In this document: one piece after another, positions 1 to 64,000 of the stretch
Position numbering within the stretch: the first letter of the stretch is position 1
How the letters are laid out: every line of letters starts with the position of its first letter
From: Fimbriosthenelais zetlandica
Taxonomy: Eukaryota
Length of the DNA stretch: 64,000 nucleotides
Direction of reading: 5' to 3'
Assembly: GCA_977030845.1 (NCBI GenBank)
Contig: OZ365114.1
Location: 22,320,001-22,384,000 of the forward strand
Translations under genes and position numbers: made by a program
The notes under the pieces: generated by a model
Database searches by the model: none
Told to the model about the DNA's origin: nothing
What the model saw: only the letters and a program-made list of their open reading frames with translations

Positions 1-2373
1 AAGATATATTTTTCAGCACGTCAATATTATATTTGTGTTTGAGATTGAAGATTTAACCATATCCTTAATCTTTCAGTAAACCACATCTAGCTTTTCTCTA
101 ATCCAACCACCTTCTCCCACCCTTTTGTCAGTTTCTAAAGATTTTCATGTCTTTTATACATTCACTGGGCCCAATACCAACAGTGCGGGCTGTGTCTTAT
201 TCTCTATCCTTCACAATGTGGGCGTCTATTCATCGTTCAATAAAACATTCAAATATCAAACTCATGGAATAACGGTCCAAGGTGGTGACTACCAGTGCGA
301 GTAAATAGCATTGCTTTAAATACATGCCTTTGACGACCAGTGGCCATGAACATTCACCGATTGCCCTTTAAATGGTTCTTAGAAAATCCAAATAATATAT
401 GATAAAGTGAGTGATTCTGTGGAATGAAACCCATTGTGTAATGACCGTATTTTGTGTTCAGATGAGTAATACGTAGCTGAAATATGTAGTCTGTAGAAAC
501 CAAAGACAATTCGTGATATCGCCCTACTAGATCTTACTAGGAAGCTATTCATGTACATGATAACCAGAGCTAGCTTCATTCAGAGCTTGTTATTTTGCTT
601 TTTGAAAAACAAATATGAAAATAGACGCTACGAAAGTTAGTGTCTAATTTATACGTCATGGCTGTTGCAAACGACAAGTACACAGAAACTGATGACGTCA
701 CAAGCCGTATGCATGTAAACGACGTGCGTTTAAGAAATGATCGAGAGCACTTGCTTTGCCAAAAGTGGTTGTGTACATGGTGCAGATCGGGAAAAATTTT
801 CCCAACCGCTCATTGGAACGCCTTTTGTCACTATTATAGCATTTTTCACCGCCATTTAACCTTTAAGCCACGAGCCAATGATGGGGAGATCCTTTGGTCT
901 TTGTGAAGTCCAATCTAACGTATAGAGAGACATGGGAAAATACAAGTCGGGCGTAATGTATTATGTATAGGGAGCAATTCAACGTTTACGTGCATATACA
1001 TCGCCTACCAAGCTCGCGGTTCAAACCGGCATTGCCGATTGTTTTCCTATTGTGCTCGATATGAATTCTTTATGTCCTTTTTCTGATGGGCACAGAATAG
1101 ACGTGAACCAACCTTTGAGGACAGGCCATCAGGTGGAGCTGCAGATTATTGGACCAATTGTATGGAGTCGTTGTTGTCGCAGCAATTTATGAATGGATGT
1201 GATCTATTAGGATAAAAACTCTGCTGTGAGACCTAAATGCCATCCCATGTATCATACAGTAATATGAATGCGGTTTACAATTGTCATTGTCGGCGGCCGT
1301 CCGGGCCAACAAATAGATGCCGTAGGAATTATTTCTGATCAAATCTTTTGTGTTTTCTCAAAAGAGACTCAAAAGAGAGCCGGCATTGACGTTTGTCTGC
1401 ATGTATTGCACTGTAATCTCTTGCTGGTTTATTGTGGGGACTACCAAAATCATCAAGCGGCTTCACAAAATTTGAGAGAAAATGCATGAAACATAATAAC
1501 AAATGTTTTACCAAATCCTTGAACCTAGGAATTGATGCCATTCTATATTATGAGTAATAGATGATCATCGTTAATAGAACATAATGTGGGCTACTTCATG
1601 GAATAAAAATATAATGCTTTTTTTTTTTTACTCTTTTTGAAAAACAAAGCCCCCGACCAGCTGCTGAAATCTGATAACAATTAGTATACTATTTCACCTG
1701 GTAAATAATGTGATATATCAGCCATTTCTTTATTATGTTGGCCTTTCAGATTGATTTGATTTATTGACTGATCCATTATGTTATCTTTTTTTATCGCTTT
1801 CAATTGCAGTTTTGCACTGATGTTTAGCTTTATGTGGTTATTTGGATCTCTCCGCATTTGATGATAATTTTCAGTCTGTTCAGGTGTTGGTCTGTTGGGC
1901 TTCAGGTTGGTTGACTGAGAATTGGATAAGAATTCAGCTGGGTATGACCCAGACTATGCCAAGCGCTGCTGGGCTCTGCAACTACAAATCAATGTGAGGA
2001 TAGTTATCAAGGTCATTGAAAATATCAAGACTGTCGAAGCAACTGAACAGGTGACTTCGACTTGAGTGGGTTTAAACCCAGGCTCTGTTCATCACATTAT
2101 GCGGTTTGATTTTATATCCATTTTTCAATGTATGGGTTGGATATACATTTGATGGACTCAGTTCTGGTAGTCTCTCTCCTTTCATCTCCTTCTTCTTCAT
2201 TGCTGATTTACAGCATGCCCTGGTGGTAGGGAGGTGAACACTTGTAAGAAGGACCTCCTTACCAAAACCTCCCTACTTCTGGAGAGGGGAGAAAAAGAAG
2301 GGGCACCCAGTGTCACTCTATCTCTCCACTCACTCATTATCAGGCCTATCAAATACCCCCCTTTCAATAGAGC

Positions 2374-2386
2374 CCACTAGATGGCA
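2374..2386 (+). promoter_or_regulatory. CTCF-like motif
   Basis: CCACTAGATGGCA is a perfect match to the CCRCNAGRKGGCR core consensus. Motif only. Confidence 0.4.
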
Positions 2387-5300
2387 CCCTCCACACAATA
2401 CCTAGAAGCCAGACCTTTTGTCTACTATTTCAACAATTCCCGCACGTGGTCAAGTCGGTGTCTTGTTGGTTTAGAAAGGAGGCGGGCGGGTTGAGATGGC
2501 TTTCAATTTGTTTTCCTCCCAATCGGTTTGAGTTTGGGGTGTCAGGTCCGGGGTAGAGTTAGGGAGCGGAGAGGGCATCTTTTACACGACTCGTACCTGC
2601 ACAAACTCAGTATGAATAGTGTGAATATCACAGGTAATAAAAACATATTCCCCTGAAAAGTGAAACCACCTTGTCTTCTACATGAGTGAAGGCCCTTCTT
2701 TCATGCGTTTGAGAGGCACGTTGACTGCAGCAAATGGCATTTCTTTTCGGGTTGCTGCGCTTTGTGTGATATGATCAGAGTATCTCGTTCCTGGAGGTCT
2801 TCTAGCTCTCCCCACTCCTCCTCACCTATATTTGACGTTAGTCCTCTCCTCGGTTTAGTCTTTCAGGCCTTCACTAGAGCTGTCTAGATTCACCCACATG
2901 AGGTGCAGGCAGCCATTGAAATGCTTCATAGTACTTTTGTCCAGGGACAAATATTAATACATCTAATCGCCGAGTCGGTACAATAGTGCGACCGCTGCAC
3001 CCAGTGTGCACGTTTATTTGTGGGGCCTTTTCAAACGGCAATGGGTCTTTTGTTGTTTTGTGTGAGTTTGAATGGCCGTGAGGGGCCTGGTCTGGGCTGG
3101 CTTTTGTGTGGGCAAGTCCGGGCTCTCTTTCTCTCTTTTTCTATCCTCATCTCTCTCTATCCAGCCGTGTACACAGTACAGGCACACTGCGGGCATTTTG
3201 AATCATTGGATTGACCAGCCCTCCTCTTATAACTGACGAAGGTCGACCAGCTTTTTAAGCTGTCTGAAGGCACTATATTGAGTCTGGGTCTGTATCAAGG
3301 TTGCTCAAGGTTCATTTCAGCTTCGGAAATTCCTTATAATAACATGGCTCTGTGCGGGCCCCCTCCCCATTTTCCCATTCTCTATGAAATATTCATATAT
3401 ACGCCTTTCGTCATTTTCTCACATTGGTCATTCTGTCTCCATATCACTTTAATAGTCTTTCTGCATTCCAACACTGCTAATCCTGGACCAGCTATTGGCA
3501 AGGACTATACTCTTTCATTCACACACCCGCTGACCAAGTCCCCATGCAACCTTCTCTGTTAAATCCACATGAGAGACCATCAGTGAGGAGGGGGTTGATC
3601 TGTTTGGTCCACTACCTTATAAAGTAAAGCTACTCCCTCCTCCTGTTCATCCTTAGGCCCTCTTCACCATGATTGAGTCCCTTGAGTTGCGATTGCAAGG
3701 TCTAGAGCTGGTTGTGCTAATGTATTTATTCGGCGTGTTTGTGCGCGGGGTTTGTAGTTTAATAACATGCCCATTGAGGACCACTCTTATCACCGGGCCC
3801 TATTCACCAAGGCATTTATTGGAACACCTTTCACAGCGAGGCGCATTGAAGCCTTTCTTAGCGCGCTGTTTGCAGCTATTTATCCGCGAGTGAATGCTGC
3901 GTAGCCATCCATTGGGCTTTGTGCGACCTGTGGGCCCCCATTGTCATGCTGATCAAGCGTATTAACACCATTGTGCCCACCTGAATGCCCCTGAATGCCA
4001 TCGAACCCCTCTTGATCGCACTTCGTTTATATTTGTCGTCCCAACCCAAAGGGGCTCGATGTTTTATTTATTTCCGCGGATAATGGAACTGAATTGCTTG
4101 TTATTTCTAGTCTCTTATACCAGCACATTTCTTTTCTGATAATTAATACGGGCAACAAGGAGCATGAATAGAAGCCTGGGAGCCTTATAGAGTGACTTGA
4201 GCAGGGTGCACAATGGACATTTGAAGGGAATGGAGAGAGGGTATTGTGCCCGGGGTGGGCCTATTGTGAGCGTCCTGCACCACCATTTCAATCCTCACAC
4301 TTGCCTATAGAATCCAGGCGGCTCCCTTGCCACACATGACTACACAGCCACCAATGGGGCATTTTCGGGCAAACTGTACAAAACTTTACAGCAAATATGC
4401 CCGATTGAGCCCATAGAATGACCCCCTTCAGCTGGGGTATGAGTAAGACGATTGCAACAAACACTGCATTCAAAAGGCCTATAGTACTTGTGACAGCCAG
4501 CGTAAGCGACCCCCACACAAATGCGATGTAATTTCCTCGATTTTTCTCACCCGTCTTCGATGGAAATCCCGCCTCGGAGTATAGGGTGTCAGTGGATTGC
4601 AATGAAACAAACATTGCCCCCCACAGTTTCCATCATTACAACCCATCCTCCACCTCATAGTATGGCGTCAAGTACATTTCATCCGATAATATTTGCTTGT
4701 ATTTCACACCTAAAGTCAGTCCCAGGCAGGAGTTGTTGGGATTTAGATGTAATGATGCAAAATAAATAAGTCTGAAGTATACTTCATAGGAGAAGCTATA
4801 TAAATCAACTTTCAACATCTTGCAGAAGTGTTTGTATTTGAAGATGATGAATAACGATTGTATATATAGGGATCTCCCCTTATAAAAGGCATGCACTGTG
4901 GACAGCCTTTGTAAAGATTTTATCTTTCCTGATATCAGTATTACTACCCAGCCTCATTTATACAGGACCTCCAACACACGTTAACGTCAGTGTGCACCCT
5001 TCAGTGTGCACCCTTCCCTGCTCATTTAAGCCATGATAATAACTCTCATCAGTTTCTATGTGTTTATGACTCAAGGCCTTTTTGTCTCCATGATCAGCAT
5101 TATTGTTCTTTAATCCTTTGTGGCTCTCAGTACTTTATTAGTGTGCAGTGTAATCAGCGTCAGGTGTGCCTTACTCACCTTTCACACCCCATCATCTCAT
5201 ATTCTCCCACATTCTATTTTAATATGATTTACTTTACTCAAATTTTGACATTTACCCTAATAAATCCAAATTCCTTTTATTCCCCCGAAAAAACGTATCA

Positions 5301-8300
5301 ATACGGGTCGTTATGCGACTGGTGATATATATATACAGCGGTTAAATGAATCACCAAACTTATGTTGAAATACATTCTACTGACTTGCTAATTCAGGCTG
5401 TGTAATTTAGTGCACCTCGCGTGATATATTCTCTTCACATGGTAGGCGTCAGATCTCTTAATTTATACCAACCGATTCATCCATGATGTCTCTTTAAAAA
5501 CACGTTTTATACCAATCCGTCATGGAGAACATTAAACTTTAGGCTCCTAGCTTTTCAATGCTCAGCTTTTCTTTCATCCACACATTTTTTGTGGATGAAT
5601 TTATACAGCGCGGCTATTGAGATGGATGTATTGCACAAGTGTGGTGTTGTCAGGGTGGTTTGTTCTACGTTACAGACACGCAGTTTCCAATGTATTGGAC
5701 ACGCAATGATTGTATTGTAAATGTGCCTGTAGTCACTCTATGTTTCCCATCTGTTGATAATGCTGTTATTCAGGTTCTAAAAACAGAATTTCACAACACC
5801 TTGCATGTTCTCCCTCCCGAATTAAAACCCGCGCCCATCGACGCCCCTTTCCTATTCCATGAGGAAACAAATAATTCACCTTTTTCCGTCAAATATCTCA
5901 ATGGATGTCAACAATTCATGTCCGTTCCCCTTTTGAAAACTGGTAGCATATTTTTGCTCAATTCACGTGGAGTTCTCGTGGCTTTTGAGGGAGAGACAAT
6001 GTCCTAGACATAGTAAAACACTGTCATTACACCATTCACAACGCATGTTACCGTCTGCCAGTCTCTTCCAGCAAAAGCGCCTGCGCTCTTTTCACAGGCC
6101 TCTGCCTTTTTTATGGGTGCTCCGCCTAAAGTGCGTCACTTACACTAATGAATAGAGACAATTTCTCCGCTATAATACAATTAACTTCTTAACGAGGTTT
6201 GCCAGTTGTATACGCATGCTACCGCTCGAGTATTATGAGATGCTGTAGAGTTTACAAATAGAGAACAATTACCTGCAGGAGCGCCTATTATCGCCCATGA
6301 GAGGCAGCGAATATTATGGGATTAGATTTTGAGTGGAATTGTTGGGTGTTGCTTAGAAACAAAGCGACATTAACATCTTCCATGCATTATTCATTATTTG
6401 AAGTTATGCGTTGGCTTTCTTTGTTAATTGGGCTTCGTAATGAATCTGTCTTCGGAGGATGTGGAAATTCATTTCTGGGTGAATGCTATTAAAGTCAATT
6501 TATCTACAAATTAAGGACTGCGGTGCTTGTAGTTCCATGTCTTTGGATGTGTTTCCAGTTGTGTTGGAATCGTAGGTAATTGTAGTTCAACTGAGAGGGG
6601 CCTGATGTGTTTATTGGTCTGCTCAATACTTAAATTTTCTACGTAATCGTCCATTCACCCTGCGGTGGGTTCATGGCGGATAACGATATGTTGCTTTTTA
6701 ATTGGAATATGCCACCTAATGCATTCTGAATCGATTATGGTGTTTAATAAAACTATTGGCGTGCTCCTTCAGTGTTCGATCAGTTAAATACTGGATGAAT
6801 ATAGATTGGAAATCTACAGCTATAGTGAAAGACGATATGAAAACTTTTCTGACTTCAATACTTGTATTTCAAAGAAACAAATAATAACAATCATATAACA
6901 CATACATCATTATATACGACTCTAGAAATGATTCAGTCATCCATCTAAAATGATTATAATATATCAGTAAACCACCAACTTCTGACAAGAGTTAAGTTAT
7001 TTCACAAAATATTTCATCTTGTTAATTGTATAGCTTATCACATCAAGGTCATGGTCTCTCGGGATAAGTTTTAATCTTCCTTACGTCCCATCTTCTCAAT
7101 GATTGCAAACTTTAAGTTGAATCTCTCAAATTAAATACTGCATGTTTATACGTTATATTAACGATAATGTCTTTACTTCTTTCACTTGCACGGACTATGA
7201 TTCAATCAGAATACCAGTGCTCATTAGTTGAAAATAGAGATATATGTACATAAAGCAAGTGTTTTAATTCTCCAATATATATTAAATTGAGATTGAAATA
7301 AACAGTTATTCTAAAGATCTATTTTTAGACTAAACCTCCATTTTATATCACGAGAAGTGAAAGAGTCAACATTTTGGCATTGAGTAATAATTCTTGTCCT
7401 GACGTAGCTAGATATTATTTTCACCACAACTAGGGGGTCGTCAAATGAAACATACATGCAGAGAATTGATTAATTCCTCTGTCATTGCCTTTCATATCTA
7501 TAACAGTCGCATTTGTCAATATGCGCAATTAGTTAGTAGGCCCTACATACAATATTATATTTTCCGTCCTGATTGTGATTTAAAGGCTGGGACGAAGGTT
7601 GTTTCAAATAGAACATTTCAGGTAAAGTTGATTTTATAATTGTGTCAAAAAGCTTTTTGACACAATTGGTATGCAGAGACGTCAATCGACACATTATGGA
7701 TTGACGTCTGTGCATACCGCATATAGCGGACTCCAGCCTAATTTACACATACAGAGAATGGTATGTCATCTTCATTATGGCTATATATAATAACTGTACA
7801 TAATCATTAAGCCGCGGGGCCAGCTCTAGTCTTCCAATAATATAAAGCGCAATACATTTACAGGCTTTTCCTAGAAACTAAAATATAATTCATTTGGAGA
7901 CAGTTAGTCTCTCCAATTAAGTCATGGGTTATACACAGAATGGGGTATAAGTATCAAAATACACTGCATTGTCCAATCACTTCACTGCCATCAGTTGAAC
8001 CTAATGGGATGTTTCTGAGAAAGAGATGCCTTGCCATTACGCATAGACATGCCTTGGTTAATGGCGCGCGCCTTCATAACCTTGTTCAATGGAACAATAA
8101 GCCAAAACCAGCAAAAAAAGTAAATGGTTTTATACCCACTGATTCCAACATTTCATGTAACTGTGGAAAACTGACTAAGGAATAATTAGCCAAGACTTTC
8201 GAATTTATAAAAGGTAGTTTTGAAGGAAACTCGATTCTTAGCTATAAGAATGAGAGGTATATTACTACATGAAAGAGATGTTAATTTAGAGGCAGTCATA

Positions 8301-9301
8301 ATATAATTCGGACAATCTATAGGACTGTCCATCAATGACAGGTATACAATGGGTATATGAAACCAATTTCCTTGCGAGGTACTACAGCCATTCACTCAAG
8401 CAATACATGCATTCATAGAATAGTTAGCTTGGCAGGTGTTAACAACGGGATAAAACCATCGATTCACACTAATTGTTCATTACCATGGACACACAAATGT
8501 AGCCAACGTGTCCATAGTTCTCAAGCAATTTCCGACCATATATTTGATTGCACTTTTAACAATGTTCATTTTTTTTAAATCCCGAAACAATTTTCCATTG
8601 ATTTCAATATCTTTCCGACCCTCATGGCATCATCCCTTATGCATATGTATGGATTTCTATTCAAAATCATTCAGTAAACTTTAAATATACTTGAAATATC
8701 TCAGTACTCGGAAAAGCTATAATATTATGCCTTTTATATTACAGAAACGATGCAGTTAACCGCGTTAACTTTGTATCCAGTCCAGACTAGCTGATCTACA
8801 ATGGATTTGTCCAGGGGTATGTACACAATACTAACTCTCAGTATCTAATCCAACGATGAGTCTATACTTCAACATTGTGAAAACTCTTCATATATATGAA
8901 CCAAACAACACTCAAAATATTTCTTGCCCATCTCAAATTAAAACCAATATGCATATGAATAGATATATTAATAATATATGTACCAATTTGACAGCACCAT
9001 TGATAACAAAATAACAAGAATTATGATAATGTTATCATCATAATAATTTTGTCATAATTTCTTTTTCAAAGTGAATAGAATATTCCTATTTAAAATCTGG
9101 AAATATATACATGCACCACGTACAATACAAACAATTGCCAATCGTTCATAATTCTATACAATATAATACATTCTGACAATTAAATATTGGTTCTCTTGAC
9201 ACCAACTGTATTTGTGGTAGAAAATATGATAAGATTTCTGATTATCCTATAGTATAGGGGTATATTATTATTTAGGCGTTTTTAGTTTAGTATTGAGTTT
9301 T

Positions 9302-10261
9302 TCAAACTGTACCCTGGAGAGTTGGGATCCGTGGATGATAATGGTCTTCAGGCTTGACCAGTACATAGGCCACGGGTCTGTGAATGTCCTGGGAGGAGGG
9401 GGAAGAGGCAGCTGCCGAGCTAGCCGACCCTGGAGGCATGTAACCTGGAGGACAGCAGAACGGCATATATTGGCTGGCGAGGCCGGCATGGGTGTGAGCT
9501 GCCGCCGGCGGGAGACCGGCGAAGGGCGACCCGTATGGGAACATACTGGAGGCGGCCGCGGCCGTCACGGCACTAGAAGGTAAATCGCCAGTGGCAGCCC
9601 GGAGTGAACTCTCCGCCAGCTTGGAGGCTGATTCAAGATGGGAATACAATGGGGAGGATACTTGGGGGTACCAGGAGCGGACTGCCTTCTCTGTGGCCGC
9701 CATGGCTAGGGTATCAGAGGCAGAAGGGGGCAACCCACCGAGCCCCTGTGCATGCAATCCCATACCCATATTCATACCCAAAGTTCCCATTCCTATCCCC
9801 AGGGAACCACCATACCCTGGAAGCATTGGCAATGGGAATGCATACTTGTCCTTCTTTAGCAGACTTTTGGGCTTGCGTCTGGGTCTGTACTTGTAGTCAG
9901 GATGCTCTTTCATGTGTAATGCCCTCAATCGTTTGGCTTCGTCAATGAATGGTCTCTTCTGCTCATCGGTCAAAAGTTTCCAGTCTGCGCCAAGTCTCTT
10001 TGAGATTTCTGAGTTGTGCATCTTTGGATTTTCCTGGGCCATTTTCCTCCGTTGACCTCTGGACCACACCATGAAGGCGTTCATGGGGCGTTTAACATGA
10101 TCAGATGATGAGGAGGAGGAGGACGGGCAGGTTCCACCACTTGATGAGCTAGGTGATATAGGTGGTGATAAACTACCTGCCTGAGACATCATACTGCTGC
10201 ACGACTGAGACATCATGTGGTGGACACTGCTGCCCTGCGATAACAATCCTGGTCCATCCAT
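9302..10261 (-). CDS. SoxB2: SoxB2 (Sox14/Sox21-like) HMG-box transcription factor, copy A, 319 aa, single coding exon
   Basis: Complete HMG box [41 protein letters not shown]...[11 protein letters not shown], followed by the group-B motif [14 protein letters not shown]. Downstream SoxB2-type motifs, compared with Sox14/21 from memory: LHA..GG, EKA.R..PQ, SKLAE, YMP.C, PVAYVL. The first ATG is at 10261; the track's 10300 start is a TTG. Confidence 0.95.
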
Positions 10262-10872
10262 GTTTACAAGCAAACAAATGTCACTGGCTACTAGAGTCAA
10301 TATATCTTACTCTGTAAGAATAGATAAGGAAGGATGCAACGACTGACCAGATATACCGTGAAGATTCACTCAGTTCCTGATGATTAAATCTCCTTTATGT
10401 ATTGTGCTGAAATGTTGAGTTCAGTTCTGAATGAATATTTCCACTTGTGAATTAATACTCCAGTGGTTCATTGGATTAACTTGCAATGGATTGTCTTTGG
10501 TCCTGTTATGTGAGTTGACATCTGACAGCTATGCTCCACATGATTTGTGTCCTTTAAGTGTCACTCAGTCAGTTGCTGCTCTGTCACTCTCTCCCTCTCT
10601 GTGTTCCATTCAGGCTTGCTGAATTCCACTTTCCTATTTGGTTCCAAGATTACTGCTGGTTAGATCGTTTCTTTGGTTAAATGCTGGGGCAATCTTGACA
10701 AAATAGAGGTATTTCTTGCAGACTGTCACACACGCACACGATGAGGAGTCTGCTGTGAGTGTGTTAAACGTGTGTTAGTTCTCAGACGATCAGATCTCGA
10801 CTCAACCACCACACACAAGATACCTGGATAGCAGGATAGTACTCGCCTCGCCCTCAGCCATACGCGCCTTAA

Positions 10873-10967
10873 CCAATCACATCGCTGTGCGGGTCTAGGC
10901 CACGCCTCTCCCTTTGTATTTCTCCTGTGATTGGCGCCCCATTGATGGGAAATCTAGATTCTTATTG
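10873..10967 (-). promoter_or_regulatory. Proximal promoter module of SoxB2 copy A
   Basis: CCAAT 10873, CCACGCC (SP/KLF-like) 10900, CTTTGT (Sox) 10912, ATTGG 10930 and a further ATTGG near 10963. It lies about 600 bp upstream of the ATG and has the same layout as the module upstream of copy B. Confidence 0.6.
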
Positions 10968-11351
10968 GCTGCCGGCAGTGCGTGCCTCATTAAACATGTG
11001 AACAGGCAGGGGGTCGGATTCATGTGCTTCTGTGAGTGTTAGAAGTGAGAAATATTGTCTTACTCAATCAACTCGAGAATTAAGAAATGTTTTCGCGCTA
11101 AGGAAACTATTAACACTCTCCAAATGTCTATACTCATCATATAAATTGTGAGAGAGGCCATTAGTTAGAGTTCAAATGCCCAAATCATGACCTTTATAGA
11201 TATATTCATGCACTTGAGACCATTTGTTATGGAGTTAAAGCTACACTATTTTATATTCTTGGTTCTCAATAATCTGTAAAGGTTGCGCCCAAGGAGGTCT
11301 ATTACTCTTTTTCTCAGTCCTAAATAATCTACTAAGGCTGAGCACATGAAA

Positions 11352-11455
11352 TTCTATTAATGCTGCCCTACTTTGTTTCCTGATTGCTGGACACTAGACA
11401 AACTTCTATTAATGCTGCCCTACTTTGTTTACTGATTGCTGGACACTAGACAAAC
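11352..11455. repeat. Tandem duplication of a 52-bp unit (2 copies, 1 mismatch)
   Basis: TTCTATTAATGCTGCCCTACTTTGTTT(C/A)CTGATTGCTGGACACTAGACAAAC at 11352-11403 and 11404-11455. A partial third start occurs near 11478. Confidence 0.95.
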
Positions 11456-13391
11456 TGATAATATTATATGCATGCAATTCTATTAAAGCTGTCCTTCCAT
11501 TGTCCAAGAGTTAACTGTCCTCGAAAACAAATTAATGCTTCCAGACAAACATGCATGTTATAGAAATAGAGGCAGGCAGACAGAAAGAGATTACTCATAT
11601 GGACAGGAATACTAGCTATGGGGCAAATAGAAGTTGTATTGAGAAGATGGACAAAGGCAGAAGACAGGGATGGGGACAGGGACAGAGATACTAGGAGATT
11701 TATACGACTCTCAGTCATTAGAACCCAGTGAATATTCCACCCACAGTTGTAGGGGAAAGTGTTGAGCAACAGCTGTATCTTAGTTCCCGCGCTAAACACT
11801 AGGGGGATGTACTTGTCAGGCGCGCCCCAGTCTCTGGGTTCTTATCTTACCTGCAGATTGTTGGTTCATATAGTTGTAGATTGATACAACTGTACATGTA
11901 TATCGGAGGAAACAATTGAAGAAGTACATGAACATAGAACATCTCATTAAATAGTTCCTTTGTTTGCTTCATGTATTGCCTTTGTAGAAGTAGACAATGC
12001 CCGTGTGTGACATAATACATGTTATGTATTATTAATAACAAAGCTGCACCCATAATGGTCACTATAGGAGATTTAATCACATCCTATAGCTGTGGATCCA
12101 CACCTCAACTTCACAATATTTCACATAATTATAGGTGTTAATTACCCGCCTTTTACCGCATGCATATATTTTCATTCATTCAATGAGAACTGGTGTGAAA
12201 ATATCCATTTATGTTGGAGGATTGCTGCATCATCTTGTCATGAATCAAAGTCCAATGAAAGTGGACATTATTCAGGGACAAATGTATGTAGACAATGCTC
12301 TTGCCTGTGTCTACATACATCCTGGTGTCTGGTGATGCTGTATCATGCTTTCACAGTGTAAATAATGCCTTATGATGCCTCTAACATACTATCTCTATAC
12401 CGTTGAATAATGCCATAGTGGAGAACTATGTAGATGAATAGCGCTATGATGGAGAATAGCACGTGGGATGTTCCGTAATGGATAGACATGGCGGTCGCTA
12501 ATTTTTCCTATAGACATTGTGTCGAAAAGGGAAGTTTATTGTCTCGTTGTTACAGGCCTTTCCAGACCCACTTGAATATTTCACAGGGCTATATATAATC
12601 GCAGTCATGCAGTCTTTCACAGCTCTACAAGGCATCATAATTATTGACCTGTATGTATAGGTATACCATTAATACATGTACAGATATACCTGCAGTTAAC
12701 AGTAACTGCAAATCTATGTTTTATCTACAAAGTTTGGAAGGCACACCTTTCATGGGCACTGCTAGGGTAAATATACACGTATGTGCTGGAATTATTGCAA
12801 TTGAGAACCTAGCTTCTGGTATTAGTCTTATAGCATGTCTGCCGACGTGAGGGTTTTATATACTAATTATCATAATATGAATTGACAGTGTCAATAATAC
12901 ATGAAGATATTTTATATCTAGAGCAAACAAAAGGTTCAGGATCAAAAGCCCTCCGACCCGTGGATCCCCTCAAACTTATCTGATGCAAATCTAAACACAG
13001 AATGTAATAATGCTCCTATCTCAAGCCCAGATTCCCTCTATCTCAAGTTAGTTAATTTTCTCCTTCCTGTTCTGGCACTTACGTGTAACCACTCTATACA
13101 ATATAAACTATATTATGTTATGTCTCCTACAAAGGGACGTTGATAAACCCTAACCCTATGCCTAATCCGAAAAATAATAGATTTTTGAACGTGTACAAAT
13201 GAAATGATATGTCTCACACCTAGTTTAACTTATTTTAGATTTATTTGTTTTTGACACAATATATATCCTATTATTTAGACCCACGTGAGGTGTCTAATTG
13301 CATGTTTGCTCTTCATGCAACTAATCATAAATATATGAAGGACTGAACACAAAGGAAGCTGTCTCAAACAGTAATTACATGTATTATTTTT

Positions 13392-13406
13392 TATTGTTAT
13401 GCTAAA
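13392..13406 (+). promoter_or_regulatory. Sox-POU composite motif candidate
   Basis: TATTGTTATGCTAAA resembles the CWTTGTNATGCWAAT Sox-Oct composite. The context is AT-rich, so chance is possible. Confidence 0.3.
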
Positions 13407-15162
13407 ATTAATATCATAGTTATATTAATAGACAGTGTATTGGATGCCAGTGCTGTCATCAGAGGGGGCAAATTAGTTTATTCTGAACTGATATTGTATC
13501 CAGTTTTCCTTTAGCTGCCACTAACAGATCATTGGGATATTTTCCACATTTATCCTGCAAATCATTTACCAATAGTACTAGCATATAAAATGCATAGATG
13601 ATAAATGATATTATATGCAATTGTAATATTCTCACTTCCAACAAAGCATATGTTTATTCAACTTCTGAAAAGCACAGGGATATTCAGTCCACATGACATT
13701 ATTGTTAGGAAGAAACATTATGGTAAATGAACAATACACATTTGTCCCATTTCTTTAAGGTGATCTACCTGGAATTTAGCACCTCTTTCCAACTTATCCC
13801 TACCTGAACAAACAAATAATCATAAAAAAGTCAATAATCGGTCTAAATAATTGGTGCTACGGGCCTCAAGCTGTCAAGTGATTGAAAACATTAAGCAATA
13901 TGATATGATATAGTTATAAAATTTCTGTATACTGGGAATAATACATTTGGTGTTTCATTCAGCAAATTACAGTTGAACACAAAAGAATGAGTACAGAAAT
14001 CACCTATTTCTGTCACCTGAAAAGTTAACCATATCCTCATAGATCGTTCACCATTGAATACACCTTTGACAAATGTTCAATAGAGGTCTTCTCTGCAATA
14101 ATCAATATGATGAGGTAATTAGCCTTTGCATGGGAAGGGCAGACAAAGGTGGTAGACATGATCTACAGTTGAGCTATACACTAGTCCCTGTCAAGGTGTC
14201 AGAGCTAATTGTAGGCCCCTCTAATGTATGTCCACAATAAGCTGGCCAACATGGCGTGTCCACAAAGTGTGTGAACTTGCTCATGTATTTTCATCTTATG
14301 GCTACGATTTTTGCGTTATTCTGTTAAATTTGATTATATTATTCAAATTCAACAAATGAGCTGAGACACCCAGTGCTACTGAAAATGCTGAGAATAAATG
14401 TATTAGCTCTGCAGGTCGAAGGGAAATTATGCCTTACGCGTATTCCCATGGATGTATCATGTATGTTATATGGTGAGTTGAAAACACCAAAACATACATC
14501 TAAGTTTATTGTGTAATTAGTAGTGGAAATGTCAAAATATATATTATTCAAATTATGGCACTATTGTGGGTCAGTTATTTTGAAGTAGTACAGGTAAATT
14601 ACAGTATACTCAATCCCATATACATGTAGCTCTGTATGTACTGGAATAGACATAAAGGTTGGCTTGTTGGTGCCAAGTCCTCCAGGAGGCTGCCAATTAT
14701 TAACAAAGACTCTTCCATTAAATGGAGATTAACGGTCAATAGGTATTGTTACCTCTACTAGCAAGACATACAGAGGTAACGGGCCTCTTCACAGCGAGGT
14801 GTGAGAATGTGCGCCTTACTCCAGCTCTATCTAATAGGCTTGGGATCCAACTGAGAGCCTGGGATTCAATAGCTTAACAAGTAGAAATTCAATAGTCCTC
14901 AATGTGCAATTGACTCGAATAAAGAGATTGTTAATGCTTATGGTATTAGTAGATGGTACTGAACAATGGAATACGGTGTTAAAAGCCATTTATATGCGTC
15001 TGATTGTAGCGCCTGCAGAGGCTTGGCAAATAGCTATTAATATAGCTAAATCAGCCATCAAAGCAATCAATGGAGTGTGTTCAAATGGACCCCTGGCTCA
15101 TGTGGTCTTTCTAATTTTGAGGGAGTTGCCCAATGTAATAAGATATAGATTAAGCTACCCCT

Positions 15163-15377
15163 ACACTGGAGGCGTAGGAGAGCCTAAATTGAAACGCATG
15201 TGTCAGAAAACCCATCGTGCGTACCCTGACAGTGCGTCTCTGGTCGTCGCACAAACGCGTGCGTCTGAATGCATTCCAGCGTGGATGGTGAACACAAATG
15301 GCCAAATAAAAAGCTTCCATAGACATGTGTTTAGCTCAGGCGTCTATCAGGGACAAAAGTACGCACGCCTCCAGTGT
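15163..15377. mobile_element. Decayed MITE/fold-back element with CACTG...CAGTG ends
   Basis: Perfect 13-bp inverted repeats ACACTGGAGGCGT (15163-15175) / ACGCCTCCAGTGT (15365-15377). Inner inverted pairs are CGTGCGTAC/GTACGCACG and CCCTGA/TCAGGG. No clean TSD. Confidence 0.5.
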
Positions 15378-17583
15378 GTCAGTACCGTATTAAAGTTTTA
15401 GTTAAAGAAGTGTGGATGCATGAAAGTATAATAGGCTGTGACGTGAAGTGAATTATAGATGTAGAGTAGATGATTAGTGGCTACAAAATAAACCCTGACC
15501 CAGGATCTGTTCACTCTGTGTATCTGGGACGATCTGTTACGAAATGAACTAAAGTTGACAATTTAGTTCTTTAGTCCCCTTGTTTCATAAAGGCCACTCT
15601 TAACCTATTGTTAATGTGAATGCAGAGTACAATGTATGATACAGTTACTGTAACATGCACTCATCTTACATAGGATCAGGGTGTGGTGGCACATATTTTG
15701 TGATATAAAATACAAAGCATTCTTGTAATGATGAAAGAGTACCTTGACCCCTTGATTCATAATATTATGTGCATCACAATTAAGAATTTCATTGGTGAGA
15801 TGAAATTTGGAGTATATATGTACATGTTTCTAATCATTGTGCTATATCACATTATAGAGTATGGAAACTGTAGCTTCATATATAGACTCGACAAGGTTTC
15901 AAAGGCATGTTAAGGACTGATAAATTGCAGAACTGTTATTGGTAAGGGAAATAGTAATGAATCCAGCAAGACATGTGCCTCTACGGAGAAAAGATGGTAA
16001 CTTGTCTGTTCATGAGTGCGTGTGTGTGTTGTGGGGAGATTGTTGCATCTCTCCTTATCAGCCGTTGATATAGCAGCCACACATTGCCTCTTAGAAGAAC
16101 CAATGCTGGGCGAGATGAGAAAAGTCATACCGGAAGGCACTGTCTCCAATCGCATTATGGGTAAACATGGCGGACACAATGATGACTTGTGGGAAGGCAT
16201 CAGTGGACAGTGTCTGAGTGAAGGCTGCCATTGACAGCTGGGTAAATAGAAATTAACAGGCGCGGAGTGATCCAAACATAGCAGCCAGGCCGAGACACGA
16301 GCGACTCGAGCTCAGCGTGAGCACCTTACACACTGTAGCTCGAGTATACTTGATGTAAATAATGAGTTATGAATGTAACCACAGGGGTAGAAATAAGCTT
16401 GATCAGCTTGCTTCAGTTCTTCCATTGCTTCTATTCTTCTTTCACCCTGTTTTCTGCAACGTGGTGTCTTAGTTATAATGTCTTAGTTAATTTAACGTTT
16501 CTTCTCGGTCTAGCTTATATGTATTAAGGGTAATTCCTATGCTTCTCTTTAGAGTCTGTCATCATTATATATCTACAGGCCATAGCTTTAGCATCATATT
16601 ATCTTCTATTTGACTTTTCAAGAGGAAGTGAACTTTTTTTATTGGTCAGTAGTCTATACATAAATGTCCCTTTCTCGATACTTCCCGTGTGTCGATGGTC
16701 TGAGGTGCTCCGAGTCCAACAAGGTCCTTGACACCGGTCACTGCTCTCTACAATGAAAGGCAGTGCTCACTTCCGGTCAAAATCTGGCACCCATTCCCCT
16801 ATTATCGCACACTTGTAATAAGTGCCAAGTGATCTCTCGTCATGGTCTATTTATTTTGTCCACTTCCAAAAGGCTTTTTATTCTCCACAATGACGTCACC
16901 TAGGGCGACAAGGAGTCTAATAGAGATGACAGAAAAAGGGGCATTGATAGAGCAGAGAACATGATAAATGCTGACGGGGGGATTGATCCGTGTATGAATT
17001 TCCATGTGACCAGCACTCCACCTTATCCCAACCCCGGCCACCCAGCCCTACTTCATCACACAACGATCAATGGTCGATTCATATCTTGATTTGTCCTTAA
17101 TTGTGAGATCTAAAGCGCAGCTTTTGGTGTGAGCAACAAATGCATGAATGATGACTTGAAGTATGGAACCATTAATAGAGCGCCATTGACTGTTGCTTGG
17201 CACAATGGCGCCACGCTTTAAAAGCGGCGGCTTCATCAATCAGCGCTGTGGACCCACCAGTAATATGACGTACTGGCCGTCAGGATCTGACTTCTACCGC
17301 TGCCTCGAGCTGCTGGCAACAAACCTTGCCACCAAAAGGGGGGCACATGGATTGTGCGTTGGATTCCAGGAATCTGAGATGGCTTAGGTTGCAATTGCTT
17401 CTCTATTGGCAGAGAGATTTGGCTGAAACTATTATGGAAGTTGTTGAAAATGCCTGGGTTATTGAATGCCTGTCGCCTTATTATTATCCCAATCATTTGA
17501 GGACCTCCCATTCCCAGACCTTAGAAATATTTGTCACTACATCATGTCATTCTTGCCTATGTCTTATGAAATCCCATGCATAG

Positions 17584-17651
17584 CCCCCCCACCCCCCCCC
17601 CCCCCCCCCCCCACCCCTCACTCATGGCTACACCCCCCCCCCCCCCCACCC
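17584..17651. repeat. Two poly-C tracts (G4-capable on the minus strand)
   Basis: C-runs interrupted by single A at 17584-17617 and 17633-17651. Confidence 0.9.
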
Positions 17652-17719
17652 GCCACCATTCGGTACTAAAAGTACTAAAGCTTTACCACACGCCATACTG
17701 GGCACCCTGGTGGACGCCA

Positions 17720-18140
17720 CTGCAGCCAATACGTCAACTTCCGCTTCCTTTCGAATGCTGATCGAAGCGATCGATTTGTAACGGAAGCAGTTAGCGCTCA
17801 TGCATAGCATGCAGAAGGCGAGAAATTTATGAGGCTGGATAATTAATGGAGAGAGATGTGGTAAATAGAAATTAATGGTGGTAATTACCAGTGACCGAGA
17901 TTTATGGGAATATTCATTGTAGGCCCTATTGGTTGATTGCGCCACGTCATGGGTCATGCCCCTGTCATGTTTTGTTGGTTTGTGACATTGACTGGCTGCG
18001 CGCTGCGGTCGGATTTGACCCCAAGGCTGCAAAAATGCCTGTTTTAGTTTTATTGGATTTGTATGAATGTTGAAATTGGAATGACGATGGACTGAAAACG
18101 CGGAGAGCCGGGGGCGAGGAACGGGGTCAGCGGAGAAAAG
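17720..18140. promoter_or_regulatory. CpG-rich promoter-like patch
   Basis: CCAAT near 17726, ACTTCCG (ETS) near 17737, ATTGG at 17927, GCCACGTCA (CREB3/XBP1-type) near 17940 and GC-rich boxes at 18100-18135. No linked CDS. Confidence 0.35.
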
Positions 18141-21100
18141 AGAATTCATTGATTTGGTGATTGGAAATAAAGAGGTTGGAGAAAGAATGAAAAAGGTTCT
18201 CCTGTGTGAAAAATAATGAAGGAAAAATAAGGACGTGTGTAAGAACTATAACATCAGTGGAAATGTGGAATTTTGAGTGCTGAACATAATCTACTCGTAC
18301 AAGGAGCGTGAGGGGCTGACACTACTCGGCAATTTGAGTGATACAAAAGCACACTAGACGGCGCCCTTGTGCCGTGTGAAAGAGCTGATAGGTTACATTC
18401 TACACTTGATCTACAAATCAGTACTTCATACAAGTCAATCTAAATGAGGACCTAATATACTAATTATGAAATGCTCGGTCATAACAGTATCTTCTTCTTG
18501 TGCGCCTGTTCTTGCTTTTGATTTATTTTGATGCTGTCTCTTTTTGGTACCGTGGATTTTCTTACATAATAATCATCATTAATCTTGTATAATTGTGTTG
18601 TTGCTTCTTGCTCCTCTGCATTAGAGGGTGGTTGAGTGCCTTTTACTCTTGCTCGTACCCAAGTTTCCTCAGGCGCCTAAGGTCCGTCTATCCACATTCC
18701 CTTTCTCTTTCTCTTCCTCTTTCTCTTGCAGACGGCCCGACATTGTTACTGCGTTCCCTGAGCCTCCTTCCCTTCACAAAACCTCCTTTTCGTTGGCTTT
18801 CAGCTCGTTCCAATGAGTTACTTCTCCAGAGAAAATTCGATCAGCAGTGCCATTTAAACAGTATTGAGAGGCAAATTACTCGACAAATGATTGTGTGTTC
18901 ATCGTCTCCGATTGAATTGTGCCTAACGAGGGTGGCAAAATGGATGTCACATTATCAAATAGAAGCTAGGCTGCGCTTCCATTGGCGCGGAAAATAGCAC
19001 AGCATCGCCCCATAATAACCATATTAATGAGCGTTTCAATCATTCCCCGGCAGGGGGAGTGGGCTGGGGGCAGTTGCTTATGGCCAGTTCCGCCAGGGGC
19101 GTATATGTCGGGACTATGAGGTGAATACGTCCAATGGTTGGAGCAATAAGCATATAATTTAGTATTTTGAGTTGGCTCAGAGGAAGTCAGGCCACGTTGT
19201 GGACGATAATCGGGGTGTTTGTCGCGGTAAATGAGTCGCCTTAGAAGGTAATGGACGATGAATCGAATCAGGAATGGGATAGTGCGGTCTTCCCCCAAAG
19301 CCAATCTGCTGTCCAGGGAGGGCCGAGCAGCGCGGACAAAATGTGTCTTGTGGCTTTTACATGGAGAGGGGAAGTGTTTACCACCAAAGACTGGAGAAAG
19401 GCTATAGGCTCAGGCCTCCCAGCAACACCTAATCACGTTTGTACTTCTATCACTATGTCAGTCGAAGGCCATCCAAAGGCCAATGAGCCTGGCGAGTCAT
19501 CTCGGAGAAGCATACAATGATGTATGGTTTGTCCTTAATGGACTCAGGTTGTACTTAGACTCCAGGTGTCTGTTTCCATCTGTAAATTATCGTGACATAC
19601 GAAATACTTACCTAAATGGTCGAGGTATATATAATATTATACACATATAAATTTAATTTAGATTTGGAAATTTTCCCTTGCTTTTCTCTGATATCTTTGA
19701 TTCCGACATAAATTAGACAAAATGTACTCAGGAATTCTTCCTGTTTCCTTATATGGTCGAGACTGGGGACATAAGCATTTTCTTCTGCATTGCAGTAAGT
19801 GAAAGTCATTGTGTTAAATCATGCACTAATGGTACATCTGTGACTGGTATCGCAGCCTAAAGTGGCTCTCCATTCACACCAGACATGACTGTGTGCTCAA
19901 AGCAGTTCATCTGTTTATTAACGAGCCAACACTGTTGATTTTGCAATATTCTGACACAACAGGTCTCCTCCTAAGACAACACACATGTAATGGAGCGAAC
20001 CTCAATCGCCAATGCCTGTCAGAATGCCTACCTCCAGCAAGACATTTCCAGGCATTCATAGGCGAAAGGCTCCACCTACAGTGGGAGAGAGAAAATATTT
20101 TGAGAAGGAGTTTTGATGGGTGATGGAGAAAGCTGTGAAGATGTAATATTTCATCTGTGAGTTATTGCTGGGGGTTGGGGGTGGCCATGGCCGAGGCAAC
20201 ACTAGCTTCAATCACTCTATTTTCCAACACAACATGCAGTGCATTGTGACTGGGCGCAGCACAGCCATTAGAGCCATTTCCAGATACAAATGGCCTGGTG
20301 AAATATGTGCTTTGGCTGGGATCGATGGGTAAACAGGGTAGAAGGGAGAAACATCAGTGCAAGCCATGTGTTGAATAAAGAGTCGCTTGTCCTTCTTGTA
20401 TCCATACGCCCAAGCCCCAATATCCTCTCTCTCCATGTACTACTTTGTGTGGCACATTGTCCGGCCAGAATGACTTCCTCCGCACTACTTTTAGACTTAA
20501 CCACTGGGAAAAGTGGCCTGAAAGCTGTGGGCATGTAGTTACACTGTCACTGACTCCGAAAATATTTGTACTCAATTGAAAGCTGCGTCATGGGCGCCCG
20601 CGCTGTCCTCTGCTTCACTCAACTTCCGGTGCCGGAACACAAACCGCTGTCACACTCCTTTTGTAGGCTCATGGTGTCGCCTGTGTTCCATCAGTTCTAG
20701 TATTTAGTATATAGACATATATCTGTGACCACTGCTCCGAGAAGGATGGAAGAGTTTAAGAAACTCTTCAAAAGTGGGGCATGAACAGAAAGCACCAATT
20801 ACCTTTGGCTGGATGCACAGCGGATGATTACCCATACATTAGGCCCATGGCATAAGATCTGTGAGGGCTCGTACATGATTTATGAGAACCCTTGCAGAAG
20901 AAAAATGACTTGTGTAACACCATTATGACAGCTTGTACAAGATAAGAGCTTGACAAGGGCTAATTTGGCGAGATTTCAATGGGTGAGCACTCTCACCAGT
21001 TGCAAGACTGCAAGGATAGATTTCCGAACAAAATTATTAGGTCTCTGTCATACAAGCTTTGCTTAATTGCTACTTGGTACTTTACATTTGGATTTTATGA

Positions 21101-23558
21101 TCTAAAATATGTCTTTTTCTATGCAAGGAATTACTTCGCTATATGTGAACAACAAAGAAATGGAGATGTCTCAGAAGCTACCTGCATGAGCACAAGCAAT
21201 AAATCATTGAACCATACAAGATATTAAAGCACTTTACAATCTATTAAATCTCCTCCCTTCAGCTTCTTTTGTTGTTCATTTCATCGCAGAGATGAGTAAG
21301 GATATTCAGGCCTTTGATCAATCTGCCTTTGATTCTGCCCTCTGATTCATATTGCAATTTTGCAGAGTGAAATTAACTTATGATATACATGCCATTTAAC
21401 CATAATGGGTGTGTCCCACTAGAGCTTTGACTCCTTACTCTTCCAATGAATTTTGCTTGGATTCAGATTACATCCCATCACGATAGAATAAAATCACTCA
21501 ATCCCGACTCTTCTTACCCCGACAAAGAATACATTAGCGCTACATAGTCCGAAAGCTTACTTCCATTTTGCTCTTTTTCTCTCCCGCTCTTTTCCAAATG
21601 CTGTGCCCAGAGACGCACATTGCCATGCAGATCATTTGATAGTAATACTGATGTGGGCCTTGCTACTGCCTTTCATGACCTCAGTAGTGCCATGGCCAAG
21701 TCGTTTGTGGACCTATGAACCGACAAGCCAAAACTTGCATGATATAAGCGAATACAGATCTGATTACCTCAGAAGAGGCTCTATAAGGAGATAGACCTTT
21801 CTGCTTTGTCAATACAGAATATTACATAGAGCGGAGTCAAATATATCCCTAATGAGCTGCACACTGCCCAGAGAATTGAAACTGGAAGAAAGGTCGGGTT
21901 CAAAGGCTAACTGAGATGCATGGGCATATTTCATATGACACTACAGGCAGACCTCTTCTATTGCCCTCCCTATTTTATTGACCCCGAATTGACCTGAATG
22001 CAGCCCCCATATGCAGAGGCAATCAGTAATGCTATTGGAGGAGATGGGCATAGAGCAAAGAGGTCTTAATACTAGACTACAATAAGCCGGGGTATCTCAT
22101 CTCAATTATAACCTTCCTTTTTTCTATCTTTTTATATCAGCCAAATGTTAGTTTTCTGATCTGATGCGTTGATCTTCTGAAAAGTCAGAGGGACTTTCCT
22201 CGTGTACACATAACTGTATATATATACACACCTGTTGATGGTTAAGTTTCTTTAGTGATAGGAAAGTTACTTTTTGGGAAGAAAAAACATCAGAAATGTT
22301 TCGTGATTCCAGCTCGTCTGGTGACGTTGCTGGTACACCATTTTGACAGGGGGATGATCTTCTTTATGTCTTACCAAATCAGGCTTCCAACAGCAGCGCT
22401 CTTCTGCCCACAATGATGACTATTGTCACCTTGACAACCATTGTCCCCCTGCATGCTCCGCCCTTCAGCGTTCTGACAGCTTCGCTAACTCCCTTTTCTG
22501 TGTTAATTCACAGTAACCAGTGCGGAATAGTGCATCGATTCATTCACCAAATGCGGGAAAATGAAATTCTCGATGTCGCAAAAAGGGATGCAGTGAGTTT
22601 ATTATCGGCGTCAAAGGGTGTCGCAAATGACACACAGAGCCGCTTTTCTGTGGCGCCCCTCGGATGGACGTCCGCTATTCTCTGGCTGTTAATTGGAAAG
22701 CTGGTGCATGGAGGAAGGGTTCCTTCCCAGGCGACATATTGCATTGTACGACTGTCACATGACGTGAGTGTTGTCAGTGCAGGTCATTGTGGTGGGTGAG
22801 ACCGGCTCAGGACGGATCAAGTCCTGGCATTCCCTGTACCATCACCCCAACGACAAGGCCCTATAGCCTGCTCTTACACTCTGACAACCACTCACTCTCC
22901 TCAACAAACATGCACTCTATTCTCTTATACCCACCTCCAAATTCACAGCAAGCAGCCACCCCCACCCCCCAATCCACCCCCTTCTCTACCTCCCATTGTA
23001 ATATTAAAAAAACACACTGTGTGGAAGTTGAGAGGGAGAACTGCACCATTCCATGGGGAAGATTAACTGGAATGTTTAAGTTTTTGTATCAAGTGTCCCC
23101 TTTGTGTAGAGTGTGGCTGTTAATGAAGAATACTTTTTTGCATGTATTCAATACTTCCATTAAGTGCAGATTCAGACATCCATAAATGGATCTCCAATGG
23201 ATTGTTTAAACAATTCTAGACAAAACGATTGCCCCAAACTCTACGTTTAATGGCAAATAATCGATCAGGACGTTAACTAGATATGGATGTACTGAAATAT
23301 CTGCATACATGTATGTAAGGTTATGGCTATGATATCATTCTCTGTAACAAGCTCCCTCTATATTGACCGTCCTCCTGTTTCTCCTAATTTGATTTATGCA
23401 CCCGAAGAACCTTTGTGGTTGTTTTGTCCATCTATGTGTCTCTACACATCTATGTTTTGTCACGACGCAAGCATAATTCATGAAGACGAACCTTGGTCAT
23501 AAATTGAATAAATGACATACATTCCCAACTAAGTGACATTGGAATTTTACTGATGACT

Positions 23559-23584
23559 TGACGTCATTTCCGGTTCTGACGTCA
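23559..23584. promoter_or_regulatory. Overlapping ETS-CRE composite plus a second CRE
   Basis: TGACGTCA-TTTCCGG-TTC-TGACGTCA; the minus strand reads CCGGAAATGACGTCA. Confidence 0.45.
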
Positions 23585-24449
23585 TAAAATCCATGATGGC
23601 CTCCCTGGTGAGCGATAATAGGGGAGTTGTTACATTGTGAGTAGAGAGGCAGAAAGGTTTAGAAATCAAGGACGCTGTTTTAATCAACCACTAATTAAAA
23701 CCCTCGGCTAGTCTCCACACTTCTGCACAAGCACACCGAGTGGGGATGACGCTTTTAGTTCACTGTTCCGCTTCCATTTCAGATGGCGATACTTCAACTA
23801 ATTGATAGACTTTGGAGGCAGCATGGTCCTTTGAAAAGATGGAATAGAATGAAATGAATATGATCGCTATGTTGCTTTAAGAACCTCAAATAAAACATTG
23901 AAAGTATTGTGGTACGCGGGAGACGGATCCTTTTCAGGGGATGGAATGGCCGCGGCTGTTGATTGAAGTAGCACTATGAGATGCCGTAAATAAGGATGGA
24001 CTAGAGCTTTGTGATAAAAGTGGCCTTTAATGTCAACAATAGGCCATGATTACACTGAAGTCCTCAATGCAAGGGGACTCTTCAGTATCACAATGGCCAA
24101 AGAATTGGCATCATAGTACTTTGAACATCCCCCTCACATTCTTCTCTCAGATTGTTGTCGCGACAAAGGCGCTCTGTGTCGCTTCCAACAGTAAATGTAA
24201 CATGTACAATTTGAGTGAAATGATACCCTCTCGCCAGCATAATGAAGCTGCATTCAATCAGAAGATGCACCTGTTAGAGCGTTTCATTAGCGTTTTCATA
24301 GTCGCGAGGTATTTGAATGGGGCACTTAGACACGACAAAGCCGGACTTACATAATAGTAGCAAATAGACTGTTCTTTTTCAATGTGTGGGTTTCAATACC
24401 CCCTGCAGCCTTCTTCTGTGCTGAGGGTTCCTCGGCTCGACATTGGATC

Positions 24450-24790
24450 AAGTCCATATTCGGATGTCATTATACCCCACCCTCTCTAGATGTCACACTT
24501 CTATCCTTATACTCAACAGCATTAAGGTCGATTGTACCCAATATTTCAGTCACTTTCTTTACCAGGCCTCGATGTGAAAGCCAACAATCAAGATCTTGAT
24601 AACATATTTTGTCTACAATTTCTAAAAGTACATGACCAGTTTCTGTTAACAATTGCCGAAGGTCAAGTACTGGACACAGCATGTCTGTTCATCGAGCATA
24701 CAGCTGATGATGTCTGTAATGCTCGGTTCTATATAATGATTTATAAAGAAGAACATTTTCCAGATACCTTTGGCATCTATATTATTTCTT
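24450..24790 (-). mobile_element. Highly decayed non-LTR retrotransposon (L2/CR1-like) reverse-transcriptase fragment
   Basis: With frameshifts, the minus strand gives in order: a PQG-like segment, F..YIEP..DIIS, HQLYA(+1 nt)DE, then C..DL..WLSH..L..K.TEI.G. This matches the order of RT motifs around YADD. Judged by eye. Confidence 0.45.
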
Positions 24791-27786
24791 ATATAAGCGG
24801 CCTGCTAGTAATGTGGTACGCGTAGAACGATTTTGGGGTATATGGAATTCCTAACCGTGTTGTTTGAGATATTAATCAAATATATTGCTTTAGCATAAAC
24901 ACAAATGGCTGACATGTGTGACTAAATGTCATAGTACTATCTAATTCATTTCTAAATTTTCCATATGTCCCGCAAGTAATAGACAGGTATAGATGAAACC
25001 TTCTTTCTTTTTCGAGAGCAAATCTTTGCAATTGCGGAGTAGTTTTTCTCAAGTTTTCAGATATAATGTTACCAATTAACTACAATCTTTCTCTCGCATA
25101 TCTAATTTGTTTGTGATGGAATCTTTAATGAGGAATATCTTCAGTCCTTTATGACTGTTCTCACATCGCGACATTTTAACAAGAAGTCAGCACGCCACCT
25201 GATGAGATCGGGAGAAAGGCATGGAGGAAACCCTGCACATGTGACCCGATAACGCCTAAACGCCCGTGTATGAGCTCCCGAGTGTTGCCACCTCCCCCTG
25301 GAGGTAAATTGGAGCAACCTGACTAGGTCAGAGGTCAAGATAATGGTTGATTTCCCGTCTGCGAGGTGTGGCTGTAGTAGCACGCGATCCGAATTGGCAG
25401 TTTCGAATTACAAACAAGACGCCGTCTCTATGGTGGAGATTGGAAGTGAAGCTGTCAAATGGTTGCCAATCTGAAAGACGATTAGCTGGCGATCAGGTGG
25501 GCGGACACAGGTGACGAATAATGACTCCAATAACATGTTCATTGGCTTTGGCCTAAGAATTAAATATGACTGTTATGACCAGTTTGGGATATTTTTTTGT
25601 CAAAGGCATAATATTAGTGCTCGAATGTTTTTCAATTGCCTCGAAGCAGTTGTGCTACTGATAAACGGTATGCAAAGAGTTCTTAAATGCATGATAAGAA
25701 TTGAAGTAATTCAAGATTCATTTCTACTTATGCCGTATGTCGGTCTGTCCATGTATTTGCGTAAGTCTCTTGGTTCCAATACTCCGGACAAAAGAGAACC
25801 AGCGTCTTAGGGAAGGACCTTCATAGTACTTGGGTCCATGCATGCATCCCTCAATACCTCCATCTCTCTGCTGCTCGGCGCCGTGACTCGCCCACATTTT
25901 CTGAGCATTTGATTACGGTGGATGCAAGGTCCAGGTTGGACAAAGGTATTGTAGGAGCCTTATTACCCGTGAGGCAGGCTTTAGTCATCTCTTTAATGAG
26001 GGAGGAGTTCTGCCGGCCGCTACTCTGCCTTCATTCCATGCACCGTTATGGAGTCTGCCTTGTTGGTCACAATGAATGCCATCTTCGCCATTGTCCCATG
26101 AACTCTTGTCGTGCATATAGAATCTAGAAAGGAACACGTATCAGTTGGACAGGCTTTTCTCCTTTTTCCACTCGCCCTAGGTCTCGGGACAGTCCTTTAG
26201 TCAGGCAACAATAGGCGGTCCATTGCGCTAATACTGACAACATACTAATGTGCCAGCTTCAATTTGCGCTTGGTCTGGGCATGTATGCTGTAAGAAAGAG
26301 TGGGCTGAAGACGGGGCTTTTATGAAATAATCCAAACGCTAAGAGGGATATGGAGCGGGGTTATTATTGGCATTGTAACTTCGCCTGCTTCTTACCAAGT
26401 TACATGGAGGCAATCCGTGAGCCAGTCAAGCTACTCGAGTACTTTACACTCGCTGTCTCCCCCACATCCACTCCTTGAGTGTGATTGGTCGGCGGTTTGA
26501 GTACCCAGATTGAGAGAGTGTAAAACAGTGTATCAATCGTCTAACAGTGTTTGTCTGCACCCCTCCTGACCGAATCCACCCCCCACTTACTGTTGTCACC
26601 AGTAATACAGCCAGCCTGCCGTCAATACCCACGCCCCAATGCGCTTTGTGCTCCTGCCTTGTCCTTGCTTTATTCTGAGACGCCAGCCATTGTGGCTGAG
26701 ATCCCCGATCACAATGGCCGACTTTACCGAATCAATACTGAACTTGTCTCGGGCAGAGGCTTTCTTAGCATCACCAAGTGCACCTCAGAAACTTTTGGGG
26801 AAGGTTCTGACAAAGTGCTCGATGTTCGAGGTTCTGTAGGCCTTGAGTGAAGTTGAAATGCACTTGAGATGGTCGCGGTGCTAGTGTCAGCATCCTTTCA
26901 TAGATTGCAGGTTGAATCAAGAAGGTCCTTTTTGAAACATGCTCCCATGAGATACGATAATGCAAACTGGCCATTGTTGCTTCCCCTATAGGCCAGATTG
27001 TTGCTTACATTCTGCAGAGCAACACAGAAAATAGTTGCACCTTTGACAATGTACTTCAAAGCCAGGAACTATACCACAAACAAAACCATGCTTCTCCTAT
27101 ACTACATACATAATACCGAGAAGTATACGGAAAGTGTGTCTCTATGTAGGCTACGTTCAACACTGGTTTAGAACTCTTTTATCAGAAGTTATGAAAGCAG
27201 CAATAATGTACGCCAACAACAAAGACACAAGGAGATTTGGCGACACAAACTTCTGACAACAACAGAGACAAAAACATAGAGAGACGGAATGAGAAGAGAA
27301 GTCGTGCTTACTATAGATTCTACTCCCTGCCTCCATATGATGTCTTTATGTTTCTATAGTGTCAGCAGATTGTGGTCGTCTTCCATCCACCTAGTGAAAT
27401 TCACAAAGGAATATATCGGTAGTGTTAAAAATCTCTGCAGTTTGCTAATGCCTTTCACTGAAACATTAACACCGGACTTGTTTGATCCCGATCATTGTAT
27501 TTTAGAGTTCTCTCATATTTATTCATTTAGTCTGTGCCTTTTTCTCAAAAGGTTTGAAAGTAGTGTTATTGTTGGAGATTTTTCAATGAGGACGAGGCTT
27601 TGAATTTCCCTTAATACTAACTTCACTTTGCTAAAGGTTAAGGGGTTCATCTGTTCTTTCATTGAATACATACACCTATGCATGCAGCTTAATCATTGCA
27701 TATTTAATTGTAAAAAAAATTATACTACTGTTCTGTACCTTTCCTGTCGGTATGCATAAAGAAAGTTACAAGCATGCAGCCTTGGA

Positions 27787-27804
27787 CATGGGTTCGACCC
27801 CCAC
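27787..27804 (+). mobile_element. Possible tRNA-derived SINE B-box remnant
   Basis: CATGGGTTCGACCCCCAC forms a T-arm-like stem with a TTCGACC loop. No A box or cloverleaf found. Confidence 0.2.
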
Positions 27805-29459
27805 TGGCATCATCTGACGTTATGTCAGTGTCATTCCGGAGCAAAGCATTAAATAAATTCCAACTCTCTTTATGTATGTAACGTTGTTGTAGATGAAAAA
27901 TGCTGTCAAGTACTGGCCTGGAGTATCATTGATTTTACTTGATGAAAAATGTTCATGAATAATCGCATCTCGCTTATCAAACACGTGGGTTTCTATGACA
28001 CCTAGTAATTGAGTGTTCTGGCAAAAAACATTGGGCTTTGATATTTAGTTTGGTTCCCAGATTTGATTGAAATGATGTTTGTATTTCATTCGAACAACCC
28101 TGGATAAGGTCTTTATACCTCTAGGATATACACCCATGCATAGTGTGGAAAAATTCCTATTCAGAAGTGCAAGATATATGCATCAGATGAATCAAAAGAA
28201 TTGTATTTCGCCTCTGTGATGAAACATATCCGAAGGATATATGGAAAAAGTTGACGTTGTAGACTTAGGAGGAAAGTCCTAAGTTTTAAAACGTTTCATT
28301 CAGTCACCATATAAGGCATGTATTGTATTCTATTGAGTGTCTGAGCTTTCTTCGCGAGTATGGAGCCCTCACAGTTGCAAAGAATGGCACTGCCGGCGTT
28401 CTCCTGTACATTGCTAGTATCCACCATTAGAAAGGTCAAACAAAAAGCTTCTTTCAGGTTGGCCTGTGGGCCCAGTGGGTGACACTGTGGCCAACACAGA
28501 GGCCTCAGACTCCTGCCTTTCTTGCCAACAAGGGCCTGCCGGATCTGTATTCGCCCCGGCAATATGCTCACAGGCGCTCGTGCAAATAACTCCTTTAGTG
28601 TGCCATCGATTCTCCACCGTCCGCATCTCAAACGGCAAAACTGAGTCTTGATAGGGAGGAAACGTGGCCATACAAAAAGTGCATTTCGATATTATTTGGA
28701 AATGTGTCGCGCAAACAAAGCGTCCAAGCGGGCTATACAATGTATCCATTTGGGTGGAAGGGATCACGGAGCGGGCGAGCGAGGGATCTTTGTGAACATT
28801 GATGGGACGCGCTGGAGTGATGGATAAAAGGCCACTAATGGTGGGGTGCAATTATTGGATCCTTTATACCAAGACAAAGTAAACATTAGCCCCCATTCAC
28901 ACCCGCAGTCTGCGACACAGCCACATAAAAGAACACTAGCAAAAGCGAGAAATTCACCATGCCGTGTCCTTCTGCTGTATTGACGCTGGTCCACAATACT
29001 CACCCTGCTCGCCATTAAAACCTTGTGTGTTTTGTGGGGCGTGGAGGAGGAGGTGGTGGCGGAGGGTGTGGAAGAGAAGTGGAAGGCAAGGGCTAGGGGC
29101 TTCTGCCCCCACCCCTTATAGCTCCATCCCCATTCCGATTAATAAGGAACTTCCTTAAATTTGCCACACCCTTTCTTCATATTCAGCGGTCTTGCTCAAA
29201 GCATTACAATAGTATAAGGAATGAAATTCGTGAATGACTTAAGAACAATAGTTTGGATGACAGGTTTGGATGTGTACCATCATTTCTCAAACCCTGTCGA
29301 CATAGTTTATTGACGCACTCTACTCATCTTATATGAATAAATTGAGATTTTTTGCGCAACTTCGACATCCTTGTCAGCTTCTCTTCCTCCTGGCTCCATC
29401 TGTATGATTGTACTTTCTACTTTTCCTTGCGTGACTGCATGCCTGCATGACTGCATCCC

Positions 29460-29800
29460 TATCCCATCCTTCCCCTACTTCCTTATCTATAGATATCTGT
29501 CCATATCTTTCTGCATCCTACCTATATCTGCCTTTTCCCTACCTCCCTATCTATCAGGCTTCACCTGACCTCCATATCTGCCTGCCTTTTCCCTACCTCC
29601 CTATCTCGCTGCCTTCCCCCTACTTCCCTATCTATCTGCCTACCCCCTACCTACCTATCTCTCTGTCTTCCCCCTACCTCCCTATCTCTTTGCCTGGGTA
29701 CCTCCTATCTCTCTGCCTTCCCCCTACTCCCTGTCTCTCTGTCTTCCCCTACCTCCCTATCTATCTGCCTTCCCTGTTCCCTGCTTCCCCGAGTTCTTCT
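29460..29800. repeat. Pyrimidine-rich minisatellite, unit about 27 bp
   Basis: Degenerate copies of TCTGCCTTCCCCCTACCTCCCTATCTC; clearest at 29575-29775. Confidence 0.85.
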
Positions 29801-31704
29801 CCTTCATTTACCTCGTTGCCTGGCGCTCCTCCATACCTTGGCTCCTCCACCCACTCCTCGTTTGTTTGAAGACGGGGTATCATCCTCCTAACTTCAGGAG
29901 AGCCTCCATGTGAGAGGCACCTATAGTTATCCCTCGTCGAACCAATGTTTACTCGGGAAGATGAACGCCTGTGTCAAGTACAAACTTGGCTGACACATTT
30001 TAGTTATGAGTTTTACCCCCATAAACACCCCTTCTTCCTCCAGCTGCTCGATTCCCGGAAGATAGTTAGGAAGGAGGAGGGGCACTTGGGATCTCACCGG
30101 TTGCAGATGTGCATTTGCATTGTTAAAGGGAGAGGATATTAAAGAGAAAAACGTCATTAAATTTTGTTCATGATTGCTCTGTGTCATCGACAGTTTGCTT
30201 GATACGCAACAAAAGAAATCTTTACCTTTACTCCATAATGTTTCATCCAGTTTTTGTATTAGTCTAGCAAGTATACCAAACCATTTAAGTGCCCCTTGGC
30301 CAGCTATACAAGTTTGCTCTCGCCAACGCATGAGCCTGTTTCCATTTAGATTTCGACTGTCTTTGTGTCACTGTGGGACTATTATTGGCGCTTAAAAAGG
30401 CCTTGTGTCAGTGGCCAAACATAGCGGACAATAGTGGACAAAGAGGCGGGATCACGAGCGTTTTGTGATGCCATTGGATTCAAAATGAAGTCCTCGTGTT
30501 TGAATAGAACATGGCGAGTTGTGACTGGAACACTGACACATGTAGGACATCAGCCTGATTAAAGTACCAAACTAATGTAGGAATATTAACCCACCCCCAA
30601 CAATGGCCACTGAATTATATATGGCAATAGAGAGATGGATGTAGCCATGAAGTTTTTTCAATGTTCCCATAAAATCTGTTCTGTTTGGAGAATGTAACAT
30701 TTGAACAGGGATCATTTTGTGTCAAACGCCATGCTTTATAGAGACATGTGGACACCATTTTGGTCTATTGTCAGCTAACAATATAAGAGCAGTATTGGGT
30801 ATTTTTATCTGGTGCATTGCTTGTGCAAAACCATTTTATGATACACCATGATGTTCCATTATATAACTTCCATGGAAGGTGTACTTGTAGAAAAGGACCA
30901 TCGTGTGCAGTGATGGTGAAAATGAGCTCGAATATCACTGCATGCCTATAGGAGAAAAACTAATTCAGTCATATCTAACCCCAAAATTGATTTCATACCG
31001 GCTTATAAAAGTGGCGATTTATATTTTCTGCCATATCGTGCCAGCTGTATATGTCAGTATCTGGCAATGACATATATTAAATAATTTATGTCGCCATAAT
31101 TTGCATAATTTGCACCCTTCTTCCAAAGAACAAGGGTTCCCGACTGGATGTGTACCGTATACAGTTTTTCTAAGGACTGTAAATGATTTTTGAATATCAG
31201 TTATGTTATATAGTTGAGTGGGTACCAGAATGAGGAAGGAACAAATTCATTTCCAAATGAACAAAAACTATAACTGACAATGGCTTTATGCAGAGACTGC
31301 GGCCATCACCTCGCGACCTCCGTTTGTTCCCCAACAAGTTGTTTGCTGTCGACTCCCCGACATGGGTCCCCACTTCCATGGGCTTCAGTTTTTCGCTCTC
31401 TCGTGAGGGAACAATGCCTTTTCATTTATATGGCCCAGCAGTGAAAAGCTGGCAAATAATGGCTTGTAAGCGTGCCTGTTTCCATCCCTGCCATTTAATC
31501 ATGTCCTCAATAGAGAGTAATGGCCTTTTTCAATGAGGGATCACGACAAATGGCATTCCTTTTGTATATAGTCAACAGAAGGCAGTTTTATTATTTGGGG
31601 CTGAATCCATGACGAATTCATTAAGAGTTAATATGTACGTATATACCTAAAGTAAACGCCCCCAACCCAGACAGGGCCCCTCCTAGCTCTCCCTTTATCT
31701 CTTC

Positions 31705-31736
31705 CATAATTCATAATTTGCATATTCATAACAAAG
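31705..31736 (-). promoter_or_regulatory. Sox-POU composite with overlapping octamer
   Basis: The minus strand reads CTTTGTT-ATGAATAT overlapping ATGCAAAT, followed by TATGAATTATG. Confidence 0.45.
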
Positions 31737-34700
31737 TTGTGGCAGACTGTATAGGTGCTTTCAATTTTATCCCCAACTTCAATTAACTCTGGCAGCAACA
31801 TGAAGGTGGCTATCCAATGTCGATGAAAGGCTATTGTTGCCATATGACATTTATTTATTCTTATTGAATTCTCTGCTTTTCATAGAGGATTCGTACACTT
31901 TGAATTTGCCAGAAATCTCGGATGAATATCTAATGAACTACATGCGCTTGTTATGAAAGCTCCTAATGTGGCTACAAAACCCAAAAAACATATCCTTTCT
32001 CATCTCAAATAATTGGAAACTACTAATGACAAAAAACACTCCCTGTACCTTCTTGAATGACACATTTTCTTGGCTTTATCTCGAAGTGTCAATTATGCTT
32101 CGATTACTCCCTCCACACAATCCCCATTTACAATAAATGTTCATTTCCATTGCGCTGGCATTTGATAAAGTTATCAGCAGCAACCGAGGTTAAAAAAATC
32201 GCCCTTGTATTCCTCGATAATTAAAATGTATTCCTACGACTAATAGGACATGTTAAGGCGGTGCCAGTTCAATGCCTGCTTGTGTCATTTATAATTAAGT
32301 GCTTTGTTTTGCTGGGACAGGCGACTGAGGTGGCATTTCACAAACTAAAAGGCTTCAGCAACTAATTAGAATCATACAATCGCAGAGTCCCGGTAGGCTT
32401 TGGGGAGAAACAGAAGCCTGGCAAGGGCTGATCACATTTACTCTATCGTTCACACCCCCCAGCCATTGCTGCCTTACGCTTACTGTCATAATGAAGAGAA
32501 TATGAATGATTATTAATGGGGACTGATCGCTACACAGATCAGCTCCTCTTTCTCCCCTACAGCCACTATCCCCCATTGCTAACAAAGCACCAATAGTGTA
32601 ACCCGAACCCTGTCCCTCGTTCAGCCACGATGGCTCTTCATTCAATAACAGGGCCAAGTCAAAGGGCAAACCTTGGAGGTGACAGGGGAATCAGGGGCGA
32701 ACAAAAAGCTGTGAAAGGAATTAATTAGTTAGTGTGACGCCATATTGAGTTACTTTGCGGGGTGGGATAGGGATCAGGAGGTGCCATAATTCATCATTTT
32801 TCTGGCAGTCACCATGCAGCAAGAAGCTTCATGAAAAGCTGGCAAACTCCGGCAAGGACTAATGCTGGGTTAACCTCTGTCAAACTGTATTCATTTTACC
32901 GCATCAAAGGCGTCCGATGGAGAGATATATAGTCTATGCATAAAACATCATGTGTTATATGGTCTGCCATAAAGATTAACTTCTTTGAATATTACTCTTC
33001 ACCCAAACAAAGATTCTGTTGATCTGTATGTAATTTCGACAAAGTATGGGCCAAAGGAAGCAGTAAGGAGTCAGTCTGTCCAGCAACCATCCCGTCTACT
33101 AGTGATGCTCATGCATGGTGCTGATCGCACTTTAACTATAGAATTGGTAACATACATCCTGCCTCTGAAACAATTCTAACATATCATTTGATGATTTATT
33201 CAAAGAATCATTAATGAGAAAACCTTTTTCAAAAAGGAACCAGCAACTCTTTCATCATTTTGATCCTTTGAGAGCTCATACCATCATTGTGTTCCCATTT
33301 CAGAGCTGCAGAGTAAAACCAACAATAAGATCTCCCAAGCTGTATTTATAAAACCTTCCTCTGCGTTGCGCATTTAATAAAAGAACTCTTATTTACTTGC
33401 ACTCTACCAGTATTCCAGTTGTAATCAGCCAGAAAATAAATTACTCTTCTTATAAATGGGATCTCGATCCTGAATACCAGGGTGATGGTACAAGCCATTT
33501 CTATTGTAAAGCTTCATAACCCGGGACTAAACGTGGAAATAATGCCTGTCCTGACCCAACTGAAAATTGCTCTGCTTCGGGCATCCTGATCTAGGCTTAA
33601 TCATATGGCTCGTTAGCTCTCATTATTGTCTTGGACAAATGCTGAGTCAATTTGATTGTCTAGTAACAATAACTATGTTAGTCTAATGACATTTTTTGCC
33701 CCTGCGTAACTCAGACCAGATTACTTTCAAGAAGGCCATGCAGAAAACGATTCATTCTACATTTTGCCAACCACACTCCCTGTCATTAAGACATGGCTTT
33801 GTCTTTTACAGGATGAAGAAGAATTGTCACAAGGGACAACATGTGCAATCTATCTACATTTAGCACTATTGTTCGCTTTTTGTTAGAATTGTCATCATCG
33901 TTATTCTAGATAAGCTCAATCCTCAATGCCAAAATAAATGATCTATGTGATCTTATGATGTGTTCATATCAATTTCAGTGTCAGTGCCACAGAATGTCCC
34001 GTGGGGCTTCCTGGCATAACGAGCCATTGACAAGGTTGGTTTCTATTCATTTTCTCTCCGCGATATTTACTAGATAATCGATATACTTTGTAAAGGAAAT
34101 CATAAAAGTGTAATTGTGAAGAAAATTAGTTCATGGGTTTAAATGCAGAATGCGTCCATTTCTTTTCTCATTCATATCGGTCATGAATGTGAGGCAGAGC
34201 TATGTATGCATTCAATATTGAATGTTTCGAGTTCACTTATATATACATTTATTGCCATGTACACAAACTTTAATATATATACAGACAGATCTATATCCTT
34301 TCTTACATTTATACAGACGTCCACTTTGCCTTATAAACATTCCTCAATACATGTATCCATAACAATTCACCAAGCCTTTCACAAAGTGAGGCAATAGTAA
34401 TTTCAAGACCAACAAAGAGATGAAAGCTCTCTCCTGTTTCCTCAAAATCCATACCTTTTCTCAACTTTTCCACCCGGATTCCTTCTCTTAGATGCAAATA
34501 TTCTAAATGCCATTGATGTCGGCCTACCTTGAAGGCATGCGGCCACACACGTGGAAGGAGACGAAAGAACACAAAATGGCGGGCCCTTTTTTGCAAAGTC
34601 AGAAAGAAGCAGCCCAAAAAATCGTTGGTGCCATTTAGGGCGCATTTTTCTGCAGTTGAACAGGACAGTTTTGTCATTTTATTCCTTTGTTGCTTTCTCC

Positions 34701-35294
34701 ATATTATTCCTCGGGCAAAGGCAAGACATAATAGGATCTGGGAGATCAAAGGAGGGCCAACCAAGGCAGGTTCAGATCCGCCATACATGCCTCATAGACA
34801 GCTGAAACTTGCAAAGAGAGTTCATTCTCCTTTGGGTGCGTCATCCAAAGATACTTGGCCTTTGTGACACCTCCCTATCTCCTTCTTCCTTTTTTCTTTC
34901 TTTACTTTGCAAAGCCACCTGGCCCGTATGACCAAATACAGGCCCTAGACGCCTTGGTCGACTGTCCCAGAGTTAGATCAGCTCCGGAGGTGAATGAATA
35001 TTATACAATAAACCTGCTTTATCAGTTTATATAACCTCCAAAGATGTCATCCCAGATCTCTACAACCCTATCCTTGGTGGTTATTTATGGGTTTATATGG
35101 AGGGCCTCCTGACAACATGGTGGTGAATGGGGTTTGGTAGTGTGAAGGGTGAGAAGGGTATATAATTGTCTTCAGCCTGGTCACCCTGTTCTACCTATAC
35201 CTACTACAGCAGTAGCACATCTAGTAGCAGTGAGATAACTCATCATTAATGACAGCTTATCCCACTAATGGCTGCAGAACACTATGTTTCCTCG

Positions 35295-35414
35295 ACCGGA
35301 AGTGTTAAAGCCTTTTATCGCCATGCCACCTAGTGCCCGCCTCCGCCGCAGCATGTGGCCGCGAGGCAACATTGATTGCCTCCCTAAACAGATTCCAGCA
35401 AGATGGCGACCAAT
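35295..35414. promoter_or_regulatory. Promoter/insulator-like motif cluster
   Basis: ACCGGAAGTG (ETS) 35295, TGCCACCTAGTGC (CTCF-like, 12/13, minus) 35324, a CpG-rich run, CAAGATGGCG (YY1) 35399 and CCAAT 35410. Confidence 0.4.
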
Positions 35415-35620
35415 GAGTTTTCAATCAAATAATTGAGAAAAAACAAACCATGAACAAGGAATCAGGGGCACGGAGAAAATCCTCAATGTCAGAGGAGAAG
35501 TATAATCATTAGAAGGCTGAAACTTTGATTGTTCAAATAATTTCAACCTTGCTGTCAATTCTACTCATGACTGTTAGTGACTTAGTTAGTTCTTGCTTTA
35601 CCTGGTAGTCTATTGTGATG

Positions 35621-35850
35621 TTATTTCATGAGGAATTCTTTCAAAATTAATGTTTGGAACTGGACAATCGACTGACTACCATCCTCCAAAGGAAAGTGCA
35701 GCATCATGTCATTCAGGGTCTGTAGAGATCTGGCGGACATTGGTGACATCAAAAGCAGGATATCGCCAGCCAAGCAACTAGGCATGTCAGAGAGAAATGC
35801 GCTGTTTGTTACGTTACTATCGGTTTTAGTATTGACACAAAAGTGACGCA
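35621..35850 (-). mobile_element. Possible decayed LINE reverse-transcriptase fragment
   Basis: The ORF reads LAGDILLLMSPMSARSLQTLNDM, resembling the LINE RT (F/Y)ADDILLLSPS...LQ.LLD segment. TTG GCT GGC GAT is two substitutions from FADD. Judged by eye. Confidence 0.4.
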
Positions 35851-38800
35851 TTAGTGCGGAGAAGAACACAAATATTTGACATTGACTGGAGTGGCGAATG
35901 AAAGAATACCATTCAGGAGATGCCATTTCGGCCGCAGCGCATCAAAGTCCTTGCGCTCCAGCGCCCAACACAAAGATAATGAATTTAATGGTGCTGCGCG
36001 TCTACAAATTGCATTTATTTGATGAGGCTGGGCTGAAAGACGGGACCTGACTCGTCATAATGATGGCCCTGAATGAAGAATACATGTGTGTAATTGAGCA
36101 AAGAGGATATCAAAGAAATACAGGAGAAAAATATCGCACTGTAGACATTATACGAGTCGGCTGACAATGTTCAAAGACAGAAGACAAAATTAAGTACACA
36201 TTAGTAACAATGTATCGGCGGGCTCTATCGACGACCGCGTGGAGGGGTATTAGATTTTAATCTAGAATGCAATACGTTGGTGTTTGAAACGAAGTGTCTA
36301 TTGTGGAAAGAGATGAAAGGGTTGAAGCTGGAGCTAAAATACAAGTTTTCTAAGCAAGCTCTATGTTCAGTGTTGATTTAACGTTGGGAGTGAAATATTT
36401 TGAGACAATAGGGATGTCACCAGTGATAGCATTTCCTCCAAATTACTTCCATTTGCACTGCGCCTGCGCCTAGCGACTTCAATCGTCTACATTCAACTAG
36501 AGTCTCTTTATGAAATAATATCTGCGCAGAAATCGGGGAAATAAAAATGTAGCTCTAATTTCGCAAAGAAAAGCTAGAGAAAATATCACTTTGTTGGGTG
36601 TGTGAATCGACATCAAGAACCATAGACAATGAACCTGTCTTAGATACATTCCCATTATGACGTCAGAGGCTTTGAAAGCATGCCAGTCTAATTGAGTGTG
36701 ACATTATCTACGTTTGACTGCAAGCAAACTTTGCCTCGGATGATACCACTTCACAATGGAGGCAACACTTTGTAAAGCATTGCAAAGTATAAAGGTTAAA
36801 GTTTGCCATTGATGGCAAGCTTCTGTTCTGATTTCTGCAACACTGTTATCAGCTTACGGGAAGGAAACATTCAACCAATGAAAGCAGCTCCCAGAAAGAT
36901 CGATGGCGCCAAACTTTCTGCTGTCTACTTCGCATCGAGATGTTAATATTTTGTTGTTTTACCTTCGTGCAGCTGAGTAAAAATTAGTTGTCATCATATT
37001 TAGTTGTTGCTTGCCCCAAGCTCCGGCCTTCTCAACAGTATAGGTGATTGTTGCGTGTCTTTGTAGTGACAATTCCTCACTACAAATGGCACATAGACCA
37101 CACGACATGCAAGCGATACGGCATGGCCAGGATACAAAAAGCCTGAGGGGCACATCGAGGGAGAAGACTTTGGAAGATAACACCTGCATAATGGACATTG
37201 ACTGCACCTGTGGTGATAGGCAAAGGGTCACTAATATCGGCTTTAACACAGGCGAAACAAATCACTTATTTGGTTATATTACTCTACGCTTTTCTATTTT
37301 TCAGTCAATTGTTTTTGACTTTGGAATTTGCCAATATCCTTTTGGCTATACAGATGGAAAAGCAGTAGATTGAAATACACGTACACAAGTTTCTCTCTTG
37401 ACATGGATATTTAGGCCCCCTTGCCAGGAAGGCTAAATTGTCTGAATCACCATCATACATTGATGACACATCAATTAATATCACGAAAATGACAATGAGC
37501 ATCTTGAGGTCAAATGGCCATGTTGAATCAAAATAATTAATGGTACTACTACTAACTTTCTGAAACACATAATAGTAACCATGCAGGCAACATCATTCGT
37601 TTTAGTGGCCTTACAGACAGTAGACCAATGGGTATCTTAACACTGCCAAGTGCCAAATGTCCATAGCATTAAACATGAAGCAGGCACGCAAGACACAAGA
37701 CCAACAAGAGTATCACTCCCCTCTCTGACCTCCCTGTTATGGCAACAATAGCTGGGAAGAAAGGCCTAACCTGAGGACCATTGGTCAGGACTCAAGCCTA
37801 TCTCATAACAGAGTTCCCATCACCATCCAAGTTTATCCCTACTGACCTCCAAGCAGGATAAACAACAAAGATCTTCCCCTGGCAAAACAAACTCGCTCCT
37901 CTTTCTTTCATGTCATTCTTTTGATTCCCTTCATTAATTGACAGGTTTTTACCGGAGATGATTTTTAATTCTTGGAAGGGAGTGACAAAAACCTTCTTTC
38001 AGACTTCCTCTTACATTTTATCTGAAACTACAGAAGCTGAAAGAAAACATTATGTGCGATTTTTTAAAAAGATTTTAGGATGTTTCTTTACCTTGGAAGG
38101 CATGCATGGAGTGGCGTATATTGAAGTCCTGGAGCATGGCTCGGAGTGATTCAAAAGTTTTAATCTTGTCTTACATTAATGTGGGACTGTAGAGGTTTAT
38201 CCGTACTTTGTAGCAGATCACCTAGCCTCTTTTCATCATATCTCTATTCACACTCGGGAATATTGTCAAGATACTTGTATTTTGCCCACTACTATATCAG
38301 AATGTATTAGGAGGCATATACAATGATATCTTGAAATAATTTCCTTTCTGATAAGGTGCCTATTCATCCATTTGTATGGCTGAGTAAAATTGATTTGGAT
38401 TTTACCAGCGAGGATTTCACCAAAGCCTTATTACTAGAAGCTCTACATTTCATATCAACTAGTTTATTTCTCCCAATGAATAGAAACATGAAAATGGATA
38501 GGCTTGCGCTCGCCCGCTCTATCCATACACCTGCATTATCGCCCGTGTAAAAGCTATCTTTTCAATACCGAGTCGCGACTTGGAATTTGTCTGAAAATTC
38601 CTTTTCCCCCACCAAAAGGTCTTGACTGAGTGCGTCTCAGTAAGAGGGTATTTCCATTTTGGAGCTTGTATCAGTAGGCGAGGGAGGTGGAGCTGGCTCT
38701 CAGCCCAATTCACCAGACCAGCTTTACAACTTCATTACCTGTGCAGCTTTTAAGAAATGAAAGTCAGCGAGATAAAGGCGGATAACCGTAAGCCCTGAAG

Positions 38801-41354
38801 CCCTACCAAGGACAATACCACAATGGGGGCACAAAATGTGATTGGTAGGGGCCTCTTAGTGTGCATGCTCAATGCTCACTCGGCCTCGCTTCCATCCTTT
38901 CCTTCTCTCTATGTAAGGATTCCTCATGACGACTGTAGCGCCTCCTCTAGGCCCTTAGGAGCATTGCCTACCCCTCTAGCGGCCTTATACTGTAGTATCT
39001 ATCACAGGAAAAGAGTGTCTGCAAGTAGTCCTATTTAGGAGAGAAGGGGGCATGGATCCCTCAACCATGATCATTAGAAAGGGCTGGGCCGTGCCGGCAG
39101 CCCCTCCTTACTCGCACTACCCACAAATGAGTTGCTAATAATCACAAAAGCTCTTTCAGCACCTGGTTGGCGTATTAATCCGGCACTCGCAAATAGCGCT
39201 CGGAAGCCTCAGCTGTGTCTCTCTGCGATATGACAGTGTAATCTTTGCACTCTGCCTGCCTTGACATGGTGCGAATGAAGCCTCAATTAGACCTTATAAA
39301 AGTAGCCTGTCGGTGGCCACTGATGGCGGTGTGTAAGCTCACAATACCAGCCCAGAGAGCTCTCCCGCTCACAATGCCCACACCTCCACTCAATTATATC
39401 TCCACTATAACAGTCATTTTCTCCAATTTTTACCCCTTCGGATCTGTCAGAGCCATACAGGAGTAATCTCTCCAAGGTGTCAAATATGTCGGATTTATGG
39501 AGATGGCTCAGGCTGAGGGGAGGTGAAAATCATGGTAATGGTGAGCTTAAGGAGCATGGGGGCCATCACAATATGACTTTCTGGGAGGAAAAGGCATTTA
39601 CTCCTATCATATACACATTGCTGTTATGGACTGAAGAGTTCCAGCAGTTTTCTGTTATAGAAAGTCTGGATTGGAAATGGGGAACTAGTTTCATATCTTG
39701 CTGATATTGGTGTACCTGAAAGAAGCCTTAAAAGGTGGAAGTGGCGTTGTGCTGTTTTTCGAGATTTGTGGAGTGGGGATGAGGGGGAGGCAGAGGGGGG
39801 AGAATACACCACCCGGATCTTCCCCCGAGATGAGGTGGAACTAGATATTTATCTCTATTCCAGCTTTATCCTGCATGCCATCAACAAAGAGGATGCTTTT
39901 CTTATTACAACGTCTTATGGAGGAGCTTTAGAAACCTACAATTGTGTCTATGTTTGTAAATAATTAATAACTCATACATGGAATATATATATTTTTTCTC
40001 CACATTTTTGTTGCAAATTTGTCGTTTAACTGTAACTCAGTCTTCAGGTTTGATTAGCCCTCAATTTTTAAAACTTTATACTAATTCATTTCATCCAAAG
40101 TGACTGTTAATGTGGATTTCCTGTCTAAGACCAGCATGCCAATCTTGTCATCGCTGCTCATTTCCTCACGTATCATTACCATACAAAAGTATGTTCACTC
40201 TTTGGCCCTCACATTAACAAATGATGAAAAAGAACTTGACACTAGCCAAATCACCTTCACATCTCACTGTGTGTGATATTATGCTAAAAGATGGAGGATC
40301 CTGAGAGCAGAAATCTGGGCAAAGATCTTAAACCTAAGTCCAAGAAGAAACATAAGGATGCCACTCATTACCTTGGACGACTCCACAGCGATGAATCAAT
40401 ACCACCAGTATCACTGTCAAAATGAGAGAGAGATCTGTCAAGGCAAAGAGAGATTATGTCAGTAAACCAAAGAGCATGTCAGGATGGCAATAGGCAGTGC
40501 TTATTATAGACATGACAGGCGGGAGTAACACAATAGGCGTGAGTGACAGAGATGAGGCACTTTTCAGGCTAACAGAACAGCCACCATTACACGGCCTTTG
40601 TCAAAGTAACACTATTTTGTGATGGGGATGTGTGGAAAGGCTCTGAGCTTGAGACCCGAAAGCACCTTTTCGGGGGAAACCGATCAGGGGGAAAAGACCA
40701 GCAGATAAAAGTCGAGGTTTAATGAAGGTCGTACAGGGTTACTTGGTCGGAGTGCTAATTAAAAGCTGCTCACTTTTATGTGCTGTTAGAAGTCAGAGAG
40801 CATGAAAGGTGGCTTTGGTTAGCGAGTGTTGGGACTATGGCTCTCCTGAGAGCCTCCTATATCCCCTTTCTGTTGCTCCTCCTCTCTTCCCATTCAACGT
40901 GGATGTATGAATATCAATGGAGCTTTTTCCATCACGTTTCTTCTTCCGTGAAAAGGAAAACTTTTGTGTCACTTTCTCTTGCCGTCTGCCTTTCATCTTG
41001 GCATTTGCGCATGCTCTGACGGAAGGAGCTTGGTCGGGATAAGAGCAGGGTCAAAATCACAATAGCTGAAGGTACAAAGTGTCAAATGATTAGGATATAG
41101 AGAGACAGTCTGAGGCATCTGACCTGCCGTGGGGGGAAAGAAAGAATGCCCACTCATGTTACACCTCTTAAAACATGCCCGTAGAATGCACCCCATTCTT
41201 TTTCTTATCACTTTGATGTATTTTTGGATTTAAAAAGAATGAGACGAAAAGAGTTGATACTCCTCTTTGTGAGTTTTGAATGCAGGGAGTTTCATAAAAT
41301 ACCACGAAATGTTCACACTGTAGAACAAAGTCAGCGAGGTTAAAGAAAATATGG

Positions 41355-41370
41355 TATATATATATATATA
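41355..41370. repeat. (TA)8 microsatellite
   Basis: TATATATATATATATA. Confidence 0.9.
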
Positions 41371-41689
41371 GGTTAGGGTGTCTAAACTAGCAAAACAGAA
41401 ATCTTTATTATTTGTTAAACTTTTTTCCACAAGACCTTTTCCACAATATTGAGTATTTTTTTTTATCGCAATACCAATGTTATATATGATTTAAATCATT
41501 AAAACAGTAATCATGAGATTAGACTTTTCCAAATTTTACATCAACATCATTTCACAATGTCAGTTCACACAAAATTAATACCAGATTACTATATATTAAA
41601 GCATGTACTTTTTCTTTCAGGAAAACCACACATCTACATCGAAGACTTCCATTGAAGTGAATTAATACCCGGTTAGCAAGTTCCAGTAC

Positions 41690-42776
41690 TGAAGAGGACC
41701 ACCGCATTTCGTGATGGACAGGTATGTCTGCAGGTTGCATGTGCATGGGTGGAGGCCGGGAAGAGGACACATGTTCCTAGAAGAGGAGCACCGTATTAGT
41801 TTAGTGAAGTACATGTAAACCAGGTGTACTTCTGTTCAGGTTGCATGTGGGTGGAGGCCGGGGAAGAGGAGCACCACAATTCTGCATATGAGATGTTCCT
41901 AGAGTAGGAGCATCGCATTAGTTTAGTGAAGTACATGTAAACCAGGGTGAACTGTACTTCGGTTAGGGTTGCATGTGGGTGGAGGCTGGGGAAGAGGAGC
42001 ACCACAATTCTGCATAGGAGACGTTCGTAGAAGAGGAGCACCGCATTAGTTTAGTGAAGTACATGTAAACCAGGTTGAACTGTACTTCTGTTCAGGTTGC
42101 ATGTGGGTGGAGGCCGGGGAAGAGGAGTGCCACAATTCTGCGTAGAAGAGGAGCACCGCATTAGTTTATTGAAGTACATGTAAACCAGGTTGAACTGTAC
42201 TTCTGATAGGGTTGCATGTGGGTGGAGGCCGGGGAAGAGGAGCACCACAATTCTGCATAGGAGACGTTCGTAGAAGAGGAGCACCGCATTAGTTTATCAG
42301 GCGCGGATTTAGGTGGGGGGCGCCCCCTATTTTTTAGGGTTAACTTAACCTTAACCCTAACCCTAGGTTTCAGCCTATAGGGTAAACGCTAACCCTAGGG
42401 TTAGGGACCCTAACACGGCGCCTCCCCCCCCCCCCCCCCCCCCCCTTTTGAAAAATCCTGGATCCGCCCCTGTTTAGTGAAGTACATGTAAACCAGGGTG
42501 AACTGTACTTCGGTTAGGGTTGCATGTGGGTGGAGGCTGGGGAAGAGGAGCACCACAATTTTGCATAGGAGACATTCTTAGAAGAGGAGCACCGCATTAG
42601 TTTATTGAAGTACATGTAAACCAGGTTGAACTGTGCTTCTGATAGGGTTGCATGTGGGTGGAGGCCGGGGAAGAGGAGCACCCACAATTCTGCATAGGAC
42701 ATGTTTCTAGAAGAGGAGCACCGCATTAGTTTATTGAAGTACATGTAAACCCGGTTGAACCATACTTCTGTTAGGG
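41690..42776. repeat. Minisatellite, unit 115-129 bp (mode 128), about 8 copies, interrupted by an insertion
   Basis: The marker GTACATGTAAAC ends at 41820, 41942, 42070, 42185, 42493, 42621 and 42750. Each unit has two GAAGAGGAGCACC(A/G)CA sub-repeats. Confidence 0.97.
42298..42472. mobile_element. 175-bp MITE-like insertion with 16-bp imperfect TIRs, a 5-bp target duplication and internal telomere-type repeats
   Basis: Ends are CAGGCGCGGATTTAGG / CCTGGATCCGCCCCTG (13/16). The interrupted unit spans 308 bp = 128 + 175 + 5, with flanks TTTAT/TTTAG. The interior has TTAGGG/CCCTAA hexamers and a C-run. Confidence 0.85.
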
Positions 42777-45700
42777 TGAATTCTGCACGTCTGCTCACTG
42801 AAGGGGAGAATTGTTTAGTACATCGAAATATATGTAAACCTTGCTTAATGTCCACTTTGGAGACTTTGAATCACCCAGTCTCAGCAGACCATAATTTGAT
42901 ATTTCCCCTATAGAAGATTTACTAATATTTTACATGAAATCATATCAGATTTCTTTTTGAGGAATATCTCATTTCGGTGAGTAGCTGCAGAGATTTTCCA
43001 AAGAGCTGTATAGACCCTTTCACAACCATTGCCACAGCTACAGCTTTAGGCTGCAGAGAATACCCAATTGTCCAAACTCAAAGTTTGAACATAGAAACTG
43101 AAGCAGCTGATTCTTGGGAGCATTTCTCTCTGGTGCTTACTTCTACATTTAATACAAATGTTTGCACGATTTCTCTTCTTCCTGCTTCCTGCTCATCGTC
43201 TTAACAACTTCTAAGCAGGAAAGAACCTGCTAAAGTAGAAAATGCCTGGCTCAAATTTCTCCAGTGTGTTTTGTCCCTGTGGTCTGACAAGAGATATTTT
43301 GTGTCAGGAGACAGTAGGGTGAACTGGAGGCGGGATGCAGCTATAGCGACACAATGCCCGACTCCTCTTTCTTTTCGTGTTTGCCCGTATGGAATAGAAG
43401 GACTGGAAATGACCGTGATTCCGCACGACAATGCCCGACCAAGAGAACATCCATGTGGTGTAGGGTTAGCAAAAACATCGGGGGCTCCTGAACACAATGT
43501 TTTGTGCTTAAGTTATAAAAAGCCCTGCACGAAAACAAGAATAAAGACGCCGTTTGTAAAATGTAGAAGAAAAGAAGAGTTTCAGCAGGTCCCTCATGGG
43601 GACTGTGGGCCATTATAGGGTCTTGACAATACCATTTGGAAGCACATGCCAGTCCTTTATGTTCCAGACTGTCTTAGACTGTCTCCAGATTTGATCATTT
43701 ACAAAGGCCAAATCGGATCCGTCCTCTATGACCAAAAATACATCTTGCTTCTATTCTTCTAGGAGAAGATCATAAAAACCATCACTTCATAGCAATATAG
43801 TGTGTTTGCTAATTGCAAATACAAAGGACACTTATTGAAGTGTAGCAGTTGAATTTGGCATTCAAAAACTGAATGGCAATCATAGGCCTATAGTGAAAGT
43901 AATACACCATTGGTGCATCATGCATTATAATAACCCTCGCCCCATGTTGGTCCAGTTGGTGGTGGAAGGGGAAGGGTTGGGGTGTAGATCCTAGCACTCT
44001 TGTCTCAATTGAAGTGACGGTGTCCATTCTAGATGTTAATAACCAAGAGGGAATGACATATATTCATAGTAAATATGCAGAAAACTAGCTGATTTAAAAT
44101 ATGGTAGTCTGCATTATGGATCATTCCACCTATGGCGGCATACAGTGTATTCCCATACATCAAATCACACTGCAGCCTTTCAGTGGGAACCATGGCAAAG
44201 AAATCCTCTCTGTGGTTTGCTTTCACGAGGCTTATCACAACTTGACAATAGCTGAGCTAGGAGAAGTAAAATCTGGTTGTGGGGGGTCAGATGAAGGGGA
44301 GGTGCCGAGAATATATGGCAAGCATGCCTGCAGCCAAAGATCCTATACCGACCTTTCTCTGCGAATCGAAGAAAACATTCTCATTCTGACTCTATCAGCA
44401 ACGTAATTCCAGGTTGAAATTGATATTTGGCGGACGACAATGTATTTGTGATGGGGTGAGTAGCTGTGAATGGCTCGGGGCGCATTATTCTGCTGGCTAT
44501 GGGCAACTCAGGTCTTCTCTTGGTAAACACCCCCTGGCATACATCCCACTCAACCACGTGAGAAATGATGCGACTCCGATGGGAGAAGACTGGGATAACA
44601 GTTAGTGAGGCAGGTTGTTAGCCACTATATGATTTTTGCCATGGATATGTCCCTGAAATTGTTATTGCCTTATTGTGACATACTACTAGCATTGTTATAA
44701 TATTTAATGCAATACTGCAGTCCTTACTTGTATGTCCCTGTTCTATTTGGCTTAATGCAGTGGATTATCTTATTAAGTAGTTAACTATATGAATACAAAA
44801 TATCAACAGGTGAACATGGAGGGGGAAAAGATGCTCCTTGACAAGGATCTATACTTTATTGAGACTCCGTGAACCATAACAAACCCCTGCTGGAAAAAAG
44901 ATTTCTGATTTTGGGGGTTTTCAACATTTCTTTGGAATTGCTCCAGCATGAGCATATCGGCAAGCATACTGTTTCACCCTCATGCCCTAAGACACTGGCT
45001 TTGAGCCCTTTGGACCAATGGGCACATGTGCCATGAACTTTGTATAAGGTGGGAGAAGGGATCGATGCTCATGGCCACCAGGAGCGATTCAATTTCTCAA
45101 TTACCCTCTGATCTCCTCAATGCTCCTGGAGCAAGAGGTTGAGCAGAGAAAGAAGGGGCCACCGTGGAGGAGGACGTAAAGAGCGTGAACTTCTTGCCCT
45201 CTGTTATTTTGTGTAGGAGGCCCTGGAGAAAGCCCTCTGGCAAAGGTCAATCACAACCGCTGAGCGTCTCCTGACGACCAAATAGAAGAGAGCAGATGAC
45301 ATGGCGCCCCTTCACCCTGAGGATAGGTACTATCAGTCTATTATACACAAAAGGGGTCCATTGACACAGCGACCTCCCCGGGCATGGCCTGCACCACTAT
45401 GCGGATGGTCAATACGACAACATGGACACTCAAAATGGCGGTATGATTGAGACATTGACAGACGGCCAACGGCAGCGCTTCGTGTGAGCCACCTCGGAAA
45501 TAGAACTCACACTCTCCAAACAGATCATTTCCCATCATTCACAATGCGACTGTGAAGTGTCTTTTCAAACCTTTCACACAGGAGAGTGCTTAGTGCATCC
45601 ACGTAGGCCGCAGGTCTGAGAAGGTGACGACCTCTATGCCAACTTCTCTATTATTGCCCACTGTCCAGCCTTTTCTTCTTCATTGCTGGGCCACTATGAT

Positions 45701-48415
45701 GCTGTTTCCTGTCGAAACTGGCTCTATGTTGTATAAAGACCTCACTATTAAAAGTAAGAGATAAATGTACGGTTGTGGCCCTCTGACCTATATGTACGCT
45801 GAATGTAGAAAGTGATGTTAAATGAATGGATCCTTCCCTACTGGGCTAAAAAATGTCAACGTCAACATTTCATGTGATGAAATCCAGGAAGAACTGGCTC
45901 TGTATTTGATATGTGTGTTAAGAAACAGAAGCCAAGTTTCTAGATCAGTCTGATGTGTTCAGACTCCCATCTGCACTTTTAACATACTCAATCCGAATCC
46001 ATGTCAACTTGTAAAGCTATACTCATGCCATTGCTGACTCTGCCGCCTTTTCTTTTCATACAGACGGCTTTTGGATGAGGCAACTGACGCACTTGTGTGA
46101 TCACGTCTGAATTCGCCGAGCGCGCGATTTGAACCAAAGCGGACGTGGCTTTGTCGCTGTGGCTTTATTCGCCGACACGTCCACAGAAGGCTGCTTACCA
46201 CCTCCGTTCAAGATTCATTAAATATCAGGGAAGAAGACACCATATGTTATCAAGAACAGGAAATTTCCAGGCCTTGGACATTGTGATGCAATTGTAGGCA
46301 GGAGATGTGTATGGGCGGTGGGAATCGGAGGAATAAGCAGCCATGTTGGATAATCAGTGTTGTTGGAACTTTTCCTGCTTGCGAACACCATGTTGACAAG
46401 AAGTTCTGACTGTATGCTGGGCATTGCAATGGTTTCAATATGTCCCATGACATTAATCAATCGATTTCTTAAAATTGCAGTTTCTGATCGACGACATAAT
46501 GTGACCCATATAGCTGCCCAATGTATTGTTATCTCCATTTATGGAAGTGTATCTTGTCCCACTTTTGCTTGACTTGTGACTGGAGGATGATACCCATAGA
46601 CATCCGGGCGGTGTGAAGAAGCACACTTTAATCATGTACTTGTACTGATTCCCTTAGATAAAGATAATTGATAGAAACACAAGCCTCAGACTCTGCCAAG
46701 CATCTTGTCAATGGCTTCTGCAGCCAAGATAACATCTCTTGCCCCACCCAAGCCATGCAGTGTCTGAAATTCCTCTTATATTTACCTTTCCCTTCGACTT
46801 GGTAGATTTTGGACTTAACTTGAATGTTAAGTCATGGATTTATTATTAGGTCATTTTGTAGCATGAAGTTGGCCATCAGGAATGAAACAAATCTGACTTC
46901 ATTGCTATTAACAGAAATACCCAATGGTTCTATGTCTATGATATAATACATTCAAACACTCCTTTTCGCTAATTTATTGACTTTGAAACTTGTCATCCAT
47001 TTTTTGTCATCATTTAGCTTTTGCATGGACTGACTATTGCATCAGCTCAGGCTGCCTGTGAATCCTAGAAAAGTACTTTGCAGGATTGGATTGCCCAGAA
47101 TTATCTCCAACACTAGCTCGCTAATGAAACAATTTTCAAGCGTTTTCCTTAGTAATTGGATATTACCTGATCCACAGCTGAGAAACAAAAGCTGCATCCA
47201 ACAAAACTATTACCCTTGTAAATGTCTAAACTCCATCCAGGTACGTGTTGCCATGTATTTACCTGGGAATCTTGCATGACGGTCCTGTTTAAATTATGTA
47301 CCAAAATGGCCAGTGGATGTCATTAATATGTCTGCCCAAGAAAACCATTGAATTTTAAAGGCAACTAATGATAAAAAGAGCAATAACAAGTTTCAAAGGC
47401 TTGACTAAATTACAGCAAAGGTTGTGGAGAAAGACTTTTTAAATAAAATGCTTCTGATCGCATTGCAAGAATCTTCAACTAATTGAAGTCTATTTGATAT
47501 TCACCTCATGGCTGGAAGAGAATGTGCGTTCACATACTGAGATAAAAAAAGATACGAGAATTCTCATCAGTCCTAACACACAGTTGACCAAGAAATGTTC
47601 CCAATGCTAATGAAAGGATTGAAAAAGTAGATATGAAATATCATTTCTGTCAAGATCTGTGGGGACATTTTAAGGAATTCCAATTTCTGTTTTGGATGCT
47701 TGCTCTTCTCGGGATGTACGCGATCTTCTTTCTAAGCGTGAATTAGCGTCCCGTTCCTCTGATCTTTTCAGTTTCCTTTCATTATTTTACCAAAATGAGA
47801 AGGTGAAAATTAGATTTCTACTGTTTCAGTGATGCCCTCAATTACTGAGCAGCACTAAAGTTTGATCTAAAGTTTCAGAAACAAACATTTTGTCATCTTG
47901 TAATTTCTTATAATTCTCTTAAATATCAGGCATTGTACATAGGCAATTAAGGATTTTCGCTGTTATGAAATTTTGACTTCTATGTTGGAATTGGAATTCC
48001 AAGGCAGTTAACCTAGGGGCAGTAGCATCATCTGCGTAGATCTACCTGTTCAAATTACTCATCAGGCTACTGATTGGCTTGGTCGAAATGTCGCCATCTT
48101 GGTTTGATGTTGCGTTCTTCATATTATAGACGTCTACATACTGGATCTCATTTCTTTATCACGGGTACGCCAATTATTAAATGCCCTTTTACTCAGGAAA
48201 GATGACTCCTTCTTTTTCGTTAATCCCCATCAGAAATGTACCCCAAGCTGTGTCCATCCCCTCATCGGCTTTCTTGACTTTGGCGACAAAACAAACGAAC
48301 AGAATCTTCCTTTCAGCAGTGAATCTCCCCATCTTTTCAGGTACATCAGTAAACTAGGACGCCGTCCATTATCCTGAATGCAAGTCTCCTTTCAACAGTA
48401 TCTTTTGCCCGCTGC

Positions 48416-48576
48416 GCCTCATTGTGTGCTCGGTAGAGGGCCTCTAAAAGCCGGCCAGTGTTTCTGCGCCGGTCACAATGAGGCCATTGTGGGCAGGGGC
48501 CGGTCTTATTGGTGCCCGCCTCGCTTACTGTGTGGTGCTGACACCCATGGACAATGGGATCACGTGGACACAATAG
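48416..48576. promoter_or_regulatory. Homotypic Sox-site cluster (candidate enhancer)
   Basis: Five ACAAT/ATTGT cores in 160 bp, including the palindrome CACAATG-AGGC-CATTGTG; E-box CACGTG at 48561; CpG-rich context. Confidence 0.5.
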
Positions 48577-51500
48577 GAGGAGGTGCGAGCGCTACATTCA
48601 TGCGATCCCAGAAGGAGGCTCCAGGGCAGGCCCTGCAATAGAGGGCACCACCAAGTTCTTGCACCTCCATATTGGAGTTCCTTTGCCTGGGTACATCTCA
48701 ATATTTAACCCTTTCTCAGAGCTTCTAGACATAGATTTGCATTAAGATATTTTAATGTCATCTGCCATCAAAATTTATCCAAATATTTTCATTAATTTCC
48801 ATTTGAGGGAGATTTGCACTTCGTATATTGCTCTTCAGTATCATGTAATCTGAAGCTCCATTTTAAGATGCATTCAGAGCCATGTATATTCTATGATCAT
48901 GGCTGCCATTGCCAGATTTTCACCTGCGTTTCCCTCGTTGATGGAGAAAGGGTGAAGCAAGTACTCATGCAGTGGTGAGGGCATGCGAGGCCAGGGCCAT
49001 GCACGCTTCATCTTAAAGAATGGCTTCTAATATGGCCTCTTGAAGGGTGGTAGCCTATATATGCTGACCTTAGAATGGCAAGGAAGAAATGGATATTATC
49101 TCATAGTTATTGGTAGACCATTCTGCAGTTAAGTTGAAGGATGCCCACAAAATTTTATTCTGCAATTGTATTCATCCATCTGAAGGCATGTATTTAGAGA
49201 CCAGCACCAGCTCGTCTGAAGACCCTTGCCTTCTGGGAAGCAGTTCTTGTCATCTTTGAAAGTGGTCTGCTGAACCCCTACAACCAGTTCTGTCTCCATG
49301 TTGAAACAACTTCCTCACAGTTTGGCAAACTTTTCTGTGGTTTGACGACACGTCAACCCCCACCACATTGAGCTGTCCTTATTGGCAGCGTGGATCCTGC
49401 TGAGAGATGGTGCGCCTAGGCCAAATAATCTGAGGCACACATCAGAAAGCACTATGGGCATGGGTCGCGGCGGCTCAGAGCAGGGCCAGGGGTCACATTC
49501 TGTTGCTCGAATGATACGATTGTGCTGAAATAGTGCCTAATGATGGCATTATCCAGCCGTCAGGTCCAATTCGGTCCCGTCCCGCCCGATCCCATCCAAC
49601 AATAGCCTGGCCGGGAATTGTTGGGAGTCTTTGACAGTTTTCGATGCAGATCTTTATCGGCCACAACGGTGGTCGTGCGTCTATTTCGATAGCCATAATA
49701 CGTCTGATAATACAGCTTTCTCAAACGTGTCGTTTCGGTTCTAATGCAACTGTCAACGTGGCGTTTCGCTCCGTTGTTGCACTGTTCCACATTTTCTATC
49801 ACACCAAAAGCTCCGGGCGATGGAGATCTGTCAATAGGGGATGGAGGCCGTAATACCCCCGTTTATCGCCCAGTTACAGCGCCACAAACGAAAACACTTG
49901 GCTATTACAGCAGCCCCACACGGCAGGCAGGAGTCTGGAGATTCTATGGCACCTTTCATACAAGTTTTTGACAGTTGTGAAGATGGGGGACTTGGTGGAT
50001 TGTTTTCTGTGACAGACCGAGAACCCGCCACGACCAGATAGCCACCACCATAAAGGCCCTGCCTCTCACAGATATCTATAATGCACTTTCTTCTGGGCCC
50101 TCGTTTTTTCCCCTCGGTTTTCAGAAAGCTTCCAGTTTCAGAAATTTTATTTACCTAGGCCATGGACTATTTGATTCATTGGGCGGCTGGGCTTTTGTCG
50201 ATTATGCTTATTGTGGAGTTGTCACAAATCCCTGCTCAGCCCTGTGTTTGGATTTCTGCTGAGTGCTACATGAATGCTTTTGCTGGAAAAGTCTTAAAGT
50301 TTTTGTTACTTTATACTTCAGGAAGTCCTATATTCTCACCCATCGAATGATATGGCAATAACACATAAATTCAGAGCATAGCCTGTTTCTAAATTAATAC
50401 CCAATTAACTTCAATAATCGTGATCATAGAATAAAAATACATTTGTTCAACCTCGAGTACCAGATATCGAGCATCCAAGTATTTAATAGTTACTTCAATC
50501 AATTAGTGATAATGAGGCAATAACCGATAAAAAAAAGTTATTATGAGAGATGTTTAATTAATGGCCTGGTATGAAGTAAGCTTCTTTTCCTCAGCGAAAA
50601 TGGATGTTCAAATGACATTTTTAACATTCTGTATGTGCGGAAACATGAACATCTTCCCATAATTATGGCACTCCTGTGTTACGTCTATCGATTAAATATA
50701 GGCCTAAGTTCTGGGAACAAAATAAAACAACTGACCTTCCCCACGAGGTTATTTATACGTATCAACATAGGTGGGTGACTTTGATCTGTTCGGAAAGGCA
50801 AATTTGGCGTGATGTGAGGACCGACTGTTCTGCAAGGTCCTCAAGCCAACATTTACCCTGCCTTTTCTCCCCTCACAGATTGCTTTGTCAGCAATACAAA
50901 GCCAAGGTCACTGACATAATGGTGGCCGCCAAACACTTACACATGTACCCAGTCAGACTGCTGTTCTGGCTGTTGGTACAGTACAAAGCAATTGTCCAAG
51001 ACCTTTCTATTTTATACACGCCAAACAATAACCACCTGGCAGAGATCACAGTCACTTGAGTAAGTGTGGGCTTGGCAAAGTTGCCATTACACATACACCC
51101 AACTTTTCAGTTTTGGCTGAGCTATGCTTTGTCTTTAACCATACCCCCTATATCTTCCTACCATCTTTTGCCGTGACTCACCCCTGAAGGTATAGGTTAT
51201 GGCTTGTTCCGTCTTTTAACACTGGCTCCGACTAGTGAGAGTTTGATAAACCTCGGAGTGTTCTGCTGTTTCTCTGTCCTCTCCAATGTGACCAAAAAGG
51301 GAAATGTCTGTTCTATTCCCTTGATTGTCAATGTTTTACTACCTTGCTTTTAACTATTATATCGTCTATCAGTTTCTTTGATTGAATGAAATAATATATA
51401 CATTTTTGGAAGGTGGTGTACTGGAATATAATTGTGGGCATCCTGTTATATATTTATTGGCAGCATCCTTCCTTTTCCCATCAAGACAGTGATGTGGAAA

Positions 51501-54500
51501 TATACGTAGGCCAAAAATGTGTATGTATGAGAAGACACATGCCACATATAAATACTGGTAATACCACATACAAGCCTTAATAATGTCCATAATGGAAATG
51601 GAATCATTCAAAAGGAACTAGTTGCACTTATGCCATCTCTGACGTTGTATTTGAGTTATGTGTCACATTTCTCTGTTTATGGGGGAAGTTATCAGATATA
51701 TTTTCATGTGAAATATAGTGGACGCATTGTAAGCCTTGCAAGTGTGTGTCTCGTAGATCATGGGACTGAATCAATGCATTAAACCACAATGTATAGGTTG
51801 ATTGCGGCACCAAAGGCATCCTACCAGTTGCTATTCTGTTTGTTGGTATAGGTGTGTTCCTATGGCTTTGTTTGGTGTAAAAGGCAAGCCTGAATAGTTG
51901 GGTGGTGACAAAATTCAATCTATTCCGGATGATACTTGGTGTTTTATAATTGCCAGTCGTGATATTCCAACATATGGAAATTATTGTTAAAAAGATTGTT
52001 AATTGAGATATTGAGGAACCATGTACGTCCTATTCTGACATGTAATAGTTTGCTGTTAGAAGTGTATATTACTAAATTTATCACAGTCTTTCTTCATTGC
52101 CATGCCCATGCCCATGGTTACAGTGACAAAGAGACATTTGTCCAACATCTTCGACCTTCTTTTTAGTTCTGAACTCTGACCCCACATTGCCCCCATTCAA
52201 CTCCTACCACTGCCCCCACCTCTCCTCCCCACCTATGCACCCCTTTGCCCTCCTCCTGTTCCACAGCGCCCTCTTCATCCTAACAAAGAGGAAAAAATTG
52301 TTTCCAGCCTCCCTTTCATTGCTCCCCTTTTCAGAATTATCGCGTTCATTAGTTGTGTTTTCATTGTGGCGGCTCGCTCATCGTTCGGTGTGTGTAAACA
52401 AAATGCCTGCCATCGCTGCAGGGGCTCAGCCAAGACCAGCCAAGGGCCCAAGGTGACAAAGCAGTCCTTGTCGATCGAATAACACTACTCATTTAGAAGC
52501 ATTCAAAGGCTAAATTGCCGGATGAATGACTTGGCTATATATTGAATTCCAGCTAATGAATGCCCGCTGGTGTGGTGCGCATTATTTGACATTAGCGACC
52601 ATTGAGCTTCGGCCGGCTGGAAAATACACCATGTTATCTTCCAAATAACTGTGATGTGATTATAGGGTCGGGAGAAGGAGCCGCCCGTGATGCTTGACCC
52701 CGCTGCTATGGTGGTCCAGGCTGAGTACACATGCGCCCCCTATTGTAGACAGTTCGTGCTCCTGGACCACCGTAGTTAACGTCGTTGGCATGGTAGGAGA
52801 TGACGTTGTATATCGTGTTATGTGCGGTCTGTGATCAGAGATCAAGTCCACCTCCCTATCGCCTGTGTGAGGGAGTATGTGTATTAGTCAATCGCTATGT
52901 GTTAAAGCTCGCTTGTGGGTCCCCGCGTCCCTGCGACGTTGCACCATTTCCTTATACTACTATGACCAGGTCTGCTTCTGGAACCATGTAAGTAGTATAG
53001 AAAAATTGAACATTGCCTCAGGCGAAAAATAAACAAATTCATCATAAATGGGCCAACAATTCTCTCAACTGATGTGCATTCACCACTTGAACCCCTCCTA
53101 CCATTGAAATAATAATTATTATAGTCATAACCGGAATCTCGCACAACACCCCAGTTTTTTTCTGCCCTTTTTTTCTTCCCTCCAAGTGATTCACATGGTG
53201 TCCAATTTGTATTGCCCCAAGTTCGACTTGATGAAATGAAACCTCATGTTGTATGTATAGGCTATAGAGATATCCTACTTGCACTGTCTTGACATCGGGC
53301 ACCGTTTTTATACAATAAAGGCAAGAAATGTATCTTAGACATAAAGACAAGGGATTTATACTGATTTGCTCTAGTAGCCTATAAGTGCCAGATGTGCACC
53401 CTCTCTGCTTCCTCCCTTCTGCCCTCACCGAATGTTGCCAAGCCGATTACAGGGTCCATAGCAACGCCCGCCTTTCAAAACCACAGTCCTCCTCTCTAAT
53501 TCTCCCACTCCAACACCCTGCCAGATAATCGATACAACAAGCATAAAACAAACACCACGCTATGTTGACTCCGCCAATTTGTTATCGTCATCTTCTTCTC
53601 CTTTTCCACCGTGACCATGCATGATGAGGCCAGTGATTGCAGTCCTGGGTCCATGCTAACAACAACAAACAAAAACAAGCGGTTAAAGATAAAGAAGCCC
53701 GGCGTAAATGGCCTAGTTTCCCCCTTGCCAAGACGAGCTAAATTGAGGTGTCGGGTTTGATGCCCTACTGATGGGCCTGACTCCTGTCACATGTTCCCGC
53801 CGCCGGCCACCTATATTTTACACTCGGCTGAGTTTCCCGCCGTAAGTTCATTTGTCGTCTGCTCACCCAGTTTCCTGCCATGAATCCATTTTATCGTCTG
53901 CTCATCAGCTGATCGTGTGAGTCTGTAGTCGCGCCTTTTCGGTTGTTGGTATAGGACAACTGCAGTGATTTTTCATGGGCTATTCTCGTGAGCTCTTACC
54001 GTTTTTCATTAGGTCTAGATTCTGGAGAAAATGAAAGATCTATAGAAACAAAGATGCCGTTGAATGTTATGCAACCATTTTTGTCTGAGCTAACACCTAA
54101 TACGTTTAGGAACATTATCAATTATCTCCATTTAGAATGTAAATGGCCTTATAAATTGAAGGCTCAAAACAAGCCAAAGCTTTATGAAAGTGGGGGAAAA
54201 TCAAACATCTGCATTAATTTTTTTTGTAAAGCATTGATATGAAAATTGTCTCCACATATACATCACTTAACATTTGATGCTCTTAATTCCTTAATTCTTT
54301 TATAATTCGCATTTTATCGCCAAGCACTCTGCTTCCGAGTCCCTCAGCAGGATCTCGCGTCAAGTCTCGTTAATTCTCTAGCCAGGAACGCGAGGTTTAA
54401 TAAGTGATGACAACAGATTTATTAAAGCCTACTTCAGGTCTCACGCCACAAACCTGCGTCTCGATCCGTACCTTTGTTCTGTAGCTTCCGTCATATTAAT

Positions 54501-56822
54501 CTGCAGTCCGCCTTCCCCTTCTCCTCTCATCCTCCCAACACCTGTTTCTCCACCCAAATTACCACCGTCCGCCCCGGCCCTATTCACTCGCACTCAATAG
54601 GCCTTTGACGGCGGTAATTCACCGGCTTTAACTCCCGTTGAGCTGTCAGTGGAGAGCTGGGAAAATTAGTGTGGCGTTTTGTGTGGAAGTGCTTGCTGCA
54701 CACCCCCACTCCGCCCCACCCCGACCGCCAGTGTAACATATTCGGAGATGAAGCGCGACCTGGCGGGGTAATTGGCAATTACTAAACTGGACAAGAGTGC
54801 GCATGTGTGAAAAGAGAGAGGGGTTTGGAGACGTAGTTGATAGGGCAAAAAAGGTGGGGCCAGTTGTCCACATTCTTCCCATATTTCCTCCTGCAGGAAG
54901 ATAGAGCTCGGAAGATGCTGGGAAGTATGTAGATATATATAGACAGGAGTTCTGCTGATAGGTGTGAAGGTAGCTTAACAAGCCCGATGAATTATGTTCA
55001 ACTATCAGATGATGGAATAAGAGTGATGTGATTTTACGATGTTTAAAACAGAAATAATGAGTTTCTCCAGTCACAACAGTTGAGCTTATTTGAGGTATAT
55101 ATTTGCCCCTATATAATTGGATTTTTGCGAAATTGTTTTATTTAAAAATAATTTAAATAGTGCATATTTAGGGAACAATATACGCATTTAAAAAAATAAC
55201 CATAAGGAGGAAGTTTCAAACTGACGTTTATGTTTATTCATTCGATTATTGATGTACACATGCCTTTCATCCTCTTAAAGACCTCTCTTTTTATTATTTG
55301 AAGCACTTGTAACAATAATTATCTCACATTAAATGTGTATTTTCCCACAATACTCTTTAGCAATATTCGCACAGACTGAAAAGTGTATCCTTCTAGATTC
55401 TGGCAGAAAGTCAGTAGGAATAAAATTTAGCTTCGCCAAAACAGAACAAAACATTAACAACAATGTATACTTATGATAAGTTATGGAATAAACAATGTGC
55501 TCACGCCCAACCACAACACTATAACTATTGATAATAATCACCATTGGTACAATCATCGAGTTTCAGACAACAACCGCATAATAACACTGCAACATCTACA
55601 TCCTATTGACGCCCATTGTTAATTAGTAATTCCATTAATCATGATTAGTCCTATATTCATTAACTTAAAACCCCTCTCTGTGGTCCTCTTTAACGAGCAC
55701 TTGTTCATTAATAAACAAGATTCCATTCCACTCATTAATGTCATTCTTCTGCACAATTACAATCCCTAAATTGCAGTTTCAGCCAATTATGCAAATGTTA
55801 TCACATAACGAAGAAGCAAGAATATGAGTGTAGGAGTTAAGGAACTTCTCACAGAAAACAAGGTTATCTACTGAGAAATGAATGTCCTTTTTACTCTCAT
55901 CTCGTTTTCGTCGGCATGGATTATTTATAAAGAGCACCATTGTAATCATATAGTCCAAGTCCTATTCTTTTTTATGGTGTAGGGAGGTAAGGATGTAGGT
56001 TTAAGGATGGCCTTTAATTGTTGAATGCTTTAGTGGTGAATGAACTATTCTGTGATGGAGAACATTACATGTTCTTGGTCTTCAGGCAGGGTAGACCGGG
56101 GAAGTCACAGGATGTTTGACGGAAAGGGGAGGCACGCAGTCGGTGGGCTATTATCCCTGTTTCCCGGGATGACAAAGGGTCTCGGCAGGTTTCTAAAGAT
56201 TAATTGGCAAGGAATGTATCTGGAAATATAAAACACAATATTGATGAGTCCTTGACAATATACTTGGGTGACATGACTTGCTTGCCCTAAAAATATTGAA
56301 ATCCGTGATATACTAATTATGTACATGTGCGTGTATCTATGTAGCAGTAGCTTATATCATTAATGTTCATAGAAATATTGAGACTAAAACATAAACTCTT
56401 GCGGCGGATATATGACGGATTTCTATAATAACTTGCTCAACTGAAGGCATGAATTGTAGCTGCATTATAATATCTAGGGAAGTTGACTGATGGATTTTAT
56501 ATATGCAATACAGTCTCATATCACCACGATGCCAAACAGATATTGCATCTTTCCTGAAGATCTAAAGGAAGAGATGCCATACGCACGCATTCAGTATCCA
56601 TTCAGGGAGAATTCAGTGATTTCAGAAACGGGTATTTAACCCAATACAACGTGACGTGTGCATTTTTTATTTACTGAGCCAGGGACATAGTTATAGTGGC
56701 CAGCTGGATTCAGTTGAGAGTTACTATAGTCACTATACAAAGTCCCCTATGAAGGGACTACCTAGAGTTTCTCCTATTTCCTATTCACCCCACACCTCCC
56801 CTCTCACGTGTAATAGGTAGAA

Positions 56823-56872
56823 GGGCCTGGGGGTGGGGAGGCAGGGTGGGGTGTCTGGAGAGGATGGGAGGG
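56823..56872 (+). other. Putative G-quadruplex-forming sequence
   Basis: GGGCCTGGGGGTGGGGAGGCAGGGTGGGG satisfies the pattern of four G3+ runs with 1-7 nt loops; two more G3 runs follow. Confidence 0.6.
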
Positions 56873-57970
56873 TGAGAGGAGCAGAAGGGTTTGGTAACAT
56901 TGTGCATTTACTCCCCTATAGAAAATCAATGCACAGGGAAACAATTAGGTCGTCATTTGTGAGATAACAATGCTATCATTGACGGCTGAAGGAAGGGAGA
57001 GCGCTTCCTAAATGATATATAATCAATATATTCATCCGCGGCCGCTTACAAATAACATCATCCTCATCAGACATGAATGTGTCATTAAGCCCGACCCAAA
57101 ATACGATGACAGTCTCTGAGTCTATACTATAAATCTTCTCTCTACACGCACTCCTCCTCTTTACTTAATTAATAACACACCCACAGCCCTGCTCCAACCA
57201 TATGAATTTCCTATTTCAGTTTTCCCCCAAATTCTGTTAATTTGATATTTCTTTTTCATGAAATGTGAACAATACATTCCATATCATGATTTTATTCCTG
57301 ATATTCCTCTATTTCTAAGATCTCTCTTATAGCTGGACTCGAAATGAAAGAAAAACATGATATACATGTCATATTATTGCATAATTAGGTCTTGATTGAA
57401 TATTCGAAGGCGGATGAATATGAATGGTATTGTTGGAAGTATTTCATTTCCGCCATGGGTCTATATCGCGGTTATAAAACTTGCCAACATAATTAGTAAC
57501 GGGAAAGGTCCAGTTTCCTAAATTCCTAAAGAAAATATGGTTACCATGCAGTCCAAAAGAATTTATGTGCGGTAATTTATATTAAAAGTGCCTATATATA
57601 TATTTATTTTATCGATTCAAATTCTGCTTGTGATTATGGACAAACGCATCACCTAGATTGCTGAAACTATCTTAAATATGGAAATTATTGGTTTTTTTGT
57701 GTTTGCTCATTGCGATATAACGTAATGTTGCTTACCTTTTCTCTCTTTCTTCAACGGATCTTCATTTATGGACGCGTCAAGCCACCGACTCCCAGACCTG
57801 ATATTGGCCCAGATTAAAGATGCTTCCTCCAGAGTGTTTCCATCCAGGTCATGTGCCCATAGGAAATAGGAAGTCTATATATATACGTGGACGTTTGCCT
57901 TTCAAGACGAGAGGATTTGGAAAACATTTGTCAGTGTTGGGGATCCAAATTTCGGAAGTTGGAGAATCAG

Positions 57971-57976
57971 TTTATT
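57971..57976 (-). terminator. Candidate polyadenylation signal for SoxB2 copy B
   Basis: AATAAA on the minus strand 125 nt past the stop codon; a second one lies at 57603-57608. Confidence 0.4.
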
Positions 57977-58100
57977 TTTAATTGAATGATGAGTGTCCAA
58001 TATCACAGGTACAGAGATAATAAATCATAGACAGGGGCATCCTTTTAAAAATAGTTCATTTTTCATGTCTATGACAAACTAAAGGCCTTTAATTAGGCGG

Positions 58101-59003
58101 TTATATTGTGCCAGTCACTTTGCTTCTCTCTCCGGGTTTGTGTAACAGTACATAGGCCGCCAGAGGGTGTCTAAAATCAGACTGACTTGATGGAAGGCTA
58201 AATGAGGGGTGAGCAGCCAAGCCAGGGGTTCCCCATGGCCCTAACATGTACTGACTGGAATGTTGACTGGTGAGCCCACCAGATGAGAAGGGCCCCAGCC
58301 CGGCGGGGTATGGGAAGAGGCTCGGCGAGGTGTGTAGATCGTGGGGCCTGATGGGGCCGTGGCCCTCGGCCTCGGCGCGACGATGCCCGGCAACTGCTGC
58401 GGCACTGGCTGCTGCTGCTGCAGGATCAAGATGCGGGTAAAGCGAGGTAGGCAAGTGAGGCATGAAAGAACGAGACATGTCACTAAGAGCTGCAGCTGAC
58501 AATAAATCAGCAGCTGACGGCTGGCCACCAGAGTAACTCAGACCACACCCATAACCCTGCAGGTAGGGCATGGGAAATGCATACTTGTCCTTCTTCAGCA
58601 GACTTTTGGGCTTGCGTCTGGGTCTGTACTTGTAGTCAGGATGCTCTTTCATGTGTAACGCCCTCAACCGTTTGGCTTCGTCAATGAATGGTCTCTTCTG
58701 CTCATCACTTAAAAGTTTCCATTCGGCTCCGAGTCGCTTTGAGATTTCTGAATTGTGCATCTTTGGATTTTCCTGGGCCATTTTCCTCCTCTGTCCTCTG
58801 GACCAGACCATGAAGGCGTTCATGGGGCGTTTAACATGCTCTTCCTCACTGCTGACCACTGGTCGAGTTGGCTGTCCAGGCCTCTGTGAGTGACCGGCCA
58901 TCTGGCTCATCATGGGTGATAATGGAGACATTCGAGAGAGTGGCGACAGTGAGGAGACTGGCGAAATGGGCCTCGTCTCTTCTTGAATCATCCTATCAGA
59001 CAT
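58101..59003 (-). CDS. SoxB2: SoxB2 (Sox14/Sox21-like) HMG-box transcription factor, copy B, 300 aa, single coding exon; more divergent paralogue
   Basis: Complete HMG box plus [15 protein letters not shown]-terminal [11 protein letters not shown] resembles the SoxB2 PxAYxL motif. ATG at 59003, TAA at 58101-58103, no internal stops. Confidence 0.93.
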
Positions 59004-59812
59004 TATTACTTGTTTTAAAGTTCAGAATAAATACTTTAATAAGTTATTTTTGGATGGAATGTTCGTCCGGGAAACTGGCAAAATGTAGCAAAAGGCAGAT
59101 GAATAGAGCAGGAGAAGAACTGAAGATTTTCCTCGGAAAAGATGCCCCTGAATGAGTTCTTGTAGTAGTAGTACTTTAGATTGTGAATATGATCAGGCTA
59201 GCAGAAATGGTATTCAAACAGCAGGAGAACGCCTTTACAAAAGGTACAGCTGGCGCAGAGCCAATGGGTATTGTTGCAGCTTTCTTGCACGTGGTTCTAT
59301 TTTCACGCAAACAGTCACTGGTTCTTTTTGGAGTCCTGAATGTCCAGAGAGATCCTGAAATCCAGCGATGATCAAGTGGCCAGCTGGTTACAATAGCTAA
59401 TTCCTACAGATGCAGGTGGTGTCTACCAAACTTGTCTGCCTGACTTAATTTTTCTATAGCATTGCCCGAAAGCAAGGAATAGTTCAGATAACAATGGCTT
59501 GATAGTGTAGAAGAAAACAATATCCTTTCCCTGATCGGATGCTTTCTTCAACTAATCTCCGAGTAAGAGGTATGTGGATAAGGACGCCCGTGATTCTGTT
59601 TCTCCTTCTCCAGATTCCTCGGCAAAGATGAACCGTTCTTGCAGGGAGTGGGAAGTATCTGTGTTATATGTGTGAGTGAGCGTGTGTGGTCGAGCTAGGA
59701 TGATAGTGCCAATACAAACCAGCTCCCCATGCGCTCCTGAGTCACTCTCTGCTTTAACACCCCTTCAACTCTTCCTTGTCATTCAGCACCCAGCGTCTTG
59801 TCACCTTCATGA

Positions 59813-59873
59813 CCAATCAGCATCATAGCCACCCAGACCACACCCACTCTATTGTTTCTAGCAGTCTGATTGG
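59813..59873 (-). promoter_or_regulatory. Proximal promoter module of SoxB2 copy B
   Basis: CCAAT 59813, CCACACCC (KLF) 59838, TATTGTT (Sox) 59850 and ATTGG 59869. AP-1 TGAGTCA lies at 59738, and the leader towards the gene is ATG-depleted. Confidence 0.6.
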
Positions 59874-60764
59874 CAGGCCCACCCCAGGAGGGCTGAAGGG
59901 GCGGGAAAGTGTGGATCCGGTCCTCTAGTGTATGGGTTTTACGCTAGGTGGCAGTGTATGGCGTGATAGCCTGAGAGGAACTCATAAGAATGATACTATA
60001 TACTCAATCCTTTTAGCAATGTTGATAGGTTAGTGCGAGTATAATTGCAAATCTAATGTGTCCATCTCCTTTGTTTCACTTTACAAGACTGCAGGTCTAT
60101 TAGCTTTTACATGCATCCTTAATGCCTCATAAACTCCAGCATATAGGCTAATGAGTCAGATGCTCCCATTATATTAATCAGTGCTTAAATGAAAGTTATT
60201 AGGCCTATTCTGTATAAAGTGGAATATCAGATGCTTCACTGAAGATAAAAGAACTATAGAGTATGAATCATTACATCATTTTCAAAAACAAAGTTAAACC
60301 ATTGACACATGGAATCCAGGTCGGATAATGAAAGCGTGTCTAAAGTCCTCTGCAAATGTCCTCTGAGTGGAGGCGGAATCCTCTGGCGGCCCCCGATCGA
60401 GGCTATACAAATGCATCGCAAGTTAAGAATAAAGGACCAAGCCCCGGTCGTACAATAGGTAGTAAAGGTATCAAGCCTTGGAGGCATTAGGACCCATGCC
60501 TGTCTCCCTCCGCCACCTCTGTAAGGCCCCCCAATCCAAGAAGCCCTTTTCTAGGGGCGAGATGAAGGACTGGGATCCCAGATGCAGGCATCGCGCAGCA
60601 GGAGGATAAAACAGATGGATTAGTCACCATTCTGCCCCTGAATCCAGAGTCAATTTCCACAGATCCACCACCCTCATTTGATCACGGGTCAGGAATAACA
60701 GTTGTGTTTAACAGGCTTGGAGGAGTCAGCCTAATATTTGACTTTTACTCTTTCTCCTCCTTCC

Positions 60765-61015
60765 TGGGGGAAGACGATGGGTCCTGGAGGGAATGATACG
60801 CTAGGTGGGTGGGCGGGAAGACGGCGGGGGAGATTTAAGATAGGGAGTTTGTAGGGGGAGGGGGTTAGAAATAGTGGGATATAGCGGATATGAGTGAAAA
60901 GGGGGGATTTGGTTGGCAATTGTCGGGGGTAAGCAGGGGAACTGGTGAGTGGAGTTGGTAGGTGTATAAGAGTGAGGTGTAGCCCAAGGATGGGGGTAGC
61001 TGAGGGGGGATGGTT
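60765..61015. repeat. G-rich low-complexity, strongly GC-skewed tract
   Basis: Many G3-G6 runs on the plus strand with few C. Confidence 0.6.
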
Positions 61016-64000
61016 GTCTCAAGCCTACCCAACGCCTGGTAAAGATCCAATAATGGCGAAGAGATGGCTCGCTGAGCCGTCCTTATCTGCTCCTTGACAA
61101 GTACAGAGATGTTGGCATCTGTGTCATCAGTAGACTAGGATAGGTCCAATAATGGCGGCTTTATTACAATGGACATATTGGAAAGCGTGTCAGCCAGACT
61201 GAATGACTATCAGCCGACGGTGGATTCATGTTACTGTCACACACTCAATGTCTTCAAGTGGAGGAATTCAGAGGATAACAAACTAAAAGGCAGACTTATT
61301 TGAGGCGGTGAAGATTTTTTTCCAGTAGCAGAAGAATCGGAGATTGTGTTGCCTCCATGTTGTCATAGGGCCAGCCATAAGCGATGAGGCAATTCTCAAG
61401 CACCTGTTTCCCTTCTTCAAATATGGGGTGTAAATAGGAATTGAAATTAAAAAAACTTCATAACTTTGATGTGCATTACCTATATTGGTAGTACTGTCTG
61501 AAGGAGAGTTGCTCTTTTTGTTAATTATTGGTCATTGTAGGCCCCGTTGTAGGCCTAAGACCTGTCCAGTAGGCTATATATTATAGGCCTAGAGAAGATT
61601 CGTAAATGTTCAGACAAATCCATCCTTCGACTGATAAGAAAACCAACCCTTGTAGAATCTTTGAAAGAGTGCACAGAGAAGGTTTGTTCTCTGTGATTAT
61701 GTATTCCTATAACACAATCCCCGACACCAGAGGGCCAGAGTAGAGGCTGAGACACAGTGAGATGGCCATTGTTAGCAAGCAACTGATCATAGTCCCCAAA
61801 TAATGGACGTCGTCACGTCGCCGGCCACTTTTGCACGTCTGCGCCTGGTGGGTGTGTGTGTCATTAAGTCCAATTTCCCGTCAGGAGATGAGAAATGTGC
61901 TCAAGGCTTCAATACCAGCGGTCAGAACTGTGAAAGAACACAAGGGGCGACTTTGCTCGCGACACCACCATCAATGTTACCTATTATCACCCAGTATTGT
62001 TTTCCACAAGTCATTTCCGCCGCAGGCGCGTTACAAGCTTGACGACACGTCAAGATGAAGCGTCGGGAAACCCAAATCTCGCCGCTGGTCTCGTGGACGG
62101 GAGCTTAAGCGGAGTTTCATGGTGAGATAATGATCATGAACGAAGGTTTCTGGTTACAGAAAAGTAAACCCTCGTCTGTGCACCTACCCCTCCCTCCTAT
62201 TGATTAGAACAAGCATGGAACATGTGCACTTGTAATTAGATGTCGCTGTCAACTTTTCAATGTTCTAATATAAAAGATGACTTTGCGGGTAAAATGATCC
62301 TCCCCTTCCCCTGATTCACCATCAGTCTGCATCCAATATATGGTTTGATTTCATTTCAAATCTATAGGCCTAAAATAAATATGTGGGAGATTTTACGTAT
62401 GCTCTGTCCTAAAAATTAAGGATTTTCTCCTTATAAAGGTAGGTCTACCCTTTTTCGTGAGAATGGATGTTTTTCTTCTCCCTATAGGCCTACACCATTC
62501 TCTCCACGGCTTGCGAGGCGCAGCACCCAATTCAGCTTGCAAACACTTTTTTAAAAGAATATGATCACACTATTACTCCTGCTTGTATTGCAACAAGCCA
62601 GAGGAAGGATTCTTCCAATAGACTCTTTTCGTTCCTAATCCTCAGGGATCTGTCTAACTAATACAATCATGCCCAATCCTCTTTGTCCCTCCCCTGGCCA
62701 GGCATTCTCTCCGCCTTGGATTAGCTCGCCTCACGCTCTTACAGCTTATTATCAGATCGCTTTATTCGCGGGCAAATTGCTCCATAATAAGACAGACGAA
62801 AGGTGTGCCTCGCCTGAGCTCTCAAACTAATGGAAGCAGTGCTTTTAATGGCGGCAGGTATTCGCCTGGCACCGAGAAACACACAGCCAAATGAACAGAA
62901 TAATGAGAAGTGATAATACCTATTCGCAAGAGTCCATTGCAATTATTCGCCCGTGTAGGAGCTGATAAAGGAGCAAGAAAGGAAGGGGGAGATAAATTGG
63001 AGGTGTGGCTGCTTGTACTAGGGTGTTGGGGGAGGGCGAGGGAGGGGGTGGGGTTGGTAGTGTATGGTAGGTGGGATGTGGATGCAACTAGATGCGGGCG
63101 ACCAAAATGAGATGGATAATATTTTGTCACAAAATTGTGGAAAACGGAAGGAGGGAAAGAGGTGTGGTATAAAGAAGTTGGGGGGAAGGTATAGGTCTAG
63201 TAGTTGTAATGGGAGAAAATGTGGTAAAATACATAATGATCTAGCTTTACAATCGCGATTCTAACCACCTGTAAACAGCATCCTTTTATTTGTTCAATGT
63301 TTCCAGTTGAACGATTTATCAGTTCGTAAAGTTCATCTGCGTGCACTTATCTAAATGAATTTAACACATTATGATGTATTTATACGGGGTTTTTCCTTTT
63401 ATATTCAGATTTACAGGATCAACCAATTACTCATATATGATGATAACACAAAGCAATAAAATTCATTTCCATAAAGGCACTTCGGGAAAGCCATTTAAAA
63501 AAATGCTTTCTGTCCATGAAAGGAATTCTTTCAAGATTAACTGGGTGCCAAATGCAAACCTGGGATGCCAAGTGCAAACTGCAAAGACAAAGTGAAAAGG
63601 ATGATGGTGCATGTCAGGCAGCATAACACTAATATAAATGAAGCCCTAAGTTTGAAAGCATCCATAATAGGACTGAAGAAAAGGAGGAGGCAAGAAAAAC
63701 AACAGTCCTAGGCAAAAAAGGGTAAATCTGCAATTCCTCCTTTGCTGCGAATGAAAGCGGGAAGGAAGGGACTGGAAATGAGAGGCGTGGTGCGTGAAAG
63801 TAAAAGACAGGCTTAATGGAATGGCAGGAATGACGTGCCCTTTTTACCGACCAATTGTAACAGTCTGCCTTTTATTCGCTTCAGCATTTCCAGGCTTCCA
63901 AATAACGTGTGTAATTGTCATAATTTTCTTCTTTATAAGAGGCTATTTTGTAATGGACTTTGAGAAAGCCCCTGAATTCTAATTGTGTCAAGTACACGCG

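What the first reader, a model, noticed from the sequence alone, without database searches (positions are those of the whole stretch)
9837..58838. Domain-restricted homogenisation (probable gene conversion) of the HMG box between two old SoxB2 paralogues
Hand alignment of 9837-10099 with 58576-58838 gives 263 bp with no gaps and 16 differences (94% identity). Only two amino acids change (D/E, T/S), so about 13-14 differences are silent over about 87 codons. Identity is patchy: perfect runs of 62, 38, 37 and 32 bp, with 9 of the 16 differences inside 9968-10013. Outside this block the proteins align only at scattered motifs with indels, and the UTRs do not align. Protein-level selection does not explain conserved synonymous sites. 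Recurrent intrachromosomal conversion would keep DNA-binding specificity shared while the effector tails diverge (inference).
Basis: partly seen in the sequence, partly recalled or inferred. Interest (0 to 1): 0.85.

Follow-up and report, generated by a model that had tools for sequence, protein, structure and literature searches.

The report
Gene conversion between tandem Sox genes
Two neighbouring SoxB2-type developmental regulator genes in this invertebrate genome have copied their DNA-binding (HMG box) segment from one another since the species diverged, while the rest of each gene evolved separately. This is a well-supported new example of a known process, and it warns that Sox trees built from the HMG box alone can mislead.

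Summary
Window 9837-10099 and 58576-58838 align without gaps, with 16 differences in 263 bp, and this is the only DNA similarity between the two loci. They are the HMG boxes of two intronless SoxB2-type genes on the minus strand: A (9302-10261) and B (58101-59003), head to tail and 48 kb apart.

A related species (ENA ERZ25767047) has orthologues of both genes in the same order and orientation.
- In the HMG box, 38 informative sites group the genes by species, 1 by paralogue and 0 otherwise.
- In the tails, 95 sites group by paralogue and 18 by species.
- Between species, HMG synonymous sites are saturated (pS 0.82-0.89). Within species, pS is 0.31 and 0.19.
- Codon bias does not explain this. 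Identical residues use the same codon in 81-88% of cases inside the box, against 31-48% outside it.
- A GENECONV-like permutation gives P=0.0002 in each species.

"Recurrent" conversion and the proposed functional benefit are not shown. B is a lineage-restricted, fast-evolving SoxB2 duplicate. Domain-limited conversion between linked transcription-factor paralogues is already known (Capitella Dlx, hexapod engrailed/invected), so this is a new member of a known kind.

The parts
9302..10261 (-). Gene A: intronless SoxB2-type gene, 319 aa plus stop. It has the canonical lophotrochozoan SoxB2 tail ending ...[17 protein letters not shown]...
   Evidence: ORF list; Pfam HMG_box 1.6e-27 and SOXp 9e-8; best hits are Sox-14-like/SoxB2 proteins of nemerteans, annelids and molluscs; orthologues P0002/P0165, P0001 and P0003.
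58101..59003 (-). Gene B: intronless divergent SoxB2 paralogue, 300 aa plus stop. It lies upstream of A in the direction of transcription. Its tail is collinear with A's but only about 34% identical, ending ...[18 protein letters not shown]...
   Evidence: ORF list; Pfam HMG_box 8e-28 and SOXp 1e-6; orthologues P0060 (75%) and P0055 (64%); tail vs A tail E=3e-6, vs vertebrate Sox2 no match; tail found only in the P0060 cluster.
9832..10102 (-). Homogenised (converted) tract in gene A: the HMG box from HVKRP to KDKYAF. The ungapped core is 9837-10099.
58570..58841 (-). Homogenised (converted) tract in gene B: the HMG box. The ungapped core is 58576-58838.
9968..10013 (-). More divergent patch inside the tract in A (9 of the 16 differences, including both amino-acid differences D/E and T/S). 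The matching patch in B is 58707-58752.
   Evidence: At four silent sites (9986, 9989, 9992, 9997) gene A carries the unique base, while B, both sp2 genes and mostly sp4 agree.
58707..58752 (-). The same divergent patch in gene B.
10873..10934 (-). Upstream module of gene A: CCAAT box, Sox-site-like ACAAAGG, GC/CACCC box and inverted CCAAT box, 673 nt before the ATG. It is not part of the converted tract. It shows that the promoter was duplicated with the gene.
59813..59873 (-). The equivalent upstream module of gene B (Sox-site-like ACAATAG), 870 nt before the ATG.

Best explanation
Genes A and B are tandem, same-strand SoxB2 duplicates that arose before the window species, sp2 and sp3 diverged. 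Since that divergence, about 250-270 bp coding for the HMG box has been overwritten between the two genes by non-allelic (interlocus) gene conversion, independently in the window lineage and in the sp2 lineage. The likely mechanism is that a break in one copy is repaired using the other copy's HMG box as template. The tract stops where the flanks are too diverged, and too full of indels, to pair. That region of remaining homology is the part kept alike by purifying selection on the DNA-binding domain, so the restriction to the domain is probably a mechanical consequence rather than an adaptation. Shown here: the switch of phylogenetic signal at the box borders, the homogenised silent sites, the orthology of the tails and the conserved gene order. 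Inferred: the molecular mechanism, the direction (probably A to B), the number of events, and any functional benefit.
For: HMG box (267 nt): A_win/B_win 18 differences and A_sp2/B_sp2 8-10, against A_win/A_sp2 53 and B_win/B_sp2 49.
Quartet informative sites, species/paralogue/cross: HMG 38/1/0, N-terminal tail 1/16/1, C-terminal tail 17/79/6. Bootstrap support is 100% each way, and FastTree supports of 1.00 give opposite topologies for box and tails.
pS, HMG vs tails: 0.31 vs 0.79 in the window and 0.19 vs 0.58 in sp2. Orthologue pS in the HMG box is 0.82-0.89.
Codon-bias control at residues identical in all four genes: same codon within the window pair 65/80 in the box vs 16/47 in the tails (p=1.3e-7); sp2 pair 71/80 vs 26/47 (p=3e-5).
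GENECONV-like permutation: the best fragment lies inside the box, P=0.0002 in each species.
The two window loci share no other DNA similarity.
In sp2 both genes lie on one 1.54-Mb contig, in the same order and orientation, 161 kb apart, and again on a second contig (probably the other haplotype).
The upstream promoter module groups by paralogue across species.
In sp3 the B protein carries four derived residues in the last third of the box, which B of the window and of sp2 lack. This is consistent with A-type sequence having overwritten B.
Against: DNA for both paralogues was available from only one other species, so the number and timing of events is poorly resolved. Species-specific codon bias is real (sp2 GC3 0.83-0.88) and produces some within-species codon sharing even in the tails, although far less than in the box. 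Within-species HMG divergence (pS 0.19-0.31) shows that the last events are not recent, so ongoing conversion is not demonstrated. No population or read data were examined.
Confidence: 0.9

Rival explanations
1. There was no conversion. Extreme constraint on HMG codons, combined with species-specific codon preference, makes the two boxes converge at silent sites within each genome.
For: The two species differ strongly in GC3 (0.53-0.58 vs 0.69-0.88). In the tails, residues conserved in all four genes also share codons more often within a species (34% and 55%) than between orthologues (19%).
Against: The within-species identical-codon share in the box is 81-89%, far above the tail background (p=1.3e-7 and 3e-5). 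The orthologue identical-codon share in the box (43-48%) is close to background. Window GC3 is about 0.57, which is only a weak bias. The permutation test localises a discrete fragment.
Confidence: 0.04
2. A was duplicated recently and independently in each species, and the B tail then diverged very fast.
For: The HMG boxes group by species.
Against: The B tails of the window, sp2 and sp3 are clearly orthologous: 75% and 64% protein identity, and 95 vs 18 informative sites. A/B tail pS is saturated at 0.79. Order, orientation and paralogue-specific promoter flanks are conserved between species.
Confidence: 0.02
3. Exchange occurred by unequal crossing-over or by cDNA-templated repair rather than by classical DNA-to-DNA conversion between the loci.
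For: Both genes are intronless and lie in direct orientation, so an mRNA-derived template, or two crossovers, could produce the same pattern.
Against: A single unequal crossover would produce chimaeric genes and change the copy number. Here both tails on both sides of the box keep their paralogue identity. A cDNA template cannot be told apart from a genomic one with these data.
Confidence: 0.04

Closest known systems
Capitella teleta Dlxa/Dlxb homeobox gene conversion (McDougall et al. 2011, PMC3199776)
   Same: These are linked, otherwise divergent duplicates of a developmental transcription factor in a lophotrochozoan. Nucleotide identity, silent sites included, is confined to the DNA-binding domain and has a mosaic pattern. 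The authors attributed it to gene conversion using Geneconv.
   Different: That case involves a homeobox rather than an HMG box, a tail-to-tail pair that is closely linked, genes with an intron, and 98.4% identity (a more recent event). It was inferred within one species. Here two species with both paralogues show the topology switch directly, and the genes are head to tail, 48-166 kb apart.
Hexapod engrailed/invected concerted evolution (Peel, Telford & Akam 2006, as cited in PMC3199776, ref. 49; the paper itself was not held)
   Same: Concerted evolution of the conserved domain region between linked transcription-factor paralogues that predate the species splits.
   Different: A different gene family and phylum.
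Branchiostoma floridae SoxB1c, next to SoxB2 (Zhong et al. 2011, PMC3029401, Table 1 footnote)
   Same: A suggestion that gene conversion acted between linked group-B Sox genes.
   Different: It is proposed to explain an ambiguous B1/B2 identity at the protein level. I saw no silent-site or cross-species test in the passages I read.
Arthropod SoxB2 tandem cluster (Dichaete, Sox21a, Sox21b; PMC3029401, PMC1166547)
   Same: A lineage-specific tandem expansion of SoxB2 into linked genes with divergent tails.
   Different: It is an independent duplication in another phylum. The only conversion mentioned there is a possible explanation for an intron gain.

Membership tests
Sox group B2 (Sox14/21 type): gene A | Sox-type HMG box with the B2 signature residues at HMG positions 2 and 78. 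Zhong 2011 names the positions; the residues (H and P in B2, R and T in B1) are from my own knowledge. | tested here: met
   [10 protein letters not shown]... and ...RRKPK are present. Pfam HMG_box 1.6e-27.
Sox group B2 (Sox14/21 type): gene A | B2-specific motif outside the HMG box, near the C-terminus. | tested here: met
   [15 protein letters not shown] is shared with SoxB2/Sox-14-like proteins of nemerteans, annelids and molluscs.
Sox group B2 (Sox14/21 type): gene B | HMG signature residues H2 and P78. | tested here: inconclusive
   The residues are present, but the box has been overwritten from the paralogue, so it says nothing about B's origin.
Sox group B2 (Sox14/21 type): gene B | Tail homologous to SoxB2 tails and not to SoxB1 tails. 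| tested here: met
   B tail vs A tail E=3e-6. The alignment is collinear through PSAxD, LYxHL, FPY, SQYM and AYVL. There is no match to a vertebrate Sox2 and a weak collinear match to Platynereis SoxB.
Interlocus gene conversion / concerted evolution | Within the tract, paralogues of one genome are closer to each other than to their orthologues. | tested here: met
   18 and 8-10 differences within species against 49-54 between species; 38:1:0 informative sites.
Interlocus gene conversion / concerted evolution | Flanking parts of the same genes show the orthologous topology, so the duplication predates speciation. | tested here: met
   Tails: 95 paralogue vs 18 species sites at the nucleotide level, 45 vs 2 at the amino-acid level. 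Synteny is conserved.
Interlocus gene conversion / concerted evolution | Silent sites are homogenised beyond what codon bias gives. | tested here: met
Interlocus gene conversion / concerted evolution | A discrete fragment that is significant under site permutation (GENECONV-type test). | tested here: met
   My own implementation gave P=0.0002 in both species, with the fragments inside the HMG block. The GENECONV program itself was not run.
Interlocus gene conversion / concerted evolution | Direct evidence of ongoing exchange, such as segregating conversion tracts or shared polymorphism. | not testable with these tools
   The two sp2 contig copies differ at 5 HMG sites, all explicable as new mutations. 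No population reads were available.

The most novel reading that the evidence does not exclude
Conversion is long-running and directional. The slowly evolving canonical gene A repeatedly 'repairs' the HMG box of the fast-evolving gene B, and where this lapses (sp3, whose B box has four derived residues) B's DNA-binding domain starts to drift. The divergent 46-bp patch in the window, which holds both amino-acid differences, would then be either a segment protected from conversion by selection for paralogue-specific residues, or a segment imported into A from a third Sox gene.
Probability: 0.25. Interest if true: 0.5.

Novelty: new member of a known kind. Interest (0 to 1): 0.38.

Why it matters
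Sox genes are usually classified and dated from the HMG box alone. Here an HMG-only tree would wrongly infer two recent, species-specific duplications, whereas the tails, the promoters and the synteny show one older duplication. The case gives a clean two-lineage example of domain-limited concerted evolution in the Sox family. It also gives a natural experiment: two transcription factors with the same DNA-binding domain but different effector tails. Finally it documents a lineage-restricted second SoxB2 gene in a lophotrochozoan clade, where a single SoxB2 is the reported norm (Capitella and Lottia have one each in PMC3029401, Table 1).

Tried and rejected
- DNA for the third species (ERZ26222911; proteins P0001 and P0055) could not be fetched because the sample's file is too large. 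Only its proteins were used.
I replaced it with FastTree and a site-pattern bootstrap.
- A paper search for the sp4 assembly accession found nothing, and cluster look-ups gave no organism names. The taxon therefore remains 'lophotrochozoan, probably annelid'.
- Rfam and tRNA scans of the window found nothing.
- I first read the sp2 haplotype variants as possible evidence of ongoing conversion, then rejected this. Where a variant matches the paralogue, it is simply the ancestral base.
- I considered whether B could be the linked SoxB1 gene with a converted box. I rejected this because its tail is collinear with SoxB2 tails and has no match to Sox2.
- Peel et al. 2006 was not held.
- No structure prediction was run, because the HMG fold is not in question.
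Full report
**What is there.** The window carries two intronless Sox genes on the minus strand. Gene A is 9302-10261 (319 aa) and gene B is 58101-59003 (300 aa).
- Both have a Pfam HMG_box (E about 1e-27) followed by the SOXp region.
- B lies upstream of A in the direction of transcription, with about 47.8 kb between them. That interval contains no long ORF, no third HMG box, no tRNA gene and no Rfam family match.
- A's best named relatives are Sox-14-like/SoxB2 proteins of nemerteans, annelids and molluscs. A ends in the motif [15 protein letters not shown] that those proteins share.
- B's tail is collinear with A's, motif by motif, but only about 34% identical (E=3e-6). It has no similarity to a Sox2 tail. 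B is therefore a diverged SoxB2 duplicate, not the SoxB1 gene that is ancestrally linked to SoxB2 (PMC3029401).

**Check of the observation.**
- The block is 263 ungapped columns with 16 differences. There are perfect runs of 62, 38, 37 and 32 bp, and nine differences lie within 9968-10013.
- Two residues change; the other 13 nucleotide differences are silent.
- blastn of the two loci with their flanks finds only 9832-10102 vs 58570-58841.

**Decisive comparison.** Protein searches found orthologues of both genes in two other unnamed assemblies.
- In ENA ERZ25767047 ('sp2'), the A orthologue (P0002/P0165) and the B orthologue (P0060) lie on one 1.54-Mb contig. They have the same order and orientation as in the window and are 161 kb apart. 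The pair recurs on a second contig, probably the other haplotype.
- In ERZ26222911 ('sp3'), both proteins exist (P0001, P0055), but the DNA could not be fetched.
- A fourth assembly (GCA_022702875.1, 'sp4') gave an A-type gene that I used as an outgroup.

| Pair compared (267-nt HMG block) | Differences |
|---|---|
| A_win vs B_win | 18 |
| A_sp2 vs B_sp2 | 8-10 |
| A_win vs A_sp2 | 53 |
| B_win vs B_sp2 | 49 |

Orthologue synonymous sites in the box are saturated (pS 0.82-0.89).

| Region | Sites grouping by species | By paralogue | Cross |
|---|---|---|---|
| HMG box | 38 | 1 | 0 |
| N-terminal tail | 1 | 16 | 1 |
| C-terminal tail | 17 | 79 | 6 |

- The single paralogue-supporting site in the HMG box lies at its 3' edge.
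- FastTree and a site bootstrap give full support to opposite topologies for the box and the tails.
- pS between A and B is 0.31 in the box against 0.79 in the tails in the window, and 0.19 against 0.58 in sp2.

**Controls.**
- Codon bias is a real confounder. sp2 has GC3 of 0.83-0.88 in the tails, against about 0.55 in the window genes. At tail residues conserved in all four genes, codons are shared somewhat more often within species than between orthologues.
- The excess in the box is nonetheless far larger. The window pair shares the codon at 65/80 such residues in the box against 16/47 in the tails (p=1.3e-7). The sp2 pair shares it at 71/80 against 26/47 (p=3e-5).
- Orthologue pairs share codons in the box at only 43-48%, close to background.
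- A GENECONV-style permutation of polymorphic sites places the best A/B fragment inside the box in both species (P=0.0002 each). It finds no such fragment for the cross-species A/B pairs.

**Interpretation.**
- The duplication predates the split of the window species, sp2 and sp3. A and B tails give the same topology, sp3 outside (window, sp2).
- The HMG box was homogenised after that split, separately in at least two lineages. This is interlocus gene conversion.
- The tract is about 265 bp in the window and slightly shorter at the 3' end in sp2. It ends where protein-level conservation, and therefore DNA homology, ends. The restriction to the domain is thus most simply a consequence of where pairing is still possible.
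- Within-species divergence (pS 0.19-0.31) shows that the last events are not recent. Ongoing exchange is not shown, and the sp2 haplotype variants are ordinary new mutations.
- In sp3 the B protein has four derived residues (V, M, R, T) in the last third of the box, which B of the window and of sp2 lack. This is consistent with A-type sequence having overwritten B in the other two lineages, but without the DNA it remains an inference.
The SoxB2 HMG protein sequence is nearly invariant from amphioxus to molluscs.

**Age and spread of B.** A phmmer scan of B's tail against 1.84 billion representative proteins found only the P0060 cluster.
- A and B of the three species also share 'DEQ' in the box, and 'GYG' just after it, where other lophotrochozoans differ.
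- B is therefore a lineage-restricted, fast-evolving duplicate.
- Both tails are under purifying selection between species: pN 0.21-0.26 against saturated pS.
- The organism is a lophotrochozoan. Other notes of this scan call the genome annelid-like, and the tail tree places the A clade beside Platynereis. I did not establish the taxon.

**Comparison with what is known.**
- Conversion limited to the DNA-binding domain of linked transcription-factor duplicates has been described for Capitella Dlxa/Dlxb, and, as cited in that paper, for hexapod engrailed/invected (PMC3199776).
- For group-B Sox genes, I found only a footnote suggesting conversion for amphioxus SoxB1c, and a remark on a possible intron gain in Drosophila (PMC3029401, PMC1166547).
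- Searches for Sox, HMG box and gene conversion or concerted evolution returned nothing else.
- This is therefore a new, unusually clean member of a known kind.

**Unexplained.** Nine of the sixteen differences sit in 46 bp (post hoc scan P about 0.009). At four silent sites there, gene A carries the unique base, while B, both sp2 genes and mostly sp4 agree. This could be a segment missed by the last conversion, a segment protected because it holds the two amino-acid differences, or a short import from a third Sox gene. None of these could be tested here.

Noticed in passing
window 10873-10934 and 59813-59873; L005:9056-9106, L001:8963-9013, L003:8887-8947: A conserved upstream module lies 0.7-1.1 kb before the ATG of both paralogues in both species. 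It consists of a CCAAT box, a Sox-binding-like site (ACAATAG or ACAAAGG), a GGG(C/T)GTGG GC/CACCC box and an inverted CCAAT box. The pattern occurs only at these two places in the 64-kb window (0.01 expected). Its 5' flank groups by paralogue across species (AATGGGGCGCCAATCA in A, CCTGCCAATC in B), unlike the HMG box. It may be a shared core promoter with auto- or cross-regulation by Sox proteins; that is inference.
   Followed up: partly
window 9983-9997 (gene A): A cluster of silent substitutions plus the D/E change lies within 15 bp. At the four silent sites (9986, 9989, 9992, 9997) gene A is the odd one out: B, both sp2 genes and mostly the sp4 outgroup agree with one another. At 9983 (D/E) A alone encodes Asp, but the other genes do not share one base. 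A short import from a third Sox gene is possible but was not tested.
   Followed up: partly
HMG box residues KLL(T/S)DEQKRP in A and B of the window, L001/L003/L005, and P0001/P0055: All six A and B proteins of the three related species have DEQ where other lophotrochozoan SoxB2 proteins have EEE or EDE. This is a clade signature present in both paralogues.
   Followed up: no
L001, L003, L005 coding regions vs the window genes: There is a strong compositional shift between related species. GC3 is 0.83-0.88 in the sp2 Sox tails and 0.53-0.56 in the window genes. The intergenic distance is 161-166 kb in sp2 and 48 kb in the window.
   Followed up: no
window 11352-11456; 41773-42777; 29525-29774: A 52-bp unit is repeated twice (98% identical) about 1.1 kb upstream of gene A and contains a CTTTGTT Sox-like motif. 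A satellite of about 128 bp (roughly 4 + 2.4 copies) and a 27-bp C/T-rich minisatellite lie in the intergenic desert.
   Followed up: no

Follow-up and report, generated by a model that had tools for sequence, protein, structure and literature searches.

A shared module of opposed CCAAT boxes, a Sox-like site and a GC/GT box upstream of two annelid SoxB2 paralogues

Two SoxB2 paralogues, A and B, lie in the window (the whole 64-kb stretch of Fimbriosthenelais zetlandica DNA that was analysed), and each is preceded by a module of 61-62 bp that ends 612 bp (A) or 810 bp (B) before the start codon. Read in the sense of the gene, both modules have the order CCAATCA, ACAAAG or AACAAT (Sox-like), GGCGTGG or GGGTGTGG (GC/GT box) and TGATTGG, so that two opposed CCAAT boxes enclose the other sites (Table 1). 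We consider it probable that the modules act as the proximal promoters of the two SoxB2 genes, each combining NF-Y and Sp/KLF-type sites with a Sox-like site that has been selectively kept. SoxB2 is a nerve-development gene, and the module gives experiments on the activation of this key neural regulator in spiralians a defined target of 60 bp. To our knowledge, it is rare for a promoter or enhancer to be recognisable from one animal phylum to the next; here a SoxB2 promoter frame could be identified by motif order and spacing in annelids, a nemertean, a brachiopod, a mollusc, amphioxus and a hemichordate despite unalignable sequence.

Results

Both genes are SoxB2, the closest homologue is P0001 (71% identity), and the two copies form sister clades within annelid SoxB2; the best reading is that they arose by a lineage-specific tandem duplication. 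The same genome encodes a SoxB1 gene 800 kb from the pair, as well as NF-YA (PF02045 match above cut-off at C25:27413501-27414102). Outside the HMG box paralogue B is fast-evolving. The original prediction had described the HMG boxes as near-identical, and 87/89 residues do agree, but this is not simple retention, since ongoing gene conversion homogenises the two boxes and thereby maintains their near-identity. The conversion tract is limited to ~300-400 bp of the HMG box (blastn, A vs B).

Table 1. Positions of the SoxB2 genes, module elements and predicted leaders in the window
Feature	Position	Strand	Description
SoxB2 paralogue A	CDS 9302-10261	minus	single exon, 319 aa, HMG box 9833-10099
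Predicted 5' leader A	10262..10872	minus	from upstream-ATG depletion
Putative 5'UTR intron A (low confidence)	10312-10823	minus	donor CAG/GTATCT, acceptor TTCTTACAG/
Module A	10873..10934	minus	62 bp: distal CCAAT, Sox-like site, GC box, proximal inverted CCAAT
A proximal inverted NF-Y box	10873..10877	minus	gene sense TGATTGGTT
A GC box	10900..10906	minus	gene sense GGCGTGG, then CCTAG
A Sox-like site	10911..10918	minus	gene sense TACAAAGG, 17 nt from start of distal CCAAT
A distal NF-Y box	10930..10934	minus	gene sense GCGCCAATCAC
A third CCAAT box (copy A only)	10964..10968	minus	exactly 34 bp upstream of distal box
SoxB2 paralogue B	CDS 58101-59003	minus	single exon, 300 aa, HMG box 58572-58838
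Predicted 5' leader B	59004..59812	minus	4 ATGs vs 13.1 expected; equal-length upstream stretch 18 vs 13.2
Module B	59813..59873	minus	same four parts as A, 61 bp
B proximal inverted NF-Y box	59813..59817	minus	gene sense CTGATTGGTC
B GT (CACCC) box	59838..59845	minus	gene sense GGGTGTGG
B Sox-like site	59849..59856	minus	gene sense AACAATAG, 18 nt from start of distal CCAAT
B distal NF-Y box	59869..59873	minus	gene sense CTGCCAATCAG

The plus-strand offsets given in the original prediction are exact, both in copy A (CCAAT 10873, CCACGCC 10900 at +27, TTGT 10914 at +41, ATTGG 10930 at +57) and in copy B (CCAAT 59813, CCACACC 59838 at +25, TTGT 59852 at +39, ATTGG 59869 at +56). A recount of the 18-nt KLF-to-Sox segment likewise returned 11/18 ungapped matches between A and B, and the DNA around the modules is unalignable as had been stated, with blastn of A against B matching the HMG box only. 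NF-Y favours CCAAT in the flanking context RRCCAATSR. All four boxes are exact CCAAT with favoured flanks (GCGCCAATCAC and TTAACCAATCAC in A, CTGCCAATCAG and ATGACCAATCAG in B), as are those of the orthologues described below. Non-motif positions mostly differ between the two modules, and the third CCAAT box of copy A has no counterpart in copy B.

A related assembly carries on one contig an orthologue of A (L001, 69% protein identity) and an orthologue of B (L003, 75%), and upstream of both stand CCAAT, ACAATAG, GGNNTGGYC and TGATTGG in the same order as in A and B. Divergence at four-fold sites between the two species is ~1.0-1.8 substitutions per site (silent sites saturated), so neutral DNA has been randomised between them. 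The module is nevertheless the sole alignable non-coding block in 6 kb between copy A and its orthologue (blastn, E 9e-5). Variants cross paralogue lines, as GGCGTGGCCTA is common to copy A and L003 and ACAATAGAGTGGG to copy B and L001. This cross-species retention shows that the module is kept by selection. Lack of conservation in relatives had been set beforehand as a finding against the module; the orthologous promoters of the related species keep it, which supports the original view that it is real and retained by both paralogues.

Conservation of this kind is visible only through anchored motifs, since MAFFT misplaced the motifs when given the two upstream regions or the five modules, and a blastn search with the entire window as query against 13 loci returned coding matches only and did not find the module. 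Alignable promoter sequence ends at the sister species, beyond which blastn fails. Motif order and spacing reach further. All four parts recur in the nemertean Lineus (CCAAT, ACAATAG, GCGGTGGCC and ATTGG, within 62 bp at -310), and the inverted CCAAT pair is kept at -331 to -410 in Lingula, Mytilus, Branchiostoma and Ptychodera. The proximal TGATTGG is present in 13/13 SoxB2 loci examined, and also at this genome's SoxB1, and 10 of the 13 have the inverted pair no more than 1.2 kb from the ATG, compared with a background rate of 0.04 in 1.2 kb (P ~2e-12, or 3e-7 if counted conservatively; both values are approximate, as motif windows and spacing ranges were picked after the data had been seen).

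The spacing of the pair is 56-57 bp in 6/11 loci (copies A and B, L003, Lineus, Lingula and Mytilus) and 65-68 bp in the two deuterostomes, Branchiostoma and Ptychodera; the sequence between the boxes is unalignable. Exactly 34 bp further upstream, a third CCAAT is present in copy A, L001, the annelid locus L012 and Lingula (L016). Only the proximal box, with no distal partner, was found in Tubulanus, fish Sox14 (L023, a single inverted box at -486) and clitellate-like metagenome loci. Metagenome loci of mixed taxa had the inverted pair in 5/18 SoxB2-like vs 0/21 SoxB1-like cases (one-sided Fisher ~0.015), the five being one closely related group that we count as one lineage. The opposed CCAAT boxes thus precede SoxB2 in six or more animal phyla, and this frame is very probably the ancient core promoter of the gene.

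The sites inside the frame vary more in their reach. The Sox-like site stands at +17/18 from the distal CCAAT in copies A and B, L001, L003 and Owenia (+18), while in Lineus its offset is +22. Lingula and L012 lack the site, and Mytilus has only ACAAG. The site of copy A (TACAAAG) is a full match to the Sox core WWCAAWG, and the ACAATAG that is identical in copy B, L001, L003 and Lineus contains the AACAAT/ACAAT core without the terminal G. Agreement of the GC/GT box with CCMCRCCC is 8/8 in B (CCACACCC) and L003 (CCACGCCC) and 7/8 in A; the box is degenerate in L001 (CCAGGCCC, two core changes), which reads GGGCCTGG, a poor KLF site, and is shifted in Lineus. TGGYC is the part invariant across all five. 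The box is a candidate site for a KLF, Sp or Zic/Gli-type factor.

The genome was scanned by patterns, ~20 informative positions being too few for profile or covariance-model significance in 894 Mb. The inverted CCAAT pair by itself is no commoner in the window than chance predicts (4 matches vs 5.6 expected), so evidence from the window alone is weak. The loose pattern CCAAT / ACAAWRG / TGATTGG occurs 15 times genome-wide vs 17 in the control, and among these matches only the two SoxB2 sites contain GGYGTGG. The full module is unique in the 447-Mb genome, and the 241-bp module regions of A and B are each single copy. Two look-alikes, at C10:32746480 (ACAATAGAGGCTGGGTGTGG) and C1:51901483 (ACAATAGGAGGGCTGGTCTGG), were treated as chance, as neither has a Sox gene, a correctly placed CCAAT frame or an evident gene. 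The stringent pair CCAATCR N40-52 YGATTGG gave 214 matches genome-wide vs 45 in the control, with repeat families making up much of the excess; we rejected it as a general promoter class, since no class could be defined.

Upstream ATGs point to where transcription may begin. Between module and start codon there are 29 ATGs vs 83 expected (P ~7e-12, approximate), and the equal-length upstream stretch has 94 vs 86. From +90 on, ATG is depleted about six-fold (10 vs 63.5), in contrast to its reverse complement CAT (69 vs 72.5), and this strand-specific depletion starts at most ~90 nt downstream of the module (ten loci). Residual ATGs cluster in the first ~80 nt past the module: three of the four in leader B lie within 82 nt of it. 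In leader A, 4/5 upstream ATGs fall inside the putative intron. In several species TATA-like runs follow the proximal box at 29-60 nt. Because depletion is seen downstream and not upstream of the module, we infer from sequence that transcription starts near it. The usual position of a CCAAT box is between -60 and -100 relative to the start site (PMC11802806).

Discussion

If the modules are proximal promoters, an NF-Y trimer on the two opposed CCAAT boxes ~57 bp apart would keep the promoter open; in copy A the third box stands another 34 bp upstream. An Sp/KLF-type zinc-finger protein would occupy the GC/GT box between them, and a Sox-family HMG-box factor the ACAAW site at its fixed 17-18 nt from the distal box. 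Transcription would then start no more than ~100 bp past the proximal box and yield a long leader poor in upstream ATGs. The opposed CCAAT frame would be ancestral to SoxB2 across spiralians, and probably across bilaterians, and the Sox-like site and GC box would be common to annelids and a nemertean. Both copies would have inherited the module at the tandem duplication, and purifying selection would have held it since.

We suggest more tentatively, as an idea that may well not hold, that what has been conserved is a deep regulatory grammar and not a sequence. The opposed NF-Y frame would come from a spiralian, possibly bilaterian, ancestor (the spiralian state may have been CCAAT, 34 bp, CCAAT, 57 bp, ATTGG), and the annelid and nemertean Sox site would be a direct SoxB input to SoxB2. 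Both copies would have kept this link, with gene conversion holding the two DNA-binding domains identical and promoter and reader thereby matched.

Explanations diverge on which factor would read the Sox-like site. The original prediction proposed that the SoxB2 proteins themselves use it, so that the paralogues auto- and cross-regulate through the shared module. Its fixed offset in both paralogues, both orthologues, Lineus and Owenia (+18) fits this, and actively homogenised HMG boxes imply that both proteins should read the same sites; yet the core motif is common to all Sox proteins, SoxB1 is no less likely to bind, the B-type AACAATA falls short of the full WWCAAWG, and the promoter frame persists in Lingula and L012 where the site is missing. 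We regard such auto- and cross-regulation as rather unlikely, with SoxB1 or another Sox/HMG factor an equally possible binder to SoxB2 itself. Slightly better placed, though still a minority view, is that the NF-Y and Sp/KLF frame is real and that the ACAAW motif is bound by a different factor (SoxB1 in a feed-forward arrangement, a protein without an HMG box, or TCF/LEF reading the CAAAG of the A-type site) or kept only for the spacing or DNA shape that it gives NF-Y. In invertebrates SoxB1 is a neural factor just as SoxB2 is, which counts for this, and TACAAAGG in copy A also fits a TCF/LEF core. NF-Y moreover contacts 25-28 bp around CCAAT, reaching towards +17 (PMC4889920). Against it, the ACAATAG of four loci does not fit TCF, and retention of the exact heptamer from annelid to nemertean argues for base-specific recognition.

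The remaining alternatives concern the frame itself. Opposed CCAAT boxes could mark a bidirectional promoter that serves SoxB2 on one side and a non-coding transcript on the other, an arrangement known from vertebrate SOX21/SOX21-AS1. In favour are the symmetry of the pair, whose NF-Y flanks are strong on either strand, and the CCAAT-box arrays described for bidirectional promoters (PMC1802594), but no ORF or conserved sequence was found upstream in the divergent direction; we hold this to be improbable, and it would be compatible with a proximal SoxB2 promoter, not exclusive of it. That the modules resemble each other by chance, or were copied between paralogues, could draw on the chance-level frequency of the bare pair in the window and on the gene conversion that does act between A and B. 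The cross-species data effectively refute it; conversion, moreover, is confined to the HMG box, the modules differ at most non-motif positions, and ACAATAGAGTGGG (copy B, L001) and GGCGTGGCCTA (copy A, L003) cross paralogue lines between species, leaving it only a very slim chance. A selectively kept proximal promoter is our preferred reading. Two paralogues in two species, with the same four sites in randomised surroundings, make a natural experiment that asks whether NF-Y, Sp/KLF and Sox cooperate at a fixed geometry, and upstream-ATG depletion can place a transcription start region without RNA data.

Related genes in vertebrates use some of the same parts. NF-Y is reported to activate human SOX14 (Djurovic & Stevanovic 2004, cited in PMC3956720), a likewise single-exon SoxB2 gene whose proximal promoter needs a CCAAT box and NF-Y. 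The vertebrate Sox14 examined here, the fish locus, differs in having the proximal inverted box alone, and the comparison with human SOX14 covers the need for a CCAAT box and NF-Y; we found no report of a Sox site in the human SOX14 promoter. Human SOX3 is also activated by NF-Y, and the SOX3 and SOX2 promoters combine multiple NF-Y elements with Sp1, MAZ and PBX1/MEIS1 (PMC5590877), a likeness in that SoxB-group genes have several NF-Y sites and Sp-type GC boxes. Those two are SoxB1 genes, not SoxB2; this genome's SoxB1 resembles them in having GCTGTGATTGGTCG with CACCC and GC boxes upstream, and the opposed distal CCAAT is absent from its upstream region.

The arrangement also recalls double-CCAAT NF-Y platforms, in which two bona fide CCAAT boxes lie 24-28 or 35-37 bp apart in a promoter, often with Sp1 sites between (PMC4889920). 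The GC-rich site between boxes is shared, and the 34-bp spacing of the direct pair in copy A comes near the 35-37 bp class, but the main pair here is inverted, has a spacing of 56-57 bp that falls in neither class, and encloses a Sox-like site in addition. Developmental gene promoters also contain a DECA-11 bp-CCAAT composite read by TALE, NF-Y and Sp2, again a pairing of an NF-Y box with the site of another factor at constant spacing (bioRxiv 10.64898/2026.02.16.706105). This composite was rejected as an explanation, as the boxes in the window have no GAnnGAC at 11 bp; the module of Owenia contains CTGTCAATCA, but at the wrong distance. Of regulatory segments conserved across bilaterians only 25 are listed, the SoxB2 (Sox21) entry being an enhancer (Frith & Ni 2023, PMC10735318). 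Like our module, such segments belong to developmental transcription-factor genes and include perfectly conserved CCAAT boxes with position and orientation kept across phyla; the difference is that here it is the SoxB2 promoter that appears conserved, as motif order and spacing and not as alignable sequence.

Both SoxB2 paralogues carry a conserved four-part module

Read in gene orientation, modules A and B each consist of a distal CCAAT, a Sox-like ACAAW site, a GC/GT box and a proximal inverted CCAAT (see table), with the proximal end 612 bp upstream of the start codon in A and 810 bp upstream in B. All positions and offsets in the original prediction proved exact when re-checked against the window sequence, and the A and B loci gave no alignment beyond the coding HMG box. 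The window contains 4 bare CCAAT N40-70 ATTGG pairs where 5.6 are expected, so the observation is weak taken alone.

Coordinates of the SoxB2 genes, their modules and related features in the window
Feature	Position	Strand or orientation	Details
Module A	10934 down to 10873	gene orientation	CCAATCAC, 9 nt, ACAAAGG, 4 nt, GGCGTGGCCTAG, 15 nt, TGATTGG
Module B	59873 down to 59813	gene orientation	CCAATCAG, 10 nt, ACAATAG, 3 nt, GGGTGTGGTCTGG, 13 nt, TGATTGG
SoxB2 A CDS, intron-less	9302-10261	minus	319 aa
SoxB2 B CDS, intron-less	58101-59003	minus	300 aa
HMG box, A	9833-10099		
HMG box, B	58572-58838		
Possible 5'UTR intron, gene A	10312-10823		donor CAG|GTATCT, acceptor polypyrimidine-TTCTTACAG|

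The top matches of both proteins were spiralian SoxB2 (Sox14/21-like) proteins, and the two share 54% identity overall and 87 of 89 HMG box residues. In the tree they formed sister clades (SH-aLRT 94) within annelid SoxB2, with Platynereis nearest; each paired with an orthologue found in a related species, the B branch being long. Since the sister clades each include an orthologue, we infer that the pair arose by a lineage-specific tandem duplication before the two species split. The orthologues, L001 of A (69% protein identity) and L003 of B (75%), sit on one contig in the same orientation, with 161 kb between them. The start called for L001 probably lies downstream of the true one (region L001 9905-10000): translation from an in-frame ATG 96 nt farther upstream would yield 337 aa, nearer to A (319 aa) and to the closest homologue, P0001 (342 aa), and no ATG occurs in the 891 nt preceding that codon. 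A SoxB1 gene (L019, G000:C21:21521468-21521713; 330 aa, RRKTKTLMKKDKYALP) shares chromosome and strand with the SoxB2 pair at a distance of ~800 kb from the window, indicating that SoxB1-SoxB2 linkage has been retained.

The original prediction suggested that both paralogues had retained a shared promoter grammar, and this is supported in the related species, where L001 and L003 preserve the order of all four parts, at -1038 and -1114 bp from the ATG. At four-fold sites of the HMG box the two species are ~1.0-1.8 substitutions per site apart, so unconstrained DNA is expected to be randomised; the sole non-coding blastn match in the 6 kb upstream of A was the module plus an extra upstream CCAAT (E 9e-5). 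Variant ACAATAGAGTGGG is common to B and L001 and variant GGCGTGGCCTA to A and L003. Such crossing of paralogue lines argues for descent of the modules from one ancestral module rather than recent copying.

The HMG boxes have a different history. Third-codon identity is 83% between A and B and 89% between L001 and L003, compared to 52-58% between orthologues, and four-fold distances are 0.44 and 0.12 within species versus 1.0-1.8 between them. With boxes closer within species than between orthologues, the data indicate concerted evolution: gene conversion has homogenised the boxes independently in each species, across 49 kb in the window and 161 kb in the relative. The tracts span ~300-400 bp; elsewhere the genes diverge, as do their promoters.

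About 420 bp upstream of module A, a young tandem duplication (11352-11456; 52-bp unit, 2.0 copies, 98% identical) carries in each copy one perfect AAACAAAG Sox/TCF-type site and one near-CCAAT GCAATCAG.

The module is rare in the genome

Module patterns were searched across 447 Mb, with reversed patterns as control. The loose three-part pattern gave 15 matches compared to 17 in the control, and only the two SoxB2 sites among them also contained GGYGTGG. CCAAT, ACAAWRG and GGYGTGG together gave 6 matches versus 0 in the control, two of the six being the SoxB2 modules, and each module region is single copy. Stringent inverted CCAAT pairs numbered 214 versus 45 in the control, with dispersed repeats making up much of the excess. 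In these several repeat families (e.g. G000:C1:15016290-15016348 and C1:15257301-15257360), CCAATC...GATTGG borders a unit of 55-60 bp, and the boundaries look like inverted ends of small MITE-like elements.

The inverted CCAAT pair extends to other phyla

Beyond the related species, all four parts of the module recur in the nemertean Lineus (CCAAT, ACAATAG, GCGGTGGCC and ATTGG within 62 bp at -310) and the CCAAT pair in further phyla, extending the retained module to what is probably a deep promoter frame. In Owenia, CCAATCA, AACAAT (again at +18) and TGATTGG span 85 bp at -2627, and inverted pairs occur in Lingula (-410), Mytilus (-331), Branchiostoma (-387) and Ptychodera (-340). A pair lies within 1.2 kb of the ATG in 10 of 13 SoxB2 loci, against a background of 10 pairs in 298 kb (P ~2e-12, or 3e-7 if the count is restricted to 6 of 9 lineages; both values are approximate, the windows having been picked after the data were seen). 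Start-to-start spacing is 56-57 bp in A, B, L003, Lineus, Lingula and Mytilus. A third CCAAT lies exactly 34 bp upstream in A, L001, the annelid locus L012 and Lingula; B has lost it.

Only the proximal TGATTGG(TC) is kept in Tubulanus, a fish Sox14 and clitellate-like metagenome loci. The Tubulanus promoter (L013) has TGATTGG at -187, GGGCGTGGC and a degenerate distal ACAATCAC, and farther upstream (-2659 to -2405) a CCAAT array of five tandem units, period ~64 bp, each with GTTGACCAAT. Four metagenome SoxB2-like loci with an LLVRK..DKYP tail (L027, L028, L034, L047) have only the proximal box, CTGTGATTGGTCG, nearly unchanged among them at -199 to -234; this lineage has apparently lost the distal CCAAT. 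Upstream of the SoxB1 gene L019 there is a proximal GCTGTGATTGGTCG at -254, as in SoxB2, with CACCC and GC boxes and no opposed distal CCAAT. Among metagenome contigs, the inverted pair was present in 5 of 18 SoxB2-like (the five being close relatives of each other) versus 0 of 21 SoxB1-like loci. In those five (L031, L035, L040, L043, L052) the module, CCAATGACGATTTTTAATTTTCTTGTTC...CATTGG, is strongly conserved 450-700 bp upstream of the ATG and holds reverse-oriented CTTGTT and TTTGT cores.

Upstream ATGs point to an mRNA 5' end near the module

Between module and start codon, ten loci contain 29 sense ATGs compared to 83 expected from shuffles (P ~7e-12), whereas equal-length stretches upstream of the module contain 94 versus 86 expected. 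From +90 past the module, ATG falls to 10 versus 63.5 expected (ratio 0.16), while its reverse complement CAT stays at 69 versus 72.5 and other permutations range over 0.66-1.59; residual upstream ATGs are mostly within 80 nt of the module. Strand-specific loss is the pattern left when selection removes upstream AUGs from a transcribed leader, and this signature would place the SoxB2 mRNA 5' end close to the module. TATA-like runs 29-60 nt past the proximal box in Lineus, Mytilus, L003, L012 and Owenia fit the usual position of CCAAT boxes at -60 to -100 (PMC11802806). In the gene A leader, four of five upstream ATGs fall inside the putative 5'UTR intron, which we propose with low confidence.

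Candidate factors and relation to known promoters

The module CCAAT boxes have NF-Y-favoured flanks and the genome encodes NF-YA. In humans, SOX3 is activated by NF-Y with Sp1 and TALE factors (PMC5590877), and SOX14 by NF-Y (PMC3956720); in embryonic stem cells NF-Y acts alongside Oct4, Sox2 and Klf4 (PMC11802806). From these flanks, the NF-YA gene and the published cases, the frame is predicted to be an NF-Y plus Sp/KLF-type core promoter. In both B and L003, though not in L001, the GC/GT box conforms perfectly to a CACCC or GC box; because its invariant part is TGGYC, an Sp, KLF or Zic/Gli-type finger protein is a possible reader.

A further distinctive trait is the ACAAW site, whose distance from the distal box is fixed at 17-18 nt. 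The site is very probably functional, since four loci have kept it despite saturated divergence, as has a nemertean. Its A version is compatible with both Sox and TCF cores, and ACAATAG fits the Sox core only loosely. Any Sox protein, notably SoxB1, could read it; that the SoxB2 proteins regulate A and B through it, the auto- or cross-regulation suggested in the original prediction, seems unlikely.

No description of a conserved SoxB2 promoter was found in the literature searched, and the SoxB2 entry in PMC10735318 is an enhancer only. A known promoter class combines a double CCAAT platform with intervening Sp1 sites (PMC4889920), but the inverted SoxB2 spacing of 56-57 bp falls outside its reported 24-28 and 35-37 bp peaks. 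The SoxB2 modules would add a new case from an invertebrate, unusual in its geometry, to the SoxB promoters driven by NF-Y.
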